Source of the DNA: a virus
Strand: one strand, 5' to 3'
Length of the DNA: 15,359 bases
Virus genome (UHGV): UHGV-1915822
Shown: one piece after another, positions 1-15,359 of the stretch
How the letters are laid out: every line of letters starts with the position of its first letter
How positions within the stretch are numbered: the stretch's first letter is position 1
Made by a program: the position numbers and the translations under genes
The notes under the pieces: model-generated
Database searches by the model: none
What the model was told of the DNA's origin: nothing
What the model saw: the letters and a program-made list of their open reading frames with translations, nothing else

Positions 1-47
1 ACACAGCTGTTACACTGTATGCGCTCCAAGAAAAGGAAGTGAGGAAA

Positions 48-215
48 TCAAAAGTTTTTAGCGATTATTTTTACTAATGTATAACCGTTGTCGAGATAGT
101 CTTGAATAGCTTCATAGAATACCTCCCAAGATTCATAAGTTTCATTTAAGCAAACAGGGATCAATGAATCTTTTTCTTGTGTGTAAAGTAGCGCTGATGC
201 GTGGATTTGTTTCAT
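48..215 (-). CDS. hypothetical small acidic protein (55 aa), divergently transcribed from the early region
   Basis: Manually reverse-complemented ORF, below the 60-aa cutoff of the supplied track: MKQIHASALLYTQEKDSLIPVCLNETYESWEVFYEAIQDYLDNGYTLVKIIAKNF. ATG is at plus 213-215, stop at plus 48-50. An AAAGGTGG ribosome-binding site lies 9 nt upstream on the minus strand, and a sigma-A-like promoter lies upstream at plus 251-279. No recognisable domain. Confidence 0.35.
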   Translation of the reverse strand: MKQIHASALLYTQEKDSLIPVCLNETYESWEVFYEAIQDYLDNGYTLVKIIAKNF

Positions 216-250
216 ATAAGGGTGCCACCTTTCATATATTTTATGGTTAT

Positions 251-279
251 AGTATAGCAGGAAATATGCATAATGTCAA
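251..279 (-). promoter_or_regulatory. sigma-A-type promoter on the minus strand (TTGACA, 17-bp spacer, TG-extended TATACT)
   Basis: The reverse complement of plus 251-279 reads TTGACA-TTATGCATATTTCCTGC-TATACT. The spacer ends in TGC, giving a TGn extended -10. It is positioned about 35 nt upstream of the minus-strand ORF start at 215. Confidence 0.45.
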
Positions 280-312
280 TAGAAATACAGAAAGTTTTAT
301 AAAAATAAATAT

Positions 313-361
313 AAAATATTTTGAAAAAAGTATTGACAAAAGTTTTGAAAAAAGTTATAAT
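313..361 (+). promoter_or_regulatory. consensus sigma-A-type early promoter (TTGACA-N17-TATAAT) with AT-rich upstream palindrome
   Basis: -35 TTGACA at 333-338, exact 17-bp spacer, -10 TATAAT at 356-361. A 10-bp palindrome AAAATATTTT sits at 313-322 in the UP-element position. The first well-supported plus-strand gene starts at 389. Confidence 0.55.
319..355. repeat. two exact 13-bp direct repeats TTTTGAAAAAAGT bracketing the -35 hexamer (candidate operator)
   Basis: Exact copies at 319-331 and 343-355, 24 bp apart, on either side of TTGACA (333-338). Read directly from the sequence. Confidence 0.7.
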
Positions 362-388
362 ATAATCAAAGAAAAGGAGGGAATAAAT

Positions 389-589
389 ATGAAAACAGTA
401 AATAAGATGTTATTTAAAGCGGCGATTACGAAGGCAGATGGGATCATGTATAATGTTCATGATTTATTAAGTGGATTAGATTTTAATGACCCTGAGTTGT
501 TTTTTAGGATTTATGCTATTAAGAAATTGGTAAATGATTTAGTAGAAACGGTTGATGAACTAGATAAGTATAATGAGGAGGAAGAATAG
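389..589 (+). CDS. hypothetical small acidic early protein (66 aa)
   Basis: ATG at 389 preceded by GAAAAGGAGGG (371-381). This is the 3-prime part of track ORF 164..589; the upstream part overlaps the promoter region and is judged non-coding. Product MKTVNK...DELDKYNEEEE has net charge about -6 and a poly-Glu tail. Confidence 0.55.
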   Translation: MKTVNKMLFKAAITKADGIMYNVHDLLSGLDFNDPELFFRIYAIKKLVNDLVETVDELDKYNEEEE

Positions 590-591
590 AA

Positions 592-765
592 ATGCCGGTT
601 GAGTTTATGGATGATTTACTAGAGAGCTTAAGTTTAATTGAAACAGCTATTGTGCATTTATCTATGAATTATTCTCAAAAAGGGGATATTTTGACGGGGA
701 CGATATTACAGCAAATTGGTGGGCAATTAGATAAACTTATTAGAAAATGGGATTATGAAGAATAG
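592..765 (+). CDS. hypothetical small acidic early protein (57 aa)
   Basis: ATG at 592 with GAGGAGG (575-581) 10 nt upstream, stop TAG at 763-765. Manually translated as MPVEFMDDLLESLSLIETAIVHLSMNYSQKGDILTGTILQQIGGQLDKLIRKWDYEE. Absent from the track because it is under 60 aa. Confidence 0.5.
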   Translation: MPVEFMDDLLESLSLIETAIVHLSMNYSQKGDILTGTILQQIGGQLDKLIRKWDYEE

Positions 766-768
766 TCG

Positions 769-801
769 TATAATGTATGAATAAGTGTTCATATATTCAT
801 A
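769..801. promoter_or_regulatory. -10-like TATAAT followed by an 8-bp inverted repeat (TATGAATA / TATTCATA), possible operator
   Basis: TATAAT at 769-774 with no convincing -35. Inverted repeat arms at 777-784 and 794-801 separated by 9 bp. Lies in the 173-bp AT-rich spacer upstream of the p6-like gene. Confidence 0.25.
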
Positions 802-938
802 AGATCAGGAGACAAAGACAAAATGAATATGTTTATTTGTTATTTATATTTTTTCTCGTTTTTCTATTTATTTTATAAGGTTATTCGTTCGCTCATTTGC
901 GAATGCATAAAATTAAATAAGGAAGGGAGGGAAATGGA

Positions 939-1193
939 ATGAAGTATGTAAAAAAGAAGATTAAGGTATATTATTATACGGCTCACAGGATGATTTTAGA
1001 AAATGGCAGCCCTAAGTCAATAGGTGAATATACGATTTCATATTCAAGTAAAAATGCGCAGGATCGTGTAATTCAAGACTTATTTAATAAAAAGTATGGG
1101 CAAGGGGTATATTTAGTAACGAGTATTACTGAGCAGGAAAAAATTTATGGTATGCCTTTAGATGAATTTATTACAAAAGCGGAGGAATTGTAG
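939..1193 (+). CDS. phi29 p6-like double-stranded DNA-binding (histone-like) protein
   Basis: 84 aa, ribosome-binding site GGAGGG (926-931) 7 nt upstream. The C-terminal segment NKKYGQGVYLVTSITEQEKIYGMPLDEFITKA resembles the phi29 p6 segment KRKYKGEGRVTVVSVEPNTEVYELPVEKFLEVA as I recall it. It sits immediately upstream of the SSB-like gene, as in phi29 (gene 6 then gene 5). Confidence 0.55.
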   Translation: MKYVKKKIKVYYYTAHRMILENGSPKSIGEYTISYSSKNAQDRVIQDLFNKKYGQGVYLVTSITEQEKIYGMPLDEFITKAEEL

Positions 1194-1194
1194 T

Positions 1195-1602
1195 ATGGAA
1201 AACAATATTGTCATGTTTAACCCGGATTTGGAGAATGGTATGTACACTTCTTTAGATTTGGAGACCAAAGAAGGTAAAGCAAAAGCTATGAAGGCCATGA
1301 GTCGTTGCGACTATTCTTTATCGAAAATGGTAAATAAACAGGTTGTTGTTAAAGATATTTTTCTTCAGCCGGTTGAGGTAAAGGATAAAGAAACAGGTGA
1401 AGTGCGGGAATTGATTCGTACTGTTTTATTTGATCCGGAGGGTAAAAGCTATTATTCATTGTCGGCTGGATTTGTACGGCAAGTAAAATTGCTGTTGTCG
1501 ATTTATGGACAGCCGTCGGAATGGGAGGAGCCGATTACGATTTCGATTCGGCAAGATGAATTACCCGATGGAAAACGTACTTTTTCATTTGATGTATTGT
1601 AG
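1195..1602 (+). CDS. phi29 p5-like single-stranded DNA-binding protein
   Basis: ATG at 1195 directly after the upstream stop (1191-1193), GGAGG at 1181-1185. This is track ORF 1162..1602 trimmed to the start with a ribosome-binding site. N-terminus MENNIV and C-terminus KRTFSFDVL resemble recalled phi29 p5 (MENTNIV ... NVFFSLQLSL). Size is 135 aa. Confidence 0.55.
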   Translation: MENNIVMFNPDLENGMYTSLDLETKEGKAKAMKAMSRCDYSLSKMVNKQVVVKDIFLQPVEVKDKETGEVRELIRTVLFDPEGKSYYSLSAGFVRQVKLLLSIYGQPSEWEEPITISIRQDELPDGKRTFSFDVL

Positions 1603-1612
1603 GAAGGAGGAC

Positions 1613-1638
1613 GGGGAGGTAAAAACTCCCCTTTCTTT
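1613..1638 (+). terminator. intrinsic-terminator-like hairpin (GGGGAG / CTCCCC stem, 7-nt loop, T-rich tail)
   Basis: Stem 1613-1618 pairs with 1626-1631, loop GTAAAAA, followed by TTTCTTTAT. It sits between the SSB stop (1602) and the next start (1641). Confidence 0.5.
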
Positions 1639-1640
1639 AT

Positions 1641-1949
1641 ATGAGAGATTTATACATGGATTTAAAAAGAAGTCCTCATAAAATTCAGAGTAAAAACGGT
1701 ATTTTGTTTTATTTTTCTTCACAAAAGAGATGTACAAAATTTTGTGATGTGATATCAGCTTTTTGCGAGGATGAAGCGCATAAAATGAGTAATCGATATA
1801 AAATTTATATTGATTTTACAATTTTATATGAAATTATGCTGTATATGCAAATTGAGAAATACGGATTTTATATAGAATATAAGGGGGATGCGTTTACATG
1901 CCCAACGCAGGTAAAGTTAGATGGAGAGAAGCTGACGAAGCTAAGTTAA
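1641..1949 (+). CDS. phi29 p4-like transcriptional regulator
   Basis: 102 aa. ILFYFSSQKRCTKF and MLYMQIEKYGFYIEYKGD resemble the phi29 p4 segments VTFFFSSELYLNKF and FYSEVEKRGFHAWLKGD as I recall them. It sits between the SSB and terminal protein genes, as gene 4 does in phi29. The 3-prime end overlaps the terminal protein gene by 52 nt in another frame. The nearest SD (GGAGG 1606-1610) is 30 nt upstream, separated from the ATG by the hairpin. Confidence 0.45.
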   Translation: MRDLYMDLKRSPHKIQSKNGILFYFSSQKRCTKFCDVISAFCEDEAHKMSNRYKIYIDFTILYEIMLYMQIEKYGFYIEYKGDAFTCPTQVKLDGEKLTKLS

Positions 1950-2623
1950 AAAATCTGGTTAAGCGTTTTAATGCAAAGGTTGCCCGAAATGTAAAAAAGG
2001 GTGGGTTGATTGCGGAGGTACAACCAGCACCAATAAAAACAGCCGAATTGCGGGAAACATTAAAAGCAATTAGCAGGCGGGATGTAAATTATAGCTTCCA
2101 AAAGCTGGAAAATTATTTGCGTAAGGGTGCAGAGATGCCATATACGACTAAGAAGGGTGTAAATACAACCGTATGGCAGAAAAAGGAAATTGACAGGGCA
2201 ATAAGAACGATTAACGCCAGAAACAGGCAAGAATTATCGGATTATGAAATTGGGCCATATAAAGGAAATATTGGGACGATTGAAAGAAGTAATATGCGTC
2301 CGAGAAAGAACAGAGTGCAAACGCTTGAGCCTAAAGATTGGGACAGATATGTGGAAAGGCTGGATCGGCAGGTTTATGCTACGAATATCAGTGCAAAGAG
2401 CGCAAGATATAAAGAAAATTTTTTAAAAGCGATTGAAACTACCTTCGGGTCTAACTCAAAGCTATATCAAGCGATTCGTAAAATACCCCCTGAAATGTTG
2501 CATGAATATTATTATACTGATCCAATTTTAACCGTTCAATTTGTATCTGATCCACGTGAAGCCGAAGAAATACAACGTAGGATGTTAGACCGATTAGATG
2601 AAGAAGGTTTACTTCTTGAGTGA
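1898..2623 (+). CDS. terminal protein (protein primer for DNA replication)
   Basis: 241 aa. N-terminus MPNAGKVRWREADEAKLKNLVKRFNAKVARNVKKGG aligns residue-for-residue in length with the recalled phi29 TP N-terminus MARSPRIRIKDNDKAEYARLVKNTKAKIARTKKKYG. Ribosome-binding site AAGGGGG (1881-1887). It is immediately upstream of the polymerase, and its stop overlaps the polymerase GTG start (GTGA). Confidence 0.8.
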   Translation: MPNAGKVRWREADEAKLKNLVKRFNAKVARNVKKGGLIAEVQPAPIKTAELRETLKAISRRDVNYSFQKLENYLRKGAEMPYTTKKGVNTTVWQKKEIDRAIRTINARNRQELSDYEIGPYKGNIGTIERSNMRPRKNRVQTLEPKDWDRYVERLDRQVYATNISAKSARYKENFLKAIETTFGSNSKLYQAIRKIPPEMLHEYYYTDPILTVQFVSDPREAEEIQRRMLDRLDEEGLLLE

Positions 2624-4299
2624 GATATTGCGCTGATTTTGAGACGATCAACGATAAAGATGATTGTCGGGTTTGGGCTTGGTGGATTTCTGAAATTGAC
2701 AATGAAGAAAACAGCGAAAAAGGAAATGACATTGACAGTTTTATGTCCTCTTTATTTATGTATTGCGGGGATACCGTGTATTTTCATAATTTAAAGTTTG
2801 ATGGTGAATTTATTTTAAATTGGCTTTTTAGGAATGGATATACGCATATTCGAGATACGAAATTTAGTAAGGAAAAAACTTTTACTACGTTAATTAGTGA
2901 TACAGGTGCATTTTATTCCATGAAGATTTGTTTTCTTATGCAGGATAAAAAGCCTTTATTTGTAACCATTATTGATAGCTTGAAGATTATTCCTTTAAGT
3001 ATTCGGCAAATGGCTAAGGCGTTCGGATTAGAAGTGTCAAAGGGAGAGATTGATTATAATGCCTTTCGGCCTGTTGGGTATGAACCCAGTGTGGAGGAAT
3101 GGGATTATATCAAGCGTGATGTATATATTGCTTGCCGGGCATTAAGTGTTTTGTTTAATCAGGGGTTAAAAAAGATTACGCAAGCCAGTAATGCAATGGC
3201 CGATTATAAAAAGACGATTCCGAAGAAATTTAGCCGTTGGTTTCCAAAGATTGCGTATGATGCAGATATTCGTAGGAGTTATAGAGGAGGGTTCACTTAT
3301 TTAAACCCAAAGTTTAAGGATATGGACTTAGGTGAGGGCATTGTATTAGATGTAAATAGTTTATATCCTTCTGTTATGTATTATGAGCGTTTACCGTATG
3401 GGGAGCCTATTGCTTTTGAAGGCGAGTACAAGCCGGATGATTTATATGATTTATACGTTCAAAAATTTGCGTGTCAATTTGAATTGAAGAAGGGAAAAAT
3501 TCCTACCGTACAATTAAAGAACAATTTGAGCTTTGTGCCGACGGAATATTTAACATCGTCAGGCGACCAATATGTAACGATGTATATGACGAATGTAGAT
3601 TTAAAATTATTTTTAGAAAATTACGATGTGTATGATCTGGATTATCATAGAGGCTGGAAATTTAAAAGCGCTGAAGGTTTATTTAAAGAATATATTGATA
3701 AATGGATGAAAATAAAGATTGAAAGTGATGGCGTGAATCCGGGTATGAGGCAATTAGCGAAGCTCATGTTAAATGCTTTATATGGTAAATTTGGATTAAA
3801 CCCTGAAATACGAAGTAAAATTCCTTATTTGGACGAAGGGATTATTAAATATCAAACGGTAAAGGAAGAAGATCGAGATCCAATATATATTCCGATGGCT
3901 TCTTTTATCACCAGTTATGCCAGAAATAAAACGATACGATCTGCGCAATCGGTATATGATCGTTTTGTGTATGCAGATACAGACAGCTTGCATTTATTGG
4001 GTTTTGATTATCCTGAGGGGCTGGATATTGACGCGCACCGGTTGGGGGCATGGAAGCCTGAAAGTCGTTTTCATCGTGCCCGTTTTTTACGCCAGAAATG
4101 CTATATTGAGGATGAATTGGATAAAGACGATCAAGCTAAAGGGTTAAAGATTGTGTGCTCAGGCTTACCGGAAGAATGCTATGGGCAGGTGAATTGGGAT
4201 AATTTTCATTATGGGGTGACGTACGAAGGTAAATTGTTCCCTTATCATGCAAAAGGGGGAATCGTATTGACAGAGGGAGAGTTCACCTTAAGGAAATAG
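2620..4299 (+). CDS. protein-primed family B DNA polymerase (phi29-type)
   Basis: 559 aa. Exo I motif in YCADFETIND, Exo II YFHNLKFDGEFIL, motif A DVNSLYPS, motif B KLMLNALYGKF, motif C YADTDS, and KxY in LRQKCY. All closely parallel phi29 DNA polymerase. GTG start at 2620. Confidence 0.95.
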   Translation: MRYCADFETINDKDDCRVWAWWISEIDNEENSEKGNDIDSFMSSLFMYCGDTVYFHNLKFDGEFILNWLFRNGYTHIRDTKFSKEKTFTTLISDTGAFYSMKICFLMQDKKPLFVTIIDSLKIIPLSIRQMAKAFGLEVSKGEIDYNAFRPVGYEPSVEEWDYIKRDVYIACRALSVLFNQGLKKITQASNAMADYKKTIPKKFSRWFPKIAYDADIRRSYRGGFTYLNPKFKDMDLGEGIVLDVNSLYPSVMYYERLPYGEPIAFEGEYKPDDLYDLYVQKFACQFELKKGKIPTVQLKNNLSFVPTEYLTSSGDQYVTMYMTNVDLKLFLENYDVYDLDYHRGWKFKSAEGLFKEYIDKWMKIKIESDGVNPGMRQLAKLMLNALYGKFGLNPEIRSKIPYLDEGIIKYQTVKEEDRDPIYIPMASFITSYARNKTIRSAQSVYDRFVYADTDSLHLLGFDYPEGLDIDAHRLGAWKPESRFHRARFLRQKCYIEDELDKDDQAKGLKIVCSGLPEECYGQVNWDNFHYGVTYEGKLFPYHAKGGIVLTEGEFTLRK

Positions 4300-4328
4300 T
4301 TTACAATTTGTGTAAAAAAGTATATAAT
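4300..4328 (+). promoter_or_regulatory. sigma-A-type promoter upstream of the packaging ATPase gene (TTTACA-N17-TATAAT)
   Basis: TTTACA at 4300-4305 immediately after the polymerase stop, 17-bp spacer, TATAAT at 4323-4328. Confidence 0.5.
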
Positions 4329-4464
4329 AATATTGAGAAGGTAAGACGGAAAAACGGATCAAATGCTGTTATGGGTGCCACTGATGAAAGATTCAGCCAT
4401 AAAGCCGTGGGAGTGGTTTCTATTTGGTTTGTGCCGTTTTATCTTTTCTTTTTTAGGTGGTTTT

Positions 4465-5487
4465 ATGGGTAAATATTGGGACATCGGAAAAATTTTGAGT
4501 TATCAGCGTAATTTTAATTTTATCAATGGCGAACGATCAATAGGAAAAACCTACACGACGGAGAAGTTTTTTATTGAAAAAGCGATTAAAACAGGAAAAG
4601 AATTCGTGTATATTACTCGTACACAGGACGAAAAACGGAACGGAATATTTAAAGAAGCATTCAGCAAAGTAATATCGCGAGAATTTCCCGACAAAGAGAT
4701 TATTTTCACAAATGACGAATGTCTATTAAAAATTGCCGAATACAAAAGATGCTTAGGATATTGTATTGCATTAAGTGAAGCGTTAAAGATAAAGAAACGT
4801 TCTTTCCCGAATGTGTATTATTTAATGTTTGATGAATATATGCTGGAAAATAAAGGTTTAACCCGTTATGTAAATGGATGGAAGGAGCCGGAATTATTTT
4901 TATCTATTTATCATACCATTGACCGTGAAGAAGATCGCGTTATTTGTTTTTTATTGGGGAATAATACAACTTTTTATAACCCGTATCATATGCATCCTGC
5001 GTTTCAAATTCCCCATATAAAAAAGGGACAAATATGGTCAGGGGAGAACGTTCTTTTTCAATGGGCTGAAGGCACAGAAGAATTACGGGAAGAAAAAGCG
5101 AATTGTAAGTTCTTAAAAATGCTGAACGATACTACATATGGTAAATATGCGGTAAAAGGCGACTATATAGAAGATTCTGACGAATTTATTGAAAAAAGAA
5201 GCGCAGAAGCAAGAGTTAGCTTTAATATTGAATATATGGGAAATACCTATGGCATATGGAATGATATGAAGCATGGCCGAATTTACATTGATACAAAAAC
5301 AGACCCGGATTGTACCTTAAATTATGCTTTAACCTTAGAGGATCATAGTGAAAATACCATGTTGACATCAACGAAATCAATCTCTTGTTTAAATTGGCTT
5401 TCTCAAAATTTTAAACTGGGGAATGTTCGTTTTGTTTCTATGGAAGTAAAAAAGATGTGCGAGGGAGCCATCAATCTGATTTTATAG
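4465..5487 (+). CDS. DNA encapsidation (packaging) ATPase, phi29 gp16-like
   Basis: Walker A GERSIGKT and Walker B YYLMFDEY. ILSYQRNFNFINGERSIGKTY parallels phi29 gp16 MLSYDRILNFVIGARGIGKSY. I chose the ATG at 4465 (AGGTGG at 4455-4460) because it places Walker A at the same distance from the N-terminus as in phi29. The track's longest ORF starts at 4363 without a ribosome-binding site and adds a hydrophobic 34-aa extension, so the start is uncertain. Confidence 0.85.
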   Translation: MGKYWDIGKILSYQRNFNFINGERSIGKTYTTEKFFIEKAIKTGKEFVYITRTQDEKRNGIFKEAFSKVISREFPDKEIIFTNDECLLKIAEYKRCLGYCIALSEALKIKKRSFPNVYYLMFDEYMLENKGLTRYVNGWKEPELFLSIYHTIDREEDRVICFLLGNNTTFYNPYHMHPAFQIPHIKKGQIWSGENVLFQWAEGTEELREEKANCKFLKMLNDTTYGKYAVKGDYIEDSDEFIEKRSAEARVSFNIEYMGNTYGIWNDMKHGRIYIDTKTDPDCTLNYALTLEDHSENTMLTSTKSISCLNWLSQNFKLGNVRFVSMEVKKMCEGAINLIL

Positions 5488-5498
5488 GGGTTGATGAA

Positions 5499-5750
5499 AT
5501 GGATGTAAATACTGCGATTCAGTTAATTAACGGTGTAGGATTTCCCATTTTTGCGTGTATTGCTATGGGGGTGTTTGTTGTTTGGGACAAGAAAACCCGG
5601 AAAGACACGGAAGAAAAGCAACAAGATAAGCAGGAAAAGGTTTTAGAAAATATTACAACGGCTTTAAATCAAAATACTTTGGTTATTCAAAAGCTGGTAG
5701 ATAAGCTGGGAGGCGTAGACGATGCAAAAACTGACATTACCGGTAAATAA
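5499..5750 (+). CDS. small single-TM membrane protein, holin-like candidate
   Basis: ATG at 5499 with AGGGG 9 nt upstream; the track ORF starts at an in-frame GTG at 5457 overlapping the ATPase end. One hydrophobic segment GVGFPIFACIAMGVFVVW is followed by a highly charged tail KKTRKDTEEKQQDKQEK. It lies directly upstream of, and overlaps, the M23 peptidase gene. Confidence 0.4.
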   Translation: MDVNTAIQLINGVGFPIFACIAMGVFVVWDKKTRKDTEEKQQDKQEKVLENITTALNQNTLVIQKLVDKLGGVDDAKTDITGK

Positions 5751-6471
5751 TTGCGGAGTTACCTGCGGGTATAAAAATCAGAATTATCGGAATTATTGGG
5801 GATTTGGACATTACGGCGTTGACTATGTGTCCGATAGTCTTGTTCTCTATGCTTTAGGAAACGGCGAGGTGTTGATGAAAGGATGGGATAATCTTTTTGG
5901 CAACATCATTATTATTAAATACCCTGAGGTATATAATCATGCCACGGGTGAAGTAAAAGATTTAATTTGCCGTATGTATCACATGGCGAGTGAAAGTCCT
6001 TGTGAAGTTGGGTATCAAGTAAGCAGAGGAGAAAGCATTGGCATTATGGGGACGACAGGCCAATACTCTAGTGGTGTTCATGTCCATATTGAATTTGATA
6101 CCGACACGAAATATTATAATTACGGAGTTCCGTTGGCTAAGGATTCCAACCTGATTAAAAAGGGTGTGGATTCTACGGTTGATCCTTCGGACATTCTTTA
6201 TGTAGGTTCTAACCAGAGAGTTTACAATAATTCTCTAAATGGGTGGGCAACGGATAAAGAATTAAATTTGCCCTTATTGGACGAAGAACCCGAAAAACCA
6301 AAAGATCCCGAAATGAGTGAAGAATTGAAAAAACAACTGGATGAATTAGCATCCCGTGTTTCTAAAAATGAAAAAGATATATCGGATCTTTACACAGGAA
6401 TGGCGAAGAACGATGAATTTCGTGAAAATATGTTGAAAGCAATGGAGGCGGTTATAAATGGCTCTAACTAG
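5722..6471 (+). CDS. M23 family zinc metallopeptidase (peptidoglycan endopeptidase), virion-associated lysin or endolysin
   Basis: 249 aa. Contains HYGVD (HxxxD) and GTTGQYSSGVHVHIE (HxH), the hallmark LytM/M23 zinc-ligand motifs. Ribosome-binding site GGGAGG (5708-5713). The C-terminal ~100 aa is a charged coiled-coil-like region with no recognisable cell-wall-binding domain. Confidence 0.85.
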   Translation: MQKLTLPVNNCGVTCGYKNQNYRNYWGFGHYGVDYVSDSLVLYALGNGEVLMKGWDNLFGNIIIIKYPEVYNHATGEVKDLICRMYHMASESPCEVGYQVSRGESIGIMGTTGQYSSGVHVHIEFDTDTKYYNYGVPLAKDSNLIKKGVDSTVDPSDILYVGSNQRVYNNSLNGWATDKELNLPLLDEEPEKPKDPEMSEELKKQLDELASRVSKNEKDISDLYTGMAKNDEFRENMLKAMEAVINGSN

Positions 6472-6829
6472 AGACGAATATATGCAAATTTTAGAGCGCA
6501 TCAGTGAAACCGGCGGTTTTACGGAAGCTATGCTCGATGATTTGCAGAAGCTAAAAGACGATTACGATGAACGGGAAGGGATGCTGAAAGTCGAGGATGA
6601 AGCATCGGATAAAACCGTATATACGGATGATCAGGTGTATGATACCGACGGAGTAAGCTGGAGAGATAAATACGACGATATGAAGCGCCGGTATAAAGCA
6701 AGATTCTTTTCTACTCCTCTTGAAGCTAAAGAAGAGCAGATAGAAGATATTGCATCAGACAGCGACAGCACAACCCGTACCTATGAGGAAATTTTTGAAA
6801 CAAGAGAGGGAGATTATAATGCCGACTAA
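6458..6829 (+). CDS. putative head scaffolding protein
   Basis: 123 aa, highly acidic and helix-prone (rich in D/E/K/R), GGAGG at 6444-6448. It sits immediately upstream of the major capsid gene and overlaps it, as scaffold gene 7 does in phi29. No direct sequence match recalled, so the call rests on position and composition. Confidence 0.5.
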   Translation: MALTRDEYMQILERISETGGFTEAMLDDLQKLKDDYDEREGMLKVEDEASDKTVYTDDQVYDTDGVSWRDKYDDMKRRYKARFFSTPLEAKEEQIEDIASDSDSTTRTYEEIFETREGDYNAD

Positions 6830-8111
6830 ACAGACGTACAAAGCCTTGTCGCCTACTGCGCAGAACATGGATATTATGAACTATGTGCGTTCGCAGACCG
6901 ATTTTAATTATCAGAACAGAATCCCGATTGCAACACAGGAAAATTTAAACAACATTTATCAGACGATTCTTTGTAATTACGATTTGCAGAATGAGTTTAT
7001 TAAAACCCTTGTGAATCGTATTGCTCTGACTACCATTTCTTCCAAGCTGATTGAGAATCCCCTTGCCCCCTTGAAAAAGGGCGTAATTCGGCACGGTGAA
7101 TTTGTAAATGAATACTTTGTGAATATTGCAAAAGCGCATGAATTTGATCAGGGCGTTGCAGAGAAGGAGGTATTCAAACGGGAAATCCCGGATGTAGATG
7201 CAGTGTTTCATAAGCTGAACCTCAAGAACTTTTATAAAGTAACCATCTCGAATGAAATGCTCCGAGAAGCGTTCTTGTCCGACAGCGGTATTTCCGACAT
7301 GGTAAGTCGGATTATCGACAGCTTATACAGCGGGGCGAACTATGATGAATTCCTCTGCATGAAAAATATTATCGCAGAAGGGGCAAATAACGGAGCATTT
7401 TTGCCTGTTACGATTCCTGCTGTTACGGGCGATAATATTAAAGATGTGGTAGCAACCATCAAAGCGACTTCAATCAAACTGACGTTCCCCTCAACGAAAT
7501 ACAATGCTATGGGCGTTTTGACACTGACGAAACCCGAAGATCAGATTATTTTGATTGACCCTGATTTTGAGGCTTCAATGGATGTGAACGTTTTGGCAGC
7601 CGCTTTTAATCTCCCTTATGCTCAGTTCATGGCAAACCGGATTCCGATTGATGATTTCGGGGGGATTACCGGTGTCAAAGCCGCTCTTGTTGACCGTAAT
7701 TTCTTTATGGTGTTTGATTTTGAACAGTTGTTCACCGAAAATTACAATGGTCAGGGTTTGTATTGGAACTATTTCTATCATGTATGGAAAATGTTCTCCT
7801 ATTCTCCGTTCTCGAACGCTGTTTTGTTTACTACGGAAACGAATAGTGTACAGAGTGTTGATGTAACGCCCGCAACGGCAACGGTAGCAAGAGGAAATAC
7901 CCAGCAAATGACCGCTGTTGTAGCAACTACCGGCTTTGCACCGAAATCGGTTGATTGGACGGTAACCGGTGCGCAAACTCCAACTTCCTCGATCACCAAT
8001 ACCGGTCTTTTGAGTGTTGCAACCAATGAACCGAATACCACTTTGACGGTAAAAGCAACCAGTACTTTCGATTCCTCGAAATCGGATACCGCCAGCATTA
8101 CCGTTGGCTAA
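6819..8111 (+). CDS. major capsid protein with C-terminal bacterial Ig-like (Big_2-type) domain
   Basis: Start chosen at ATG 6819 (GAGGGAG at 6805-6811); the track ORF begins in-frame upstream at 6750 inside the scaffold gene. NEFIKTLVNRIALTTI parallels phi29 gp8 NDFITTLVDRIGLVVI. The C-terminal ~90 aa (VDVTPATATVARGNTQQMTAVVATTGF...TVKATS...ASITVG) has the Big_2 pattern. Confidence 0.8.
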   Translation: MPTKQTYKALSPTAQNMDIMNYVRSQTDFNYQNRIPIATQENLNNIYQTILCNYDLQNEFIKTLVNRIALTTISSKLIENPLAPLKKGVIRHGEFVNEYFVNIAKAHEFDQGVAEKEVFKREIPDVDAVFHKLNLKNFYKVTISNEMLREAFLSDSGISDMVSRIIDSLYSGANYDEFLCMKNIIAEGANNGAFLPVTIPAVTGDNIKDVVATIKATSIKLTFPSTKYNAMGVLTLTKPEDQIILIDPDFEASMDVNVLAAAFNLPYAQFMANRIPIDDFGGITGVKAALVDRNFFMVFDFEQLFTENYNGQGLYWNYFYHVWKMFSYSPFSNAVLFTTETNSVQSVDVTPATATVARGNTQQMTAVVATTGFAPKSVDWTVTGAQTPTSSITNTGLLSVATNEPNTTLTVKATSTFDSSKSDTASITVG

Positions 8112-8119
8112 AGAATAAC

Positions 8120-8149
8120 GGGGAGCTTTTCGCTCCCCTTTTTTCTTTT
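8120..8149 (+). terminator. rho-independent terminator after the capsid gene
   Basis: Stem GGGGAGC (8120-8126) pairs with GCTCCCC (8132-8138), 5-nt loop, then TTTTTTCTTTT. Confidence 0.8.
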
Positions 8150-8166
8150 ATAGAAAGGGTGAAAAT

Positions 8167-9804
8167 ATGGAAATTATACCGAATGGAGTTGTAAGGCTAT
8201 GCGCGAATATCCCTTGGGATCCTACCTATAGCGATGTTCGGAAATTTAACAGCGTAGGAGAGCAAACCTCATATATAGCAGGGAAAGCGATTAAAACCTA
8301 TAATAATGTATCCTACCAACGTCCGACATCTAGTGTAGCCCCTCCACGGCCTGCCTTTACCTGCGCTGTACCCGATGTAGCCGATGATCTTTATAACTGT
8401 AACTATATTATGTTTCAAAATACAAATTTCGGCTCAAAATGGTTTTACGGTTTTGTCCGACAGGTAAATTATGTAAACCCGAATTGTACCCATATTGTAT
8501 ATGAAATAGACCAATATCAAACTTGGTGTTTTGATTACGAAGTATTACCGTCTTATGTAGAGAGGGAACACGCCGAAACCGATGAATTATATGAAAACCT
8601 ACAGCCTGAACCGTTTACAGGGTTAGAGACCATTGTAACGGATATTCAAACCGTGCGTCCCAATGGGGGTAGCCCCGATTATAAGATTGTGGTTTGCACA
8701 AACGCTGTTCCGGAAACAGGAGAACCCTCTCCCGGTCAGGTTATTGATAACGTATATTCAGGACTTACCTTTACAGAGTTTTCAGCCAGTGACGGCGGAG
8801 CCGCCGCAAACAATTTTATAAAAGGCTTCAGTGCAGGAACATGGGATCGAATTTTAGATGGGGAAATCCCCTATTTAAGAGCAAGGATTGATGCCATTAT
8901 CAGTATTTTTATGTCACCTTATTCTGTTGTATCTCCCCCAACAAACGACACCGTGACCTTAGAACGGCCTACTACGTTAAATGGTTACGAGCCCAAAAAT
9001 AAAAAAATGCTTACCTATCCGTATTGTTGTTTGGATGTATCGAATAACTGTGGACAAACAAGAACATACTTATACGAAAAATTTACAACGGGAACATCTG
9101 TGTTTCCTATTGAATTCAATCAATATTATACCGCAGGATTTAACCCGACGATTGTTTCATTACCCTCGTTTTATGATAGTGATACAACCGTACAAGGACG
9201 GGGTAACGCAGATATGGCTATTCAGCTTTCAACCTTCCCAGTATGTGGGTGGAGCGGAGACGCTTTCAGCGATTGGCTAAATAATGAATATCAATCAAAA
9301 CAAAGCGGGATTTTATCGAATTTAGCAATCGGTATTGCCGGTGTGTTATTATCAGCAGGAACAGGAGGGGTAGCCGGTACAGCTTTAGCAGTAGGGGCAG
9401 GCAGGGAATTATTAAGCGGTATTTCCGAAGGTGCTTCGTTAGGAAGAGAAAAACAACTTCGTTCACAATCACAGGGTGCTACAATGGCAACCCCGTTAAA
9501 TAGTAGCTTTAATTTCAAAACAGACAGTGTAGGCATCACCTATAAACAAAAAGCTATCCGTGCGGAAATGGCCGAAGCGATTGATAGCTATTTTGATATG
9601 TATGGCTATGCGACTAACAAGGTCAAGGTGCCGAATGAGGATAGCCGCCCGTCATGGAATTATGTAAAATGCGATAATGTCATCATTCACGGCTCATGCC
9701 CGGTTGAAGCCATTACCACGATAAAAACCCTTTATAATAACGGCGTTCGTTTTTGGCATACCGACAGCGTGGGAAACTTTGCTTTATATAATGGGGTGGA
9801 ATAA
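8167..9804 (+). CDS. tail knob protein (phi29 gp9-like)
   Basis: 545 aa. YIMFQNTNFGSKWFYGFV parallels phi29 gp9 YIMFQNADYGNKWFYAFV, and C-terminal RFWHTDSVGNF parallels TLWHTDNIGNY. Ribosome-binding site AAAGGGTGA. Confidence 0.85.
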   Translation: MEIIPNGVVRLCANIPWDPTYSDVRKFNSVGEQTSYIAGKAIKTYNNVSYQRPTSSVAPPRPAFTCAVPDVADDLYNCNYIMFQNTNFGSKWFYGFVRQVNYVNPNCTHIVYEIDQYQTWCFDYEVLPSYVEREHAETDELYENLQPEPFTGLETIVTDIQTVRPNGGSPDYKIVVCTNAVPETGEPSPGQVIDNVYSGLTFTEFSASDGGAAANNFIKGFSAGTWDRILDGEIPYLRARIDAIISIFMSPYSVVSPPTNDTVTLERPTTLNGYEPKNKKMLTYPYCCLDVSNNCGQTRTYLYEKFTTGTSVFPIEFNQYYTAGFNPTIVSLPSFYDSDTTVQGRGNADMAIQLSTFPVCGWSGDAFSDWLNNEYQSKQSGILSNLAIGIAGVLLSAGTGGVAGTALAVGAGRELLSGISEGASLGREKQLRSQSQGATMATPLNSSFNFKTDSVGITYKQKAIRAEMAEAIDSYFDMYGYATNKVKVPNEDSRPSWNYVKCDNVIIHGSCPVEAITTIKTLYNNGVRFWHTDSVGNFALYNGVE

Positions 9805-10706
9805 TGGATTGTATGAAATTATTTGGACATAAACCTCCTAAAAAATACGCGCATTTGATTATGAATCACCGTACGTTTTGGGATTACTATTACCGTTTAT
9901 TGGGATTAAGCGTAAATTTATTTGAATGGAAAAATATACCCGATACCATTGACCCCAGATTTCTGGAGCTTACCTTGATTGAACGCGGATATGCAGTATA
10001 CTTTAATGATGAAGTATTAGGGGATCTTGCATTACCCTGTAGGATTGGTACTCCTTTAAATGTATATCGGATACCTGTTAGAAGAACTGCCTACTCGGTA
10101 AATGGATATAATAAGGATCTTACCATAGAAAATTCGGTTATGATCTTTAATAATTATCTGCACACTCCTTCTGTAGAAACAATCCTTCTTTTTGCCGGAA
10201 GATTGGCCGAAATTGAACGAACAATCGATGTAAATGTAAAAGCGCAAAAAACGCCTGTCACAATTCTTTGCGAACCACAGCAGGAATTTACCTTTAAAAA
10301 CTTTTACAACAAGGTGTCAGAAAATGAGCCGGTTATTATCGGAAACGCGCAAGGGTTTTCATTAGACAGCGTAAAGGTTCTGAATACCGCTTCTCCCTAT
10401 GTAGGCGACAAGCTCAATATTTTAAAGCGTCAAATATGGAATGAAGCGCTAACCTTCCTTGGGATTGAAAATGTTTCAAGTGATAAGAAAGAAAGGCTTG
10501 TCAGTGATGAAGTAGAAACCAACCTTGGCGCAGTAGCCGCGCAACGCTATACCCTTTTAAATTCCCGCAGAGAAGCAGCAGAAAAGATCAATAAAATGTT
10601 CGGTACGAATATTGAAGTAAACTTTAGGGCTGAAACGAGAACAGAGGAAAGAATTGCAGATTTACCCGAAAACGAGTATAATGGTTATAGAGAGGAAGTG
10701 GAATAA
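9804..10706 (+). CDS. portal / upper collar connector protein (phi29 gp10-like)
   Basis: 300 aa. LFEWKNIPDTIDPRFLE, KAQKTPVTIL and KKERLVSDEV parallel phi29 gp10 LFEWENLPPTINPSFLE, NAQKTPVLIR and KKERMVTDEV. TAATG overlap with the tail knob stop. Confidence 0.85.
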   Translation: MDCMKLFGHKPPKKYAHLIMNHRTFWDYYYRLLGLSVNLFEWKNIPDTIDPRFLELTLIERGYAVYFNDEVLGDLALPCRIGTPLNVYRIPVRRTAYSVNGYNKDLTIENSVMIFNNYLHTPSVETILLFAGRLAEIERTIDVNVKAQKTPVTILCEPQQEFTFKNFYNKVSENEPVIIGNAQGFSLDSVKVLNTASPYVGDKLNILKRQIWNEALTFLGIENVSSDKKERLVSDEVETNLGAVAAQRYTLLNSRREAAEKINKMFGTNIEVNFRAETRTEERIADLPENEYNGYREEVE

Positions 10707-11731
10707 TGGCCGAATATAGCATTGAATTAGGTACATTAGTAAAAATGGGCTATCCGCTTGCTCTTAATGATTACCCGATCTTTCGCGAAGATTACCGGGA
10801 AATACTAAACCGAAAAATTATCGATCACTTCTATTTCCGTGAAATTGGTTTTGAAACGCCCGACCGTTTTAATCATTTCCTCCATATGGTGATGCATGAA
10901 AACATGCCGTATTTCAACCAATTATATGAGAGTGAATTCTTAAAGTTTGACCCTCTCAGCACGGACTATTTTGAAGAGGTATCGGAGGATGTAACGAACA
11001 ATATAAAAGCGGGCAGACGGGACAACACACACACCCAAACCGAAACCACCGGTGACAGGTATACTTCGTTACATTCTCTCGATTCCTCCATCAACGTTGT
11101 TGGTAATGTATCCGACAAGGGAAATATTAACGATACCGAGAACATTACTTCAAAATCAACCCAAACGAATGATTTGACTACACAGGTAAATTCAAGCAGT
11201 CAAGGTGACGGAACACAAGACACGACCGGAAGCAGAACCAAATATTTTTCCGATATGCCGCAAACCGCAATTACCAATACCACAACGGTTAATCCCGATG
11301 GAAGCGTCACCTATTCTACAAACGGTTATGCAACCACCATGGAAACGGAAAGCACAGCCCAGCACGATGTTACCCATACCGAGGAAACGGGGCAATCTAC
11401 ATCGACCAATACCGGCACTATTGTCACCGAGGGAGAAAGCGACCGAACCTATGGAAGAACAACCACAAATACAACCGATGAAACCAACGATAGAACCCAA
11501 AAAGACACCCAACACGAAGATACACAACGCAATATCCTGAACAATTTGTCTTTCTTAGACAATGCGGTCAATAGCGAGGCAACCGATGAAACAAGAAAAA
11601 GTAAAAATGCTCGGAAAGGGCGCTCCGGCGTTTCTCCTTCTTCCCTTATTCAGGAATATCGGAATACGTTTTTAAATATTGATAAACAGGTTATTGCAAG
11701 CCTCGAAAATTTATTTATGGGGGTATTCTAA
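10706..11731 (+). CDS. lower collar protein (phi29 gp11-like) with long polar low-complexity insert
   Basis: 341 aa. Position between portal and appendage genes matches gene 11 in phi29. TAATG overlaps on both sides. The central ~170 aa is T/S/N/D/E/Q-rich low complexity. Confidence 0.6.
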   Translation: MAEYSIELGTLVKMGYPLALNDYPIFREDYREILNRKIIDHFYFREIGFETPDRFNHFLHMVMHENMPYFNQLYESEFLKFDPLSTDYFEEVSEDVTNNIKAGRRDNTHTQTETTGDRYTSLHSLDSSINVVGNVSDKGNINDTENITSKSTQTNDLTTQVNSSSQGDGTQDTTGSRTKYFSDMPQTAITNTTTVNPDGSVTYSTNGYATTMETESTAQHDVTHTEETGQSTSTNTGTIVTEGESDRTYGRTTTNTTDETNDRTQKDTQHEDTQRNILNNLSFLDNAVNSEATDETRKSKNARKGRSGVSPSSLIQEYRNTFLNIDKQVIASLENLFMGVF

Positions 11732-14700
11732 TGTACGATTGCAACAAAAAGCCTTGCACTCCACCTCCTGTGGATCCATGCGAGCATCACCATCCTTGTG
11801 GCCCGGATTTTCCGAATTTTTGCCCTCCTCCTGCTCCCCACCCTGCCCCTTATCAGCCTCCTTGCCCATCCGTTGCGGAGGGCTCTTCGCTATATGAGGC
11901 CGTCAACAATCTGACGAATCGCGTCAACACCTGTATGGCAACCTATAACGATGTAATGGCAAACTGCTATAAAACACTTCACAATCTGGAATGCGCGGCA
12001 CAGGAAAACGGGGCATATTATGATTGCCATGAGGTATGGACAGAAACCGGTTATCAGCCGGACGAAAGCGCAACCTATACCATTATTCATAAAGCCGTTG
12101 TCGACCGACGCGGTGAGCCGATCCGTATGCAATTACATCTTGCTTATGGAAATACGACTAATTCGCAGATTACCCAAAACTTATTTTCTGCATCCGAAGT
12201 AACGCTGGCAGACAAAATTGTCCCGGCTATTCCTCTTACCGGTACAGGCTGGTATGGTAATGCGATTATAAACGGTTGCCCGATTCCTTCAACCGAAGCC
12301 TCTACCTATTATACAGTTGGCTTTACGAAAAAAGGTGTAATGCGCTATTACCCGAATTCGGTATCGGTTGATCAAATGTTAAAGGATACCATTGAGAATG
12401 CCATGGGGTGCTCAGGCGTTCTCATTATCAACAGCCAGATTGCAAATGATGCATTCTTTGAGCATATCCCGAACGCTACCGAACAAAAAGCACGTATCGT
12501 TATGGGCCAAAACTACGATACCCGCGAGGTCATGATTCTCGTATGCGGACAGGAAAACAATGTTGATAAAAAAGGTCTCACTTCTAAAGCGTGCGCCGAA
12601 ATTCTTCTTCAGTATGGTTGTGACATCGCCGTGGAGCTTTCCGAAGGTGACAGCGCAGGAGCATGTGACAAAGGGCAACTGATGTTCGTCCCCGACAATA
12701 ACAATGTGCCGGAGACTTACGCATTCTGGTATATCTCCCGCAAATGCTTCTATTGCAATGATTACCAGCGTGAACTCGCAAAGCTCATGCAGAATTATGG
12801 AACTTGTCTTTGGCAAACATATTTGAATAAAAAGAAAATCGAACAGCTTCGGGAGGATTTGAATACCGAAATCACAAATCGCGAGGATGCCGATCAGGTA
12901 TTGCAAAACCAAATCCTCGAAGAAGTCGATAATCGCGTTAAAGCTGACGAAGTATTGCAAAACCAAATCCTTGCAGAGGTCGATAACCGCGTTAAAGCAG
13001 ACGAAGTATTACAAAACCAAATCCTCGCGGAAGTGGACAACAGAGTTAACGCAGATAATGTCCTGCAAAACCAGATCCTTACGGAAGTAGACGCGAGAAA
13101 AAATGCAGACGATGTTTTACAAAATCAAATCCTTGAGGAAGTAAAAAATAGAGAAAACGCAGATAACACCCTGCAAGAACAAATCCTTACCGAAACAAAC
13201 GCAAGAATCGATGCGGATGAATCCCTGCAAAATCAAATTATTACCGAAACAAACGCCCGTGTCGCGTATGATGAAAACTTACAAGCACAAATTACAAAAG
13301 AAGTAACCGATAGAACAAATGCGGATGCTACCCTGCATCAAGAAATATTAACCGAACAAGGCGAAAGAATCGCCGCAGATGAAGTTCTTCAAAGAAATAT
13401 CAACGAAGAAGCCGCTACTAGAGCAGAAGAAGATACAAAACTACAAGGTAATATTGATGCAGAAACAACCGCCAGACAAGAAGCAGATGCCACCCTGCAA
13501 TCGAATATCGACGCATTGGCACAAAGAGTAACCGTCCTTGAAACGGATGTCGATCAGCTTCAAACCCTCTATAATTCCTTGCAGGAACAAACCGCCGCAA
13601 TGGATACAGCCATTACTTCCATTCAGCAAACGATTGCTTCTATTGAAACTTCTCTGAATAATGTAAAAACCTCTATCGACAATATCACCAACGGTACAAC
13701 ACTCCTGCCGTATTTGCCGATCAAAGGCGGTACAATGCAAGGTTCCATCAACATGAATAATAAATCGATTACCAATGTTCCTTCTCCTTCAGCAGACGGC
13801 GACGCGGTAAACAAAAAATATGTTGATGACGCGATTGCAGGTGGTATTACTCCTCCAACAGGCGACTATCTCCCCTTATCCGGCGGTACCATGACGGGAA
13901 ACATCAACATGAATAACAACCGTGTAACCTCTGTAGGAGCGCCCAGCGCAGGTACAGATGCAGTAAATAAAGACTATGTTGATGATGAAATCGCAACCGC
14001 AGGAGATGGAAAATTCCTTCCGTTGGCAGGTGGCGCATTAACCGGCGCAGTTACTACTACCGAAACTGAATTTGAAAATAATGAGCTTGTTACAAAATCG
14101 TATGTAGATGGACAGGTTGCAACCGCTGGAAATGGAAAATTCCTTCCATTAGCAGGTGGAACCATGACCGGGGCAATCAACATGGGTAATCAGAAAGTAA
14201 CAGCGGTCGCTACGCCTACTACAGGCACCGATGCTACCAATAAAACCTATGTGGATAACGCCATTTCTACTGCCGGAAATGGAAAATTCCTGCCGTTAGC
14301 AGGCGGAACTATGACCGGAGCAATCAATATGGGTAATCAAAAAGTAACAGCAGTCGCCACCCCGACAGATGGCTCAGATGCCGCAAATAAACAATATGTT
14401 GATCAAGCTGTTGCCGGTTCGTCTTATACGCTGCCTGCCGCTACTACTACTACACTTGGAGGTGTAAAGGTTGGAGAAGGTTTGTCCGTTACCGCGGATG
14501 GCACGTTGTCGGCTACGGGTGGAAGCACAGATATTCCCATTGCAAGCGATACCGTTCTTGGTGGAATTAAAGTCGGGGAATCACTTTCTATTGAAGCTGA
14601 CGGTACTTTAAGCGTTGTTGCATCCGATAATCCTACTACTCCGCGAATGCCTGTTAATAAAGAGTATGTCGATAATCAGCTCGACAATTTTGTAGCAAAA

Positions 14701-15318
14701 ACTGGCGATACTATGACAGGGCATTTATCAATGAGCAATCGATCAAACGTTAAAATTTTAGATGATGACGATGAACCTGTTGCAAGTCTTGGTTATCTGT
14801 TTGGCGTTACAAAACCTAGAGGAATTATATCTTTCTTAAAAAACCCGGGCACCATCAATAACCTATTTAATGAAAATTATCTTGCTACGTATGCCTTAAA
14901 TCAACGAGAAGCTGTAAACTATGTAGGACGTACATTCAAATTCGGTGGAACCTTTACGGGAGGAGCATATAACTGTGTTGCTACACATTTAGGATTTGAA
15001 GATCCTAATGGTAAGGCTTCCAGATATGCAAATGTCAAATTAGATATTGACATCTATTGCTTAACTCCTATTACGACTGCTCCTTCCTTTGCCTTCAATC
15101 TACCAACTTCTATTTTTACGGTAAGAACTGGAACTATCACAGACGAAATATGGAAATTTACATACGCAGATAATGTATATTTGAATATTACTGCTCAAGA
15201 AGGTGGTACTATTATTTGTAAATTTGGAGGTTCACCTGCCGTTGGTAGGCATATTTCTGCTACGATTATACCTTATCAGCTTGCTTGGAGTATTGATCCG
15301 GCTATCAATCTTCATTAA
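11731..15318 (+). CDS. pre-neck appendage / tail fibre protein (gp12-position), multidomain
   Basis: 1195 aa at the gene-12 position. Contains a Cys/Pro/His-rich N-terminus, an N-terminal globular region of ~280 aa, about 15 tandem 14-aa repeats, five phage tail-fibre-type repeats (LPLAGGTMTG...NK.YVD), two GG-VKVGE-DGTLS repeats, and a distinct C-terminal domain. Confidence 0.85.
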   Translation: MYDCNKKPCTPPPVDPCEHHHPCGPDFPNFCPPPAPHPAPYQPPCPSVAEGSSLYEAVNNLTNRVNTCMATYNDVMANCYKTLHNLECAAQENGAYYDCHEVWTETGYQPDESATYTIIHKAVVDRRGEPIRMQLHLAYGNTTNSQITQNLFSASEVTLADKIVPAIPLTGTGWYGNAIINGCPIPSTEASTYYTVGFTKKGVMRYYPNSVSVDQMLKDTIENAMGCSGVLIINSQIANDAFFEHIPNATEQKARIVMGQNYDTREVMILVCGQENNVDKKGLTSKACAEILLQYGCDIAVELSEGDSAGACDKGQLMFVPDNNNVPETYAFWYISRKCFYCNDYQRELAKLMQNYGTCLWQTYLNKKKIEQLREDLNTEITNREDADQVLQNQILEEVDNRVKADEVLQNQILAEVDNRVKADEVLQNQILAEVDNRVNADNVLQNQILTEVDARKNADDVLQNQILEEVKNRENADNTLQEQILTETNARIDADESLQNQIITETNARVAYDENLQAQITKEVTDRTNADATLHQEILTEQGERIAADEVLQRNINEEAATRAEEDTKLQGNIDAETTARQEADATLQSNIDALAQRVTVLETDVDQLQTLYNSLQEQTAAMDTAITSIQQTIASIETSLNNVKTSIDNITNGTTLLPYLPIKGGTMQGSINMNNKSITNVPSPSADGDAVNKKYVDDAIAGGITPPTGDYLPLSGGTMTGNINMNNNRVTSVGAPSAGTDAVNKDYVDDEIATAGDGKFLPLAGGALTGAVTTTETEFENNELVTKSYVDGQVATAGNGKFLPLAGGTMTGAINMGNQKVTAVATPTTGTDATNKTYVDNAISTAGNGKFLPLAGGTMTGAINMGNQKVTAVATPTDGSDAANKQYVDQAVAGSSYTLPAATTTTLGGVKVGEGLSVTADGTLSATGGSTDIPIASDTVLGGIKVGESLSIEADGTLSVVASDNPTTPRMPVNKEYVDNQLDNFVAKTGDTMTGHLSMSNRSNVKILDDDDEPVASLGYLFGVTKPRGIISFLKNPGTINNLFNENYLATYALNQREAVNYVGRTFKFGGTFTGGAYNCVATHLGFEDPNGKASRYANVKLDIDIYCLTPITTAPSFAFNLPTSIFTVRTGTITDEIWKFTYADNVYLNITAQEGGTIICKFGGSPAVGRHISATIIPYQLAWSIDPAINLH
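12868..13530 (+). repeat. tandem 42-bp (14-codon) repeats, about 15 units, inside the appendage gene
   Basis: Unit consensus at protein level is roughly N-R-x-x-A-D-x-x-L-Q-N-Q-I-L-x-E-V-D. Adjacent DNA units are near-identical, for example GTATTGCAAAACCAAATCCT recurs at 42-bp spacing. Confidence 0.8.
13711..14420 (+). repeat. five tail-fibre repeat units of 126-147 bp; the last two are near-identical 147-bp direct repeats
   Basis: Protein units LP(L/I)xGGTMxG.INM.N..VT.V..P....DA.NK.YVD. The DNA copies beginning near 14125 and 14272 are almost identical over about 147 bp. Confidence 0.8.
14431..14620 (+). repeat. two ~30-codon repeats (T-LGG-KVGE-L-ADGTLS)
   Basis: LPAATTTTLGGVKVGEGLSVTADGTLSA followed by IPIASDTVLGGIKVGESLSIEADGTLSV. 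Confidence 0.7.
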
Positions 15319-15359
15319 CACTCCTTTCTTTACAAGCGCTGGCAGATGCAGCTCTGTCG

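Follow-up and report, generated by a model that had tools for sequence, protein, structure and literature searches.

A pRNA-like structured RNA gene ahead of the packaging ATPase gene in an uncultivated phi29-like phage

Introduction

The viral genome UHGV-1915822, a 15,359-nt stretch of DNA analysed in full and referred to here as the window, carries an interval at 4300-4465, between the polymerase gene and the packaging ATPase gene, that might pass for empty and that an initial annotation had flagged as a possible chimeric joint. This raises the question of whether the interval is a product of assembly or a working part of the genome. No other stretch of the window is as informative: it holds a promoter followed by a structured RNA. 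Packaging RNAs of the phi29 type have so far been described mainly for Bacillus phages. The best explanation, to which a probability of roughly 0.7 is assigned as a whole, is that the window represents the near-complete linear genome of an uncultivated phi29-like podophage and that the RNA, to judge from its shape and context, would be this phage's counterpart of the prohead (packaging) RNA, or pRNA, of phi29. The host is probably a gut clostridium. What the analysis adds is a previously unannotated, pRNA-shaped RNA gene in a gut phi29-like phage.

Gene content of the window

The gene identities in Table 1 rest on Pfam and PHROGs profiles, tblastn with phi29 proteins and gene calls in relatives, and they confirm the initial classification as a phi29-like protein-primed podophage. 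On the plus strand the order is SSB, p4, terminal protein, polymerase, ATPase, holin, M23 peptidase, scaffold, capsid, knob, portal, collar and fibre. All supported genes lie on this strand, as had been proposed, save one 55-codon ORF at the left end, which is the only ORF of the other strand also called by independent gene callers and has no Pfam or PHROG match. The three small early ORFs have no family match either; for the first of them, callers also offer a longer 107-aa form starting at 266. The polymerase and the ATPase are 44% and 31% identical to phi29 gp2 and gp16 respectively, and the p4-like gene is also matched by tblastn with phi29 gp4. The terminal-protein call is marginal (Pfam 25.9 bits against a cutoff of 25), the holin-like protein has a weak BhlA holin match and the protein in the scaffold position has no Pfam or PHROGs family match. 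The lower collar protein contains a long Ser/Thr/Asn/Asp-rich insert, such that phi29 gp11 matches its N and C termini only, and the fibre gene contains tandem repeats of 54 nt and 147 nt. The promoter at 333 is flanked by 12-nt tandem repeats (TTTTGAAAAAAG x3.2, 319-354).

Table 1. Features of the window with their positions and the basis of each assignment.
Feature	Position	Strand	Basis
Divergent left-end ORF, 55 codons	48..215	-	ORF list; 55-aa gene call in independent contigs L042, L043, L046
Promoter-like site for divergent ORF, TTGACA-17-TATACT, TG-extended	251..279	-	Consensus scan, 11/12
Perfect sigma-70-type promoter, TTGACA-17-TATAAT, presumed early	333..361	+	Consensus scan, 12/12
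Small early ORF, 66 aa	389..589	+	RBS AAGGAGG at 374-380; called in L042, L043, L046
Small early ORF, 57 aa	592..765	+	ORF list; gene calls in relatives
Small early ORF, 84 aa	939..1193	+	ORF list; gene calls in relatives
Single-stranded DNA-binding protein (SSB), phi29 gp5-like	1195..1602	+	PF17427 Phi29_Phage_SSB, E 2.2e-10; 135-aa call in relatives
Terminator-like hairpin and U run, between SSB and p4 genes	1613..1631	+	Consensus scan
phi29 p4-like late-transcription activator	1641..1949 (alternative start 1656)	+	PF05464 Phi-29_GP4, E 3.6e-11; phrog_10365, 1.5e-10
Terminal protein, phi29 gp3-like	1898..2623	+	PF05435 Phi-29_GP3, E 8.7e-6; directly upstream of, and overlapping, polymerase gene
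Protein-primed family B DNA polymerase	2620..4299	+	PF03175 DNA_pol_B_2, E 2e-73
Promoter, TTTACA-17-TATAAT	4300..4328	+	Consensus scan, 11/12; -10 box ends 9 nt before RNA
pRNA-like structured RNA gene, ~108 nt	4338..4445	+	Fold, covariance model, covariation; closing helix may reach 4335-4448, U run after
gp16-type DNA-packaging ATPase	4465..5487	+	PF05894 Podovirus_Gp16, E 2.8e-47
Small one-pass membrane protein, holin-like	5457..5750 (possible starts 5457, 5493, 5499)	+	phrog_4898 holin, 5.5e-8
M23 peptidase: endolysin or phi29 gp13-like cell-wall hydrolase	5722..6471	+	PF01551 Peptidase_M23, 1.3e-11; phrog_3578 endolysin, 5.5e-20
Acidic 123-aa protein, scaffold by position only	6458..6829	+	Kept upstream of capsid gene in relatives
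Major capsid protein, C-terminal Ig-like domain	6819..8111	+	PF25622 Phi29_MCP, 3e-106, plus Big_2; 430-aa call in relatives
Bidirectional terminator-like hairpin after capsid gene	8120..8138	.	Consensus scan; 7 pairs, 6 G-C; U runs both strands
Tail knob, phi29 gp9-like	8167..9804	+	PF16838, PF20934
Portal / upper collar connector, phi29 gp10-like	9804..10706	+	PF05352 Phage_connector, 8.5e-68
Lower collar, phi29 gp11-like	10706..11731	+	phrog_3225 adaptor Ad4, 3.8e-26
Tail fibre / appendage, 1195 aa, internal repeats	11731..15318	+	Tail-fibre PHROGs; place of phi29 gene 12

The overlapping or abutting gene junctions noted in the initial annotation were found (end/start 589/592, 1193/1195, 1949/1898, 2623/2620, 5750/5722, 6471/6458, 6829/6819, 9804/9804, 10706/10706 and 11731/11731). 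Long polycistronic transcripts had been proposed from these tight junctions, but the picture of one long uninterrupted transcript is broken by the terminator-like hairpins behind the SSB and capsid genes and by the internal promoter at 4300.

Structure and conservation of the RNA

The RNA combines a bulged closing helix and a three-way junction with a C helix that carries a 6-nt bulge and with E and D hairpins, a topology that agrees element for element with the consensus line of the Rfam phage pRNA family (RF00044 Phage_pRNA). The region folds at -39.8 kcal/mol (z -4.3); the minimum-energy fold is 2.8 kcal/mol more stable than the canonical three-way junction, no more than about 3 pairs form the D hairpin, and one of the 4 pairs in the loop-loop duplex is G-U. 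A covariance model (R1), built solely from 8 RNAs of other phages with a different layout, returned 4338-4445 as its top match in the window (28.6 bits, E 1.3e-4), together with syntenic matches in four relatives (L038, L004, L019 and L034) and in the Clostridium phage CI55P1. A further model (R2) matches RNAs outside its own training set in L033 and L032 at E about 1e-8, and gave no RNA match in the cultured Clostridium phage CS229P2. In all 18 representative loci, window included, a promoter (10-12/12) ends 6-11 nt upstream of the RNA, and in most of them a U-rich stretch lies downstream. Among genomes that are 93-95% identical overall, the RNA region is 98-100% conserved.

In alignments fitted to the model structure, 90.4% of helix cells pair across 7 diverse sequences, against 40-47% when the partners are slid, with compensatory change in 37 of the 38 pairs; across 24 distinct sequences the values are 91.1% and 38-49%. 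The pairing between the bulge and the D loop was not included in R1 or R2, and in one fixed register 81.7% of it is retained, compared with 7-57% in shifted registers (permutation p = 1e-4), with double changes at 3 of its 5 loop-loop pairs. From the window to its closest relative (L004) the two loops change together, GCCA/UGGU becoming GCUA/UAGC. Nevertheless, RF00044 gave no match in the window, even when a 181-nt slice of it was searched at E<=10, whereas phi29 scores 145 bits, and R2 produced only a mis-registered 10-bit match on phi29 pRNA; common descent with phi29 pRNA is thus not supported.

A role in packaging or in cis

The perfect promoter at 333 stands ahead of the small early ORFs and the replication block (SSB, p4-like regulator, terminal protein and polymerase), and a second, near-consensus promoter at 4300 starts the structured RNA of about 108 nt. 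In a packaging role, copies of this RNA would assemble into a ring, through pairing of the 6-nt bulge GUGCCA with the D-hairpin loop GUGGUU, and the ring would attach to the prohead portal and keep the ATPase in place while DNA is packaged.

It could be argued instead that the RNA works in cis, as a 5' leader or attenuator that times the expression of the ATPase and late genes, its closing helix and U run terminating or gating transcription from the 4300 promoter or occluding the ribosome-binding site. In most loci the RNA does end 10-35 nt ahead of the ribosome-binding site of the next gene, the U residues behind the closing helix resemble an intrinsic terminator, and no promoter of the ATPase gene's own shows up in a consensus scan. 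However, a cis-acting leader in place of a trans-acting packaging RNA is judged unlikely. In L006, L031, L032, L033 and L029 the RNA seems to be followed directly by a gene other than that of the ATPase, which starts 210-640 nt downstream, and so the RNA is not simply an ATPase leader; four of these loci (L006, L029, L031 and L032) do have a ribosome-binding site or start codon close behind it. In the Clostridium phage phiCPV4 the related element is far from the ATPase gene. Furthermore, a three-way junction that carries two conserved 6-nt loops is more than a terminator requires, and covariation between the bulge and the D loop keeps to one register, as in the ring-forming loops of phi29 pRNA. 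The cis and packaging roles are compatible, and the one does not exclude the other.

Gene order

The phi29 map given in the initial annotation is correct, and the window does differ from it in having a replication block co-directional with the late genes, ATPase and lysis genes ahead of the head genes, and no head-fibre gene: no ORF lies between the capsid end at 8111 and the knob start at 8167, and phi29 gp8.5 has no tblastn match in the window at E<=0.01. From these differences, and with no close cultured relative (in the phage collection, capsid identity reaches at most 48%), the layout might be regarded as a notable and previously unseen reorganisation of the phi29 plan, as had been suggested. 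This is very improbable. The same layout is present in 8 IMG/VR contigs and in the RefSeq Clostridium phages CI55P1 and CI461P1, Streptococcus phage Cp-1 is likewise co-directional, the Guelinviridae place the ATPase gene after the polymerase gene, and gene rearrangements are frequent among phi29-like phages according to a 2024 review (PMC11476376). Given that the order is in substance already known, the layout is not unusual; it can be called standard in a described genus only loosely, since the cultured Clostridium phages have no ICTV genus. Two other layouts occur in relatives, at about 30 further loci. In summary, the window has a genuine, reproducibly assembled layout, one of at least three within its clade and one that cultured Clostridium phages have too.

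Coding potential and integrity of the interval

The stretch 4363-4464 could also be read as the coding N terminus of a 374-aa ATPase, with the RNA structure incidental: the ATG at 4363, previously taken as the start, is in frame with the ATPase gene, and automatic 374-aa calls are found in L042, L043 and L046. This reading is very improbable, as the Pfam match and all homologues begin at the methionine at 4465, to which the start is corrected. In addition, 1- and 2-nt indels fall in a U run between 4363 and 4465 in near-identical genomes, for which callers give 340 aa, and substitutions among relatives keep base pairs, not codons.

With respect to the ends, the inverted terminal repeat sought in the window was not found there but is present in sister contigs: L043 carries a perfect 30-nt repeat just outside the window ends, and compared with a 99.3%-identical contig the window is short by about 27 nt on the left and 53 nt on the right, this repeat included. 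Relatives also have inverted terminal repeats, and the phage would replicate by protein priming from its own. Two independent assemblies (L042 and L043) are 99.2-99.3% identical to the window and collinear over all 15,359 bases, 4 further contigs are collinear across 4300-4465 or across both flagged joints, and 23 public contigs share one identical portal protein. The proposal that the contig is chimeric or circularly permuted, its order an artefact of joins at 1600-1650 and 4300-4465, draws on the absent terminal repeat and on both joins being non-coding gaps, but is excluded, given that contigs of different samples and assemblers (ENA ERZ26120531, Logan SRR21311688, SRR13837328, ERZ24930576, ERZ7982266, SRR35113941) run collinear through one or both gaps, that the terminal repeats lie immediately beyond the window ends, that the order is common to more distant relatives and cultured phages, and that both gaps contain recognisable signals, the one a terminator-like hairpin, the other the promoter and conserved RNA.

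Comparison with known systems

The closest non-identical relative found, L004 (IMGVR_UViG_3300045988_113851), is fully syntenic on the same strand, with proteins 38-67% identical, and has the RNA directly upstream of the ATPase gene with the E loop UGAAAGAU of the window; it differs in about 650 extra bases between polymerase and RNA and in a separate terminator hairpin after the RNA. CI55P1 (NC_073482) and CI461P1 (NC_073481), cultured Clostridium gut phages placed among unclassified Caudoviricetes, have the one-strand order of the window: a terminal-protein-like gene, the polymerase, a gap of about 150 nt, the ATPase, small genes, an M23 'morphogenesis protein', a scaffold-position gene, capsid, knob, portal and collar. 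Their gap holds the same RNA (R2 72-73 bits; CI55P1 4767-4868, CI461P1 9915-10016), yet their proteins are only 24-46% identical to those of the window (polymerase 46%, capsid 40%, ATPase 30%). Their genomes are 14.2-14.6 kb, with five divergent small genes at one end compared with one in the window, and tblastn detected no p4-like gene in them.

In phiCPV4 (Guelinviridae, Brucesealvirus) the ATPase gene directly follows the polymerase gene, as in the window, and a pRNA-like element (R2 22.3 bits) has a bulge GCCA facing a D loop UGGC; unlike in the window, the structural genes converge on the opposite strand and the RNA lies upstream of the scaffold-position gene. An element similar to the window RNA is present, unannotated, in Clostridium perfringens phages. 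Cp-1 (Cepunavirus) runs co-directionally through terminal protein, polymerase, scaffold, capsid, connector, collar, tail, ATPase and lysis genes, apart from a few genes on the reverse strand at one end; its ATPase and lysis genes close the late operon in phi29 style, unlike those of the window, and R2 found no RNA in it.

Bacillus phage phi29 (Salasvirus) has homologues in the window of its SSB, p4, terminal protein, polymerase, capsid, knob, connector, lower collar and ATPase. As in phi29, the genes stand in the order 5-4-3-2, with the RNA gene behind them on the same strand, the overlap of genes 4 and 3 is mirrored by that of the p4-like and terminal-protein genes, and short inverted terminal repeats are shared. 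In contrast, the replication block and the late genes of phi29 are transcribed in opposite directions, and its late operon closes with genes 13-16, where the ATPase and lysis genes of the window follow the RNA; phi29 also has the head-fibre gene 8.5 and right-end early genes, and the window genome is 4 kb shorter. The phi29 RNA gene lies at the genome end, that of the window 20 nt upstream of the ATPase gene. Between the two RNAs there is no significant covariance-model score in either direction, the bulge has 9 nt in phi29 and 6 nt in the window, and the A-helix bulge of the window is not CCA. Nevertheless, both have a closing A helix bulged on its 5' side, a three-way junction, a C helix, a 5' bulge (the right-hand loop), an E helix of 4 bp with a loop of 6-8 nt and, after a short linker, a D hairpin (the left-hand loop); in both the two loops are complementary and covary, and the RNA gene has its own strong promoter in a genome that encodes a gp10 connector and a gp16 ATPase.

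Gene content and genome ends

The genes of the window form one tight row on the plus strand, as seen from the ORF map and the profile searches (table). The hallmark set of phi29-related protein-primed podophages consists of p8-p11, the polymerase and the gp16 terminase (PMC11476376), and all of these were identified: a family B protein-primed DNA polymerase (PF03175, E 2e-73; 44% identity to phi29 gp2), the capsid, tail knob, connector and lower collar proteins (PF25622, PF16838/PF20934, PF05352 and phrog_3225) and a gp16-type packaging ATPase, with PF05894 spanning the whole protein (E 2.8e-47). Searching the window with the phi29 proteins by tblastn gave matches for gp2, 4, 8, 9, 10, 11 and 16 and none for the head fibre gp8.5, and only 55 nt separate the capsid and knob genes, a space occupied by a terminator-like hairpin. 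Gene order, strands and the missing head-fibre gene are therefore as the initial annotation had claimed, with ORF map, profiles and tblastn in agreement, and the phi29 layout that it used for comparison matches the annotated phi29 record. Profile searches of the window found no further terminase-like ORF that might be a separate small terminase, and a tRNA scan found no tRNA.

Features of the window and the basis on which each was assigned
Feature	Position	Strand	Basis
55-codon ORF, sole opposite-strand gene	48-215	-	ORF map; independent gene callers agree
Small early ORFs	389-589, 592-765, 939-1193	+	ORF map
phi29-type SSB	1195-1602	+	Profile
p4-like late-transcription activator	1641-1949	+	Profile
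Terminal protein	1898-2623	+	Pfam, marginal (25.9 bits; cutoff 25)
Protein-primed polymerase	2620-4299	+	Profile
gp16-type ATPase	4465-5487	+	Profile
One-pass holin-like protein	5457-5750	+	Profile
M23 peptidase	5722-6471	+	Profile
Acidic scaffold-position protein	6458-6829	+	Position
phi29-type capsid protein with Ig-like tail	6819-8111	+	Profile
Tail knob	8167-9804	+	Profile
Portal	9804-10706	+	Profile
Lower collar	10706-11731	+	phrog_3225
1195-aa fibre	11731-15318	+	Profile

The hairpin between the capsid and knob genes (8120-8138; 7 pairs, 6/7 of them G-C) is strong and bidirectional and would favour an excess of capsid mRNA. The lower collar protein resembles phi29 gp11 at its two termini only; the ~200 residues between them are a low-complexity insert rich in Ser, Thr, Asn and Asp. 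The fibre has a Cys/Pro-rich N terminus, and its gene contains repeats at 12898-13194 and 14128-14403, comprising a 54-nt tandem repeat (18 residues, coiled-coil-like) and a 147-nt duplicated unit. Towards the left end, the 173-nt gap at 766-938 folds better than its shuffles (z -3.2), some callers propose a 39-codon hydrophobic ORF there (823-942), and similarity to the relatives L044-L046 (93-95% identical to the window) is lost or rearranged left of about 817. A perfect promoter at 333-361 and a minus-strand promoter at 279-251 point away from each other, and three tandem copies of the 12-nt unit TTTTGAAAAAAG, the middle one degenerate, straddle the -35 box of the former at 319-354. The p4-like regulator could use these repeats as an operator; p4-type operators at both promoters were considered and rejected, as neither AAAAAAGTWTATAAT nor TTTTGAAAAAAG occurs beyond chance outside its own sites.

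The initial annotation had raised the possibility of a chimeric assembly at two joints (1600-1650 and 4300-4465). An identical portal protein is encoded on 23 public contigs, and two sister contigs, L042 (15,562 nt, from ENA) and L043 (15,438 nt, from Logan), match the window collinearly over its full 15,359 bases at 99.2-99.3% identity, while the relatives L044-L047 (93-95% identity) are collinear wherever they cover the window, the flagged joints included. No terminal repeat turned up when the window was searched for inverted repeats; in L043 (99.3% identical), however, the same 30 nt stand at both ends (AATAAAATCACGCACAAAAAGAAGCGCACA) as a perfect repeat just beyond the window edges. Given that the window corresponds to L043 28-15385, it is without only the terminal repeats. 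Misassembly and circular permutation are excluded by the collinear independent contigs together with the L043 repeats, and the ends, as seen in L043, would fit a protein-primed linear genome. Terminal repeats of 39-160 nt are also present in more distant relatives; the apparent 160-nt repeat of L039 opens with the Nextera mosaic-end AGATGTGTATAAGAGACAG and is thus in part adapter. L042 has 110 extra bases (1-110) outside its left terminal-repeat copy. In two other relatives self-cleaving ribozyme motifs occur as pairs near a genome end: twister-P5 in L038 (15733-15789 and 16019-16075, minus strand; 48-55 bits, above the gathering score of 37.6) and type II hammerhead in L035 (771-834 and 1130-1193, plus strand; 35.5 and 37.3 bits, gathering score 37). 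No motif of these types was found in the window.

Gene order among relatives

The window proteins were placed by tblastn on 37 IMG/VR loci, found via the ATPase, and on three cultured phages, and three layouts emerged. In layout A all genes are co-directional, as in the window; it comprises the cultured Clostridium phages CI55P1 and CI461P1 and the contigs L004, L032, L035, L036, L038, L039 and L040, of which L004 is the closest relative (protein identity 38-67%). In layout B, found in the Hungatella phage CH17P1 and about 21 contigs, the block of replication genes, RNA and ATPase gene is inverted against the lysis and structural block. In layout C (nine contigs) the ATPase gene stands alone at the genome end; there the cassette of RNA and ATPase gene was seen in both orientations (L019 and L021-L027 versus L023) and seems to invert as a unit. 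The Clostridium phage CS229P2 has layout A with the ATPase gene alone flipped. Given that relatives have the same order and that gene rearrangements are frequent among phi29-like phages (2024 review, PMC11476376), the order of the window is a known arrangement. It is real, as the initial annotation had it, but ordinary for a group in which order is fluid, and in substance it is already standard among described Clostridium phages, although no ICTV genus exists for them. The gene order thus adds little beyond another member of a known, rearrangement-prone group whose close relatives have three coexisting layouts; a pRNA-like gene with counterparts in cultured phages matters more.

A predicted structured RNA gene upstream of the ATPase gene

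The stop codon of the polymerase gene directly adjoins a promoter, TTTACA-17-TATAAT (4300-4328; 11/12), followed from about 4335 by a 119-nt stretch that folds at -39.8 kcal/mol (z -4.3). Relatives have the same RNA design, in different sequences, ahead of their ATPase genes: an extended closing helix, bulged on its 5' side, leads to a three-way junction, from which arise a helix with a 6-nt 5' bulge and a 4-bp hairpin cap, and a second hairpin with a loop of ~6 nt. Eight layout-B RNAs were aligned, with compensatory change in 21 of 38 pairs, and the covariance model built from them (R1, run without filters) matches window 4338-4445 with 28.6 bits (E 1.3e-4; runner-up in the window 12 bits), as well as the syntenic sites in L038, L004, L019, L034 and CI55P1. 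When seven diverse sequences were aligned, 90.4% of cells pair against 40-47% with the partners slid, and 37 of the 38 pairs change on both sides. The model made from these seven (R2) gave 35 matches in 41 sources, all on the ATPase strand, including RNAs outside its training in L033 and L032 (E about 1e-8), L029 and L036. Across 24 distinct sequences 91.1% of cells pair, against 38-49% with slid partners. Since alignments of this kind are fitted to the model, the argument is carried by the slid controls and the untrained matches.

The bulge and the loop of the second hairpin (the D loop), whose pairing lies outside the models, are complementary in one fixed register, with 81.7% of cells paired against 7-57% in shifted registers. 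Double changes occur at three of the five positions (GC/AU, CG/UA and CG/UA). Permuting the loops among phages gave p = 1e-4 and a register-free comparison of cognate with non-cognate loops p = 5e-4. The loop pairs include CGUCA/UGACG, UGUCA/UGACA, ACCA/UGGU, GCUA/UAGC and UCCU/AGGA, with GCCA/UGGU in the window. The pairing is a prediction, and from sequence it would look the same within one molecule as between two. The 5'-side bulge of the closing A helix stands at a comparable position in all members and is not CCA, reading AAAA(A) in the window, where the D hairpin is weak and the fold of minimum energy is more stable than the canonical junction by 2.8 kcal/mol.

At all 18 representative loci, the window included, a promoter of 10-12/12 ends 6-11 nt before the RNA, and at most of them a U-rich stretch follows the closing helix. 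In L006, L031, L032, L033 and L029 the ATPase start is 210-640 nt downstream of the RNA, with a ribosome-binding site or start codon close after the RNA in four of the five, and in L004 the RNA stands about 650 nt away from the polymerase gene; these distances argue that the RNA is a unit of its own and not just a leader. The stretch from promoter to RNA is 98-100% conserved between genomes that are 93-95% identical overall, differing by one promoter-spacer substitution and by indels in the A run and the U run, and nothing else. These indels show that 4363-4464 is not coding. Automatic gene callers lengthen the ATPase gene to 374 aa by running it over the RNA gene in the window (4363-4464) and in L042, L043 and L046, a misannotation that likely recurs among these phages.

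Relation to the packaging RNA

Read from its structure and context, the RNA is a candidate counterpart of the packaging RNA, although it stays below the threshold of the Rfam pRNA family RF00044. First, the structure line of the model equals the RF00044 line on phi29, element for element, with a three-way junction whose A, C/E and D helices covary, as expected of a pRNA. Second, the right-hand (bulge) and left-hand (D) loops are complementary over at least 3 nt and covary, the feature by which the ring-forming loops of phi29 pRNA are recognised; the same loop complementarity serves as a criterion in the Guo laboratory (PMC12670572). Third, the window has genes for both putative protein partners, the connector and the gp16-type ATPase. 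The reading also draws on the promoter in front of the RNA, its separation from the ATPase gene in some relatives, its conservation and its place behind the polymerase gene. As a pRNA it would bind the prohead connector, recruit the ATPase and be needed to package DNA. Rfam scans of the window (E<=1) and of 4300-4480 and L038 5200-5380 (E<=10) gave neither pRNA nor any other credible family, while RF00044 scored 145 bits on phi29 as a positive control; R2 in turn found nothing credible in phi29, Cp-1 or CS229P2. Given that each model misses the other's RNA, family membership and common descent are unproven. A blastn search of 4300-4464 against 50,697 phage records returned no match. The Cp-1 PE3 leader (1005-1140), considered as a pRNA, was rejected because its fold is unlike pRNA.

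The helix and U run would also suit a role in cis, in which the RNA terminates or gates transcripts that start at the 4300 promoter. This role and one in trans, as a packaging RNA, may coexist.

R2 also matched the Clostridium phage phiCPV4 (NC_018083) at 16186-16287 on the minus strand with 22.3 bits (E 0.016 in 84 kb, 5e-5 locally). This unannotated element is intergenic, between a SpoVG-like gene and a scaffold-position gene, looks G+C-rich against its surroundings (57% G+C), and has the same three-way-junction fold, with the bulge GCCA opposite the D loop UGGC. Conservation is 92-100% across 17 records of C. perfringens podophages, where the element is almost never annotated; CPS2 and ZP2 carry few substitutions, compensatory ones among them. 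The element may be a packaging RNA of Guelinviridae, which is a lead and not a demonstration.

Comparison with known systems

The pRNA has been described as confined to phi29 and its relatives among the Bacillus phages (PMC11476376). In 2025 a structure-based search that started from phi29, GA1 and DLc1 added 12 new pRNAs, of which the named ones appear to come from Bacillus phages only (PMC12670572). For other phi29-like phages the one proposal is a Cp-1 pRNA of 1996, which a model of the Bacillus pRNAs could not recover (PMC6266182). Our literature search, short on subscription journals, found no report of pRNA in gut clostridial phages or Guelinviridae, so an earlier description is possible. 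Taken jointly, the observations suggest, with a probability of roughly 0.55, that packaging RNAs are not restricted to Bacillus phages: a large clade of phi29-like phages of gut clostridia, CI55P1, CI461P1 and CH17P1 among them, would encode a divergent class, invisible to the Rfam model, beside or near the ATPase gene, with a related form in the Guelinviridae of C. perfringens. On this view an RNA-scaffolded motor would go back to the ancestor of the phi29-like group, or would at least be widespread within it, and RNA and ATPase gene would form a cassette that stays together while modules invert around it. With candidates in cultured Clostridium phages, the use of an RNA by other phi29-like phages with the same ATPase and connector becomes directly testable. 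The clostridial RNAs also provide a set of new putative ring-forming loop pairs and three-way junctions, and flag the recurrent extension of the ATPase gene across the RNA gene.

Among the known systems, the gut Clostridium phages of the CI55P1/CI461P1 kind are collinear with the window (replication, RNA, ATPase, lysis, head, tail) at 24-46% protein identity, too low for the window to share a species or genus with them. In Cp-1 all these modules run in one direction and the ATPase gene comes last, and in phiCPV4 the polymerase gene is followed by the ATPase gene and the structural genes are convergent. Layout B resembles the divergent plan of phi29, but its ATPase gene moves with the replication genes. 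The window departs from the plan of phi29 and the genus Salasvirus in that its early and late operons are not divergent, the ATPase and lysis genes do not close a late operon, and there is no head fibre. Phi29 and the window are alike in the place of the RNA gene, which shares the strand of the polymerase gene and is found downstream of it.

Follow-up and report, generated by a model that had tools for sequence, protein, structure and literature searches.

What do the three small acidic genes at the left end of this phage genome encode, and does their acidity mark their products as DNA mimics or inhibitors of host enzymes, the role that a preliminary description had suggested for them? The 15,359-bp stretch of DNA that was analyzed, here called the window, covers nearly the whole genome (~15.5 kb) of a protein-primed gut podophage of the phi29 type; contigs of the same species measure 15.4 to 15.8 kb, and one relative, L003, reaches 129 nt further left than the window. 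Profile searches against Pfam and PHROGs identified the phi29 SSB (p5), the p4 late activator, the terminal protein (TP), the protein-primed family-B DNA polymerase (DNAP), and the gp16 packaging ATPase, together with a holin-like protein, an M23 peptidase, the phi29-type major capsid protein, the tail knob, the connector, the lower collar, and a 1195-aa fiber. The conserved replication module p6-SSB-p4-TP-DNAP starts with a p6-like gene (histone-like, double-stranded DNA binding) at positions 939 to 1193 on the plus strand. Its 84-aa product aligns end to end with phi29 p6, B103 p6, and syntenic proteins, shares with them a C-terminal Y-x-M/L-P-x-E-x-F, and weakly matches phrog_6370 (dsDNA binding protein; E = 0.033). 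With TP, DNAP, p4, p5, and p6 analogues, gp16 ATPase, capsid, connector, and knob, this is a phi29-like (Salasmaviridae-type) protein-primed phage, and the phi29-like setting assumed in the preliminary description is borne out. A megablast search of the whole window against GenBank phages gave no match. Among isolates, Hungatella phage CH17P1 is the nearest (60% DNAP identity); human-faecal contigs come next, along with Clostridium and Eggerthella phages. Profile searches found neither a dUTPase nor an RNA polymerase gene among the window's 18 genes.

The early region is organized by two divergent promoters, both of which are near consensus. The strong early promoter noticed before is a perfect TTGACA-17-TATAAT at positions 333 to 361 (+), with 12/12 consensus matches, and leads into gene B, gene C, a variable gene slot, the p6-like gene, and the SSB gene. 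A terminator-like hairpin found by a sequence scan at positions 1613 to 1631 (+), after the SSB gene, putatively closes a highly expressed early unit made up of B, C, the p6-like gene, and SSB. An element similar to this hairpin also follows the capsid gene (repeat D15). As previously described, the first two genes behind the promoter encode proteins of 66 and 57 aa, with a net charge of −6 each: B lies at positions 389 to 589 (+), with an AAGGAGG Shine-Dalgarno sequence 8 nt before the ATG at 389, and C at positions 592 to 765 (+). Versions of B with 107 or 141 aa, which some gene callers predict, are artifacts because they start upstream of the promoter; in relatives with a different upstream region, B is called at 66 aa. 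The stop codon of B (587 to 589) almost touches the ATG of C (592), and the Shine-Dalgarno sequence of C (GAGGAGG, positions 575 to 581 [+], 10 nt before the ATG) lies inside B codons E63 to E65, which implies translational coupling of B and C. The EEEE with which B was said to end is indeed its tail, and its codons, GAGGAGGAAGAA (575 to 586), are the Shine-Dalgarno region of gene C. This tail accounts for 4/6 of the net negative charge of B and 4/14 of its acidic residues, so that the net charge of B without it is −2. The tail varies among relatives (AEEE, EEGE), and C occurs in some relatives in a 54-aa form lacking the C-terminal YEE.

The third acidic protein, A, is divergently transcribed, as had been stated. 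Its gene at positions 48 to 215 (−) encodes 55 aa with a net charge of −4 and a pI of 4.55 (the pIs of A, B, and C fall between 4.4 and 4.6) and contains no arginine. The gene has its own leftward sigma-A-type promoter at positions 251 to 279 (−), consisting of TTGACA, a 17-nt spacer, and a TG-extended TATACT (11/12 matches), which is also present in L003. An AAGGTGG read from the sequence at positions 225 to 231 (−), 9 nt before the ATG, is the Shine-Dalgarno sequence. The 3′ part of an intrinsic terminator occupies positions 1 to 27 (−), with a 14-bp stem and with the T-run just outside the left edge of the window. The whole element is seen in L003 at positions 156 to 123 on the minus strand (window 27 to −6) as a 14-pair stem, a 6-nt loop, and TTTTTGTGCA, and its RNA fold has an energy of −24.3 kcal/mol (z = −4.75). 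Since this strong terminator lies just downstream, A is a monocistronic cassette, in which promoter, ribosome-binding site, ORF, and terminator are self-contained and abut an A-tract-rich genome terminus. A pRNA was also sought left of gene A with Rfam at gathering thresholds, and nothing was found; the candidate was rejected, the region being made up of the terminator of A and A-tract repeats.

Nine related contigs with 86 to 100% nucleotide identity were recovered, and A, B, and C are intact in all of them; counted as distinct relatives, the number is 7. Pooled pN/pS values are 0.11 for B, 0.29 for C, and 0.43 for A, the last from few substitutions (only 11 variable sites), beside 0.03 to 0.14 for the replication genes (p6-like, SSB, p4, TP, and DNAP). 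A, B, and C are real protein-coding genes with early-type signals. It is very improbable that some of these ORFs are not functional proteins and that A especially is a decaying or noncoding remnant at the genome end, as the pN/pS of A with its 11 variable sites and its lack of homologs outside the species might suggest. Against this reading, the ORF of A is intact in all relatives, it has a consensus promoter, a good ribosome-binding site, and a strong terminator, and the AF2 model of A is very confident (pLDDT 92.2) from almost single-sequence input. In addition, the substitutions spare the hydrophobic core and the acidic stripe of the protein: none of the 10 variable positions falls on a hydrophobic helix residue or on any of the five helix carboxylates, which are invariant.

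None of the three proteins contains a recognizable domain, in agreement with the preliminary description. Searches of Pfam, PHROGs, and NCBIfam gave no family for A, B, or C, even at E values up to 5 to 10, so that profile searches assigned them to no known housekeeping family, and a search of PDB sequences returned chance matches only (E > 0.3). In a word-indexed search of 5.8 billion proteins, the homologs of A, B, and C were all at least 78% identical. When the A profile was run with HMMER against the full set of 1.84 billion cluster representatives, it returned the cluster of A itself and P0017 only, the latter a repetitive protein that matches spuriously through IQDYLDxG. Intermediate relatives were sought with DNAP; IMG/VR and JGI metagenomes yielded loci at 41 to 49% identity only, and GTDB genomes yielded one 15.6-kb Eubacterium-MAG contig (L044) at 55% identity. 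By analogy with CH17P1 and L044, Lachnospiraceae or Eubacterium are candidate hosts. A, B, and C were not found among the ORFs of CH17P1, CI55P1, LE1-1, the MT83xxxx contigs, L044, or the loci at 41 to 49% DNAP identity, and unrelated small genes occupy the corresponding positions in CH17P1, CI55P1, LE1-1, the faecal contigs, and L044. One scaffold (L005), on which QueH-CoaE and SLT genes come after A, B, and C, might have indicated a bacterial or queuosine link, which was rejected as an assembly chimera: L005 is 99.8% identical to L004 up to position 953, after which its GC content changes from 0.30 to above 0.50.

Because their homologs are at least 78% identical, A, B, and C are in these searches species-level orphans, and they sit in hypervariable accessory slots. 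In two conspecific contigs, the interval separating A from B contains an inserted RNase H gene. Homology breakpoints found by blastn at positions 772 to 817 mark the edge of a variable slot located between C and the p6-like gene; in the window, a 39-aa hydrophobic ORF at positions 823 to 942 is the sole ORF near this slot, and relatives carry there an extra gene of 104 to 106 aa or of 121 aa. Since the conserved module starts with the p6-like gene, B and C, which precede it, are additions specific to the lineage. The three genes belong to the same genomic class as the small early ORFs of phi29 (gp0.4, gp0.6, gp1, gp5.5, and gp16.6 to gp16.9) and of gut relatives (CI55P1 gp01 to gp05, LE1-1 gp18 and gp23, and CH17P1 gp15 to gp18), which are short, often acidic, lineage-specific, and clustered at genome ends or early-operon starts. 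None of these ORFs has sequence similarity to A, B, or C.

What A might do is suggested by its predicted structure. The AF2 model is a beta-beta-alpha-beta mini-fold, with strands at residues 4 to 14 and 17 to 27, a helix at residues 30 to 42, and a last strand at residues 46 to 54. E28, E31, E35, D39, and D42 form an acidic face on one side of the strongly amphipathic helix in the model (resultant 0.88, 184° from the hydrophobic moment), and K49 and K53 lie on the last strand. A Foldseek search of the model against the PDB gave no significant match (E values of 1.6 to 2). The top match was archaeal ribosomal LX; p56 of phi29 and PZA gave TM scores of 0.54 to 0.58 (E of about 2), and YkzG, the RNA polymerase epsilon subunit of Firmicutes, gave 0.58. 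The mini-fold is a common one. The predicted inhibitor-like fold and charge pattern of A, without membership in a family, lend partial support to the inhibitor role proposed for it.

p56 is a homodimer formed through beta-3 and alpha-1, and its hydrophobic pocket binds the uracil-DNA glycosylase (UDG) Ung with a 2:1 stoichiometry. A could be an inhibitor of the same type, either a very divergent homolog or a convergent analogue, that would form a dimer via beta-3 and the helix and capture the intercalating Leu/Phe of host Ung. Like p56, which is known from the Bacillus phages phi29, PZA, and VMY22 (PDB 2LE2, 3ZOQ, 4L5N, and 8AIL), A belongs to a protein-primed phage, has an early promoter, and is small (55 versus 56 aa) and acidic. 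Its modeled beta1-beta2-alpha1-beta3 order, in a protein of about 56 residues, is identical to that of p56 (PMC3239192). The charge layout is also alike: p56 has a negative helix/L1 face and a basic beta-3 (PMC3239192), and the model of A has an acidic helix and hairpin-loop face and basic residues on beta-3. p56 is thought to protect the single-stranded DNA replication intermediates of phi29-type phages (PMC10303552), and the phage studied here is phi29-like and has no dUTPase among its 18 genes. The strands and the helix, however, are longer in A than in p56, and the genomic places differ, A forming a separate, divergently oriented cassette ahead of the early operon, whereas p56 lies downstream of the polymerase gene.

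Every sequence test of this relationship was nonsignificant, in keeping with the earlier remark that no similarity to p56 is visible. BLASTP gave no alignment between A and p56 at an E value of ≤100, comparison of the A family with a 6-member p56 profile by hhalign gave a probability of 0.4% (P = 0.15), the p56 hidden Markov model did not match A in the ORF set, and phmmer of A against PDB sequences did not return p56 at an E value of ≤10. The sole hhalign segment pairs W30-E31-V-F-Y34 of A with F36-E37-V-L-Y40 of p56, residues that line the pocket trapping Phe/Leu of Ung and that also maintain the dimer, and p56 carrying F36W is still active (PMC3711442); the pattern [FW]E..Y arises in about 2% of shuffles of A. 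The geometry of the helix faces favors other pairings, namely, W30-L33, F33-F36, Y34-E37, and I37-Y40 (A-p56; p56 elements from PMC3239192), which puts Y34 and I37 probably where p56 has E37 and Y40. Because of this register conflict, the match was downgraded as probably coincidental in three dimensions. The p56 signature E-x2-Y-x(0,2)-G is absent from A, in which E31-V-F-Y34 is followed by no Gly within 2 residues, as the PROSITE-style pattern requires; among the window ORFs, this pattern matches the p6-like protein only. Also absent is the disordered N-terminal segment with the F-x-D-S-Y motif, a motif that every verified p56 inhibitor shares (PMC10303552) and whose regular expression matches true p56 ORFs only. 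Finally, p56-fold homologs of Northropvirinae with E-x-x-I were inactive as inhibitors in published assays (PMC10303552), and therefore the fold alone is no predictor of function. That A inhibits UDG in the manner of p56 is doubtful on this evidence.

T7 Gp2, the inhibitor of Escherichia coli RNA polymerase (PDB 2LMC and 4LK0), has the same architecture as the model of A, and the charge layouts run parallel, since Gp2 carries a negatively charged strip (E34, D37, E38, E41, and E44) opposite R56 and R58 on beta-3 (PMC3778932). These parallels, together with the TM score to YkzG, would fit a Gp2-like or epsilon-like A that binds RNA polymerase and modulates or shuts off host transcription. The beta-3 arginines R56 and R58, which are invariant in Gp2 and bind the beta-prime jaw, nevertheless correspond to no Arg in A, whose last strand carries K49 and K53 instead, and A shows no sequence similarity to Gp2 or epsilon, its sole Pfam match at an E value of ≤10 being DUF4377 at 0.18. 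The biological logic differs as well. T7 brings its own RNA polymerase, whereas the phage studied here depends on that of the host, having no RNA polymerase gene in the window and carrying a p4-type activator of the host enzyme. Global inhibition of RNA polymerase would therefore be self-defeating, which makes a Gp2-like shutoff unlikely, and an RNA polymerase-binding role of A in general appears quite improbable.

For B and C, nothing was found to support the suggested DNA mimicry. The proteome of the phage is mostly acidic, with a negative net charge in 14 of the 18 proteins, and one 123-aa protein has an acidity per residue above that of A, B, or C. The acidity of B and C is no good evidence for DNA mimicry, and no similarity to known DNA mimics was found for either protein. 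The model of B is a generic antiparallel two-helix hairpin, in which the acidic end of helix 2 lies across from a stripe of lysines on helix 1 and which resembles the alpha-helical hairpins of the phytoplasma effector PHYL1/SAP54, EscO, and CHMP4B, and the EEEE tail is encoded by the ribosome-binding site of the next gene. C has two amphipathic segments that are probably helical, judged from its sequence. Paralogy of B and C was rejected (hhalign P = 0.16 over 5 columns). A DNA-mimic or inhibitor role thus finds some support for A and is unsupported, though conceivable, for B and C.

An accessory or host-interaction role would be compatible with the slot of B and C, which is hypervariable and lineage-specific. 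A different possibility, to which we assign a rather low probability, is that B and C, and possibly A, are not directed against the host and are instead accessory housekeeping proteins for protein-primed replication or for the switch from early to late transcription, acting as partners of the p6-like protein, SSB, TP, or p4 and as functional analogues of phi29 p1, p5.5, p16.7, or p17. B and C are cotranscribed with the p6-like and SSB genes ahead of the terminator-like hairpin, purifying selection on B is as strong as that on SSB and p4, the genes occur in every genome of the species, and helical hairpins are typical as oligomerization or adaptor modules, all of which would suit such accessories. 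No other phi29-like phage examined has them, however, not even the closest ones (55 to 60% DNAP identity), and unrelated genes take those slots in these phages. B and C also show no similarity to phi29 early proteins and no membrane anchor like those of p1 and p16.7.

Taken together, the explanation that we favor, with a probability of about 40%, is that A is a plug for a host enzyme, that B and C are a helical-hairpin pair, and that all three are lineage-specific early accessory genes. The genes, their early-type signals, and their orphan status are observed, and the folds of A and B are model predictions, from which we infer how the proteins may work. Once the left end of the genome has entered the cell, host sigma-A-type promoters would drive A, B, and C. 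The helix of A would present five invariant carboxylates on one face, with two lysines on the last strand, and A would most likely act stoichiometrically, binding a host nucleic acid-handling protein and occupying its binding groove or repelling DNA from it. Uracil-DNA glycosylase would be the most sensible target because the phage replicates via long single-stranded intermediates and has no dUTPase. B and C would be small helical hairpins whose translation is coupled and which share one early transcript with the p6-like protein and SSB. They would most likely work by protein-protein binding, possibly as a B-C four-helix bundle, with either a host factor or the phage's own replication or transcription machinery as the partner. 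Anti-host inhibitor roles of A, B, and C are plausible in this sense.

Phage genomes normally carry small orphan early proteins in their variable slots, and if A is inactive, three more orphan early genes in a hypervariable accessory region would be the ordinary case. Inhibitors of Ung are hard to detect by sequence, and published heuristic screens have mostly failed (PMC10303552). As a structurally p56/Gp2-like orphan in an uncultured gut phage, A is a cheap and directly testable candidate. It is possible, though unlikely, that A founds a new p56-fold inhibitor family, directed at host UDG or another DNA-groove enzyme, in phi29-like phages of gut Clostridia, with B and C as a separate, new two-component pair of helical hairpins that targets the host. 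If so, the inhibitor architecture would reach beyond the Salasmaviridae of Bacillus, and the fold would persist with all of its sequence signatures replaced. An active A would widen the sequence space of protein inhibitors of DNA repair or transcription enzymes, which are useful in base editing and as probes, and would indicate that protein-primed phages of the gut share the uracil-excision problem of phi29.

All genes of the window except A (nucleotides 48 to 215, minus strand), the 55-aa member of the small acidic early genes, lie on a single strand, and the structural genes follow those for the protein-primed DNA polymerase and the packaging ATPase gp16. The related phages CI55P1 and LE1-1 share this collinear layout, whereas in the nearest isolate, Hungatella phage CH17P1, and in phi29, the late operon is divergent from the early one. 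An Rfam search at gathering thresholds found no pRNA. The left terminal region, which comprises nucleotides 1 to 129 of L003, a contig of the same phage species that extends directly left of the window, and window nucleotides 1 to 47, contains about seven copies of a phased A-tract repeat (TGCAAAAA or GCACAAAAA). These repeats resemble the replication origins at the phi29 genome ends, which are bendable and bind p6. The inverted-repeat resemblance between the window's two ends is only weak and degenerate.

The early region contains variable gene slots around B (389 to 589) and C (592 to 765), which encode acidic proteins of 66 and 57 aa. Between C and the p6-like gene (939 to 1193), the slot at 772 to 817 corresponds in related contigs to L004 742 to 1056, L006 834 to 1154, L015 9073 to 9438, and L019 4664 to 5029, where an additional gene of 104 to 106 aa or 121 aa is present; these extra genes had no match in Pfam and PHROG searches. 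Between the homologs of A and B, in the divergent promoter region, two contigs from separate samples carry an RNase H gene (L017 730 to 1169 and L018 245 to 681), flanked on each side by one copy of the sequence at window 348 to 379. In the gene calls it is split into two ORFs, about 100 and 61 aa long, that overlap each other, which indicates either a frameshift or a sequencing error.

Directly ahead of the p6-like gene, a 39-aa ORF (823 to 942, plus strand; MNMFICYLYFFSFFYLFYKVIRSLICECIKLNKEGREME), called as a gene in L003, has the sequence AGGAG 10 nt ahead of it. Within the ATGA at 939 to 942, its stop codon and the ATG start codon of the p6-like gene share bases, which suggests that the two are translationally coupled. 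The product has a single strongly hydrophobic segment and may be a small membrane protein.

In scaffold L005, which also carries A, B, and C, DNA of 50 to 60% GC (954 to 2678) encoding a QueH-CoaE fusion and an SLT transglycosylase is attached to the phage left end. A phage-borne queuosine gene was rejected, because the GC content jumps abruptly within the 104-aa gene, marking L005 as an assembly chimera.

Directly upstream of the capsid gene, a plus-strand gene (6458 to 6829) encodes a 123-aa protein that had no match in a PHROG search; with a net charge of -19, it is per residue the most acidic protein of the genome and probably acts in scaffolding, as phi29 gp7 does. The fibre gene (11731 to 15318; 1,195 aa) contains at least five copies of a tandem 54-nt (18-aa) repeat and larger repeats of about 147 to 273 nt, the repeat regions lying at 12886 to 13209 and 13726 to 14418. 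Two terminator-like hairpins (GGGGAG...CTCCCC-TTT), after the single-stranded DNA-binding protein gene (1604 to 1637) and after the capsid gene (8111 to 8144), are similar copies of one element (repeat D15) and may be attenuators controlling the ratios in which abundant proteins are made.

Follow-up and report, generated by a model that had tools for sequence, protein, structure and literature searches.

Phased A-tracts placed upstream of the core promoter boost the sigma-A promoters of Bacillus phages and of rRNA operons (e.g. SP82 Alu156), where they follow one another at about 10–11 bp and are confined to the DNA upstream of the −35 box. Promoters of the rrnB P1 type in E. coli carry an UP element with the consensus −59 NNAAAWWTWTTTTNNAAAANNN −38, at which the C-terminal domain of the polymerase alpha subunit is recruited and promoter strength is raised. 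At promoter A2b of phage phi29, site 3 of the activator p4 lies against the −35 box and keeps RNA polymerase out; by reading and annotation, the −35 boxes of A2b and A2c are directly preceded by a T-tract followed by AAAATG or GAAAAGTG, at the location of p4 site 3. A second phi29 protein, p6, shows no sequence specificity but recognises bendability, covering 12 bp as a monomer and 24 bp as a dimer; it represses promoter C2, and its nucleation sites are found at 46–125 bp from the genome ends (PMC10899789).

The locus compared with these systems, 240–370, lies near the left end of the window, by which we mean the whole 15,359-nt stretch of DNA analysed (virus genome UHGV-1915822). The first-pass annotation had described it as a divergent switch of the phi29 A2c/A2b/A3 kind, with back-to-back promoters and a pair of direct repeats that might bind p4-like or p6-like proteins encoded downstream. 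Our own overall reading, which we hold with about even confidence, is that of an UP-assisted, very strong early promoter whose repeat array may also be a site for a phage regulator.

Genome setting and layout of the promoter pair

The window represents almost the whole of a protein-primed, phi29-like phage genome of about 15.5 kb, and contigs of 15.53–15.59 kb with the same genes were found. The genome extends beyond the window by 129 nt on the left and about 40 nt on the right, and its true ends bear a terminal inverted repeat about 30 nt long. A megablast search of the whole window against phage records gave no match; the nearest named phage is Hungatella phage CH17P1, at 60% polymerase identity, and gut metagenomes hold hundreds of relatives of about 15 kb. 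Searches with Pfam and PHROGs identified, all on the plus strand, a phi29-type SSB, p4, terminal protein and B-family polymerase, together with the gp16 packaging ATPase, holin, M23 peptidase, major head protein, tail knob, connector, collar and fibre. The late genes (packaging, lysis, head and tail) are located downstream of the polymerase gene on the plus strand, which is also the strand of the early genes. Because all genes but one run in one direction, the divergent p4/p6 switch of phi29 cannot apply as such. This co-linear layout is common to Clostridium phage CI55P1 and, largely, to Eggerthella phage LE1-1, whereas MT836189 and CH17P1 have kept a phi29-like divergent early/late junction.

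Both phi29-type regulators that had been proposed for the region have counterparts in the genome. The ORF at 1641–1949 (plus strand) belongs to the family of the phi29 late-gene activator p4 (Pfam Phi-29_GP4, PF05464, E = 3.6e-11; BLASTP against phi29 p4, E = 6e-10). The ORF at 939–1193 (plus strand; 84 aa), directly upstream of the SSB gene and in the position occupied by gene 6 in phi29, was identified as a remote homologue of the histone-like dsDNA-binding protein p6. A profile seeded on phi29 p6 and a metagenomic intermediate only, and then iterated over relatives, recovered this ORF over its full length with E = 1.4e-13; the intermediate, MT836189, aligns full length with both phi29 p6 (E = 1e-10) and the window protein (E = 2e-6). 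Searches for this p6 homology in Pfam and among PDB sequences were negative or insignificant, and an exhaustive phmmer search started from the 84-aa protein did not recover p6. The AlphaFold model of the protein is weak (pLDDT 67), and searches of PDB and viral folds with it were not significant; several Salasmaviridae dsDNA-binding proteins were among the top, non-significant viral matches.

Of the two promoters proposed for the region, both are present and well placed. On the plus strand, TTGACA (333–338) and TATAAT (356–361) are separated by a 17-bp spacer, giving the sole 12/12 match in the window, where about 0.03 would be expected by chance (our own base-composition estimate). This rightward core (333–361), with a predicted start at about 368, is invariant among close relatives except at position 343. 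On the minus strand, the sigma-A-type promoter TTGACA-17-TGcTATACT (251–279; predicted start at about 244) combines TTGACA at 279–274 with TATACT at 256–251, likewise at 17 bp, and has a TG before the latter; it thus matches at 11 of 12 positions with an extended −10. Both rank among the top three promoter matches of the 15.4 kb, and weaker matches show no excess window-wide (42 found vs 46.8 expected from shuffles). Their −35 boxes lie 54 bp apart and, by reading, an SD sequence and then an ORF with its ATG at the right distance are found downstream of each. On these features promoter function is predicted for both with high probability. Alternative registers were rejected by reading: a second TATAAT (361–366, plus strand) overlaps the −10 box by one base and lacks a −35 partner, and TTGAAA at 321 and 345 a partner hexamer, at 16–18 bp.

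Between the promoters lies an imperfect inverted repeat, CAGAAAGTTTTATA / TATAAAATATTTTG (288–323), which is 79% complementary with its centre at about 306. By reading, this centre falls halfway between 279 and 333, equidistant from the two −35 boxes, and we read the repeat as the upstream A/T-rich regions of the two promoters, set face to face. No cruciform or hairpin signal was found in the region by single-strand DNA folding (−5 kcal/mol, z = −0.18), and with that z-score such a role is unlikely.

Region 240–370 would be the left-end start-up control region of a phi29-like, protein-primed gut podophage of about 15.5 kb. Its rightward promoter would be the main, perhaps the only, promoter of an early operon comprising two small ORFs, the p6 homologue, SSB, the p4 homologue, terminal protein and DNA polymerase. 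The first of these genes, an orphan of 66 aa with its ATG at 389, is preceded by the SD sequence AAGGAGG (373–589 with the gene, plus strand), and the leader is only about 20 nt long. The leftward promoter would independently express one 55-codon ORF (48–215, minus strand), the sole gene that it serves, with AGGTGG as its SD sequence 9 nt upstream. Family searches gave no match for this ORF, and its coding is not proven, since relatives show nine substitutions that are distributed 3/2/4 over codon positions 1/2/3. The leftward transcript would end near the genome end at an intrinsic terminator hairpin, of which GCGCATACAGTGTAACAGCTGTGTGCGC and the following T run are contained in the window (1–24, minus strand) and the rest lies just to its left, in flanking sequence available from two relatives (L001 and L010). 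In the fold of the predicted transcript the terminator forms a 14-bp stem, about 115 nt from the left genome end. As a pRNA this transcript was considered and rejected: it had no Rfam hit, its fold z-score of −3.0 came mostly from the terminator, and a better candidate was found at 4335–4450.

The likeness to the phi29 A2c/A2b/A3 switch did not hold at the level of layout. In phi29, the control region lies at the junction of divergent early and late operons; the leftward unit here consists of one 55-codon ORF and a terminator. A late promoter of the phi29 A3 type lacks a −35 box and depends on p4, whereas the opposing promoter here, with its perfect TTGACA and extended −10, is self-sufficient and serves a single small ORF. 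The p4 box CTTTTT-N15-AAAATG, searched for with up to two mismatches, was absent from 240–370 and occurred 5 times window-wide vs 6.6 expected. What the locus does share with A2b is that p4 and p6 homologues are both encoded by the phage, in the operon that the promoter would drive, that an opposite-strand promoter lies within about 110 bp, and that a T-tract followed by an A-tract and G stands against the −35 box (AAAATG-TTGACG in phi29, AAAAAG-TA-TTGACA here). Unlike the A2c/A2b tandem pair, there is a single early promoter, and it is without an inverted-repeat p4 box. On this comparison, region 240–370 is not a phi29-style early/late switch.

The repeat array and its match to an UP element

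Exact copies of TTTTGAAAAAAGT were found at 319–331 and 343–355, and AAAATATTTT at 313–322 is a true palindrome, both as the first-pass annotation had it. The repeats had further been described as flanking the −35 box; the copies are real, but the box lies inside the repeat and is not merely bracketed by it. Two repeat finders resolved 319–354 (plus strand) into three tandem 12-bp units, TTTTGAAAAAAG (319–330), TATTGACAAAAG (331–342) and TTTTGAAAAAAG (343–354), with a Tandem Repeats Finder (TRF) score of 62. The two 13-mers are units 1 and 3 with the T that follows each; as they are the outer units of a three-unit array, the −35 hexamer is part of the repeat. Unit 2, TATTGACAAAAG, differs from its neighbours by two substitutions, one of which turns TTGAAA into the consensus TTGACA.

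For shuffle tests, the intergenic segment 216–388 (78% A+T) was subjected to 5000 dinucleotide-preserving shuffles. An exact direct repeat of at least 13 bp within 40 bp arose in 7 of these (P = 0.0014), and the observed lag-12 match of 22/26 positions was reached in none. Self-similarity over 290–366 peaks at lag 12 (0.65) and at lag 24 (0.64). The array is real and non-random, as are the other sequence features and the conservation described here. Further copies of the 12-mer in the genome numbered 8 at up to two mismatches vs 6.9 expected, with no second full unit above chance, and dispersed operators made of such copies were rejected on this count. The octamer AAAAAAGT occurs three times in the window, at 324, 348 and 4314, in each case within one of two strong plus-strand promoters; two of the three copies (348–355 and 4314–4321) lie in the promoter spacers, just upstream of the −10 box.

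Upstream of the −35 box, TAAAATATTTTGAAAAA (312–328, plus strand) agrees at 14 of 15 positions with the UP-element core consensus AAAWWTWTTTTNNAAAA, as quoted in PMC5664571, and includes the palindrome AAAATATTTT. A score of 14 against AAAWWTWTTTTNNAAAA is reached at only 3 of the approximately 30,700 positions of the window. The match is 1 nt off the canonical −57 to −41 register, and the consensus is that of E. coli, which may not be that of the host polymerase. As in rrnB P1-type promoters, an A-tract, a T-tract and a second A-tract abut a consensus −35 box, and recruitment of the alpha C-terminal domain with higher promoter strength would be expected here too. We consider it likely that 312–330 acts as an UP element. 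Given the match at 312–328, unit 1 and the palindrome are explained as the UP T-tract and the proximal A-tract. Unlike in rrnB P1-type promoters, the 12-bp pattern of T- and A-tracts goes on to take in the −35 box and the spacer, neither of which is bound by alpha. The array also departs from A-tracts of the SP82 Alu156 type, in that its period, as in several relatives, is about 12 bp and one of its units lies in the spacer. Tracts phased at 12 bp might set the DNA on a right-handed superhelical path.

With consensus hexamers, the optimal 17-bp spacing and a near-consensus UP element (312–328), host RNA polymerase should fire at the maximal rate. In the mechanism that we propose, host RNA polymerase and its alpha C-terminal domains would fire the rightward promoter maximally on the injected DNA, with unit 1 supplying the UP T-tract and proximal A-tract, unit 2 carrying the −35 box and unit 3 filling the spacer. 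As a promoter with an UP element, the region would otherwise be ordinary and of a known kind.

Much of this could be promoter architecture and nothing else, with the UP element and an A/T-rich spacer tuning strength or DNA shape, unit 3 left over from slippage or duplication (12 or 24 bp), and no regulator involved. We regard this as possible, though rather doubtful. It draws on the UP-consensus match, which accounts for unit 1 and the palindrome, on the middle unit, which is set apart by two substitutions of which one creates TTGACA, and on the lack of a second full unit elsewhere in the genome above chance. It sits less well with the 12-bp period, where 10–11 bp would be expected for in-phase alpha C-terminal domain sites or planar curvature, and with the three AAAAAAGT copies being confined to two strong plus-strand promoters, two of them just before the −10 box.

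Conservation and distribution of the array

Nine close relatives covering the site were compared. The hexamers of both promoters and the leftward TG are invariant, and the leftward spacer varies at 257, 260, 267 and 269. Within the block 289–388, by contrast, 343 and 381 are the only variable sites. This block is 98–100% identical among the relatives, against 86–92% for the leftward promoter region and 87–97% for the flanking genes. It stays at this level even where the leftward promoter region drops to 86–88% and the first early gene to 90%; one relative, L009, has 99%, 87.8% and 89.6% in the block, that promoter region and that gene, respectively. Position 343, the first of unit 3, carries A instead of T in 3 of the 9, so that the repeat copies are 12/13 identical there. 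The pattern argues for constraint on the whole 289–388 block, spacer included. That the spacer and 289–311 are as invariant as the hexamers, while the leftward spacer varies freely, tells against architecture alone; the T/A polymorphism at 343 speaks for architecture alone and against our own reading. Exchange of a recombination module, or effects of spacer conformation, could give the same picture. Since the spacer of a very strong promoter may be constrained without a bound factor, conservation does not discriminate between the readings.

To place the array in the family, the early regions of about 150 relatives with polymerases 32–61% identical were scanned, and 52 promoters were compared for shared strings. 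A T-tract, one base, an A-tract and G(TA) stand directly before TTGACA in dozens of relatives (e.g. ...TTTTTGAAAAAGTA TTGACA), and clearly periodic upstream arrays of 2–5 units were found in ten, six of them with a best lag of 12 and two each with 11 and 13. As this motif is widespread in the relatives and also present in phi29 A2b/A2c, the upstream unit is a family trait. The family unit type would read T4-5, N, A5-6, G, TA, then TTGACA, and would have been extended in the window by one 24-bp step into the core promoter.

Strings shared between the upstream region and the spacer are longest in the window among the 52 promoters, at 13 nt; those that follow measure 10 nt and 9 nt. Two relatives whose spacers read TTGAAAAAAGT, L043 and L046, have the 9-nt string TTGAAAAAA in common. 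On this comparison the long copy within the spacer, i.e. the array running through the core promoter, is specific to this lineage, and conservation of unit 3 does not extend to the nearest distinct lineages (54–61% polymerase identity). Contigs at 62–90% polymerase identity were looked for and none was found; searches of viral contigs with the exact array pattern and the p4 protein returned no relatives, and word-indexed searches with the 66-aa, 84-aa and p4 proteins returned only relatives at ≥88% identity. Two of these results bear on the explanation by architecture alone, namely that T/A-tract arrays upstream of the −35 box are widespread in relatives whatever their gene content, and that unit 3 is missing from what the nearest lineages conserve; both speak in its favour. 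Nine of the ten array-bearing relatives were examined for p6, and in all nine no homologue was detectable, even at E ≤ 10; arrays of this type are thus independent of p6.

Candidate regulators and a further strong promoter

Beyond its part in transcription by the host enzyme, the array may present a phased track of narrow minor groove, from about −50 to −14, that also loads a phage DNA-binding protein made from the same operon. We put this forward tentatively, at somewhat less than even confidence. Candidates for this role are the p6 homologue, with its 12 bp per monomer and 24 bp per dimer, the p4 homologue, or both; a protein bound there would occlude the −35 box and the spacer, and early transcription would go down as the protein accumulates, as with p6 at phi29 C2. 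Like C2, the rightward promoter is an early promoter near a genome end, the array period equals the 12/24 bp of p6, and a p6 homologue is present. The periodicity looked for in a p6 nucleation site was found in the sequence only, as a 12/24-bp period with exact copies 24 bp apart. At about 450–480 bp from the left end, the array has a more internal location than the phi29 p6 sites, and those nucleation sites are without a sequence repeat, unlike the array here. For p6 as the ligand in particular, its sequence-nonspecific binding and the failure to detect p6 in the nine array-bearing relatives count against, and its binding in the minor groove counts in favour. Against a regulator of any kind, the consensus promoter and UP element explain units 1 and 2 without one, and unit 3 could have arisen neutrally, through replication slippage, or act only through spacer conformation.

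If p4 were the ligand, the p4 homologue would use the array as an operator in the manner of phi29 A2b, repressing the rightward promoter and perhaps acting on the leftward one, about 73 bp away. The phage does encode a p4 homologue (1641–1949), and phi29 site 3, AACTTTTTGCAAGACTTTTTTATAAAATG followed by TTGACG, has the same T-/A-tract make-up and the same place relative to the −35 box; it is also nearly identical to the array of one relative, L114. All ten array-bearing relatives encode p4, compared with about 22 of 33 without arrays, a weak enrichment that is confounded by kinship, as the genomes are not phylogenetically independent; co-occurrence of arrays with p6 genes is likewise weak and confounded. 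Other points tell against p4. No CTTTTT-N15-AAAATG inverted repeat is contained in 240–370 at up to two mismatches, the best T-tract-N15-A-tract candidate (317–343) has, by reading, no symmetric outer G/C, and the repeats are direct and 24 bp apart, an arrangement that does not suit a symmetric p4 dimer. As for the gene, the first residue of the ORF aligns with phi29 Arg6, so that most of the DNA-contacting N-terminal hook would be missing, and it lies behind a terminator-like hairpin with no SD sequence. A p4 operator is, on this evidence, quite improbable.

A broader version of the regulator reading would make the 12-bp arrays a conserved operator type of the small gut phi29-like phages, along which an early-operon protein polymerises in a 12/24-bp register and shuts the single early promoter. 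The ligand would be the p6 homologue here, and p4 or an unrecognised analogue elsewhere. We think this unlikely; if true, it would constitute a regulatory solution for phi29-like genomes that have lost the divergent early/late layout.

Host proteins were also considered. The palindromic cores TTTTGAAAA (319–327 and 343–351) could be sites for a CodY-type host regulator, or for another nucleoid protein that binds A/T-tracts, which would couple start-up of the phage to host physiology. CodY recognises the consensus AATTTTCWGAAAATT. Within the window, TTTTGAAAA occurs at these two positions only, and the arrays of some relatives approach the consensus by eye (e.g. AATTTTCAAAAAATT in L106, at 14/15). 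Two occurrences are, however, not above chance (1.06 expected), and the best alignment in the window, by reading, reaches about 11/15 and misses the two central bases; the comparison used a consensus motif and not a scan with a curated model. We consider a host-regulator site highly improbable.

Should the reading of an UP-assisted early promoter be right, the region would be the master start-up promoter of a widespread group of uncultured, protein-primed gut phages of about 15 kb. The co-linear genome offers a setting in which to test whether p6 and p4 homologues still regulate transcription, and the early promoter, the UP-type array and the promoter of a candidate pRNA are targets for mapping temporal control. 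Promoters of this kind may also be of use as strong, portable promoters for gut Firmicutes.

The last of these targets is the third strong promoter of the window, TTTACA-17-TATAAT (4300–4328, plus strand), whose spacer ends in AAAAAAGTA, with the octamer AAAAAAGT of units 1 and 3. It is followed by a structured RNA of about 115 nt (4335–4450), with a helix joining its 5′ and 3′ parts (−39.8 kcal/mol, z = −2.8), immediately upstream of the packaging ATPase gene. A 1-nt indel in one relative shows that 4363–4464 is non-coding, and the real start of the ATPase is probably the ATG at 4465. The RNA is a candidate pRNA, which Rfam does not recognise. Similar structured stretches were seen at the same position in CI55P1, CH17P1 and MT836189.

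Candidate packaging RNA and the probable ATPase start

Upstream of the packaging ATPase gene, a strong plus-strand promoter (TTTACA-17-TATAAT, 4300–4328) precedes a stretch of about 115 nt that was examined for RNA structure. The RNA at 4335–4450 could be folded with a 15-bp helix pairing its 5′ and 3′ ends, giving a fold energy of −39.8 kcal/mol (z = −2.8), and it is put forward as a candidate pRNA transcribed from this promoter, within the region 4300–4465. Similar structured stretches were found between the polymerase and ATPase genes of Clostridium phage CI55P1, Hungatella phage CH17P1 and the metagenomic relative MT836189, and comparison of 4335–4450 with Rfam gave no match. Directly 3′ of the structured RNA lie AGGTGG and then an ATG at 4465. 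A 1-nt indel in a contig of a related phage, L011, shows 4363–4464 to be non-coding, so the ATPase probably starts at 4465 rather than at 4363.

A promoter octamer and the genome ends

The 15.4-kb window contains just three copies of the octamer AAAAAAGT, at 324–331, 348–355 and 4314–4321, and all three fall within the two strongest plus-strand promoters; two of them (348–355 and 4314–4321) sit immediately 5′ of a −10 box. The octamer was also found at positions 40–47 from each genome end, outside the window, in two related contigs that reach the true termini just beyond it (L010, 1–130; L172, 14425–14555). The two ends share a roughly 30-nt inverted terminal repeat (AAAAAGTGCATnnCGTTCCCCATGCAAAAATG), and inward of it, on either side, are repeated GCAAAAA(A)G motifs. 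The terminal elements are possible origin signals or nucleation signals for the histone-like protein p6.

Hairpins, p4-box matches and tandem repeats

Between the SSB and p4 genes, within 1613–1641, a conserved G+C-rich hairpin is followed by a T run, and the p4 ORF, whose start has no Shine–Dalgarno sequence ahead of it, begins 10 nt further on. In relatives, an indel in the hairpin loop shifts the reading frame upstream of p4, which accounts for p4 being called as a longer gene in some of the contigs. The hairpin may act as an attenuator that reduces expression of the genes for p4, the terminal protein and the polymerase. Phi29-type p4 boxes were not in excess over chance across the window; the best match (CTTTTTTACTTCCATAGAAACAAAACG, one mismatch) lies on the minus strand at the ATPase/holin junction (5428–5454), with no obvious −10 box after it. 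Further downstream, a perfect bidirectional terminator-like hairpin (GGGGAGC...GCTCCCC, 8120–8138) with T runs on both sides separates the gene for the major head protein from that for the tail knob. Two stretches inside the tail fibre gene (1195 aa), 12898–13194 and 14128–14403, consist of tandem repeats that keep the reading frame, with lengths of 54/108 nt and 147 nt.

Variation in the early region

The 55-codon leftward ORF (48–215, minus strand) has a good Shine–Dalgarno sequence and no family match. It is not clearly protein-coding, since its nine substitutions among relatives are split 3/2/4 over codon positions 1/2/3. In contig L012 (717–2676), bacterial-looking genes for QueH, CoaE and SLT are fused to the left end of the phage, with its leftward ORF, the promoters and the first two early genes; the junction is either an artefact of chimeric assembly or a clue to the host. 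On comparison of the contigs, 766–938 is a mosaic hot spot: the window holds only a 173-nt A+T-rich intergenic remnant there, and five close relatives (L001, L009, L011, L177 and L178) carry an extra gene of 104–121 aa. The early regions of the relatives L043, L046 and L047 (58% polymerase identity) each have two early promoters. Similar leaders, GGGGAGCGGATAACCCC...AAACCGCAGA, come after both promoters and are possibly a conserved 5′ RNA element.

Follow-up and report, generated by a model that had tools for sequence, protein, structure and literature searches.

A terminator-like hairpin between the Shine-Dalgarno sequence and the start codon of a p4-like regulator gene resembles a conserved split ribosome-binding site in phi29-like phages

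In the virus genome UHGV-1915822 (a stretch of 15,359 nucleotides, hereafter the window), a GC-rich hairpin with a U-rich tail lies between a strong Shine-Dalgarno sequence (SD) and the start codon of a p4-like late transcription regulator gene. This hairpin-bridged layout recurs with many different stems in dozens of related phages and so has the look of a genuine, conserved "split" ribosome-binding site (RBS) built around a terminator. We consider it probable, judging from sequence comparison, that the junction between the SSB gene and p4 carries a dual-purpose RNA module in which a leaky terminator is combined with a hairpin-bridged split RBS. The anatomy of the junction, its conservation, the covariation of its stem, the exclusivity of the SD and the specificity for this gene are direct observations. 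The features of the window are listed here.

333-361, + strand: promoter-like site of the sigma-70 type, TTGACA-17-TATAAT, 12/12 consensus match
1195-1602, + strand: phi29-type SSB (p5-like) gene; PF17427 Phi29_Phage_SSB at 1.7e-10, phrog_6243
1602-1610, + strand: SD GGAAGGAGG, from the sequence; 2 nt 5' of the stem and 30 nt upstream of ATG 1641
1613-1618, + strand: hairpin 5' arm GGGGAG, from sequence, folding and terminator scan
1619-1625, + strand: hairpin loop GTAAAAA, 7 nt, from the sequence; holds the in-frame TAA 1620-1622
1626-1631, + strand: hairpin 3' arm CTCCCC, from sequence, folding and terminator scan
1632-1640, + strand: U-rich tail TTTCTTTAT, doubling as terminator U-tract and as 9-nt spacer between helix and start
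1641-1949, + strand: p4-like late transcription regulator gene; PF05464 Phi-29_GP4, phrog_10365 'late transcriptional activator'
1656-1658, + strand: second in-frame ATG (Met6), possible alternative start, with the weak SD-like TGAGAGA at 1642-1648
1898-2623, + strand: terminal protein gene, downstream of the hairpin
2620-4299, + strand: DNA polymerase gene, downstream of the hairpin
8120-8138, + strand: terminator after the capsid gene, GGGGAGC/GCTCCCC, from the terminator scan; for comparison only

The sequence-only reading had placed an SD at 1602-1610, a hairpin from 1613 and an ATG at 1641, and these coordinates were confirmed base for base, as was the GC-rich 6-bp stem with its T-tail (1613-1618 paired with 1626-1631, tail at 1632-1640). 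The hairpin indeed separates an SSB gene from a p4-like gene, as profile matches to PF17427 upstream and PF05464 downstream bear out, and the SSB stop codon TAG 1600-1602 overlaps the first G of GGAAGGAGG. The distances from SD to start, proposed to be about 30 nt unfolded and about 11 nt folded, proved exact, with 30 nt counted from G1610 to A1641 and 2 + 9 = 11 nt once the hairpin is excised. For a split RBS we took a linear SD distance above ~15 nt as non-functional and a folded distance of 5-13 nt as workable; the 30 nt of the window lie beyond that linear limit, and a stable stem-loop is contained wholly inside the interval between SD and start. The 30-nt spacer folds into the hairpin at -12.3 kcal/mol, a structure that makes up 97% of the ensemble, and one of 200 dinucleotide shuffles was equally stable (z = -2.64; z = -1.56 for the wider 86-nt context). 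With the host anti-SD assumed to be Firmicute-like for all SD duplex energies, the AAGGAGG located 5' of the stem forms a duplex of -10.1 kcal/mol, and at normal distance from ATG 1641 no SD-like 7-mer was found (best anti-SD duplex energy +1.6 kcal/mol).

To place this junction in its family, 66 distinct regions upstream of p4 homologues were typed by the order of SD and hairpin; the comparison loci are incompletely independent, as most of them come from one metagenome study. Type A (29/66) has the order SD, GC-rich hairpin, U-rich tail (usually 8-11 nt) and ATG, type B (27/66) has the hairpin first, followed by SD and start, type C (8/66) consists of SD and start alone, and 2/66 regions fit no type. 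The type A stems comprise at least 17 unrelated sequences, and on the p4 tree the layout is spread over at least 5 separate clades; one cultured phage, Hungatella phage CH17P1, has it. The folding energies of 17 distinct type A spacers range from -12.3 to -22 kcal/mol and their z scores from -2.6 to -6.6, and 0-3 of 200 shuffles were equally stable; the window stem, at 6 bp and -12.3 kcal/mol, is the weakest of this set, the other 16 spacers ranging from -12.5 to -22 kcal/mol. For 25 type A elements aligned with MAFFT, RNAalifold returned no consensus structure because the stems differ in length and are out of register, and the structural evidence consists of per-sequence folds with shuffles, a geometry script and a small in-register alignment (A3). 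When all ORF starts on both strands of 90 sequences (89 loci and the window) were scanned for the type A pattern, all 38 matches were located at p4.

The position of the SD separates the two main types. A strong SD flanks the hairpin on its 5' side in 28/29 type A regions vs 0/27 of type B, and on its 3' side in 25/27 type B regions vs 0/29 of type A; the two positions being mutually exclusive, each p4 gene has one SD, on one of the two sides. In type A the linear distance from SD to ATG is 29-44 nt, and excision of the hairpin reduces it to a median and mode of 12 nt; this excised spacing (11-12 nt) is about 4 nt above the canonical spacing of the same family, which has a median of 8. All 29 type A genes start with ATG. 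That an SD-like purine run, a hairpin and an ATG had come to lie side by side by chance is hardly credible: the window stem is short and its z scores, taken alone, are modest, but the layout occurs with different sequences in 29 distinct regions and at p4 only, the SDs exclude one another, and a relative of the window, L091, carries a compensatory stem change.

L091 belongs to the window's own clade, its DNA polymerase being 85% identical to that of the window. In its stem, GGGGCG/CGCCCC, pair 5 has changed from A-U to C-G on both sides, and the SD and the gap between SD and stem (d1) are unchanged. The SD is likewise invariant in the 94%-identical relatives L087-L089, in which the sole indel and substitution fall within the loop, 1619-1625. 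Since three close relatives each have a frame of their own for the p4 ATG relative to the SSB stop, the stretch between stop and ATG is non-coding. A megablast of window positions 900-4300 against GenBank phages gave no match, and JGI metagenome contigs, scanned with the p4 of the window, yielded no relatives. Altogether, the idea of a structure-dependent split SD, raised on the sequence alone, gained comparative support from the at least 17 stems, the SD exclusivity, the clustering of the excised spacing at 11-12 nt, the compensatory change and frame-shifting, loop-only indels within the clade, and a geometry equal to that of T4 gene 25.

Split RBSs are textbook curiosities based on two genes of phage T4. 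In T4 gene 25 folding reduces the distance from SD to AUG from 27 nt to 11 nt and in gene 38 from 22 nt to 5 nt, as established by mutagenesis and probing (PMC3014915); these sites have been called 'accommodated' (Nivinskas et al. 1999; Malys and Nivinskas 2009, summarised in PMC3014915). The window resembles both genes in having an SD that is linearly too distant (30 nt, compared with 27 and 22 nt) and a stem-loop wholly between SD and AUG, and its folded spacing of 11 nt is that of gene 25 (gene 38, 5 nt). As in T4, the structure is kept across a phage group and absent from more distant relatives. Unlike T4, however, the hosts are probably Gram-positive Clostridia instead of E. coli, the layout occurs at the regulator gene of a protein-primed podophage without sequence homology to T4, the SD is 5' of the hairpin in some relatives and 3' of it in others, and the hairpins, at -12 to -22 kcal/mol, are far more stable than those of T4 and have a U-tract behind them, which makes them look like intrinsic terminators. 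The T4 case is experimentally proven; the role of the hairpin at p4 is predicted from sequence. A limited literature search turned up no previous account of the layout for phi29-like phages.

Which start codon p4 uses bears directly on this reading, and ATG 1641 is the one preferred from the sequence. In the PF05464 alignment residues 2-86 of the p4-like protein match profile positions 6-90, so R2 falls at profile position 6, which we place as the equivalent of Arg6 of phi29 p4, a DNA-reading residue (PMC3100819). Moreover, the spacing between helix and ATG 1641 (d2) is 9 nt, as at other type A loci. The start codons of the comparison loci were assigned from conservation of the N-terminus; in almost every type A locus in-frame start codons occur only directly 3' of the hairpin. 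An unlikely alternative holds that the hairpin is a terminator only, that p4 is translated from ATG 1656 by means of the weak GAGAGA or without any SD, and that the strong 5' SD is unrelated to p4, serving for instance as a STAB-SD-like stabiliser that binds 30S subunits. TGAGAGA 1642-1648 does form an anti-SD duplex of -5.0 kcal/mol at normal distance from ATG 1656, the gene caller placed the p4 start at the second ATG in L091, and ATG 1641 and ATG 1656 are both kept in the window's clade. A start at 1656 would, however, drop R2; other type A genes have neither a second ATG nor a weak SD, and their conserved N-terminus M-x-TRNG begins directly after the hairpin; and the perfect SD found 5' in 28/29 type A vs 0/27 type B regions would be left unexplained.

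Two further readings of the interval were considered and rejected. A p4 extended N-terminally through the hairpin, as called in L087-L089 (P0001, 118 aa), is contradicted by TAA 1620-1622 in the hairpin loop, an in-frame stop that lies 5' of ATG 1641 in the window, and by loop and tail indels that put three close relatives into three different frames. A small ORF served by the upstream SD was sought as well, but 1611-1640 contains no ATG, GTG or TTG and the relatives have none consistently. Gene callers are apt to mis-start or overlook p4 genes with the hairpin-bridged layout: besides the second-ATG start in L091 and the extension in L087-L089, p4 was missed in L093 and is unannotated in Hungatella phage CH17P1.

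Equilibrium folding of the window predicts an SD largely taken up in pairs with the U-tail (P unpaired 0.17), in the form of a weak extended helix in the minimum free energy (MFE) structure, and on this model the pairing could repress p4 initiation rather than help it. The structure might then be mainly a translational repressor, its SD masked by the U-rich tail, p4 kept low and the hairpin without any positive role, a reading to which we give a low probability. In its favour, the MFE and centroid structures of the window pair GGAGGA with UUUCUU, similar extensions are found in L004, L008, L009, L011, L012, L013 and L070, and the mean P(unpaired) of the SD is 0.1-0.7; in addition, half of the type B genes begin with TTG or GTG, weak start codons that suggest selection for a low level of p4 translation. 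With three G-U pairs and about -4.6 kcal/mol in the window, compared with about -10 for SD:anti-SD, the extension is nevertheless weak; it is absent in L074, L077 and L082, it arises near-automatically when a purine tract adjoins a U-tract, and masking alone leaves unexplained how a gene without SD near its ATG is translated. In SD-sequestering hairpins (riboswitch expression platforms; T4 gene e, I-TevI) the SD can likewise pair with a pyrimidine tract beside a stable helix; here, unlike there, the stable helix holds no functional SD, which takes part only in a weak G-U-rich extension. SD masking by the U-tail is also compatible with the split-RBS model, as a modulating layer.

The overlap of the SSB stop with the SD allows for termination-reinitiation, in which ribosomes ending SSB synthesis at TAG 1600-1602 would be retained by the SD and begin anew at AUG 1641, their path made shorter by the hairpin, and independent 30S entry would be minor. 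In the window, as at several type A loci, the SSB stop codon runs into the SD or lies just 5' of it, and heavy translation of SSB is expected. We nonetheless judge this improbable: the distance from stop to SD varies among type A loci, with additional sequence inserted at some of them, ordinary independent RBSs suffice for type B and C relatives, and a ribosome standing on the stop codon would open the stem at its base by covering it.

As for the terminator side of the split-RBS module, a site was scored as an intrinsic terminator if it had a GC-rich stem of at least 5 bp, a loop of 3-8 nt and a U-tract directly 3'. The hairpin has 6 bp, five of them G-C, and a 7-nt loop, and TTTCTTTA directly 3' of the stem contains 6 T in 8 nt. 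In the consensus scan 1613-1631 was one of the three best terminator-like sites of the window, the other two being both strands of 8120-8138, and Rfam yielded no family at gathering threshold over the whole window. The near-identity of the stem to that of the capsid terminator at 8120-8138, remarked upon earlier, amounts to six shared pairs plus one extra pair in the latter, a similarity to which no meaning is assigned here; there, SD AGAAAGGGTGA stands in its normal place, between T-tract and ATG 8167. Type B relatives and window 8120-8167 have the same GC hairpin and T-tail, type B at the same junction, in the order hairpin, SD and start, unlike the window's p4; with the SD 3' of it, that hairpin has no part in the spacing between SD and start. 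In the family, T accounts for 60% of the 8 nt preceding the ATG in type A vs 21% in type B, and type A tails average 4.2 T of 8 vs a background T fraction of 0.28, although many are poor U-tracts, e.g. TATTTCAAT and GTACTTATT. A role as a DNA-level operator for a protein is unlikely: the stems share no sequence, and of 21 distinct type A hairpins 17 are more stable as RNA of the + strand than of the - strand, a comparison biased by a hairpin finder that allowed G-T pairs on the + strand.

In phi29, Nf, GA-1 and PZA the Rho-independent terminator TA1 is presumed to favour production of p5 and p6 over genes 4, 3 and 2 (PMC11476376). TA1 is located within gene 4 of PZA, Nf and GA-1, in PZA at roughly codons 17-26, where its T-tract encodes the FFFSS motif. 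Like TA1 (phi29, Nf, GA-1, PZA), the window hairpin is a terminator-like element in the early operon near the gene 5/gene 4 boundary; unlike TA1, it is intergenic, between SD and ATG, and TA1 phages have a normal SD 5-10 nt from the ATG, compared with 30 nt in the window. A phi29-style TA1 hairpin was looked for inside the window's p4 gene and is absent, and the FYFSS codons lack a preceding hairpin in the window and at every type A and B locus alike. Given its position upstream of the ATG and this absence, the window hairpin appears to be a positional analogue of TA1, not demonstrably an orthologue. The proposed attenuation after the SSB gene thus finds comparative support in the classical terminators of type B relatives at the same junction, in TA1 just inside gene 4 of phi29/PZA, Nf and GA-1, and in the T-rich type A tails.

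The surrounding genes fit an operon. Their order, SSB, p4, terminal protein and DNA polymerase, is the same in phi29, PZA and GA-1, and the promoter-like site at 333-361 is, from its sequence, likely the early promoter of an operon running through the SSB gene into the hairpin. On the + strand no promoter-like site of at least 10/12 was found between 1640 and 4299, so the terminal protein and polymerase genes should depend on read-through.

Termination, initiation across a looped-out hairpin and their biological rationale are what we infer from these observations. The GC hairpin with its U-tract would terminate transcription intrinsically but leakily, in a position corresponding to that of phi29 TA1, and because of this leaky termination the ORF at 939-1193 and the SSB gene would receive more transcript than p4, terminal protein and polymerase. 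In read-through transcripts the hairpin would stay folded and loop out 19 nt, bringing the sole SD (1602-1610) to an effective 11 nt from AUG 1641, where 30S subunits could start p4 synthesis, and the weak SD:U-tail pairing may further damp initiation. Together, terminator, split RBS and this pairing would keep the late-gene regulator low or delayed. A more far-reaching version, possible but doubtful, sees a conserved composite RNA device of gut phi29-like phages: the terminator hairpin itself would be the obligatory bridge of the split RBS, p4 being translatable only from terminator-escaping transcripts and only in the folded state of the hairpin, the SD would also be the upstream partner of the U-tract, and a ribosome or 30S subunit at the SSB stop and SD could feed back on both termination and p4 initiation, as an early-to-late timer.

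SD dependence is strong in Gram-positive hosts. The split-RBS idea is directly testable, since the cultured phage CH17P1 has the layout, and the family, with hosts that are probably Gram-positive, offers dozens of independent stems and, in relatives with the SD on the other side of the hairpin, a built-in natural control. If true, one hairpin serves transcription termination and translation initiation at once, and phi29-like phages provide a second and much larger natural family of split RBSs beyond the two T4 genes. The layout suggests that these phages keep p4, the regulator of the early-to-late switch, scarce by means of a split RBS, and scarcity of p4 seems to be reached by several routes in the family: TA1 inside the gene, weak start codons, or a split RBS.

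The window covers a segment of a phi29-like podophage, and the major genes all lie on the + strand. Both the order SSB, p4, terminal protein (TP), DNA polymerase and the p4/TP overlap are the same as in PZA/phi29, Nf and GA-1. Its features are:

251-279, - strand, promoter-like site of ORF 48-215 (TTGACA-17-TATACT with TG extension)
333-361, promoter-like site, consensus
between 333-361 and the SSB gene, small ORFs
1195-1602, + strand, phi29-type SSB gene (PF17427; phrog_6243)
1641-1949, + strand, p4-like gene (PF05464 Phi-29_GP4, 3.6e-11; phrog_10365 'late transcriptional activator')
1898-2623, + strand, terminal protein
2620-4299, + strand, protein-primed DNA polymerase
3' of the polymerase gene, + strand, packaging ATPase, lysis genes, capsid gene etc.

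Early (SSB, p4, TP, polymerase) and late genes (ATPase, capsid, connector, tail) share a single strand over 1-15359, unlike in phi29 and Hungatella phage CH17P1, where the two blocks are divergent. A second strong promoter-like site (4300-4328, TTTACA-17-TATAAT, 11/12) separates the polymerase gene from that of the packaging ATPase and is a candidate for a late promoter under p4 control. ORF 48-215 is the only - strand ORF with a good promoter-like site of its own, which diverges from the 333-361 promoter to form a back-to-back pair at the left end, and 173 AT-rich nt (766-938) without a + strand ORF of at least 40 aa separate the small early ORFs from an ORF at 939-1193. Phi29-like phages are expected to carry a packaging RNA; an Rfam search of the whole window matched neither pRNA nor any other family, so the expected RNA was not located there.

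Re-reading of the sequence placed the element at the SSB/p4 junction exactly where the sequence-only reading had put it: the SSB stop TAG (1600-1602), GAAGGAGG (to 1610), AC, the stem GGGGAG (1613-1618) and CTCCCC (1626-1631) around the loop GTAAAAA, the tail TTTCTTTAT (1632-1640) and ATG 1641. For the spacer between Shine-Dalgarno sequence (SD) and ATG the predicted fold is exactly this hairpin, at -12.3 kcal/mol and with 97% of the ensemble; its z-score is -2.64, and 1 of 200 shuffles is equally good. With the host, and hence a Firmicute-like anti-SD, assumed, no SD-like 7-mer lies at a normal distance from ATG 1641 (+1.6 kcal/mol), and on the 5' side of the stem AAGGAGG reaches -10.1 kcal/mol. 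In a terminator scan 1613-1631 was one of the window's three best sites, the other two being both strands of the capsid terminator at 8120-8138 (GGGGAGC/GCTCCCC, -13.5 kcal/mol), which indeed has the six stem pairs in common with it, as had been noticed, and where hairpin, T-tract, SD and ATG 8167 follow one another in the usual way. Such GGGGAG(C)/(G)CTCCCC stems recur upstream of p4 at the comparison loci L074 (AGGGGAGC...GCTCCCCT) and L085 (AGGGGAGAA...TTCTCCCCT). In the window element, the 5' arm extended by the first two bases of the loop (GGGGAGGT) looks like an SD in its own right, and the 3' arm extended by the tail (CUCCCCUUUCUUU) is similar to the anti-SD region of 16S rRNA.

A single cluster (P0001, 94% identity) is closely related to the window p4 protein. 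Over 160 nt around the element, its three contigs (L087-L089) differ from the window at a few coding positions; inside the element the differences are confined to the loop (a one-base deletion and one substitution). For these contigs the gene caller gave p4 a longer N-terminus that reads through the hairpin (118 aa), in a frame that TAA 1620-1622 closes in the window. L091, with a polymerase 85% identical to that of the window, carries GAAGGAGGAC GGGGCG CGAAAA CGCCCC TTTCTTAT ATG, with the same SD and 2-nt linker and a tail one base shorter. Its fifth stem pair is changed on both sides from A-U to C-G, the kind of difference expected of a compensatory change, so that all six pairs are retained in 3/3 distinct sequences of this clade, which are too few for statistical weight (covariation score matched in 176 of 500 shuffles). 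The distance from SSB stop to p4 ATG varies among the three relatives (differences of 0, 1 and 2 nt), and the junction therefore cannot be coding. Two further polymerase relatives (~60% identity) carry a hairpin, SD and start in that order (type B; L092) or the order of the window, SD, hairpin, tail and ATG (type A; L093).

To place these layouts in the family, 80 loci with p4 homologues (29-45% identity) from an IMG/VR profile scan, many of them from a single metagenome project, were combined with six GenBank records and the close-relative contigs. Each locus was searched for the conserved N-terminal motif M-x-T-R-N-G-I-x-Y-x-L-K-x-S and for start codons in frame, and upstream regions were annotated for hairpins and SD strength, start codons and hairpins being assigned by our own scripts. 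Among 66 distinct upstream regions, 29 were type A, with a GC-rich hairpin and a U/A-rich tail of usually 8-11 nt, 27 were type B, with a T-tailed hairpin, eight, including PZA and GA-1, had an SD and start only (type C), and two fell outside these types. The cultured phage CH17P1 is type A (AAGGAG AAT GGGCGGCG AAACAAT CGCCGCCC TATTTCAAT ATG). Type A stems comprise at least 17 unrelated sequences (e.g. GGGCGGCG, AGCGGGCGGAC, GCCGACTGC, GGCTGCTAGTCA, AGCCGGGGA, AAAAGGAGGG, AGGGGAGC, AGCCGCAT), generally with G-rich 5' and C-rich 3' arms, and all 17 representative spacers fold into the hairpin, at energies between -12.3 and -22 kcal/mol, with z-scores from -2.6 to -6.6 and 0-3 of 200 shuffles equally good.

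Each gene has a single SD, which lies on one side of the hairpin or the other. Counting a 5' SD within 18 nt of the stem at -7 kcal/mol or stronger and a 3' SD between stem and start at -6 or stronger, both against the assumed anti-SD, gave the following.

SD position relative to the p4-upstream hairpin
Type A: SD 5' of stem 28/29; SD between stem and start 0/29
Type B: SD 5' of stem 0/27; SD between stem and start 25/27

In the sole type A exception, L009, the maximal-stem definition had taken in the SD. The 5' purine tract is hence no general accessory of these terminators; it is present exactly where a normal SD is missing, the pattern expected if it serves as the p4 SD. In type A genes the GGAGG core is 29-44 nt away from the start (median 35); once the hairpin is excised this becomes 12 nt (median and mode; ~5-7 nt in the L009/L011 clade by hand inspection), and the linker from SD to stem is most often 2 nt. 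The window gives 11 nt, bearing out the roughly 11 nt proposed for the folded form. Types B and C have ordinary spacings of 4-12 nt (median 8; one misassigned outlier at 15). In the split ribosome-binding sites of phage T4, folding leaves 5 of 22 nt between SD and start at gene 38 and 11 of 27 nt at gene 25, and mutational and probing evidence shows that the structure enhances initiation (PMC3014915); the window element, proposed to be functionally like that of gene 25, is no sequence relative of it.

In 90 sequences (89 loci and the window), both strands were scanned at all candidate starts of ORFs of 50 aa or more for a missing near SD, a hairpin ending 5-13 nt upstream and a strong SD just 5' of it; all 38 matches were at p4 and none at any other gene. 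In a neighbour-joining p4 tree, poorly resolved for this 100-aa protein, type A is spread over at least five clades, with types B and C between them, which implies repeated origin or repeated loss. The p4 homologue of Eggerthella phage LE1-1 (L094, MW679025.1, 701-1105; 40% identical to the CH17P1 protein), an actinobacterial-host phage classified in Guelinviridae, has a short ordinary type C spacer and extends the p4 family past Salasmaviridae and Firmicute hosts. Three type A loci of two clades (L013 ~2898-2915; L030 and L061 ~2896-2912) carry between SSB stop and p4 SD a near-perfect palindrome, GTTTCACGTGAAAC, which may be a protein-binding site.

All 29 type A genes start with ATG and, in almost every locus, in-frame starts within the stop-to-stop frame occur solely right after the hairpin. 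A conserved ATG at 1656, preceded by the weakly SD-like TGAGAGA (-5.0 kcal/mol), is a possible alternative or minor p4 start, but its use would delete R2. Pfam aligns residues 2-86 to profile positions 6-90, which together with alignment A1 we read as putting R2 at the place of phi29 Arg6, the only base-contacting residue of the N-hook, whose substitution abolishes DNA binding (PMC3100819). ATG 1641, moreover, follows the stem by 9 nt, a distance also seen in other type A genes. Automatic annotation mishandles such genes: p4 is unannotated in the CH17P1 record (L004, OP172758.1, 2974-3288), not called in L093 (~1964-2270) and called from the second ATG in L091 (291-584, 97 aa).

Terminators at the SSB/p4 junction characterise the family. 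A textbook one is present there in type B relatives; PZA has ACGTGGCATC...GATGTCACGT followed by TTTTTCTTTT inside gene 4 (1266-1292), and annotations name a 'TA1 terminator of transcription' inside gene 4 of Nf and a 'putative terminator TA1 (located at the beginning of gene 4)' in GA-1. TA1 presumably favours production of p5 and p6 (PMC11476376). The window hairpin differs from TA1 proper in position, and no intragenic TA1-like hairpin was found in the window's p4 gene. In the 8 nt that precede the start, T makes up 60% and G 1% in type A, and A 56% and T 21% in type B; after the stem, T amounts to 4.2/8 versus 3.9/8 (background fraction 0.28), and several type A tails are poor U-tracts. 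Termination itself is a prediction. No promoter-like site of at least 10/12 was found on the + strand from the hairpin to the end of the polymerase gene, so the predicted terminator must be leaky, which fits the 6-bp stem.

Attenuator and structure-dependent split SD in one, as first proposed, is the best-supported reading; the element would work like the T4 gene 25 site and phi29 TA1 simultaneously. In the searchable literature no previous account of the type A layout was found for phi29-like phages. The signal from the comparison is unusually clean, and with CH17P1 there is a cultured phage in which the idea can be tested.

In the MFE and centroid structures predicted for the window and for many type A loci, the SD pairs with the U-rich tail and lengthens the helix (in the window GGAGGA:UUUCUU, about -4.6 kcal/mol, predicted mean P(unpaired) of the SD 0.17), an extension absent from the predicted folds of L074, L077 and L082. 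Such pairing is almost automatic when a purine tract is placed opposite a U-tract and is far weaker than SD:anti-SD pairing; it could damp p4 initiation. Half of the type B genes start with TTG or GTG, and in one p4 clade with a hairpin and then the SD AAAGGAG (L031, L062, L068, ~2940-2990; L002, 2944-2975) no in-frame ATG, GTG or TTG occurs from the upstream stop to the conserved N-L-T-R-N-G, ATT or ATA codons being the only start candidates past the SD; L002 has an ATG, but upstream of the SD. These starts point to selection for low p4 translation, which would be sensible for a protein that times the early-to-late switch.

Follow-up and report, generated by a model that had tools for sequence, protein, structure and literature searches.

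Protein p4 of phage phi29 is the textbook example of a protein that activates and represses promoters at once. It binds between divergent early and late promoters, where the early promoters are repressed and the late one is activated. To our knowledge, all mechanistic work on p4 comes from three or four Bacillus phages. The DNA analyzed here (UHGV-1915822, 15,359 nt, referred to as the window at its full length) encodes a p4-like protein in a genome whose large genes are all on the + strand and which the sequence-only reading rightly called essentially co-directional. The question is what a p4 homologue would do in such a genome and where it would act.

The window is a nearly complete genome of ~15.4 kb from a phi29-like podovirus. 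The + strand encodes SSB, terminal protein (TP), the protein-primed polymerase, and the gp16 packaging ATPase. The same strand carries an M23 peptidase, a phi29-type capsid protein, the tail knob, the connector, the collar, and a fiber of 1195 aa. The early block is ordered p6-like, SSB, p4, TP, polymerase, and pRNA-like RNA, which is the phi29 gene order up to the polymerase (Table 1). The p6-like assignment goes through a relative, as the same-position protein of locus L097 matches the window product (BLASTP E 6e-7) and passes the Pfam p6 model PF17548 (27.9 bits, cut-off 25 bits). The ATPase starts near 4465 and not at 4363, given that the ATPase of relatives is called at 340 aa. An N-terminal extension (ORF 4363-5487) was rejected because indels interrupt it in L005-L007 and the frame upstream of 4465 shows no conservation.

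The gene 4 protein of the window and close variants of it are present on Logan and ENA metagenome contigs. More distant relatives are found on human-faecal contigs and in the Hungatella phage CH17P1 (OP172758), a sewage isolate. Megablast with the whole window gave no DNA-level match among deposited phages, and a search of IMG/VR with the polymerase returned only 43%-identical relatives. Relatives at ~60% identity nevertheless number in the thousands. Nothing relevant was found in the literature on CH17P1 or on PF05464, the Pfam family of p4.

Table 1. Features of the window, in order of position.
Feature	Position	Strand	Evidence or remark
55-aa ORF	215..48	-	Downstream of the divergent promoter 279-251
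Divergent strong promoter, TTGACA-17-TGcTATACT	251..279	-	Drives the 55-aa ORF; conserved in L001 and L006
Main early promoter, TTGACA (333-338)-17-TATAAT (356-361), 12/12	319..361	+	Promoter scan, repeat array
Probable p6-like histone-like dsDNA-binding protein	939..1193	+	Weak PHROG 6370 match; L097 intermediate
Gene 5-like SSB	1195..1602	+	PF17427 E 2.2e-10; PHROG 6243 E 1.4e-20
Purine tract GGAAGGAGGA, core AGGAGG at 1606-1611	1603..1612	+	Only SD-like sequence for gene 4
GC-rich hairpin GGGGAG-gtaaaaa-CTCCCC	1613..1631	+	Terminator scan; TA1-like
U-rich tract TTTCTTTAT	1632..1640	+	Between hairpin and start codon
Gene 4 homologue, short-form p4-fold protein, 102 aa	1641..1949	+	PF05464, PHROG 10365, PDB, AF2, pN/pS
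Dual-coding overlap, gene 4 3' end and TP gene 5' end	1898..1949	+	52 nt, different frame
TP gene	1898..2623	+	Overlaps gene 4 3' end
Protein-primed family B DNA polymerase (gene 2)	2620..4299	+	PF03175 E 2e-73
A1-like promoter, TTTACA-17-TATAAT, 11/12	4300..4328	+	Promoter scan; PZA A1 counterpart (probable)
pRNA-like structured RNA	4336..4458	+	Between polymerase and packaging-ATPase genes
gp16-like DNA packaging ATPase	4465..5487	+	PF05894 E 2e-47

Gene 4 and its overlap with the terminal protein gene

The reading frame of gene 4 extends from the ATG at 1641 to a stop codon ending at 1949. An in-frame TAA at 1620-1622 rules out an earlier start. A p4-like product had been proposed for this frame, and the proposal is borne out by sequence, fold, synteny, and conservation. 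The protein matches the Pfam family PF05464 (Phi-29_GP4) over residues 2-86 with 43.7 bits, against a cut-off of 27 bits (E 3.6e-11), and PHROG 10365, late transcriptional activator, at E 1.5e-10. Similarity to known p4 structures is detectable, since a phmmer search of the PDB found phi29 p4 and nothing else (2FIP/2FIO, E 2e-5). The AlphaFold (AF2) monomer model, built with 60 homologues, has a pLDDT of 94.3. Its five best Foldseek matches in the PDB are all 2FIP/2FIO (TM 0.67-0.75, rmsd 1.7-2.5 A), and the next match has E>2.

The frame is intact in every relative, with no premature stop. Compared with a 68%-identical relative over the 85 non-overlapping codons, pN/pS is 0.34 at a pS of 0.61, which is near-saturated. 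Gene 4 is under purifying selection, and a chance ORF was rejected on this ground together with the Pfam match and the p4 fold. The ORF 1641-1949 is an orthologue of gene 4 with the p4 fold, in a derived short form. Both ATGs and the first codons are kept in the 68%-identical relative. P0002 is called from the second ATG (1656), but this start is unlikely because the first ATG and five codons are conserved in the 68%-identical relative. The upstream extension called for P0001 (118 aa) is an artefact of a 1-nt loop indel that deletes the in-frame stop.

The family is broad. An exhaustive HMMER search returned 285 cluster representatives (50% identity clusters) at E<=1e-3. Most p4-family members are 95-110 aa long, so the length of the window protein is normal and the 125-aa, tailed p4 of phi29 is the unusual one.

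The 3' end of gene 4 is also the 5' end of the TP gene. The TP reading frame opens at the ATG at 1898, preceded by AAGGGGGA 8 nt upstream. A 52-nt overlap in another frame had been noted as a peculiarity of this locus, and it is indeed present at 1898-1949. It is not peculiar: gene 4 and gene 3 overlap at homologous codons by 112 nt in PZA and by 130 nt in GA-1, and among 78 metagenomic loci 35 have an overlap of 52 nt, more than any other length. The TP ATG of the window sits in the gene 4 codons Thr85-Cys86 (ACA TGC). The homologous codons are ACA TGG in PZA and GA-1, ACA TGC in CH17P1, and TCA TGC in L099. In each case the A of the TP ATG is the third base of a Thr/Ser codon and its TG opens the Trp/Cys codon that follows, at a constant relative frame, directly after the conserved G-D/V-x-x motif of p4. 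The overlap differs in length because the p4 tail does, and for no other reason. In the 68%-identical relative both frames are open, and synonymous change within the overlap is reduced in both (pS 0.25-0.28). Judged from these homologous codons, the overlap with the TP gene is ancestral and ordinary.

Expression of gene 4

Every gene of the window except gene 4 has a Shine-Dalgarno (SD) sequence at the usual distance from its start codon. The core of the purine tract lies 29 nt upstream of its ATG, and the tract is invariant in all relatives despite being non-coding. The GC-rich hairpin lies in between, and in L008 and L009 its stem carries a compensatory change (GGGGCG/CGCCCC). A GC-rich hairpin precedes gene 4 in 47/76 distinct upstream contexts, with unrelated stem sequences. 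Where no SD follows the hairpin, an SD is found just 5' of it in 17/17 loci, as against 1/27 loci with an SD after the hairpin (Fisher 2.6e-11, for loci that are not independent and contexts that fall into roughly ten sequence families).

Closing the stem would shorten the distance from SD to AUG from 29 nt in the linear sequence to about 10 nt. In T4 genes 38 and 25, the SD lies 22 and 27 nt from the AUG, and a hairpin shortens these distances to 5 and 11 nt (PMC3014915). The window resembles them in its over-distant SD and in an intervening hairpin that would restore a spacing of ~10 nt. Unlike the T4 split sites, its hairpin has a U-tract and occupies the TA1 position. The distance from the hairpin to the first ATG, 7-9 nt, fits the 5-16 nt of other split-site loci, which further disfavors a start at 1656. 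Counting against a split site, the SD is base-paired to the U-tract in the MFE fold and would be hidden rather than presented.

The GC-rich stem-loop and U-tract at the boundary of gene 5 and gene 4 have the make-up of a predicted terminator. The GA-1 annotation places TA1 where gene 4 begins, and phi29 has a terminator within gene 4 (PMC11476376). By analogy with these systems, the hairpin may both terminate transcription and bridge the ribosome-binding site. Gene 4 expression would be low and confined to transcripts that extend beyond the terminator-like hairpin, and the same hairpin would create a split ribosome-binding site by placing the SD about 10 nt from the AUG. In CH17P1 gene 4 is unannotated, and P0001 and P0002 have wrong gene 4 starts. 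The succession of SD, terminator hairpin, and AUG leads gene callers to miss or mis-start gene 4, and knowledge of it is useful for the annotation of small gut podoviruses.

Hook, tail, and genome layout

The N-terminal hook of phi29 p4 pairs residues 2-5 with residues 6-11 in antiparallel orientation, and DNA binding requires Thr4 and Arg6 (PMC3100819). Arg6 reads a G at position +/-13, and the DNA backbone is contacted by Thr4, Tyr33, Lys51, and Arg54 (PMC3100819). The window protein begins MRDLYMDL, and its Arg2 aligns with phi29 Arg6. It differs from phi29 p4 in lacking the first hook strand (phi29 Pro2-Gln5, including Thr4) and in having Asp as the equivalent of Gly7. Of the hook residues that are essential in phi29, the window p4 has only the Arg6 equivalent left. 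This hook arginine and the first ATG are strictly conserved. Arg30, Lys48, and Arg52 lie at or beside three of the columns that contact the backbone in phi29, and the Arg52 column is Arg/Lys in 94% of the family. Two further family-conserved residues differ from phi29 in the window clade, where Arg45 is replaced by Cys and Arg77 by Tyr. About two thirds of the p4 family carry a T-[RK]-x-G-[IV] N-terminus; the hook columns hold T/S in 110/151 sequences and G in 98/151.

The window p4 ends at about phi29 residue 104, and the C-terminal basic tail is absent. In phi29, this tail contains Arg120, which contacts the C-terminal domain of the RNA polymerase alpha subunit (alpha-CTD). A basic tail of the KLRERRK type occurs only in the Bacillus phages PZA and GA-1 (alignment A10), and a short p4 without a tail is the commonest form among the best 150 of the 285 cluster representatives. 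The contact between p4 and RNA polymerase is cited in a 2024 review (PMC11476376). In a very large group of gut phi29-like phages, the ancestral p4 may have been of this short, tail-less kind. The window p4 lacks two features behind the phi29 mechanism, the hook strand and the tail. The absence of both had been missed in the sequence-only reading.

Gene 4 is the fastest-evolving gene of the replication block, with 68% identity to the relative as against 82-91% for its neighbors. With this rate and the loss of family-conserved residues, the sequence suggests that DNA binding by the window p4 may be weakened or lost. An evolutionary relic would show the same signs. It would be kept mainly because its 3' end carries the start and ribosome-binding site of the TP gene, would have little regulation left, and would have no target to be found, as is the case here. 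Such a relic is improbable in view of the pN/pS of 0.34 at near-saturated pS, the frame that is intact in every relative, the confidently predicted fold, and the persistence of hook-less p4 in lineages whose polymerases are only 50-60% identical.

A degraded base-reading hook beside retained backbone-contact residues would also suit a non-specific architectural partner of the p6-like protein, one that coats or bends A/T-rich DNA for genome organization or replication without regard to promoters. The p6-like gene is nearby (939-1193), and no operator was found in the window. The strict conservation of the hook arginine and the first ATG argues otherwise, as does a net charge of merely +3, and the attenuated, low-expression design proposed for gene 4 suits a regulator better than a stoichiometric coating protein. 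An architectural partner is regarded as unlikely.

Three genome layouts were distinguished among the IMG/VR loci with p4. Type A, in which the structural genes diverge from the early genes as in phi29 and CH17P1, accounts for ~40/80 loci; type B, fully co-directional like the window, for ~26/80; and type C, in which only the ATPase is divergent, for ~12/80. The presence of p4 in a co-directional genome had been treated as an exception, yet it is common, with the capsid gene co-directional in 38/80 of these loci. In a test for an inversion breakpoint, the small left-end ORFs of the window were compared with the first early and first late genes of type A loci, and no homology was found.

Hook and layout were compared among loci whose polymerase is >=50% identical to that of the window. 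In this set, the co-directional lineages (the window clade, L097, L034, and L036) all have a hook-less p4. The divergent lineages have the T-[RK]-x-G-[IV] hook, with the exception of L078, which is near-canonical. This pairing of hook loss with the co-directional architecture may reflect a single evolutionary event. A family-wide correlation was rejected, as the link is weak across the whole family (hook-less p4 in 10/24 type B loci vs 10/46 others) and clear only in the nearer relatives of the window.

Likeness to the known systems is otherwise extensive. The window p4 shares with that of phi29 and PZA the family, the unique alpha/beta fold, the position between gene 5 and gene 3, the overlap with gene 3 at homologous codons, a predicted terminator between genes 5 and 4, a probable p6-type gene in the same block, and the hook arginine; it differs in having 102 aa instead of 125 aa and no basic C-terminal tail. 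With p4G of GA-1, it has in common the family, the gene order, the gene 3 overlap, and the position of TA1 at the start of gene 4. Unlike the window, GA-1 has its early and late genes in the divergent phi29 arrangement, its p4G ends in a long tail, and its late promoter is annotated as lacking a -35. CH17P1 is alike in its short p4 (104 aa), the 52-nt TP overlap, the SD-hairpin-AUG layout, a polymerase that is 60% identical, and a pRNA-like element between polymerase and ATPase. Unlike the window, it has a canonical MxTRNGIV hook, a divergent structural module, and a late promoter without a -35. The p4 family is thus large (285 cluster representatives), mostly short and tail-less, and spread over at least three genome architectures. 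At least one lineage lost the DNA-reading hook and kept gene 4, and the minimal, ancestral function of the p4 fold becomes a testable question.

Promoters, operator search, and role

Three strong promoters were found in the window (333 +, 279 -, and 4300 +), all with a good -35. The sequence-only reading of a genome without the divergent early/late promoter arrangement holds in that the large genes are co-directional, and needs correction at the left end, where a divergent pair exists (251-361). The -35 of its minus promoter (279) is 53 bp from the -35 of its plus promoter (333).

The plus promoter of this pair is the repeat-flanked early promoter that had been named as the obvious target of the regulator. 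It is a 12/12 match to the consensus and carries a 13-mer, TTTTGAAAAAAGT, twice (319-331 and 343-355). TRF reports a 12-bp array, TTTTGAAAAAAG, in 3.2 copies (319-356). The upstream copy matches the UP-element consensus. A TTTT[CG]AAAAAAG-N2-3-(-35) layout is found in the GA-1 promoter A2b, which has TTTTCAAAAAAG just upstream of its -35, and in many related phages. Sequence comparison thus points to a 12-bp UP-element-like array common to this phage group. As evidence for a p4 operator, the array is weak: it is UP-element-like, recurs in relatives, and contains no inverted p4 box, its half-sites being direct repeats. All three copies of AAAAAAGT in the window sit in the two strong + promoters. 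Their number is at chance level (3 observed vs 2.2 expected), so AAAAAAGT was rejected as an enriched operator, the locations alone being suggestive. These elements equal the UP-element consensus and may therefore serve RNA polymerase only.

The promoter before the ATPase does have the good -35 (TTTACA, 11/12) on which it had been read as a late promoter freed from activation. That reading was not upheld, for the promoter is A1-like and directly precedes a conserved pRNA-like RNA. Its -35, its -10, and a GTAAAAAAGTA block are conserved in a relative with an 85%-identical polymerase, and the rest of the spacer is changed. In PZA, A1 is the near-consensus TTGACA-17-TACAAT, just upstream of an Rfam-confirmed pRNA. 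The pRNA-like stretch (120-130 nt) exceeds the genes on either side in conservation. A coding function is excluded, as indels in L005-L007 break the overlapping frame. The window element folds with an MFE of -35.8 kcal/mol (z -2.6) and paired 5' and 3' ends, and it shares a CUGA..UCAGCC hairpin and a UGGUU loop with PZA pRNA. Type A and type B loci have a related element, with GTGAA(G/A)AG as its core, in the same interval between the polymerase and ATPase genes. The Rfam model RF00044 found no match in the window at E<=1 and scores PZA pRNA at 144.7 bits, so the reading as A1 and pRNA is probable and not proven. RNAalifold gave no consensus structure for 12 sequences of the region, an alignment that is too divergent.

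On sequence grounds, the 4300 promoter and the RNA downstream of it are probably the counterpart of phi29/PZA A1 and pRNA, an identity that would explain the good -35. Both have a near-consensus promoter and an RNA of ~120 nt, downstream of gene 2 and in the same direction. They differ in that the RNA of the window lies directly upstream of the packaging ATPase and the late genes, whereas phi29/PZA pRNA is at the genome end. Late-gene transcription seems to rely on polymerases that read past the U-rich 3' end of the pRNA-like RNA. A 2024 review confines pRNA to Bacillus phages (PMC11476376).

The operator was sought with a relaxed pattern of the phi29 p4 box, 5'-CTTTTT-N15-AAAATG-3'. No such site was found in the non-coding stretches of the window, and its only two or three matches are all in coding DNA, one of them within gene 4 and without conservation in L009. 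As a positive control, the same pattern recovers the CTTTTT-N15-AAAATG of PZA (23-49) and the boxes of CH17P1 and of type C loci. The target of the regulator had been called unclear, and with no p4 box in non-coding DNA this stands. A CTTTTT-N17-AAAATG inside gene 4 (1759-1787) was considered as an autoregulatory site and rejected for its wrong spacing and lack of conservation in L009. No late promoter without a -35 was found in the non-coding stretches; a consensus scan cannot exclude a weak promoter inside coding DNA. Between 4465 and 8111, the promoter scan found no other strong promoter, and there is no intergenic room for a late one. The window differs from phi29 in these respects and in its co-directional late genes.

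Relatives of the window do have candidate sites. In hook-bearing type A relatives, an invariant AGAAAATxG precedes the early -35 by ~11 nt, often together with AACTTTT, and a late -10 without a -35 lies next to it. In type C loci, a perfect AACTTTTT-N15-AAAAAGT box directly adjoins the -35. CH17P1, unlike the window, has a p4-box-like AACTTTTGG-N-AAAATGG between its promoters.

A classical phi29-type switch would bind such an operator, activate a late promoter without a -35, and repress early promoters through contact with RNA polymerase. The window protein belongs to the same family and has the same fold as phi29 p4, close type A relatives show an operator beside a -35-less late promoter, and the window has a divergent promoter pair (251-361). 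A switch of this kind is nonetheless very unlikely here. The tail with the Arg120 equivalent is absent, there is no p4 box in non-coding DNA, every strong promoter has a good -35, and no intergenic space is left for a late promoter in 4465-8111. Moreover, Thr4 and the first hook strand, essential in phi29, are missing (PMC3100819).

The role that we favor for the window p4, at moderate-to-low confidence and with a probability of roughly 45%, is to modulate or repress the A-tract-rich early promoters by bending their DNA, at low abundance and together with the p6-like protein. The searches for a p4 box in non-coding DNA turned up no binding site for it. A dimeric p4 homologue would bend DNA at the strong early promoters, i.e., at the divergent pair 251-361 and possibly at 4300-4328, probably in cooperation with the p6-like protein (939-1193). 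Of what phi29 p4 does, it would retain the repressor or architectural half. Late-promoter activation through contact with the RNA polymerase alpha-CTD would not take place.

A more far-reaching proposal, which we consider unlikely, is that hook and operator were lost together with the switch to a co-directional module, that the p4 fold was re-purposed, and that gene 4 was placed under a terminator hairpin nested with its SD. If true, the re-purposed p4 might act at the early promoters, competing for their UP-element A-tracts with the alpha-CTD of RNA polymerase; alternatively, it might control read-through past the pRNA into the late genes. The hairpin between SD and AUG would then be a previously undescribed device coupling transcriptional read-through to translational activation.

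Apart from the role of p4, a pRNA-like RNA before the packaging ATPase is a practical landmark for annotating small gut podoviruses. The two ends of the genome show imperfect similarity to each other in inverted orientation, and a sister contig extends 22 nt further left than the window.

Gene 4 and its junction with the terminal protein gene

The start codon of the terminal protein (TP) gene lies within gene 4, the phi29 p4 homologue, and is formed by two gene 4 codons (see table below). In phages PZA and GA-1, the TP ATG sits inside ACA TGG, whereas the window has ACA TGC. Conservation of Cys or Trp at this p4 position across the family may be partly owed to supplying the TG of the TP start codon.

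Upstream of gene 4, a hairpin separates the Shine-Dalgarno sequence from the start codon. The same layout is found in the relatives L010 (Hungatella phage CH17P1), L017, L020, L021, L034, L054, L058, L067, L072, and L077, with stem sequences that are unrelated among the loci. The arrangement resembles a split ribosome-binding site joined to an attenuator of the TA1 type, TA1 being the terminator at the gene 5/gene 4 boundary of phi29 and GA-1. The CH17P1 genome (OP172758) contains a p4 homologue at 10889-11203, between the annotated coding sequences 10326-10841 and 11131-11874, that is without annotation in the GenBank record. CH17P1, the carrier of this missed gene, is an isolated phage.

Features of the window
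Position	Strand	Feature	Remarks
279-251	minus	Near-consensus extended -10 promoter	Drives 55-aa ORF 215..48 (region 48-279)
766-938		Non-coding gap, 173 nt	T-rich
939-1193	plus	84-aa ORF	Directly upstream of SSB gene; probable p6-like histone-like protein
1603-1643	plus	Region holding a terminator-like GC hairpin	Hairpin between Shine-Dalgarno sequence and gene 4 start codon
1895-1900	plus	ACA TGC, forming the TP start codon	Gene 4 codons Thr85-Cys86
4329-4464	plus	Non-coding structured RNA	Between A1-like promoter and packaging ATPase; conserved, highly structured
8120-8138		Hairpin GGGGAGC-ttttc-GCTCCCC plus T runs; strong terminator in both directions	Immediately 3' of capsid gene
11731-15318	plus	Fibre gene	In-frame tandem repeats at 12898-13194 and 14128-14403

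Early block and left end

The 84-aa product is probably a p6-like histone-like protein, a link made solely through one intermediate, the p6 of L097 (Pfam, 27.9 bits). If it is p6-like, gene order in the early block follows phi29 genes 6-5-4-3-2. In the region of the preceding T-rich gap, sister contigs L001 and L006 have an extra ORF of 104-121 aa. The 3' part of the gap, including the -10-like TGCATAAAAT/TGTATACTAT, is kept in the relative whose gene 4 product is 68% identical, and the p6-SSB block could have a second promoter there.

The 55-aa ORF is the sole minus-strand gene in the window, and it is conserved in L001 and L006. In type A relatives, whose structural genes are divergent from the early genes, the first late genes show no detectable homology to this ORF.

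The early promoter (333-355 region) reads TTGACA-AAAGTTTTGAAAAAAGT-TATAAT. L097, a co-directional, phi29-like contig of 17.3 kb, has a promoter reading TTGACA-AAAAGTTTTGAAAATGG-TATAAT after its ATPase gene (6745-6773). The two spacers are nearly alike, yet the polymerases are only 60% identical. A hammerhead ribozyme of type II lies near the left end of L097 (103-169, plus strand; RF02276, 51.6 bits, E 7.7e-8).

Structured RNA and late region

The RNA preceding the packaging ATPase, probably homologous to pRNA, has the motifs CUGA..UCAGCC and UGGUU in common with PZA pRNA, and type A and fully co-directional (type B) relatives hold the same element between polymerase and ATPase. The Rfam RF00044 model did not detect it. 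A 2024 review (PMC11476376) still gives pRNA as exclusive to Bacillus phages.

The downstream tail, connector, collar, and fibre genes lack a separate promoter in the 28-nt gap after the capsid gene. The fibre repeats are of 54 nt, encoding coiled-coil-like 18-aa units (e.g., ADEVLQNQILxEVDNRVK), and of 147 nt, encoding 49-aa units (GKFLPLAGGTMTGAINMGNQKV...).

Follow-up and report, generated by a model that had tools for sequence, protein, structure and literature searches.

The virus genome UHGV-1915822, of which a stretch of 15,359 nucleotides (the window) was analyzed, carries the gene of a small membrane protein followed by the gene of an M23 peptidase, and the question raised by this pair is whether it serves to lyse the host from within, to open the cell wall when the virion enters, or both. 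A preliminary description of this DNA considered the peptidase either as a virion-associated entry lysin attached through a coiled coil, or as an unconventional endolysin paired with a single-TM holin. Our analysis makes it quite likely that the two genes form an ordinary holin-endolysin lysis cassette of a small phi29-like phage.

The source of the window is a small phi29-like podovirus of approximately 15.8 kb, the window being almost the whole genome, and its host is probably a gut Clostridia bacterium. A sibling contig, L002 (15,802 bp, 95-96% nucleotide identity to the window), adds only 79 bp on the left and 40 bp on the right, and its right end lies around 80 bp past the last gene; the region beyond position 15318, which the preliminary description proposed to check for an endolysin, is thus extended by just these 40 bp. 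Long inverted terminal repeats, which would prove that the genome is complete, were looked for and not found; the termini of L002 are merely A-rich (AAAAAAAG and CAAAAAAG), and a 30-nt terminal inverted identity in the relative L004 might be produced by the assembly itself (k = 31). No match to the whole window was obtained by megablast among 50,697 GenBank phages, nor by a scan of the window with Rfam, and no database copy that was found carries an annotation for either cassette gene.

The two ORFs (5457..5750 and 5722..6471, plus strand) are as previously described, and so is the location of the cassette between packaging and head genes: its upstream neighbour encodes a Podovirus_Gp16 packaging ATPase (Pfam, E = 2.8e-47), and downstream of it there is an ORF in the position of the scaffold gene and then the capsid gene (Phi29_MCP, E = 3e-106). 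A promoter-like site upstream of the cassette (Table 1) may start a unit formed by the genes of the ATPase, the membrane protein, the M23 enzyme, the scaffold and the capsid protein; across the window as a whole, such sites are no more numerous than expected from shuffled sequence. A hairpin located 3' of the capsid gene would likely be the end of this transcription unit or an attenuator.

Table 1. Features of the cassette and its surroundings, in positions of the window
Feature	Position	Strand	Evidence or remarks
Promoter-like site, TTTACA-17-TATAAT, 11/12	4300..4328	+	consensus match only
83-aa single-pass membrane protein, probable holin	5499..5750	+	hydropathy, charge, conserved family, neighbours
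Shine-Dalgarno-like GGGAGG	5708..5713	+	8 nt before ATG 5722, within the 3' end of the membrane-protein gene
249-aa M23 zinc metallopeptidase, probable endolysin	5722..6471	+	Pfam, PHROG, AF2, Foldseek, homologue context
Catalytic core, residues 1-189, MQKLxLP to NLP motif	5722..6288	+	pLDDT, family alignments
HxxxD motif, H30-Y-G-V-D34, zinc ligands	5809..5823	+	invariant; aligns with LytM HYGVDY
H87, third conserved catalytic histidine	5980..5982	+	invariant
HxH motif, H120-V-H122	6079..6087	+	invariant; aligns with LytM HVH
Acidic Pro-rich linker (residues 190-198) and helical tail (199-249)	6289..6468	+	AF2, charge, heptads
Strong hairpin and T-run 3' of the capsid gene	8120..8138	+	7-bp stem, 6 GC pairs, TTTTTTCTTT tail

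The ORF of the membrane protein is open from a GTG at 5457, and its real start is the ATG at 5499, which has GGGG approximately 8 nt upstream; in the alignment, MDVNT is the N-terminus in 14/14 homologues, and only P0166 reaches upstream of it. A dual-start arrangement producing a holin and an antiholin was considered and found no support, given that the GTG lies inside the ATPase gene and that the upstream extension occurs in P0166 alone. The protein is, as had been proposed, a single-TM protein with a charged tail: it has one hydrophobic segment (residues 10-28, nt 5526-5582, KD19 = 2.13), a short N-terminus with a net charge of -1, and a 53-aa tail with KKTRK at its start, 11 K/R, 10 D/E and a heptad-like pattern, as well as a conserved NxNT...KL motif. 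For this charged helical tail, a cytoplasmic location is predicted. In these traits the protein is similar to the BhlA/UviB-type single-TM holins (PF10960), in which one N-terminal TM helix precedes a long, charged and helical tail (70-90 aa in all); this likeness would be an architectural resemblance, given that the profile score is below threshold (Holin_BhlA, E = 0.005, 17.3 bits versus a cutoff of 22.6 bits), and only 2/15 members of the family match Holin_BhlA at E <= 0.1, the other 13 having no match at all. In PHROG the protein matches phrog_4898 'holin' (E = 1e-7), with an aligned stretch of only 17 residues, and also phrog_2429.

On these grounds, together with the neighbourhood of the gene, the protein probably acts as a holin. 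It could instead be a membrane organizer of the p16.7 type or a lysis regulator, the M23 enzyme being released by another route; we consider this unlikely, even though the Holin_BhlA score and the short PHROG alignment leave room for it and homologues exist that do not adjoin a lysin, one of them in L062, after the ATPase gene and before the connector gene, and another, a weak one (tblastn E = 1e-3), in the ATPase-connector position of Acinetobacter phage Phanie. The N-terminal half of phi29 p16.7 would likewise consist of a TM helix at its N-terminus with a helical tail behind it (PMC11476376). Against a function of this kind, the membrane protein is the sole ORF adjoining the lysin, and no other TM protein was recognized among the ORFs examined, hydropathy having been computed for the two cassette proteins only. 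In addition, its gene adjoins the ATPase and structural genes and has their orientation, instead of being grouped with replication genes, and its family travels with four unrelated types of wall enzyme (see below). A weak similarity to an ORF annotated as 'holin' in Bam35c (E = 0.3) points in the same direction and carries little weight.

Regarding the second gene, an M23 peptidase with intact HxxxD and HxH motifs had been reported, and this is borne out by two family alignments, of 14 and 26 sequences, in which H30 and D34, H87, and H120 and H122 are invariant. The Pfam model PF01551 matches residues 30-133 (E = 1.3e-11, 44.9 bits versus a cutoff of 28.7 bits), and the protein matches phrog_3578 'endolysin' (E = 5.5e-20) and, more weakly, other endolysin PHROGs. 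The catalytic core extends past the Pfam model on both sides: in the AF2 model (whole-protein pLDDT of 81) residues 1-189 have values of about 80-97, and in a search of 1.84 billion proteins most of the matches span from residues 1-2 of the query to approximately 160-190. Using Foldseek, the model, whose core has the M23 beta-sheet fold, matches gp13, DipM, LytM, lysostaphin and ShyA with a probability of 1.0; the best PDB match is the M23 domain of phi29 gp13 (E = 3.5e-8, 195 columns, 17% identity), by a small margin over DipM (1.8e-7). With a maximal KD19 of 0.78, no N-terminal hydrophobic stretch and no TM segment, the enzyme lacks a signal peptide or signal-anchor by this simple hydropathy test. 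It had also been stated that no cell-wall-binding domain is recognizable, and indeed neither such a domain nor any other besides PF01551 was found in the protein with Pfam or NCBIfam. A tblastn search among GenBank phages returned only three weak M23 matches, which left the analysis without an annotated close relative.

The C-terminus had been described as an acidic coiled coil. Its acidic and helical character was confirmed: residues 186-249 have a net charge of -7 (17 D/E, 10 K/R), and AF2 predicts a disordered linker (190-198, pLDDT below 50) followed by three low-confidence helices (200-213, 217-229 and 231-247, pLDDT 50-60). A coiled coil, for its part, is only plausible, with hydrophobic residues at 10/14 a/d heptad positions in one register. 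The same layout of core, linker and helical tail is present in homologues that are adjacent to holins in bacterial genomes; the tail is therefore a trait of an endolysin family and not a phi29 tail adaptor. The tail was also considered as a piece for docking to the virion, and when compared with the scaffold, the fibre and all the proteins of the window it gave only compositional coiled-coil matches.

The association of this family with holins was evident from a scan of genome contigs, which yielded 46 loci with M23 homologues (33-47% identity), mostly in Oscillospiraceae/Ruminococcaceae, many of them with a multi-TM ORF directly upstream of the M23 ORF. When 12 of the upstream ORFs were scanned, 11 were Pfam holins with E values from 1e-16 to 1e-38 (Phage_holin_4_1, n = 5; Phage_holin_1, n = 4; Phage_holin_5_2, n = 1; Phage_holin_6_1, n = 1). 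From a scan of viral contigs a single distant locus emerged, L001, whose contig is small and apparently GC-rich. The homologues from Angelakisella, Bittarella and other Oscillospiraceae, which are uncharacterized, represent Clostridia prophage-type M23 endolysins (PHROG 3578) that share with the enzyme the same core of ~185 aa (MQKLxLP ... NLP), the H/D/H/H/H set, a short linker and a helical tail of 30-60 aa. They differ in that they are located in bacterial chromosomes behind multi-TM holins, whereas here the partner has a single TM segment and belongs to a phi29-like lytic phage, and in that the tail described here (~50 aa of helices) is longer and more acidic. No biochemical study of these homologues was found in the literature.

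In relatives of the phage, several enzymes occupy the position that follows the membrane-protein gene. It is the M23 enzyme in L002-L005 and L009, a GH25 enzyme in L063 and, in L060 and L061, an SH3_3 protein of 246 aa. In Hungatella phage CH17P1 and Clostridium phage CS229P2 (OP172758, OP172773; capsid identity of 44-46%), the closest relatives in culture, the position is taken by CW_7 plus Amidase_5/Phage_lysozyme2. In these two cultured phages, as in the window, the only wall hydrolase comes after the homologous membrane protein and directly upstream of the scaffold and capsid genes; their enzyme lacks M23 and the helical tail, and a stand-alone CW_7 protein of 59-60 aa lies in between. Judged from these gene neighbourhoods, four types of wall enzyme beside one family of membrane proteins look like the well-known exchange of endolysin modules beside a holin. 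The holin-linked M23 family and the interchangeable enzymes support the earlier idea of an endolysin with a single-TM holin; calling it unconventional was an overstatement, given that M23 endolysins are known.

Several of these were compared with the enzyme. The endolysin of Staphylococcus phage 2638A (PDB 6YJ1), LysTt72 of Thermus (PDB 8S3M), gp14 of PineapplePizza and LysA of Arthrobacter/Microbacterium phages use an M23 domain for lysis from within; the structural matches to M23 endolysins of other phages have a probability of 1.0 with identities of ~12-26%. Those enzymes have several domains, including an amidase and an SH3b or another wall-binding domain, and the helical tail is found here instead. 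In PineapplePizza, a phi29-like Microbacterium phage, gp14 was already annotated as an M23 endolysin (PMC10586137).

Phage phi29 itself has a separate holin, p14, and a muramidase endolysin, p15, that carries a wall-binding domain (PMC11476376). This is likewise a two-component lysis cassette adjoining the gene of the gp16 ATPase; in contrast, the enzyme described here is a peptidase without a wall-binding domain, the gene order is inverted (16-holin-lysin versus 14-15-16 in phi29), and none of the searches detected sequence similarity to the lysis genes of phi29. The other phi29 protein to be considered is the tail-tip gp13 ('morphogenesis protein 1', PDB 3CSQ), whose C-terminal domain is also M23, both phages being phi29-like. 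However, gp13 has an N-terminal lysozyme domain, PF18013, and no helical tail, whereas the enzyme of the window has the tail and no PF18013 domain, its M23 domain starting at residue 1; besides, the gp13 gene follows the appendage gene, and the M23 gene lies here between the ATPase and the scaffold genes. In L060 and L061 a PF18013 'phage tail lysozyme' gene is present in addition to the enzyme that follows the membrane protein, and it stands apart, beside the gp9 knob gene; hence the position occupied by the M23 gene is not that of gp13.

As had been stated, the window contains no other lysin. Scans with Pfam, PHROG and NCBIfam of the main plus-strand genes, the minus-strand ORF at 48-215 and the ORF at 4308-4472 revealed no other peptidoglycan hydrolase, and the remaining small ORFs have no lysis-related match. 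The NAGPA domain of the fibre was examined as a second lysin and discarded, given that it belongs to a phosphodiester glycosidase family, not to the peptidoglycan hydrolases; the extra 3' genes of L003-L005 are fibre modules. A canonical holin-endolysin pair elsewhere in the genome, which the preliminary description would have counted against its proposal, was not found; on the contrary, the near-complete genome lacks a second lysin. Host lysis must therefore depend on the M23 enzyme, since it is the sole peptidoglycan hydrolase. The enzyme could nonetheless be devoted to entry, with lysis left to, for instance, the membrane protein on its own or a small inhibitor of wall synthesis, as the operon with structural genes, the scaffold and capsid genes directly downstream, and the gp13-like fold might suggest; we regard this as very improbable, given that the M23 family is strongly tied to holins elsewhere, that the protein is assigned to an endolysin PHROG, and that no alternative lysis gene was seen among the remaining small ORFs. 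In addition, tailed phages of Gram-positive hosts are not known to lyse them with a single gene.

According to the holin-endolysin reading, the two genes would be transcribed together with those of the packaging ATPase, the scaffold and the capsid protein, and from this company expression late in infection would be expected. The 83-aa protein would enter the cytoplasmic membrane through its N-terminal helix, with an N-out, C-in topology predicted by the positive-inside rule, and would accumulate until, acting as a holin, it opens the membrane. Meanwhile the M23 enzyme would build up folded in the cytoplasm, since it has no signal peptide, and after the membrane breach it would reach the wall and cut peptide bonds in the peptidoglycan cross-links, with H30, D34 and H122 binding zinc and H87 and H120 in catalysis. 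The acidic helical tail would replace a wall-binding domain, and its most likely role would be to oligomerize the enzyme.

Since the genome has no dedicated tail lysin, there is room for a virion role of the enzyme. In addition to acting as an endolysin, a few copies of the protein could become part of the virion, either in the head or, like phi29 gp13, at the tail tip, for local digestion at entry, with the helical tail as the handle for assembly. PRD1 P15 is both a lytic enzyme and a component of the virion. Consistent with such a dual use, neither a gp13-type protein nor a further peptidoglycan hydrolase was found in the relatives L003-L005 and L009, gp13 is the top fold match, the enzyme that occupies the same position in CH17P1 and CS229P2 holds the PF18013 'tail lysozyme' domain and is annotated as 'morphogenesis protein 1', and one homologue, P0010 (L011), immediately precedes Dit and tail genes. 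Nevertheless, dual use seems rather improbable, considering that the helical tail occurs equally behind canonical holins, that no structural protein of the window resembles it in a meaningful way, that in the sister phage the tail lysozyme is a separate gene beside gp9, and that L063 manages with a plain GH25 enzyme and no tail lysin, which suggests that tail lysins are dispensable in this clade. The proposal of an entry lysin in the preliminary description has thus lost its main argument, the tail, and keeps the one given by the lack of a second lysin. It is similarly doubtful that the clade of gut phi29-like phages of ~15-16 kb dropped a dedicated gp13-type tail lysin and now uses the M23 protein both as a holin-released endolysin and as an entry enzyme recruited to the virion by its coiled coil.

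With the holin-endolysin reading, these data define an uncharacterized family of M23 endolysins with a helical tail at the C-terminus and no wall-binding domain. Its members are common both among uncultured phi29-like phages and in prophage-like regions of gut Oscillospiraceae, and could provide enzymes against gut Clostridia. The cassette is ordinary in kind, and it stands out only as the source of the sole wall-cutting enzyme of the phage. Several very small phi29-like genomes have a single hydrolase, from which either the tail lysin is dispensable for infection or the endolysin doubles as one; were dual use true, one gene would serve both crossings of the thick Gram-positive wall. Neither the value for annotation nor the single hydrolase alters the current view of phage lysis.

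The endolysins of CD27L and 2638A produce a tail-only isoform from an internal translation start. An equivalent isoform was considered for the M23 gene and discarded, as reading the sequence upstream of Met198 revealed no Shine-Dalgarno. The translational overlap of the two genes noticed earlier amounts to 29 nt (5722-5750), and only this lineage has it; in the relatives L003-L005 and L009 the membrane protein is shorter by its last 11 residues, which leaves a gap of 5 nt between the two genes.

The window is nearly the entire genome of a small phi29-like podovirus, with every major gene on the plus strand (see the table). A sibling contig, L002 (Logan SRR24987863, 15,802 bp, 95-96% identity), reaches past it by just 79 bp on the left and 40 bp on the right, and the region beyond 15318, where the preliminary description had left room for an endolysin, holds nothing coding. 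Among GenBank phages no close relative was found at the DNA level; the closest ones in culture infect gut Clostridia and measure 14-16 kb. They are Hungatella phage CH17P1, Clostridium symbiosum phages CS229P1-3 and C. innocuum phages, and their capsid proteins are 40-46% identical to that of the window.

Coordinates of the main features of the window
Feature	Position	Strand
SSB	1162-1602	+
gp4-like late activator	1641-1949	+
Terminal protein	1898-2623	+
Protein-primed DNA polymerase	2620-4299	+
Promoter-like site (TTTACA-17-TATAAT, consensus match only)	4300-4328	
gp16-type packaging ATPase	4363/4465-5487	+
Membrane protein	5499-5750	+
M23 peptidase	5722-6471	+
123-aa acidic ORF, scaffold position	6458-6829	+
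Phi29_MCP capsid protein with Big_2 domain	end 8111	+
Strong hairpin terminator (consensus match only)	8120-8138	
gp9 tail knob	8167-9804	+
gp10 connector	9804-10706	+
Lower collar	10706-11731	+
1195-aa fibre	11731-15318	+

Two gene starts are ambiguous. The ATPase ORF is listed from 4363, its Pfam match starts only at residue 38 and the gene call in L002 is equivalent to ATG 4465; for the capsid ORF, listed from TTG 6750, the L002 call is equivalent to ATG 6819, which makes it overlap the scaffold ORF by 11 nt. An additional gene of ~330 bp in L002 (880-1210; 121 aa, no recorded family match) is missing from the window at ~801-817. L002 starts AAAAAAAG... and its other end, in reverse complement, starts CAAAAAAG...; these ends would fit a very short, phi29-type inverted terminal repeat. 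The two ends of the sister contig L004 share an exact 30-nt inverted identity, which may stem from a longer repeat that was collapsed during assembly.

Both ORFs of the cassette are real, and the earlier observation of a membrane-protein gene overlapped by a peptidase gene was borne out in full. The start of the first is ATG 5499 rather than GTG 5457, and MDVNT opens 14 of 14 homologues. Its 83-aa product has a slightly acidic N-terminus, one hydrophobic segment (residues 10-28), a KKTRK cluster after the TM helix, and a charged, helical tail with an invariant N-T pair (N59, T60; typically NNT). Its family, which occurs on phi29-like contigs of 10-18 kb, is small, well conserved and lacks annotation. 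We consider this protein a likely holin, and rate it no higher because its match to the Pfam family Holin_BhlA is below threshold and because in the sister contig L062 the gene lies after the ATPase and before the connector, with the lysin elsewhere; the same placement, more weakly supported, occurs in Acinetobacter phage Phanie. In tblastn searches the protein gave weak matches (E = 1e-3 to 1e-2) in Phanie (4307-4519) and DU_PP_III, 11-12-kb phi29-like phages of Gram-negative hosts in which the matched small ORF comes after the ATPase gene, and also to ORFs of gut Microviridae; for Astrid the E-value was 0.7. These matches could represent a widespread family of small membrane proteins or a compositional artefact.

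The second gene starts at ATG 5722, 8 nt past GGGAGG, overlaps the first by 29 nt and encodes 249 aa. By every sequence and fold criterion the enzyme belongs to family M23: its Pfam match is significant, with 44.9 bits where the cutoff is 28.7, and the motifs that had been described as intact (H30-x3-D34 and H120-x-H122) are, like H87, invariant throughout the family. The nearest NCBIfam models, the DD-endopeptidases MepM and ShyC, score far under their thresholds. The N-terminus is not hydrophobic, and Pfam and NCBIfam scans found no domain besides M23, in line with the reported lack of a wall-binding domain. In the AlphaFold model (mean pLDDT 81) a confident core (residues 1-189) is followed by a disordered, acidic, Pro-rich linker (190-198) and three low-confidence helices (200-247). 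With a net charge of -7 and hydrophobic residues in a heptad-like pattern, the C-terminus is acidic and helical as had been proposed; that it forms a true coiled coil is plausible.

An exhaustive profile search with this protein retrieved 879 cluster representatives at E <= 1e-3 (202 at E <= 1e-10), mostly of 190-260 aa with an extended M23 core right from the start, and some of ~400 aa that are tandem duplications. PHROGs assigned it to phrog_3578, 'endolysin' (E = 5.5e-20). A bacterial scan, with one genome per species, identified 46 loci, mainly in Oscillospiraceae and Ruminococcaceae (Angelakisella, Bittarella, Hydrogenoanaerobacterium). At many of them a multi-TM ORF abuts the M23 ORF on the upstream side, and 11 of the 12 such ORFs scanned are Pfam holins (four families, E = 1e-16 to 1e-38); at one locus an Amidase_3 gene lies directly downstream. 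The bacterial homologues share the layout of the window protein, in which the core, up to an NLP motif, is followed by a short linker and a helical tail of 30-60 aa. Since homologues next to holins have the same layout, this enzyme family routinely serves as endolysin, and the helical tail is a family trait, not an adaptor for a phi29-type tail.

The preliminary description had also considered a virion lysin. In the PDB the best-matching fold is that of the phi29 gp13 M23 domain (3CSQ, E = 3.5e-8, 17% identity), with a marginal lead over DipM and LytM, and one M23 homologue is encoded upstream of Dit and tail genes; against this, the helical tail is not specific to phi29 and is unlike every structural protein of the window. 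As had been noted, the scanned ORFs of the window yielded no further peptidoglycan hydrolase, which would favour a virion role; we regard a dual function, as endolysin and virion lysin, as unlikely, and a purely structural role as very improbable. A gp13-type protein was ruled out, given that the PF18013 domain is absent and the gene position is wrong. The homologue near Dit (231 aa; in the region 510-3866 of contig L011) follows a 76-aa membrane protein and directly precedes Dit-like and minor-tail genes, a placement unusual for a lysis cassette and a tail lysin alike, on a low-coverage contig.

Across the sister phages the membrane-protein gene is constant and its downstream neighbour varies: an M23 enzyme in L002-L005 and L009, a GH25 muramidase in L063, a 246-aa SH3_3-containing protein in L060 and L061, and, in the cultured CH17P1 and CS229P2, a stand-alone CW_7 mini-protein followed by an Amidase_5 + Phage_lysozyme2 enzyme. 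This is the familiar modular exchange of endolysins beside a holin, and it fits the published picture of phi29-like phages trading their wall-degrading enzymes horizontally (PMC11476376). The 'tail lysozyme' domain at this position in the cultured relatives favours a virion lysin; in L063, however, a plain GH25 suffices and a tail enzyme is absent. L060 (9675-10391) and L061 (9685-10401) encode, besides the SH3_3 enzyme, a 'phage tail lysozyme' (PF18013, 238 aa) in a gene of its own just upstream of the gp9 knob gene; where present in the sister group, the gp13-type enzyme is thus located in the tail module rather than behind the membrane-protein gene. The CW_7 ORF of CH17P1 (9421-9600, minus strand) and CS229P2 (7163-7345, plus strand), 59-60 aa with a single wall-binding repeat, sits between the holin-like gene and the enzyme gene, and these phages may have a two-component endolysin with a separately encoded binding subunit.

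The cassette, read here as a probable holin and an M23 endolysin, is bracketed, together with the ATPase, scaffold and capsid genes, by the promoter-like site and the hairpin terminator. The membrane protein would insert with its N-terminus out and its C-terminus in, as the positive-inside rule predicts, build up and then permeabilise the membrane; the cytoplasmic zinc endopeptidase would gain access to peptidoglycan and cut its peptide cross-links. Most likely the helical tail would oligomerise the enzyme, substituting for a wall-binding domain. The cassette would work like phi29 p14/p15, with a peptidase where phi29 has a muramidase and the opposite gene order with respect to gp16. Other phage M23 endolysins have been described (2638A, LysTt72, actinophage LysA), and the phi29-like Microbacterium phage PineapplePizza has an annotated one; the modest interest here lies in an uncharacterised M23 endolysin family with a helical tail and in the economy of a single hydrolase in very small phi29-like genomes.

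At 4300-4464 the promoter-like site is followed by a ~115-nt non-coding leader with a long outer helix (fold z-score -2.47), directly upstream of ATG 4465, the probable real ATPase start. L003, L005 and L009 have equivalent gaps of 130-185 nt, and RNAalifold gave 31 pairs, of which 11 show compensatory changes. An Rfam scan of the entire window did not find pRNA; the leader could be a divergent packaging RNA adjoining the ATPase gene. The AT-rich intergenic region at 766-938, between early ORFs of 57 and 84 aa, has a 14-bp hairpin at its 5' end and a fold that beats 200 of 200 shuffles (z = -3.19). The fibre has a Cys/Pro-rich N-terminus, 18-aa tandem (nt 12898-13194) and 49-aa (nt 14128-14403) repeats, and a NAGPA phosphodiester glycosidase domain (residues 187-324, E = 8e-7), also present in L004 and L005, that might act as a depolymerase for a wall glycopolymer.

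Follow-up and report, generated by a model that had tools for sequence, protein, structure and literature searches.

The window, as we term the whole 15,359-nt stretch of DNA analysed here, has the gene content of a phi29-like podovirus, with its modules in the order DNA polymerase B, gp16 ATPase, phi29-type capsid protein, gp9 knob, gp10 connector, lower collar and appendage. Megablast with the full window as query gave no match among 50,697 phage records. The genes and signals surrounding the N-terminus of the appendage protein are as follows:

9804..10706, + strand: connector (upper collar, gp10-like); Pfam PF05352 Phage_connector, E 8.5e-68
10706..11731, + strand: lower collar / tail-tube protein (gp11-like); PHROG 3225 'adaptor Ad4' (E 3.8e-26) and PHROG 5472 'lower collar'
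11719..11723, + strand: Shine–Dalgarno sequence GGGGG, 7 nt upstream of the appendage ATG, read from the sequence
11731-15318, + strand: appendage ORF, from translation; directly after the lower collar gene
11731..11883, + strand: whole leader, the Pro/Cys/His-rich N-extension (aa 1-51) of the appendage, supported by composition and predicted disorder and retained as a class across 154 cluster representatives

The lower collar is ~28% identical to annotated lower collars of Bacillus Salasmaviridae (tblastn). The order connector, collar, appendage was kept in all 44 related IMG/VR loci, in 42 of which the collar ends <400 nt ahead of the enzyme-like domain described below, and also in loci L001-L003 and L006. 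This gene position, in the window and in the 44 loci alike, agrees with the proposal of an earlier note that the leader lies at the collar-attachment end of the appendage.

The appendage ATG at 11731 overlaps the stop codon of the lower collar gene (TAATG), and its translation is coupled to that of the upstream gene. The earlier note had named a start codon further downstream as a possible objection to its reading of this segment; such a start was ruled out by the overlap and the GGGGG Shine–Dalgarno sequence, by the candidate start codon list, in which the next in-frame ATG is codon 69, within a conserved helix, and by conservation of the leader in translation. The start codon of the leader is sound. 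Equivalent leaders with conserved motifs are translated in homologues at 30-70% identity, and the codons of conserved leader residues differ synonymously between loci. Together these observations indicate that the leader is coding and is selected at the protein level. Signals in the nucleic acid were rejected as a reason for the leader: the RNA fold z-score was -0.72, and the leader DNA holds a single trivial 10-nt repeat and no inverted repeat.

Translation of 11731-15318 gave the leader as MYDCNKKPCTPPPVDPCEHHHPCGPDFPNFCPPPAPHPAPYQPPCPSVAEG, identical to the sequence quoted in the earlier note, whose description of six Cys, an HHH run and many Pro within the first ~50 residues is matched exactly. 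The cysteines are C4, C9, C17, C23, C31 and C45, separated by gaps of 4, 7, 5, 7 and 13 residues with no CxxC, and the histidines are the run H19-21 and H37. Measured against the composition of all other window proteins by a binomial test, residues 1-51 are enriched in Pro (17/51, P = 1.6e-12), Cys (6/51, P = 5.6e-5) and His (4/51, P = 3.4e-3), and in the three residues combined (27/51, P = 1e-19); the second-richest 51-residue stretch among all window proteins has just nine of them.

The leader and the segments that follow it can be divided into these parts:

11731..11805, + strand: variable head, aa 1-25, MYDCNKKPCTPPPVDPCEHHHPCGP, with the HHH run and four Cys out of six; candidate site of metal binding or cross-linking
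11806..11832, + strand: short linear motif D-F-P-N-F-C-P-P-P, aa 26-34; candidate docking peptide
11833..11856, + strand: Pro-rich spacer APHPAPYQ, aa 35-42; middle of the length-constrained link between the two motifs
11857..11883, + strand: junction motif P-P-C-P-S-V-A-E-G, aa 43-51; consensus MPP[VA]PSV[VC][EQ]G
11890..12003, + strand: predicted amphipathic helix, aa 54-91; AlphaFold2 (AF2) helix 54-92 or 54-91; the sequence itself shows 3-4 hydrophobic spacing
12028..12750, + strand: phosphodiester glycosidase (NAGPA / DUF2233) domain, aa ~100-340; Foldseek, Pfam and AF2 pLDDT >95
12760..15318, + strand: rest of the appendage, with long coiled coil, fibre repeats and C-terminal domain; PHROG tail-fibre and head-decoration repeat matches

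The protein thus runs from a disordered leader (residues 1-53) through an amphipathic helix (54-91) and a NAGPA-fold domain (~100-340) to a coiled coil and fibre repeats. In the AF2 model built with a 71-sequence alignment, residues 1-53 have no secondary structure and a pLDDT of 41-55, in line with the earlier view of the leader as non-globular, and are followed by the helix and by the domain at pLDDT >95. Within the leader, two short motifs stand out. The consensus of the first (aa 26-34) is [DN]-Φ-P-x-[FY]-[CI]-P, with P28 invariant and P32 nearly so among 38 subfamily representatives, and motifs of this ΦPxFCP type occur in 61 of the 154 leaders. At the junction, the subfamily alignment shows no variation at P44, P46, S47 and G51. 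The distance from C31 to P46 is 15 residues in the window, and across relatives this spacer is bimodal in length, at 14-16 or 21-23 residues, whereas the length of the head varies freely (7-55 aa ahead of the motif). Cys density is highest in the first 60% of leaders, and 70% or more of the close subfamily have a Cys aligned to C17.

The composition of the window's leader recurs among its relatives, which fall into at least 211 protein clusters when grouped at 50% identity and which, where a source is stated, come from human or rabbit gut samples. Across the 154 cluster representatives, leaders average 27.8% Pro, 9.4% Cys and 5.3% His, as against 2.7%, 1.3% and 1.0% in the remainder of the same proteins. 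At least four Cys+His residues were found in 137 leaders and the number is never zero. As judged by these comparisons, the Pro/Cys/His leader is a hallmark of an uncultured clade of phi29-like phages. The sole hits of tblastn with the N-terminal 377 aa of the appendage were two distant, uncultured phages from human faeces and two domain matches in Staphylococcus phages. Neither the leader profile nor the N-terminal domain gave meaningful matches in sequence searches of the PDB. Literature searches on phosphodiester glycosidase phage tails and on Zn/Cys-rich or proline-rich tail-fibre N-termini did not bring up the feature. Genome collections offered, for host assignment, only phage-sized contigs in rabbit-gut MAGs (Muribaculaceae, Clostridia), which are unreliable.

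The leader might instead be a biased and largely functionless linker, its short Pro/Cys units expanded by slippage and tolerated, with only the PSVxEG junction of importance for attachment and Cys and His incidental. Leader length is indeed very variable (22-91 residues among the 154 representatives), indels separate near-identical relatives, AF2 confidence is low, and some members carry internal tandem duplications (GCDCGKPPV twice in L003/L018, CHPPRPD three times in P0033). We nevertheless consider this explanation rather improbable. Cys is enriched seven-fold and His five-fold over 154 diverged leaders, none of which lacks both. A C-rich tract was rejected as the cause, as the amino-acid enrichment does not match one: Ser/Thr and the Ala/Ile/Leu/Met/Val group are depleted, although some of their members (Ser, Thr, Ala, Leu) have C-rich codons, so that a mere bias of the DNA towards C does not account for the pattern. 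The ΦPxFCP motif has an invariant Pro and is held at a constrained distance from the junction. Finally, cultured relatives manage with an arm of 25-31 residues without Cys, which marks the elaboration as a sustained, clade-specific trait.

Foldseek against the PDB matched the domain beyond the helix to NAGPA (6pku; E 3e-12, TM 0.69 on target, probability 1.00), and PF09992 matched aa 187-325 at 30.1 bits against a cut-off of 25, with nine of ten family members also matching. By a profile above the gathering score and by its predicted fold, the domain belongs to the phosphodiester glycosidase family PF09992. The tassel of phi29 gp12 is, in contrast, a pectin-lyase-type β-helix. The presence of a NAGPA/DUF2233 fold after the stem indicates that the window's appendage is not an orthologue of gp12 but a modular analogue, for which there is a precedent in gp17 of the Bacillus phage VMY22 (Salasmaviridae; KT780304 11864-13507). 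This post-collar appendage likewise has a NAGPA domain after an N-extension and stem helix, but Cys and His are absent from its N-extension, MSTPIIGVTPIIMPVGYPYAKYLPSAYDDS, which contains only five Pro, and the protein (547 aa) lacks the long coiled coil and fibre repeats.

In phi29, residues 1-32 of gp12 (gp12-N) form splayed, extended arms that are followed by a coiled-coil arm stem and the tassel, and that bind the neck of the connector through residues 22-31, as well as the surface of the collar, the C-terminus of gp11 and adjacent stems (Xu et al. 2019, PMC6542822). The window's appendage gene has an identical position among its neighbours, and its leader an identical position within the protein; in both proteins a non-globular N-extension precedes a helix and, beyond it, an enzymatic tassel. 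The predicted helix at aa 54-91, whose spacing would suit a three-helix coiled coil, is the equivalent of the gp12 arm stem. The collar's C-terminal plug motif is also kept: the C-terminal MLVY of phi29 gp11 inserts into the connector as a plug (PMC6542822), and the window's lower collar ends in LFMGVF. HHalign of a leader-plus-helix profile (A3) against eight Bacillus/faecal gp12-type N-termini gave a weak match (P 5.5e-4, probability 30%, 38 columns; probability 5.7% against Goe1 alone), which places appendage residues 39-76 on gp12 19-57. In this weak alignment, the junction (aa 43-51) falls on phi29 gp12 Y24-E31 (YLPTAFDE), within the connector-binding residues 22-31. A pattern P-[ST]-[AV]-x-[DE]-x-S...[LI]-[YL]-E........[VL]-N is held in common with phi29, Goe1, VMY22, DK2, MG-B1 and Chedec11.

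Further differences lie in the leader itself, which has 51 residues against 32 and contains 33% Pro, 12% Cys and 8% His where phi29 has no Cys and no His, together with the additional conserved ΦPxFCP motif and its length-constrained spacer. The equivalent segments of phi29, Goe1, VMY22, DK2, SerPounce, MG-B1 and Chedec11 contain no Cys and 0-1 His (no His in phi29, Goe1, VMY22, DK2 and MG-B1). The earlier description of the N-terminus as unusual for a phi29-type appendage therefore holds for its composition, with these seven phages for comparison, but an extended, non-globular N-terminus is in itself ordinary, since phi29 gp12 has one.

We propose, at a probability of about 0.62, that the leader is a flexible, extended arm that fastens appendage trimers to the neck, and probably to their neighbours, with a Cys/His head that is most likely metal-binding or cross-linking. 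Each trimer would be fastened to the connector and lower collar by aa 1-51, as by gp12-N (1-32) in phi29. The junction PPxPSVxEG (aa 43-51), directly before the stem helix, would be the counterpart of the part of gp12 that is wedged between connector helices, while the proline-rich spacer may act as a stiff polyproline-type ruler of ~15 residues (~45 Å if extended). DFPNFCPPP (aa 26-34) would then provide a second docking peptide, preceded by the variable-length, Cys/His-loaded head (aa 1-25). This head would most likely bind metal ions such as Zn2+ or cross-link adjacent arms, thereby adding avidity and stability to a ring of 36 arms, with no bond to the lower collar. A functional analogy, with no relation in sequence or evolution, is offered by the N-terminal tail of the adenovirus fibre, which docks on the penton base by an FNPVYPY motif. 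In both cases a trimeric fibre would be anchored by a flexible tail that bridges a symmetry mismatch and in which short aromatic-proline peptides (ΦPxFCP and PSVxEG in the leader) are the sole conserved element, although adenovirus shows no richness in Cys or His here.

The NAGPA fold might suggest a quite different function, as vertebrate NAGPA is made with an inhibitory pro-peptide and auto-inhibited pro-forms (6pky) are among the closest solved folds; the leader might accordingly be a pro-peptide or auto-inhibitory segment of the domain. It might otherwise throttle translation, because PPP runs stall ribosomes and need EF-P, such a run is present in the window's leader and 83 of the 154 leaders in all, and the gene is coupled to that of the collar. 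Both possibilities appear highly improbable. Docking of the leader on the domain was rejected, there being no confident contact in either AF2 model; in VMY22 this enzyme domain follows a plain N-extension of the phi29 type, which shows that a leader of this sort is dispensable for it; PPP is missing from 71 of the 154 leaders; and neither idea explains the Cys/His enrichment or the aromatic-proline motif.

By analogy with phi29, the connector is a likely binding partner of the leader, although the AF2 models, being monomers, cannot show such docking. The window's connector has three Cys (C3, C79 and C156); at C79, and likewise at C156, 25 of the 41 clade connectors in the alignment have a Cys. 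A partner Cys/His cluster was sought in the clade's collars and connectors and none was convincing: the connectors have three partly conserved Cys columns (27, 25 and 25 of 41) and a single column of His (29 of 41), without any clustering of ligands. The window's lower collar has no Cys at all, and its homologues in the clade average 0.17%. The suggestion in the earlier note of covalent attachment to the collar therefore fails in so far as it concerns a disulfide to the lower collar.

Zinc knuckles and ribbons are built on CxxC...CxxC, and HxH metal sites occur in trimeric phage fibres of the T4 gp37 type. Cys/His clusters are common to the leaders and to the former, CxxC is present in 46 of the 154 leaders, and a CxxCG-x(4-6)-CxC knuckle lies at the extreme N-terminus of seven divergent members. 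The window's leader, however, has neither two CxxC nor CxxC with CxC/H, ligand positions are not conserved, and no fold is predicted. HxH is found in 53 leaders, including H19-H21 of the window, and four leaders carry runs of at least five His (His5-6). Metal binding by the head, which the earlier note also raised, is plausible, given the clade-wide Cys+His enrichment and these runs and knuckles. Four representatives have a leader with one Cys+His residue only, and so the ligands cannot be essential to attachment itself. A test of ligand substitution found Cys and His counts to be weakly correlated (partial Spearman -0.16, P = 0.045), a result on which we do not rely.

Cross-links between appendages are likewise plausible. 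CC and CxC are rarer than in shuffled leaders and gaps of 6-9 residues are about twice as frequent as by chance (67 gaps of 7 residues, where 30 were expected), which fits spaced cross-links better than compact zinc fingers. As a rival explanation, with this regular spacing in its favour, the cysteines might form a disulfide-linked hinge or ring, oxidized after lysis within a trimer, between arms or to the connector, and locking the appendages covalently. Known Pro-rich, extended segments with regularly spaced Cys in multi-chain assemblies include the IgG hinge, which carries CPPCP, and the disulfide-linked Cys-rich ends of cnidarian minicollagen. The CPPP and PPCP contexts of the leader resemble these, and the connector has cysteines of its own. 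As phi29 arms interlock with their neighbours (PMC6542822), Cys of different chains would be side by side. Against such a hinge, the leader has no CPxCP, Cys counts show no even bias (80 even against 74 odd), six of the 154 leaders have no Cys and ten have one, and individual positions are poorly conserved, with Cys replaced by Ser, Tyr or Asn among near-identical relatives. An interchain hinge has conserved, paired Cys and a Cys-bearing partner; here positions vary and the collar is Cys-free. Moreover, oxidation is not assured, because the virion is assembled in a reducing cytoplasm and the relatives derive from the gut, which is largely anoxic. We therefore view a disulfide-locked ring as improbable, and retain the flexible docking arm.

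An extension of the docking arm, which we advance tentatively and regard as unlikely in its full form, is that 36 Cys/His/Pro arms form a metal-bridged or redox-switchable 'chainmail collar' around the neck, whose stability, or release on infection, would depend on metal or redox state and of which the His5-6 runs and Zn knuckles would be variants. To our knowledge, the fastening of appendages is known atomically in only a few small podoviruses, all of them grown in air. Such detail is available for phi29 (PMC6542822) and for staphylococcal picoviruses such as Andhra (PMC9710869). In the large uncultured gut clade, the phi29-type attachment arm appears to have been rebuilt with a polyproline ruler and a Cys/His-rich head. 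Should the head bind metal or cross-link, it would represent a new way of stabilizing a virion, with a possible bearing on persistence in anoxic, metal-limited gut contents, and would offer a handle for purification or engineering, since natural His tags are present in part of the clade. Both ΦPxFCP and PSVxEG can be tested directly as candidate docking motifs, and could serve to swap receptor-binding modules within the clade.

A search with profile A3 for other domains downstream of the leader and helix returned only nine short fragments from small contigs, an uninformative result. Cys68 falls in the core of the helix and is almost invariant across the subfamily. Beyond the domain, the coiled coil of the window's appendage has seven 18-residue repeats, and its tail-fibre repeats are of the form GGTMTG...NKxYVD.

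The window derives from a phi29-like podovirus, and the Pfam families found in it are a protein-primed DNA polymerase B, a gp16 packaging ATPase, an M23 peptidase, the gp9 tail knob, the gp10 connector and a phi29-type capsid protein with a Big_2 domain. A search of 50,697 deposited phage genomes found no close relative; the sole protein-level matches were to two uncultured 16-17 kb human-faecal phages, together with two Staphylococcus phage domain matches. ORF 11731-15318, whose product has 1195 residues, lies directly after the lower collar gene and is therefore the appendage gene. The connector-collar-appendage order was found in 44 of 44 domain-bearing IMG/VR loci, on contigs of 9-21 kb.

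Features at the start of the appendage gene
10706-11731: lower collar ORF; PHROG 'adaptor Ad4 / lower collar', ~28% identity to annotated Bacillus Salasmaviridae lower collars
11719-11723, + strand: Shine-Dalgarno sequence GGGGG, preceding ATG 11731
11731, + strand: appendage start ATG, overlapping the stop codon of the preceding gene (TAATG)

An earlier note had singled out the N-terminus of this protein, and the residues that it quoted match translated residues 1-51 (here the leader) exactly. As it had described, the leader contains six Cys (C4, C9, C17, C23, C31, C45), an HHH run (H19-21, with H37 further on) and many Pro, 17 in all. A start codon further downstream, which would have removed the segment, can be dismissed: the next in-frame ATG occurs only at codon 69, and ATG 11731 is secure. 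Compared with all other proteins of the window, the leader is enriched in Pro (P = 1.6e-12), Cys (P = 5.6e-5) and His (P = 3.4e-3). These three residues make up 27 of its 51 positions (P = 1e-19), and at most nine of them occur in any other 51-residue stretch of the window proteins. The RNA of the leader region had no unusual structure (z = -0.72) and its DNA no meaningful repeats.

A profile search recovered 211 cluster representatives (50% identity, E ≤ 1e-30), and the match begins within ~50 residues of the N-terminus in all 150 representatives listed. The leader, taken as the segment before the helix, could be delimited in 154 representatives, with a median length of 52 residues (range 22-91).

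Composition of the leader and of the rest of the same proteins (154 representatives)
Pro: leader 27.8%, rest 2.7%
Cys: leader 9.4%, rest 1.3%
His: leader 5.3%, rest 1.0%

Cys and His together number at least four in 137 of the 154 leaders and zero in none. Ser/Thr and aliphatic residues are depleted, so that C-rich DNA does not explain this composition. The Pro/Cys/His leader is thus a hallmark of this clade of uncultured gut relatives. Another branch has a different conserved leader peptide, KRExPxWCGxxDT... In a related locus (IMGVR_UViG_3300031760_001105, 5995-8561), the protein after a short collar (242 aa) is non-homologous and begins with an ordinary sequence (MKCNEHLAKIGS...); not every gut phi29-like phage therefore has the leader.

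Within the close subfamily of 38 representatives, P28, P44, P46, S47 and G51 are invariant, P32, P36, P43 and V48 are nearly so, and most members have Cys aligned with C17 and C31. Synonymous codons for the conserved leader residues differ among loci. The spacing between the Cys/Ile of the ΦPxF[CI]P motif and the PSV Pro is narrowly bimodal, at either 14-16 or 21-23 residues (15 in the window), and the head preceding the motif varies from 7 to 55 residues. The leader might be a low-complexity linker, largely neutral apart from the junction; near-identical relatives do gain or lose short units, but with the motif conserved and the spacing confined to two classes we regard this as unlikely. Our best explanation, at a probability of about 0.6 and by analogy with phi29, is that the leader is a neck-docking N-extension of the appendage with a Cys/His head that adds stability. 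The docking arm would comprise the junction peptide (PSVxEG), a polyproline ruler acting as spacer and a second docking peptide (ΦPxFCP), and the Cys/His head may confer metal-dependent or cross-linking stability.

In phi29, gp12* starts with gp12-N (residues 1-32), followed by an arm stem made of a three-helix coiled coil (32-100) and then the tassel (PMC6542822). In each trimer the N-termini fan out: residues 22-31 of one fill a gap between connector helices, the other two pass over the surface of the collar, the C-terminus of gp11 and neighbouring stems, and together they make up an interlocked ring (PMC6542822). The window appendage has the same order of extension, helix and enzyme. The N-termini of phi29, Goe1, VMY22, DK2, SerPounce, MG-B1, Chedec11 and one faecal phage share the pattern ...RYLP[ST]A[FY]D[ED]S[LM]x[LIV][LY]E........[LV]N, for which the gut-clade counterpart is ...PP[VA]PSV[VA]EGxSLYEA.NNL..RVN. 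Profile-profile alignment placed window residues 39-76 on gp12 19-57 (P 5.5e-4, probability 30%), making a relationship of the leader junction to the gp12 N-terminus suggestive rather than proven. The C-terminus of the window and clade collars, LFMGVF/Y, likewise matches the gp11 plug MLVY. None of the seven Bacillus-phage N-extensions contains Cys, and each has at most one His; the window leader thus has an unusual composition for a protein of this type, as the earlier note had proposed. VMY22, a cultured Bacillus phi29-like phage, also has a NAGPA domain in its appendage (gp17) but an ordinary N-extension. An N-extension of phi29-type appendages is known already and the leader is a variant of it; we found no description of a Pro/Cys/His appendage leader in the searchable literature and no solved structure related by sequence.

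The window collar (10706-11731) has a long Thr/Asn/Ser/Asp/Glu-rich middle section at about residues 95-300. Most clade collars are 329-524 aa long (one has 241), compared with 293 aa for the phi29 protein, and the longer collar is probably a longer β-hairpin tail tube.

Covalent attachment of the leader to the collar, as had been suggested, is excluded in the form of a disulfide because the window lower collar has no Cys; clade collar homologues average 0.17% Cys. Of the three Cys in the connector, two show partial conservation, with Cys at each of these positions in 25 of 41 aligned sequences. A leader acting as a disulfide-locked hinge or ring is improbable: Cys counts are even in 80 leaders and odd in 74, without an even-number bias, and Cys is swapped for Ser, Tyr or Asn among near-identical relatives. 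CC and CxC are rarer than in shuffled leaders, and gaps of 6-9 residues between Cys are enriched about two-fold. The picture is one of redundant, spaced Cys/His ligands on an extended chain and not of a fixed fold, which fits metal bridging or cross-links among arms and not one obligatory bond; the arms of phi29 interlock (PMC6542822). Related sequences with a stated source came from gut samples, and we rank predicted metal binding above disulfides because of the gut setting and cytoplasmic assembly. Leaders of P0005, P0079, P0093 and P0138 contain runs of five or six His, and seven divergent members (e.g. P0020, P0094, P0097, P0099, P0107, P0137) carry a CxxCG-x(4-6)-CxC knuckle right at the N-terminus. 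A specialist would be moderately surprised by the clade-wide Cys/His/Pro signature, by these His runs as natural tags and by the knuckles.

AlphaFold2 modelling with a 71-sequence alignment (mean pLDDT 87.6), with which an earlier 12-sequence run agrees, bears out a non-globular N-terminus, residues 1-53 having no secondary structure (pLDDT 41-55). Next come a helix (54-91), a confident α/β domain (~100-340) and, from residue 344, a helix running into a long coiled coil. The domain has the NAGPA/DUF2233 phosphodiester glycosidase fold (Foldseek against the PDB: 6pku, E 3e-12; Pfam PF09992: 30.1 bits, cut-off 25) and is encoded at 12028-12750. By analogy, the appendage may cleave sugar-1-phosphate bonds of wall teichoic acids or polysaccharides; phi29 gp12 has a reported wall teichoic acid-degrading activity. 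A role of the leader as a pro-peptide for this domain, or as a translational throttle dependent on EF-P, is highly improbable; neither would account for the Cys/His enrichment or the conserved aromatic-proline motif. Cys68 (11932-11934; RVNxCI) is nearly invariant and falls in the heptad core of the predicted stem helix (54-91); three such residues facing the axis of a three-helix coiled coil could form a tris-thiolate metal site. Further on, 12880-13260 encodes seven exact-period 18-residue coiled-coil repeats (LQNQI every 18 aa, residues 391-499), and ~13850-14400 four tail-fibre repeats of ~45 residues each (GGTMTG...NKxYVD).

The gp16 packaging ATPase and M23 peptidase (4363-6471) lie upstream of the capsid gene, whereas in phi29 they are at the right genome end. 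No inverted terminal repeat of at least 10 nt was found between the window ends (1-400 vs 14960-15359), and the window probably does not represent a linear genome complete to its intact ends. In another related locus (MT835873, 1966-2829), a 287-aa ORF, amidase-like by reading of its translation, separates the collar gene from the appendage gene of a distant relative; the appendage gene therefore need not be translationally coupled directly to that of the collar. Finally, a 903-bp public contig encodes a protein (P0008) that is identical to appendage residues 1-165 (11731-12225) and then reads the reverse strand of 12412-12966; the contig seems to be a chimeric or fold-back assembly from the same phage.

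Follow-up and report, generated by a model that had tools for sequence, protein, structure and literature searches.

The gene that follows the lower collar gene of phage phi29 encodes gp12, which is reportedly a teichoic-acid-degrading beta-helix with an autochaperone. Two other phi29-like podoviruses encode a protein with a NAGPA (phosphodiester glycosidase) fold at or beside the same position. In VMY22 (Salasmaviridae), gp17 (YP_009198022.1) is encoded directly 3' of the lower collar gene, while in Kurthia phage vb_KgiM_P1 the gene MP1_13 (gp13, USH90190.1) lies one small ORF past it. In each of the two proteins, a helical region at the N-terminus precedes the NAGPA-fold domain, which is followed by a C-terminal domain, and USH90190.1 already carries the annotation 'phosphodiester glycosidase family protein'. 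The same fold, joined to tail or structural modules and predicted to act on wall glycopolymers, is found in myo- and siphoviruses of different tail architectures. These proteins include SPO1 gp2.43, SPbeta YomE, Staphylococcus phage EW ORF005 and Enterococcus EH-TP1 gp9, as well as proteins from Staphylococcus phage vB_SscM-1, from Twort-like phages and from Curtobacterium prophages, the last described as 'depolymerases' (PMC9862828).

Solved structures of the fold comprise vertebrate NAGPA, the uncovering enzyme (6PKU, 6PKG, 6PKI and 6U11), and Bacteroides ovatus BACOVA_00430 (DUF2233, 3OHG). In human NAGPA, E226 and T227 contact the N-acetyl group of the ligand, T260 contacts the phosphate, F140 forms the base of the pocket and R316 stabilises the leaving phosphate. 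The DGGGS motif (human residues 286-290) has been termed strictly invariant in the NAGPA family, and the mutants D286A, G288A, G289A and S290A, like those of R316, are inactive (PMC13474241). In the literature searched, no measured activity was found for any bacterial or phage NAGPA or phosphodiester glycosidase homologue, which leaves the vertebrate enzymes as the source from which the 'canonical' requirements are extended to the other members.

The window analysed here, a stretch of 15,359 nucleotides from the virus genome UHGV-1915822, is a phi29-like genome that encodes a terminal protein, a type-B DNA polymerase, a gp16 ATPase, a gp8-type capsid protein, a gp9 knob and a gp10 connector. 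No match to the whole window was obtained by megablast against 50,697 phage records, and a search for inverted terminal repeats at least 20 nt long gave none. The exact sequence of the fibre ORF described below had no record in the assembly collection. All features described below lie on the plus strand. The lower collar gene (gp11-type, 'adaptor Ad4'; positions 10706-11731) was recognised by phrog_3225 (adaptor Ad4, E = 3.8e-26) and phrog_5472 (lower collar, E = 1.2e-9). It is followed directly by an ORF (11731-15318) whose translation has 1195 aa, the tail appendage or fibre gene in the position of phi29 gp12. The stop codon of the first gene and the ATG of the second overlap by 1 nt in the sequence TAATG (11729-11733), and the order MCP, knob, connector, lower collar and fibre gene is unchanged in 20 of 20 IMG/VR relatives. 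The fibre protein presumably shares with phi29 gp12 its role as the host-adsorption organelle. The two differ in composition: searches of Pfam and PHROG revealed neither a beta-helix or pectate-lyase-type depolymerase domain nor an autochaperone in the fibre protein, which instead has a NAGPA-fold module followed, over aa 346-1195, by a coiled coil, fibre repeats and a unique tip.

An earlier note on this DNA had assigned the N-terminal part of the protein to the phosphodiester glycosidase family as a possibility, and this assignment held. The peptide on which it was based, RIVMGQNYDTREVMILVCGQENNVDKKGLTSKACAEILLQYGCDIAVELSEGDSAG, covers aa 255-310 (12493-12660), within the segment 11890-12720 (aa 54-330), and forms the C-terminal half of a genuine NAGPA/DUF2233-fold domain extending from about aa 96 to aa 345 (12016-12765). 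As the note had expected, aa 54-330 matched Pfam PF09992 (NAGPA) at E = 5.7e-7, its score of 30.3 bits exceeding the gathering cut-off (25 bits); together with aa 47-372, scores were 30.3-30.6 bits (E about 5e-7). PF09992 was also matched by 32 of 36 diverse relatives (best E = 3e-11). It was not among the matches when the full-length protein was submitted to hmmscan, a miss that we suspect comes from the repetitive coiled coil tripping the HMMER bias filter. The structural comparison gave the same answer, the domain showing the three-dimensional NAGPA/DUF2233 fold of the solved structures at only 12-16% identity to them. Both 3OHG and NAGPA were reached by profile searches only; phmmer with the single domain sequence found no match among PDB sequences, and an NCBIfam search returned only sub-threshold noise. 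In comparison with vertebrate NAGPA, the domain is devoid of DGGGS, R316, the propeptide and the EGF stalk, and it is placed within a viral fibre between long helices.

The domain is also homologous to the phosphodiester-glycosidase domains of VMY22 gp17 and Kurthia P1 gp13. When the window family was aligned to these proteins by hhalign, a match with a probability of 99.6% was obtained (E = 1.3e-24, 269 columns), in which query positions 27-300 correspond to aa 100-375 of VMY22 gp17, and gp17 was recovered as a BFVD structural match as well. Sequence identity is only about 17-23%. The VMY22 and Kurthia proteins are short (538-547 aa) and differ from the window protein in having no coiled coil of about 300 aa, no fibre repeats and no Pro/Cys-rich leader. 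Links to SPO1-like and M. sciuri phages were provided by tblastn, hhalign (99.3%) and BFVD. Since motif-intact NAGPA domains were already present in VMY22 and Kurthia P1 at or beside the same gene position, the suggestion that such a domain would be a different enzymatic solution among phi29-like phages is not new.

The elements of the family signature are only partly kept. In the alignment to canonical members, the R-x-x-x-G element (R255 to G259), the hydrophobic strand and the G-[LM]-T element (G282-L-T284) are all in place, as had been proposed. The L-D-G-G-G-S-like motif, which was expected after them, is correct in position and wrong in sequence: it reads L-S-E-G-D-S, in which agreement is limited to the Leu, the middle Gly and the Ser. 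The DGGGS loop of 3OHG, vertebrate NAGPA and the phage NAGPA proteins aligns with S304-E305-G306-D307-S308 (12640-12654), so that the position of the essential Asp is occupied by Ser304. DGGGS was found in none of 148 relatives, with Asp at position 304 in one of them, and it was likewise absent from 20 of 20 IMG/VR loci; Cys, Ala and Ser are interchangeable at this position. The position of the essential Arg (human R316, VMY22 R350) is occupied by Glu328 (12712-12714) in the hhalign register, which pairs VPETYAFWYI with IDRKQGDFLYI. The family column at this position reads E41 T19 D16 S16 K14 R4 and stands at the 92nd entropy percentile within the domain (0.92), the equivalents of D, G, G and S standing at 0.56, 0.66, 0.99 and 0.79. 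Also lost (hhalign) are two further canonical motifs, N-A-S and the G-R that is invariant in the phage homologues. The region of the phosphate-contacting human T260 aligns with the variable G273-Q274-E275.

As a control, DGGGS and the downstream Arg were found in eight of eight canonical phage homologues, namely SPO1 gp2.43, an M. sciuri phage ORF, VMY22 gp17, Kurthia P1 gp13, SPbeta YomE, Staphylococcus phage EW ORF005, Enterococcus EH-TP1 gp9 and gut phage MT836730. Both are therefore retained by the phi29-like homologues, and by the myo- and siphovirus proteins examined, whereas the window clade has neither. The conserved D313-K314-G315 ('LDKG') was considered as the true equivalent of DGGGS, displaced by a 9-residue insertion. 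This was rejected because four independent alignments (3OHG, vertebrate NAGPA and two by hhalign) are free of gaps here and place DKG opposite L/V-N/R-G, downstream of the DGGGS motif.

The fibre protein begins with a leader rich in Pro, Cys and His (aa 1-46, 11731-11868; 17 Pro, 6 Cys and 4 His), whose Cys and Pro columns are conserved in part across the family and which may serve as a virion anchor. It is followed by a long alpha-helix (11869-12015) that spans aa 54-93 in an AF2 monomer model, corresponding to residues 8-47 of the 326-aa query (aa 47-372). The model was built from a 36-sequence alignment of representative relatives. The hhalign match to the helical N-terminal region of VMY22 gp17 begins inside this helix. 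A second long helix leaves the other side of the domain at aa 344 in the model and runs on into a helical or coiled-coil stalk of about 300 residues (about aa 346-658, 12766-13704). This stalk contains eight 18-aa repeats (aa 385-534), with a 54-nt tandem array at 12898-13194, and shows weak matches to leucine-zipper and XhlA profiles. The fibre repeat region comes next (about aa 659-1000, 13705-14730), with five 'LPLxGGTMTG' repeats, a 147-nt duplication at 14128-14403 and a weak match to the phi29 head fibre 3QC7; PHROG families of tail-fibre and head-decoration proteins were matched here, those of tail fibres covering aa 600-1010. The protein ends in a hypervariable tip (aa 1001-1195, 14731-15315), presumed to be the receptor-binding end.

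About 204 representative clusters (50% identity) matched the domain at E<1e-30. It is N-terminal in all 150 matches listed from these clusters, the proteins being mostly 600-1470 aa long. In a BLAST comparison with 146 full-length relatives, the NAGPA-like module had a match in all 146, whereas 84 matched the coil, 62 matched the fibre repeats and none matched the tip. Over 20 loci, identity to the window was 39-71% for the domain, 33-55% for the lower collar protein and 27-58% for the knob; identity in the N-terminal domain does not visibly follow that of the lower collar at these loci. The domain is hence among the best-conserved virion modules and the sole part common to all relatives, the coil, repeat and tip modules being interchangeable. 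Family-specific conserved polar residues are N141-T-T-N-S145, S155, D161-K162, R255/Q260, E302 (116 of 148 relatives), D313 (115 of 148) and K314 (118 of 148), the last followed by G315 (146 of 148). The related phage records in GenBank derive from human faecal samples.

Because the catalytic loop kept by all known members is lost here, the N-terminal domain has probably been kept as a scaffold or to bind sugars rather than as a wall-degrading enzyme. Our main reading, to which we give a probability of about 0.55, is that this strongly conserved NAGPA-fold module is non-catalytic and forms the virion-proximal end of a trimeric fibre of modular build. The Asp and two Gly of DGGGS and the phosphate-stabilising Arg, which carry out the chemistry in NAGPA, have been replaced in this gut-phage clade and their positions now drift, from which we infer that cleavage of glycosyl-1-phosphate has most likely been lost. 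The domain would have been kept as a virion-proximal 'shoulder' of the trimeric fibre, where it could organise the trimer and the attachment to the collar. Its old cleft might still bind a wall glycopolymer without catalysis, and host specificity would be left to the hypervariable C-terminal tip.

A bolder version, put forward only tentatively, is that an ancestral phosphodiester-glycosidase appendage domain has become either a neo-enzyme whose acid/base set has moved (E302, E305, D313, K314 and the NTTNS loop) or a lectin-like, non-cutting adhesin for sugar-phosphate wall polymers. The enzymatic form of this idea, in which the NAGPA fold would still be catalytic with new residues such as these, appears unlikely. 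Its target would be a wall component common to the hosts of the clade, and the bond attacked might still be a glycosyl-phosphate or else a glycosidic one. An enzymatic ancestry is likely, given that homologues with the intact motif are found in the same architectural position, and the (near-)invariant, family-specific E302, D313 and K314, together with G315, flank the old catalytic loop. E302 shares a strand with the lost Asp, which it precedes by two residues, and could point into the old cleft, so that a remodelled active or binding site is conceivable. The conservation of the domain, very strong and at least equal to that of core virion proteins, would also suit an enzyme, but protein-protein interfaces explain it equally well. 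Against new catalysis, few positions of the domain vary as much as those that line the canonical sugar-phosphate site, and the alternation of Cys, Ala and Ser at the Asp position means that the replacing residue is not a nucleophile.

The earlier note had suggested an active, canonical phosphodiester glycosidase acting on sugar-1-phosphate-linked wall glycopolymers as an analogue of phi29 gp12. This now seems very improbable and is largely refuted at the sequence level. The significant PF09992 match, the NAGPA fold and the conserved R-x-x-x-G and G-[LM]-T elements speak for it, but the change of DGGGS to SEGDS and of Arg to Glu328 is clade-wide, both elements being reported missing from 148 and a further 20 relatives (with R4 still in the Arg column). 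Homologues from vertebrates, bacteria and phages keep both without variation, and mutating them abolishes the activity of NAGPA (PMC13474241). A chance similarity on an unrelated fold, which the empty phmmer search, the full-length hmmscan miss and the low identity to solved structures might suggest, has a negligible probability, as the NAGPA resemblance far exceeds chance.

The non-catalytic reading carries a warning for annotation: automated pipelines already label relatives 'phosphodiester glycosidase' (PF09992 is precomputed for three of them, and BFVD names say likewise), yet the clade does not have the residues needed for such chemistry. The homologous appendage proteins with the motif (VMY22 and Kurthia P1) and without it (the window clade) offer a natural contrast, which could serve to test whether phage NAGPA domains are enzymes, as predicted, and which function a tail fibre derives from a conserved pseudoenzyme. 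With regard to phage engineering, this fibre is highly modular, its tips being swapped freely while the N-terminal module stays constant. Should the domain prove to be the neo-enzyme or adhesin, it would be the first described pseudo-NAGPA or neo-NAGPA, working in a fibre of about 45 nm or longer from the end nearest the virion. A large group of phi29-like phages from the human gut, all uncultured, would then have an adsorption module that is conserved and independent of the host.

The window is a segment of a phi29-like podovirus genome. Its organisation differs from that of phi29: every recognisable gene lies on the + strand (those for SSB, terminal protein and DNA polymerase within the 1-11731 stretch among them), and between the polymerase and capsid genes come the packaging ATPase and the lysis genes, namely a holin-like ORF and an M23 peptidase. 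The genes encode an SSB (1162-1602), a p4-like late activator (1641-1949), a terminal protein (1898-2623), a type-B DNA polymerase (2620-4299), the gp16 packaging ATPase (4363-5487), the M23 peptidase (5722-6471), a capsid protein of phi29 type carrying a Big_2 domain (6750-8111), the gp9 tail knob (8167-9804), the gp10 connector (9804-10706) and, at 10706-11731, the lower collar, also termed "adaptor Ad4". The start of the fibre ORF (11731-15318, + strand, 1195 aa) overlaps the lower-collar stop (TAATG, 11729-11733), and the ORF thus occupies the position of phi29 gp12. A GGGG run is located 8-11 nt upstream of this overlap, and together they suggest translational coupling of the two genes. 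The GC content rises from about 0.30 at the left of the window to about 0.45 at the right. No nucleotide-level match was found among phage records, and the closest GenBank phages, at 32% identity, are a pair of 16-17-kb contigs recorded without annotation as "Bacteriophage sp." from human faeces.

An earlier note had proposed a phosphodiester-glycosidase-like domain at 11890-12720, based on a peptide that is indeed present within this range (aa 255-310 of the fibre ORF, nt 12493-12660). The Pfam match that it expected, PF09992, was found at aa 54-330 with 30.3 bits (E 5.7e-7; cut-off 25 bits), and 32 of 36 diverse relatives matched it individually (best E 3e-11). In a PDB sequence set, the family profile recovered 3OHG, a DUF2233 structure, with E 2.3e-5 and chains of vertebrate NAGPA with E about 0.03, while hhalign against canonical phage NAGPA-domain proteins gave probabilities of 99.3% (E 1e-20) and 99.6% (E 1e-24). 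An AlphaFold model built from the 36 diverse sequences reached a pLDDT of 93.1 and a pTM of 0.89 (pLDDT 35 with a shallow alignment instead). Its 15 Foldseek matches in the PDB (E 6e-14 to 3e-7) were all NAGPA/DUF2233-family chains, the next match having an E of 0.08. The N-terminal domain is therefore NAGPA-like by fold, as the note had supposed, and is homologous to the motif-intact phage appendage domains. Chance resemblance to NAGPA is excluded for practical purposes. In the model, the globular domain (aa about 96-345) is flanked by a long helix at aa 54-93 and by a second one from aa 344, which is predicted to continue into the stalk.

A 2026 cryo-EM study of human NAGPA showed that the sugar-phosphate is held by the DGGGS loop (286-290), which shows no variation from bacteria to humans, and that activity is abolished by D286A, G288A, G289A and S290A; R316, which stabilises the leaving phosphate, is likewise essential (PMC13474241). 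Four independent gap-free alignments gave the same register, placing S304-E305-G306-D307-S308 of the fibre ORF opposite DGGGS and Glu328 opposite the essential Arg (VPETYAFWYI versus IDRKQGDFLYI). None of 148 family representatives has DGGGS: position 304 is Cys in 57, Ala in 40, Ser in 26 and Asp in one, and position 328 is mostly Glu, Thr, Asp or Ser. The same loss was seen in 20 of 20 related IMG/VR loci. The catalytic-equivalent positions are among the least constrained of the domain, the entropy percentiles being 0.56 (D equivalent), 0.66 and 0.99 (the two G), 0.79 (S) and 0.92 (Arg). The hhalign comparison also showed that the G-R and N-A-S motifs, invariant in phage homologues, are absent from the family. 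As a control, DGGGS and the downstream Arg were retained in every one of the eight canonical homologues from phages that were examined (SPO1 gp2.43, a Mammaliicoccus sciuri phage ORF, VMY22 gp17, Kurthia P1 MP1_13, SPbeta YomE, Staphylococcus phage EW ORF005, Enterococcus EH-TP1 gp9 and a human-gut phage ORF in MT836730). The catalytic residues have thus been lost and have drifted, and the domain is probably not an active phosphodiester glycosidase in the canonical sense.

An exhaustive HMM search, counted as representative clusters at 50% identity, found 294 clusters with E<=1e-3, of which 204 reach E<=1e-30. Among the 150 matches listed, the domain always begins near the N-terminus, and the proteins measure 600-1470 aa, a few short fragments aside. 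Of 146 full-length relatives, all match the window's NAGPA-like module, 84 its coiled coil and 62 its fibre repeats; the last 195 residues (14731-15315) find a match in none of them. Such a pattern is commonly seen where a constant module near the virion is combined with distal receptor-binding parts that can be exchanged, and the hypervariable C-terminal tip presumably binds the receptor. The order of the genes for major capsid protein, knob, connector, lower collar and fibre is unchanged in 20 IMG/VR contigs of 10.5-17.5 kb. Over these contigs, identity to the window is 39-71% for the N-domain, equal to or above the values for the lower collar (33-55%) and the knob (27-58%), which indicates strong purifying selection although the catalytic set has been lost. 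Polar residues conserved specifically in the family are N141-T-T-N-S145, S155, D161-K162, R255, Q260-N261, E302 and D313-K314-G315.

Nineteen of the 22 cysteines of the fibre ORF lie in its first 359 residues (11731-12807), six in a Pro/Cys/His-rich 46-aa leader and 13 in the module; aa 360-1081 are free of them. The family conserves several of these cysteines (e.g. C297 in 130, C31 in 91 and C17 in 83 of 148 members), and the cluster may bind metal or form disulfide staples at the virion-proximal end. The coiled-coil stalk contains a 54-nt tandem DNA array (12898-13194, 83% matches) encoding eight 18-aa repeats, xxADxVLQNQILxEVxNR (aa 385-534), which looks like a recent expansion setting fibre length. 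Further on, five repeats of about 49 aa, each opening with LPLxGGTMTG (13714-14430), include a 147-nt duplication (14128-14403). They weakly resemble gp8.5, the head-fibre protein of phi29 (3QC7, E 0.0014), and match PHROG "head decoration" and tail-fibre families.

Taken together, our preferred reading, to which we give a probability of roughly 0.55, is that the module no longer cleaves glycosyl-phosphate and would be kept as a collar-proximal, trimer-organising "shoulder" of the long fibre, possibly with residual non-catalytic glycan binding, while specificity would reside in the hypervariable tip. The main rival, a rewired active site made of E302, E305, D313 and K314, appears less likely, even if E302, which precedes the lost Asp by two residues in the same strand, might be turned towards the former cleft. 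The canonical enzyme of the earlier note has the fold in its favour and is very improbable given the missing loop and Arg here, in the 148 representatives and in the 20 IMG/VR loci.

The closest known relatives occupy the appendage position in two cultured phages of phi29 type. One is Bacillus phage VMY22 gp17, whose gene directly follows that of "adaptor Ad4" and which UniProt/BFVD names "Phosphodiester glycosidase domain-containing protein"; the other is MP1_13 of Kurthia phage P1, with the annotation "phosphodiester glycosidase family protein". NAGPA-like proteins are also annotated in SPO1-like, Twort-like, SPbeta and other phages, and NAGPA-like "depolymerases" were predicted in Curtobacterium prophages (PMC9862828); no measured activity for bacterial or phage family members was found in the literature. 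Three motif-intact phage NAGPA proteins, SPO1 gp2.43 (L002 2932-4245), L003 2656-4368 and VMY22 gp17 (L004 6695-8338), end with a similar motif, AIPF...R.. followed by Trp residues, which suggests that they share a C-terminal binding domain, in podoviruses and myoviruses of Bacillus and Staphylococcus alike. A separate 16.4-kb human-gut phage contig (MT836730.1, 619-1629) encodes a protein of about 336 aa whose NAGPA domain is motif-intact, with NGGFF, DGGGS and a downstream ERSV, and whose N-terminus is apparently lipoprotein-like; gut phages therefore contain both canonical and degenerate NAGPA domains. Given these precedents, phi29-like appendages with a phosphodiester glycosidase domain are not new. 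The earlier observation is confirmed and its interpretation partly supported, the fold being as proposed and the enzymatic role doubtful. What is new is a large clade of gut phages whose domain has lost the catalytic motif yet is highly conserved, and is fused to a long coiled-coil fibre.

Follow-up and report, generated by a model that had tools for sequence, protein, structure and literature searches.

The tandem repeat inside a large structural gene of virus genome UHGV-1915822, of which a stretch of 15,359 nucleotides (referred to as the window) was analyzed, raises the question of what kind of structure the repeat encodes and how readily the length of this structure changes among related phages. 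The open reading frame that carries the repeat encodes a protein of 1,195 aa and lies directly 3' of the lower-collar gene, which is the position of gp12 in phi29. Its neighboring genes gave PHROG matches to terminal protein, PolB, terminase, major head protein, tail, upper collar, and lower collar, and the gene order around it is the same in the relatives L001 to L006. The source phage is a small phi29-like gut podophage, and its nearest PolB match is in Hungatella phage CH17P1. The features of the gene are compiled in Table 1.

Table 1. Features of the fiber gene and its product in the window
Feature	Position (nt)	Strand	Basis
Appendage/fiber gene, 1,195 aa	11731..15318	+	ORF list and translation
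Pro/Cys/His-rich N-terminal 48 aa, predicted to be disordered	11731..11874	+	Translation; pLDDT 33-39
NAGPA/DUF2233 phosphodiester glycosidase-like domain (putative), ~aa 95-345, approximate boundaries	12013..12765	+	
Non-repeating lead-in of the long helix, aa 341-379	12751..12867	+	AF2, pLDDT 62-90
12 tandem units of 54 nt (18 aa), aa 380-595	12868..13515	+	Periodicity, AF2 helix, conserved face
Heptad-type coiled-coil segment, aa 596-653, continuing the array helix; ends at NITNGTTLLPYLPIKGGTM	13516..13689	+	
Beta-structured fiber modules (GGTMTGxINM...DAxNKxYVD), ~42-52 aa each	13690..14421	+	PHROG tail-fiber and head-decoration matches
147-nt tandem pair inside the beta-structured modules	14117-14408	+	
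Two copies of a phi29 head fiber-like motif (YTLPAATTTTLGGVKVG... / IPIASDTVLGGIKVG...)	14422..14580	+	PDB 3qc7 alignment
Variable C-terminal domain, ~aa 951-1195	14581..15318	+	No family match

The array has a period of 54 nt, corresponding to 18 residues. Its DNA self-identity amounts to 0.627 at lag 54, 0.613 at lag 108, and 0.575 at lag 162, with all other lags at 0.23 to 0.35, and Tandem Repeats Finder reported only the periods 54 and 108. A first-pass annotation of this DNA had described a tandem repeat in the plus-strand coding frame from position 12868 onward, which is correct to the exact start and far above chance, and the L-Q-N-Q-I-L motif and conserved charged positions that it named are present. 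The period of 42 bp or 14 residues that it assigned was rejected because self-identity at lag 42 (0.333) is at background. In place of the roughly 15 units reported for 12868 to 13530 there are 12, ending at 13515; the last 15 nt belong to the non-repeating heptad-type segment. The unit consensus is E-V-x-x-R-x-x-A-D-x-x-L-Q-x-Q-I-L-x, in which six positions are invariant (E1, R5, D9, L12, Q13, and I16) and positions 2, 11, and 17 are often occupied by V or L. The 216 residues of the array include 2 Gly and no Pro; 32% are charged, and K accounts for 2.8%. Adjacent units had also been taken to be nearly identical at the DNA level and to slip easily, which does not hold: the identities of successive neighbors are 74, 89, 72, 69, 63, 65, 63, 44, 46, 52, and 65%, DNA identity over the units spans 43 to 89%, the longest exact in-register match in the whole array measures 20 nt, and the pooled synonymous difference between adjacent units (0.64) is near saturation.

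The minus strand had likewise been described as open across the repeat. An ORF at 12412 to 12966 does exist on this strand, but its overlap with the array is limited to 99 of 555 nt, and no minus-strand ORF of at least 60 aa spans 12967 to 13417. Since the remainder is antisense to the N-terminal domain, repeat composition, to which the ORF had been attributed, does not explain it. Most of the ORF is outside the array, it is interrupted by 4 internal stops in the 81%-identical relative L002, and it is therefore not a gene. An Rfam scan of the window gave no matches, and no terminal inverted repeat was found between its first and last 80 nt.

When the monomer was modeled with AF2 using an alignment of 8 sequences, one unbroken helix was predicted from aa 341 to aa 653, with pLDDT values of 90 to 96 across the array. 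The helix begins at residue 2 of the modeled fragment (aa 341), and a second model breaks it at aa 362 to 366, so that its start is approximate. At 100 degrees per residue, the six invariant positions fall within an arc of 120 degrees (chance, 0.006) and hence on one face of a helix that completes 5 turns in 18 residues. Hydrophobicity shows spectral peaks at 3.50 residues in the heptad segment and at 4.5 and 2.0 residues in the array, where the signal at 3.6 is weak (power of 36 versus 344 at 4.5). In an 18/5 model, only two to three of the five layers per unit are hydrophobic core layers, and E, R, and D would be placed in the core or close to it, an atypical pattern for a coiled coil. The heptad segment showed weak matches to the reovirus sigma-1 coiled coil and to other coiled-coil families. 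With the array alone, a Pfam search retrieved no family and a PDB sequence search nothing at an E value of 10 or below; the single-helix model had no Foldseek matches in the PDB, as expected for one long helix. A PDB search with a profile of 24 three-unit segments retrieved chain r of entry 23sh alone, a protein named "tail fiber gp9" and deposited as 3 chains, in which homology extends over about 1.5 units; solved structures thus cover at most this much of the 18-residue motif. The alpha-helical stalk proposed by the first-pass annotation is supported by the predicted helix, which scores above 90 in pLDDT along the array, although not with a period of 14 residues. The array is likely to be a non-heptad coiled-coil stalk, probably trimeric, that acts as a length-setting rigid spacer and changes in whole units.

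Two other structures have to be weighed against this coiled-coil stalk. A non-helical shaft such as a triple beta-helix or, as in the stem of the phi29 head fiber, a helix-turn-helix supercoil would agree with the frequency of beta-structured fibers among phages and with the phi29 head fiber-like modules in the C-terminal part of the same protein. It is nevertheless very improbable, given that the array has no Gly/Pro turns, that AF2 predicts a continuous helix with pLDDT above 90, that the head-fiber match (aa 802 to 924) is outside the array, and that insertion quanta of 7 and 11 residues, described below, are specific to helical packing. The second structure is a single alpha-helix (SAH), in which the E1-R5-D9 ladder at i and i+4 would stabilize a monomeric rod without packing between chains. 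The invariance of E, R, and D at i, i+4, and i+8, the high confidence of AF2 in an isolated helix, and the weak 3.6-residue hydrophobic periodicity are what such a rod would show. An SAH is still unlikely in view of the modest charge content, with Lys at 3%, the invariance of L12 and I16, the frequent V and L at positions 2, 11, and 17, the location of all conserved residues on one face, the use of the motif by stalks of autotransporters that are obligate trimers, and the unbroken passage of the helix into a canonical heptad coil.

In the architecture proposed for the coiled-coil stalk, the 648-nt array would encode twelve 18-residue units within a single uninterrupted alpha-helix. Lead-in, array, and heptad segment together would form a helix of about 290 to 313 residues (from aa ~341 or ~367 to aa 653), which at 0.15 nm per residue would measure some 43 to 47 nm, with about 32 nm contributed by the array at 2.7 nm per unit. 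The period may be read as a heptad plus a hendecad, completing 5 turns at 3.60 residues per turn, and a framework for such periodicities, in which 7+7+4 corresponds to 18/5, is available (PMC4786415). From this composition of the period, we infer that the three helices of a homotrimeric fiber would form a parallel coiled coil with almost no twist, in which L12, I16, and V2 build hydrophobic layers and E1, R5, and D9, on the same face, build layers of a polar or salt-bridge kind. We also infer that the rod would be a rigid spacer between the conserved N-terminal part, which contains the NAGPA-like domain and presumably provides the attachment to the virion, and the variable beta modules with the C-terminal tip. 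It is reasonable to suppose that stalk length sets the reach of this receptor-binding tip.

Clear length differences emerge when the stalks of related phages are compared. Among 120 homologues, stalk length ranges from 132 to 319 aa, and one length is common to 94 of them. Close pairs differ by -18 aa (window versus P0004, and P0007 versus P0010) or by -72 aa (P0005 versus P0007), and P0006 differs from P0017 by -108 aa at 98.5% identity elsewhere, a contrast of twelve-unit and six-unit lineages that would correspond to about 16 nm of appendage length. The junction of the latter deletion is inside a 12-nt in-register microhomology, which fits recombination between units. Another type of change is that of P0002, the stalk of which has indels of -7, +11, and -7 residues. 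Its aa 391 to 545 are 97% identical to the P0013 lineage, and its flanks are 97 to 100% identical to the window. P0002 is thus a mosaic with a swapped stalk cassette. Rod length would evolve by whole, phase-preserving units, in steps of 18 residues or of 7 or 11, and these steps may come from in-register recombination of diverged units and from the exchange of stalk cassettes between lineages.

Within groups of closely related phages, the array is stable. In the nearest cluster at 90% identity, made up of the representative P0001 and 11 further members, stalk length is the same in 12 of 12, with the motif count detecting 11 of the 12 units. In three clusters at 90% identity, the 18-mer array is unchanged in 12 of 12, 13 of 14, and 15 of 15 members, and the few length changes within clusters are located in the heptad segment. 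Units are one-to-one orthologous between genomes, with identity highest on the diagonal besides some reshuffling of units 1 to 5 in L002, and concerted evolution or homogenization of the units was rejected on account of this diagonal peak. The array has a pN/pS of 0.04 to 0.13, indicating purifying selection. The expectation of the first-pass annotation that stalk length varies between isolates is therefore borne out between related phages (by 18, 72, and 108 aa) but not in the nearest cluster at 90% identity. The proneness to expansion and contraction at the isolate level that it had ascribed to the array is not supported in view of the orthology of the units, the purifying selection, and the restriction of the variation to more distant lineages.

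These data bear on a reading of the array as a hypervariable contingency repeat, in which units slip or recombine often, copy number varies within populations and between isolates, and host range is tuned fast. There are indeed unit-sized indels between relatives and one junction with in-register microhomology, and a neighboring fiber repeat of 49 aa varies inside a 98%-identical cluster (P0144). However, this reading is largely refuted, and is as improbable as the SAH, in light of the 44 to 89% identity of adjacent units with exact matches of no more than 20 nt, their synonymous difference of about 0.64, the one-to-one orthology, the constancy of the array in the three clusters, and the single stalk length of most homologues. 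The array changes slowly and in whole units, and it is not a hypervariable locus. An assembly artefact, which the first-pass annotation had considered as well, would mean that short-read assembly expanded or collapsed the array, and metagenome assembly is indeed the source of the window and of the related sequences. The probability of such an artefact is negligible, as independently made assemblies of different samples in ENA and Logan (L003, L004, and L002) contain the same 12 units, P0001 and its 11 fellow cluster members have one stalk length, units whose longest exact repeat measures 20 nt are too diverged to be collapsed, and purifying selection acts on a reading frame that is intact. As a heritable trait, rod length changes across the phage family by whole units, and since there are lineages with 132 to 319 stalk residues, it can be compared with the depth of the host cell envelope or engineered in steps of 2.7 nm.

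The longest gene of a small gut phage can now be read as encoding a rod of predicted helical structure, about 45 nm in length, that is preceded by an N-terminal domain resembling an enzyme and followed by modular domains of the fiber and tip. In the N-terminal 48 aa, the Cys and Pro columns are invariant among 28 homologues. The domain that follows is the best-conserved region of the protein (59 to 100% identity within the family). Its aa 187 to 325 matched PF09992 with 30.1 bits, above the gathering cutoff of 25, and the top 12 Foldseek matches of its model were all NAGPA or DUF2233 structures, with E values of 1e-7 to 5e-6. The best of these (6pki, 3ohg, and 6pky) had a probability of 1.00 at TM-scores of only 0.38 to 0.59, and the query model, with a mean pLDDT of 50, served for a fold-level match only. 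From the Pfam and fold matches, the domain is a putative one resembling the NAGPA/DUF2233 (PF09992) fold. Tail-fiber PHROGs matched the C-terminal half of the protein. KGG-V/T-M and DAxxKxYVD, both present in its beta-structured modules, have been tabulated as coiled-coil-to-beta and beta-to-coiled-coil transitions, respectively, for the trimeric HylP1 tail fiber (PMC4786415). PF11133 scored below its cutoff in the region of the head fiber-like motifs and above it in the homologue P0005. Most indels and substitutions among close relatives fall in the C-terminal domain, which is presumed to be the distal, receptor-binding end.

Given its gene position directly after the lower collar, the protein corresponds in location to the phi29 pre-neck appendage gp12, a tailspike of the beta-helix type that lacks a long helix. 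No match to gp12 was obtained in a PDB sequence search at an E value of 1 or below or in Pfam, and, in contrast to gp12, the protein of the window has an enzyme-like domain of NAGPA-like fold N-terminal to the rod, the predicted length of which is about 45 nm. The protein probably serves a phi29-like podophage as its organelle of host adsorption, equipped with a putative enzyme domain for a cell-wall polymer. The phi29 head fiber gp8.5 is similar in part, as aa 802 to 924 match 3qc7, including the PAATTTTLGGVK motif, and PF11133 matches occur in homologues. The stem of gp8.5 is a helix-turn-helix supercoil of short segments, whereas the array is predicted to be one continuous helix, and the 3qc7 match is outside of it. 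T4 fibritin, the P22 gp26 tail needle, reovirus sigma-1, and the N-terminal region of HylP1 likewise have a long parallel helix that joins a virion-proximal domain to distal beta modules, and the KGG(T/V)M transition with which the coil of the window protein ends is one that is listed for HylP1, which is from a streptococcal prophage (PMC4786415). Unlike in those shafts, a regular 18/5 repeat dominates here, with charged residues on the core face. The 29-residue repeat of SF-assemblin/beta-giardin (PF06705), which is also non-heptad, was matched by the 29-residue (18+11) stalk of P0002 and P0013 and not by the array of the window; the score was borderline, and the likeness is one of periodicity and composition with no sign of common descent. 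A helical-rod fiber stalk is ordinary in kind, a modest curiosity, and current understanding is not overturned, because coiled-coil fiber stalks are commonplace.

The motif itself is widespread. As E-x3-R-x3-D-x2-L-x3-I, it was found in at least 2,359 clusters at 50% identity, in arrays of up to 27 uninterrupted units. It is present upstream of Collar, Gp53-like_C, and Gp10_C fiber domains and in a tail fiber of Streptococcus phage vB_SbRt-pBovineS21, and it makes up the stalk in YadA membrane-anchored proteins (P0124 and P0125). YadA-anchored proteins are obligate trimers. The stalks of the latter two proteins, with YadA_anchor and YadA_stalk matches, have the identical repeated motif E-x-x-A/T-R-x-x-A-D-x-x-L-Q-x-N-I-x-x and the same spacer role, and non-heptad periodicities are typical of trimeric autotransporter stalks (PMC4786415). 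However, the protein of the window is a virion protein without membrane anchor, signal peptide, or head domain; it had no match to PF03895, the YadA-like beta-barrel anchor, and its gene sits in a phage structural module. Its assignment as a trimeric autotransporter adhesin was rejected for want of this C-terminal anchor. Across 149 representatives with less than 50% mutual identity, irregular motif spacings are mainly 29, 25, 32, 40, and 43 residues, i.e., 18+7a+11b, and 76% of them keep the helical phase within 40 degrees, compared with an expected 24%; spacings of 18+7 and 18+11 residues are as expected for a coiled coil. Pfam has no model for the 18-residue motif, and a search of the literature on 18-residue coiled-coil repeats in phages or tail fibers gave nothing usable besides the periodicity theory of PMC4786415. 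It may tentatively be proposed that the motif represents a large stalk-repeat family, undescribed in databases and common to phage fibers and bacterial trimeric adhesins, that forms a virtually untwisted trimeric bundle with alternating hydrophobic and buried Glu/Arg/Asp salt-bridge layers and that provides phages with a ruler of 2.7-nm steps and a conserved recombination joint for swapping receptor-binding modules. A profile of this motif would improve the annotation of phage fibers and adhesins.

A tandem repeat does lie where the first-pass annotation had placed about 15 units of 42 bp, encoding a 14-residue periodic stalk, at 12868-13530, and its exact start, its frame and the conserved motif agree with that description. 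However, the array stops at 13515, and its period was found to be 54 nt, or 18 residues, which gives twelve units in the coding frame. Within the array, DNA self-identity was 0.63 at a lag of 54, 0.61 at 108 and 0.58 at 162, and 0.23-0.35 at every other lag, with lag 42 at a background value of 0.33; Tandem Repeats Finder returned periods of 54 and 108 only. Units 1, 2 and 12 (the last) read EITNREDADQVLQNQILE, EVDNRVKADEVLQNQILA and ETTARQEADATLQSNIDA, respectively. E1, R5, D9, L12 and I16 are invariant in all twelve units, Q13 (11/12) and A8 (10/12) are nearly so, and downstream of residue 595 (LAQRVTVLETDVDQLQTL...) the repeat pattern is lost. Adjacent units had also been described as nearly identical in DNA, but their identity, 74-89% at the 5' end, drops to 44-65% towards the 3' end (44-89% overall), and exact in-register matches are no longer than 20 nt. 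Units 1 and 2 encode the same protein sequence with 6 synonymous differences, and for adjacent units pooled the synonymous difference is 0.64. Given this low DNA identity and high synonymous difference, the units are old duplications kept by selection on the protein.

The proposed alpha-helical stalk was borne out by an AlphaFold2 model of aa 340-700 (8-sequence alignment), which contains a single uninterrupted helix at aa 341-653 with block-mean pLDDT values of 90-96 across the whole array. The array holds 0 prolines and 2 glycines, and on a helical wheel of 100 degrees per residue (18 residues in five turns) six conserved positions fall within a 120-degree arc, for which the chance with six random positions is 0.006. 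A period of 18 corresponds to a heptad plus a hendecad, the 18/5 periodicity resulting from a four-residue stutter delocalised over two heptads. An undistorted helix has 3.63 residues per turn, so that bundles with a value as near to it as 3.60 show hardly any twist (Hartmann et al. 2016, PMC4786415). The apolar residues of the conserved face are just L12, I16 and, usually, V2, and E1, R5 and D9 are located there too; in the hydrophobicity spectrum of the array, components of 4.5 and 2 residues dominate and the 3.6-residue component is weak. In our interpretation, hydrophobic and salt-bridged layers would alternate in a trimer. The 58 residues that follow the array (aa 596-653) have a hydrophobic periodicity of exactly 3.50 and are a canonical heptad coil. 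This segment terminates in ...LPYLPIKGGTMQG, a sequence similar to KKLNLKGGVM, which is listed as a coiled-coil-to-beta transition of the trimeric HylP1 tail fibre, and the recurring downstream motif DAxNKxYVD is similar to the beta-to-coiled-coil "short neck" transition (PMC4786415).

The main structural rival to a bundled coiled coil is a single-alpha-helix domain, with which the modest charge content (32% charged, 3% Lys), the invariant Leu and Ile and the one-sided conservation are at odds, as is the occurrence of the motif in other proteins. With the array by itself as query, a search retrieved proteins that carry YadA membrane anchors as well as YadA stalk domains (P0124 and P0125, e.g., with repeated ETAARTAADATLQNNIDA) and phage fibre proteins with terminal Collar, Gp53-like_C or Gp10_C domains (P0123, P0121 and P0128). 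The same repeat is present in the tail-fibre gene of the Rountreeviridae Streptococcus phage vB_SbRt-pBovineS21, which follows an adaptor gene and has RITVLETAL after the repeat, parallel to QRVTVLETDV in the window. An exhaustive phmmer search over 1.84 billion representatives matched 2,359 clusters at E<=1e-3, 631 of them at E<=1e-10. Among the best 149 matches, the 18-residue motif spacing occurs 1,299 times, in unbroken runs of up to 27 units, and the irregular spacings (29, 25, 32, 40, 43, etc.) equal 18 plus multiples of 7 and 11. Helical phase is kept within 40 degrees in 76% of 325 irregular spacings versus 24% expected, in counts that are not fully independent; this preservation of phase favours a helical bundle and, as a sequence pattern, would be hard to explain unless the repeat belongs to one. 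No Pfam family covers the repeat, and a PDB sequence search with the array gave no matching chain; a profile of 24 three-unit segments matched only about 1.5 units in the PDB, in 23sh chain r ("tail fiber gp9", three chains deposited). As a probable coiled-coil shaft of a phage fibre, the array is familiar in kind, and it uses a widespread 18/5 repeat without a family model in the databases searched here.

At 15.4 kb, the window is in essence a small phi29-like podophage genome. Genes identified by PHROG matches comprise an SSB, a terminal protein, a protein-primed family-B DNA polymerase, a packaging ATPase and an M23 endolysin, together with the major head protein, a gp9-like tail protein and the upper and lower collar, and this gene order recurs on ~15-kb contigs from independent metagenomes. 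According to its polymerase, the closest cultured relative is Hungatella phage CH17P1 (60% identity), followed by Eggerthella phages, Clostridium innocuum phages and unannotated human-faeces contigs. The fibre gene, immediately after the lower collar, occupies the place of the phi29 gp12 appendage gene. An Rfam scan of the whole window found no family at gathering score, the phi29 packaging RNA (pRNA) included; a divergent pRNA may be present. The window ends (1-80 versus 15280-15359) are not mutual inverted repeats, and probably the contig lacks the true terminal-protein-linked ends or the terminal repeats are very short. Near the left end, a 12-nt tandem repeat (TTTTGAAAAAAG, 3.2 copies) is located at 319-356 within the first listed ORF (164-589).

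Features of the fibre gene and the opposite strand
Feature	Position	Strand	Remarks
Fibre/appendage gene	11731-15318	+	1195 aa; last and longest gene of the window; holds the array
Pro/Cys/His-rich N-terminus (MYDCNKKPCTPPPVDPCEHHHPCGPDFPNFCPPPAPHPAPYQPPCPSV)	11731-11874 (aa 1-48)	+	predicted disordered
NAGPA/DUF2233-like phosphodiester glycosidase domain	~12013-12765 (aa ~95-345)	+	PF09992, 30.1 bits, above cutoff
Antisense ORF	12412-12966	-	184 aa, TTG start; mostly opposite the N-terminal domain
Array	12868-13515	+	twelve 18-residue units in the coding frame, aa 380-595
Fibre modules GGTMTGxINM...DAxNKxYVD	13690-14421	+	second repeat system; tandem pair 14117-14408

The fibre protein has more than 1,000 homologues, nearly all on ~15-kb contigs, in which 132 to 319 residues separate the end of the N-terminal domain from the first GGTM motif (305 in the window; 132 in 94 of the 120 best homologues). 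Stalk length differs between relatives, as had been suggested, and the stalks of close pairs differ by whole numbers of units: 18 (window versus P0004, last unit lost; P0007 versus P0010), 72 (P0005 versus P0007) or 108 residues. The last difference, six units between P0006 and P0017, which are 98.5% identical elsewhere, has its DNA junction inside a 12-nt stretch common, in register, to both parental units. The form without these six units is present in four distinct 684-aa proteins from different samples, for which reason a one-off mis-assembly was rejected.

The homologue P0002 is a clean mosaic: its residues 1-390 and 546-1192 are 100% and 97% identical to the window, whereas residues 391-545 match the P0013 lineage, with its stalk of 29-residue (18+11) repeats, at 97% identity and the window at only 50%. 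In P0002 (92% identical overall), this cassette replaces aa 391-548 of the window (nt ~12901-13374) with a net length change of only 3 residues (-7, +11, -7). The flanks of the P0013 lineage are only 59-65% identical, and the breakpoints lie inside conserved repeat motifs.

The array is not unstable, contrary to the view that it is hypervariable and prone to slippage. Copy number varies between lineages, but a single stalk length is common to the 12 members of the 90%-identity cluster closest to the window; this clustering could exclude large-indel variants, whereas a single-unit change (1.5% of length) would remain inside the cluster, and none was seen. In two other clusters a few members vary in length, and their changes fall within the heptad segment (-16, -7) or the fibre modules downstream of it. 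Each window unit best matches the unit of the same number in the related contigs L003 (85-100%) and L001 (87-98%), which mostly holds for L002 (56-85%) with some shuffling among units 1-5, and pN/pS in the orthologous arrays is 0.04-0.13. Overall, the first-pass observation was partly confirmed, and its interpretation is partly supported.

We propose a rigid helical rod, ~43-47 nm long and most likely a parallel trimer, that is made up of the array together with its flanks. Other phi29-like fibres are attached to the collar by their N-termini, and by analogy we infer that the N-terminus is virion-proximal; the N-terminus of the Streptococcus phage fibre protein matches those of the P68 and Andhra fibres. 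In this orientation, the rod would set the distance to which the tip projects. Its length would evolve in 2.7-nm steps via rare in-register recombination between diverged units, and the conserved motif may double as a crossover point for swapping stalk and tip cassettes.

Within the protein, conservation is highest on the N-terminal side (59-100% identity). Foldseek, with a low-confidence model of the N-terminal domain, retrieved 6pki and 3ohg at E 1e-7, and the NAGPA-like domain may be a cell-wall-polymer enzyme that takes the part played in phi29 by the enzymatic domain of gp12. In aa 1-48 the Cys and Pro columns are invariant in 28 homologues, and this segment could serve in metal binding or collar docking. 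The C-terminal side consists of beta-structured fibre modules, phi29 head-fibre-like motifs and a variable terminal domain. The tandem pair of modules has a unit of 147 nt (49 aa) with 79-82% identity and, unlike the 18-residue array, the modules vary among near-identical relatives: P0144, at 98% identity, is one 49-aa unit short, and a 42-aa module is absent from P0004.

The open minus strand had been attributed to repeat composition, but no more than 99 nt of the antisense ORF lie within the array. Three close relatives (L001, L003 and L004) keep it open, and the 81%-identical relative L002 has four stops in it, on which grounds it was rejected as a gene and regarded as an ORF open by chance opposite the N-terminal domain. 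Two extra genes (158 aa; 194-332 aa) are located downstream of the fibre gene in the related contigs L005 (9410-10488) and L006 (11429-12921), a feature of lineages whose fibre protein is short (684-802 aa); the distal appendage may therefore have genes of its own in these lineages.
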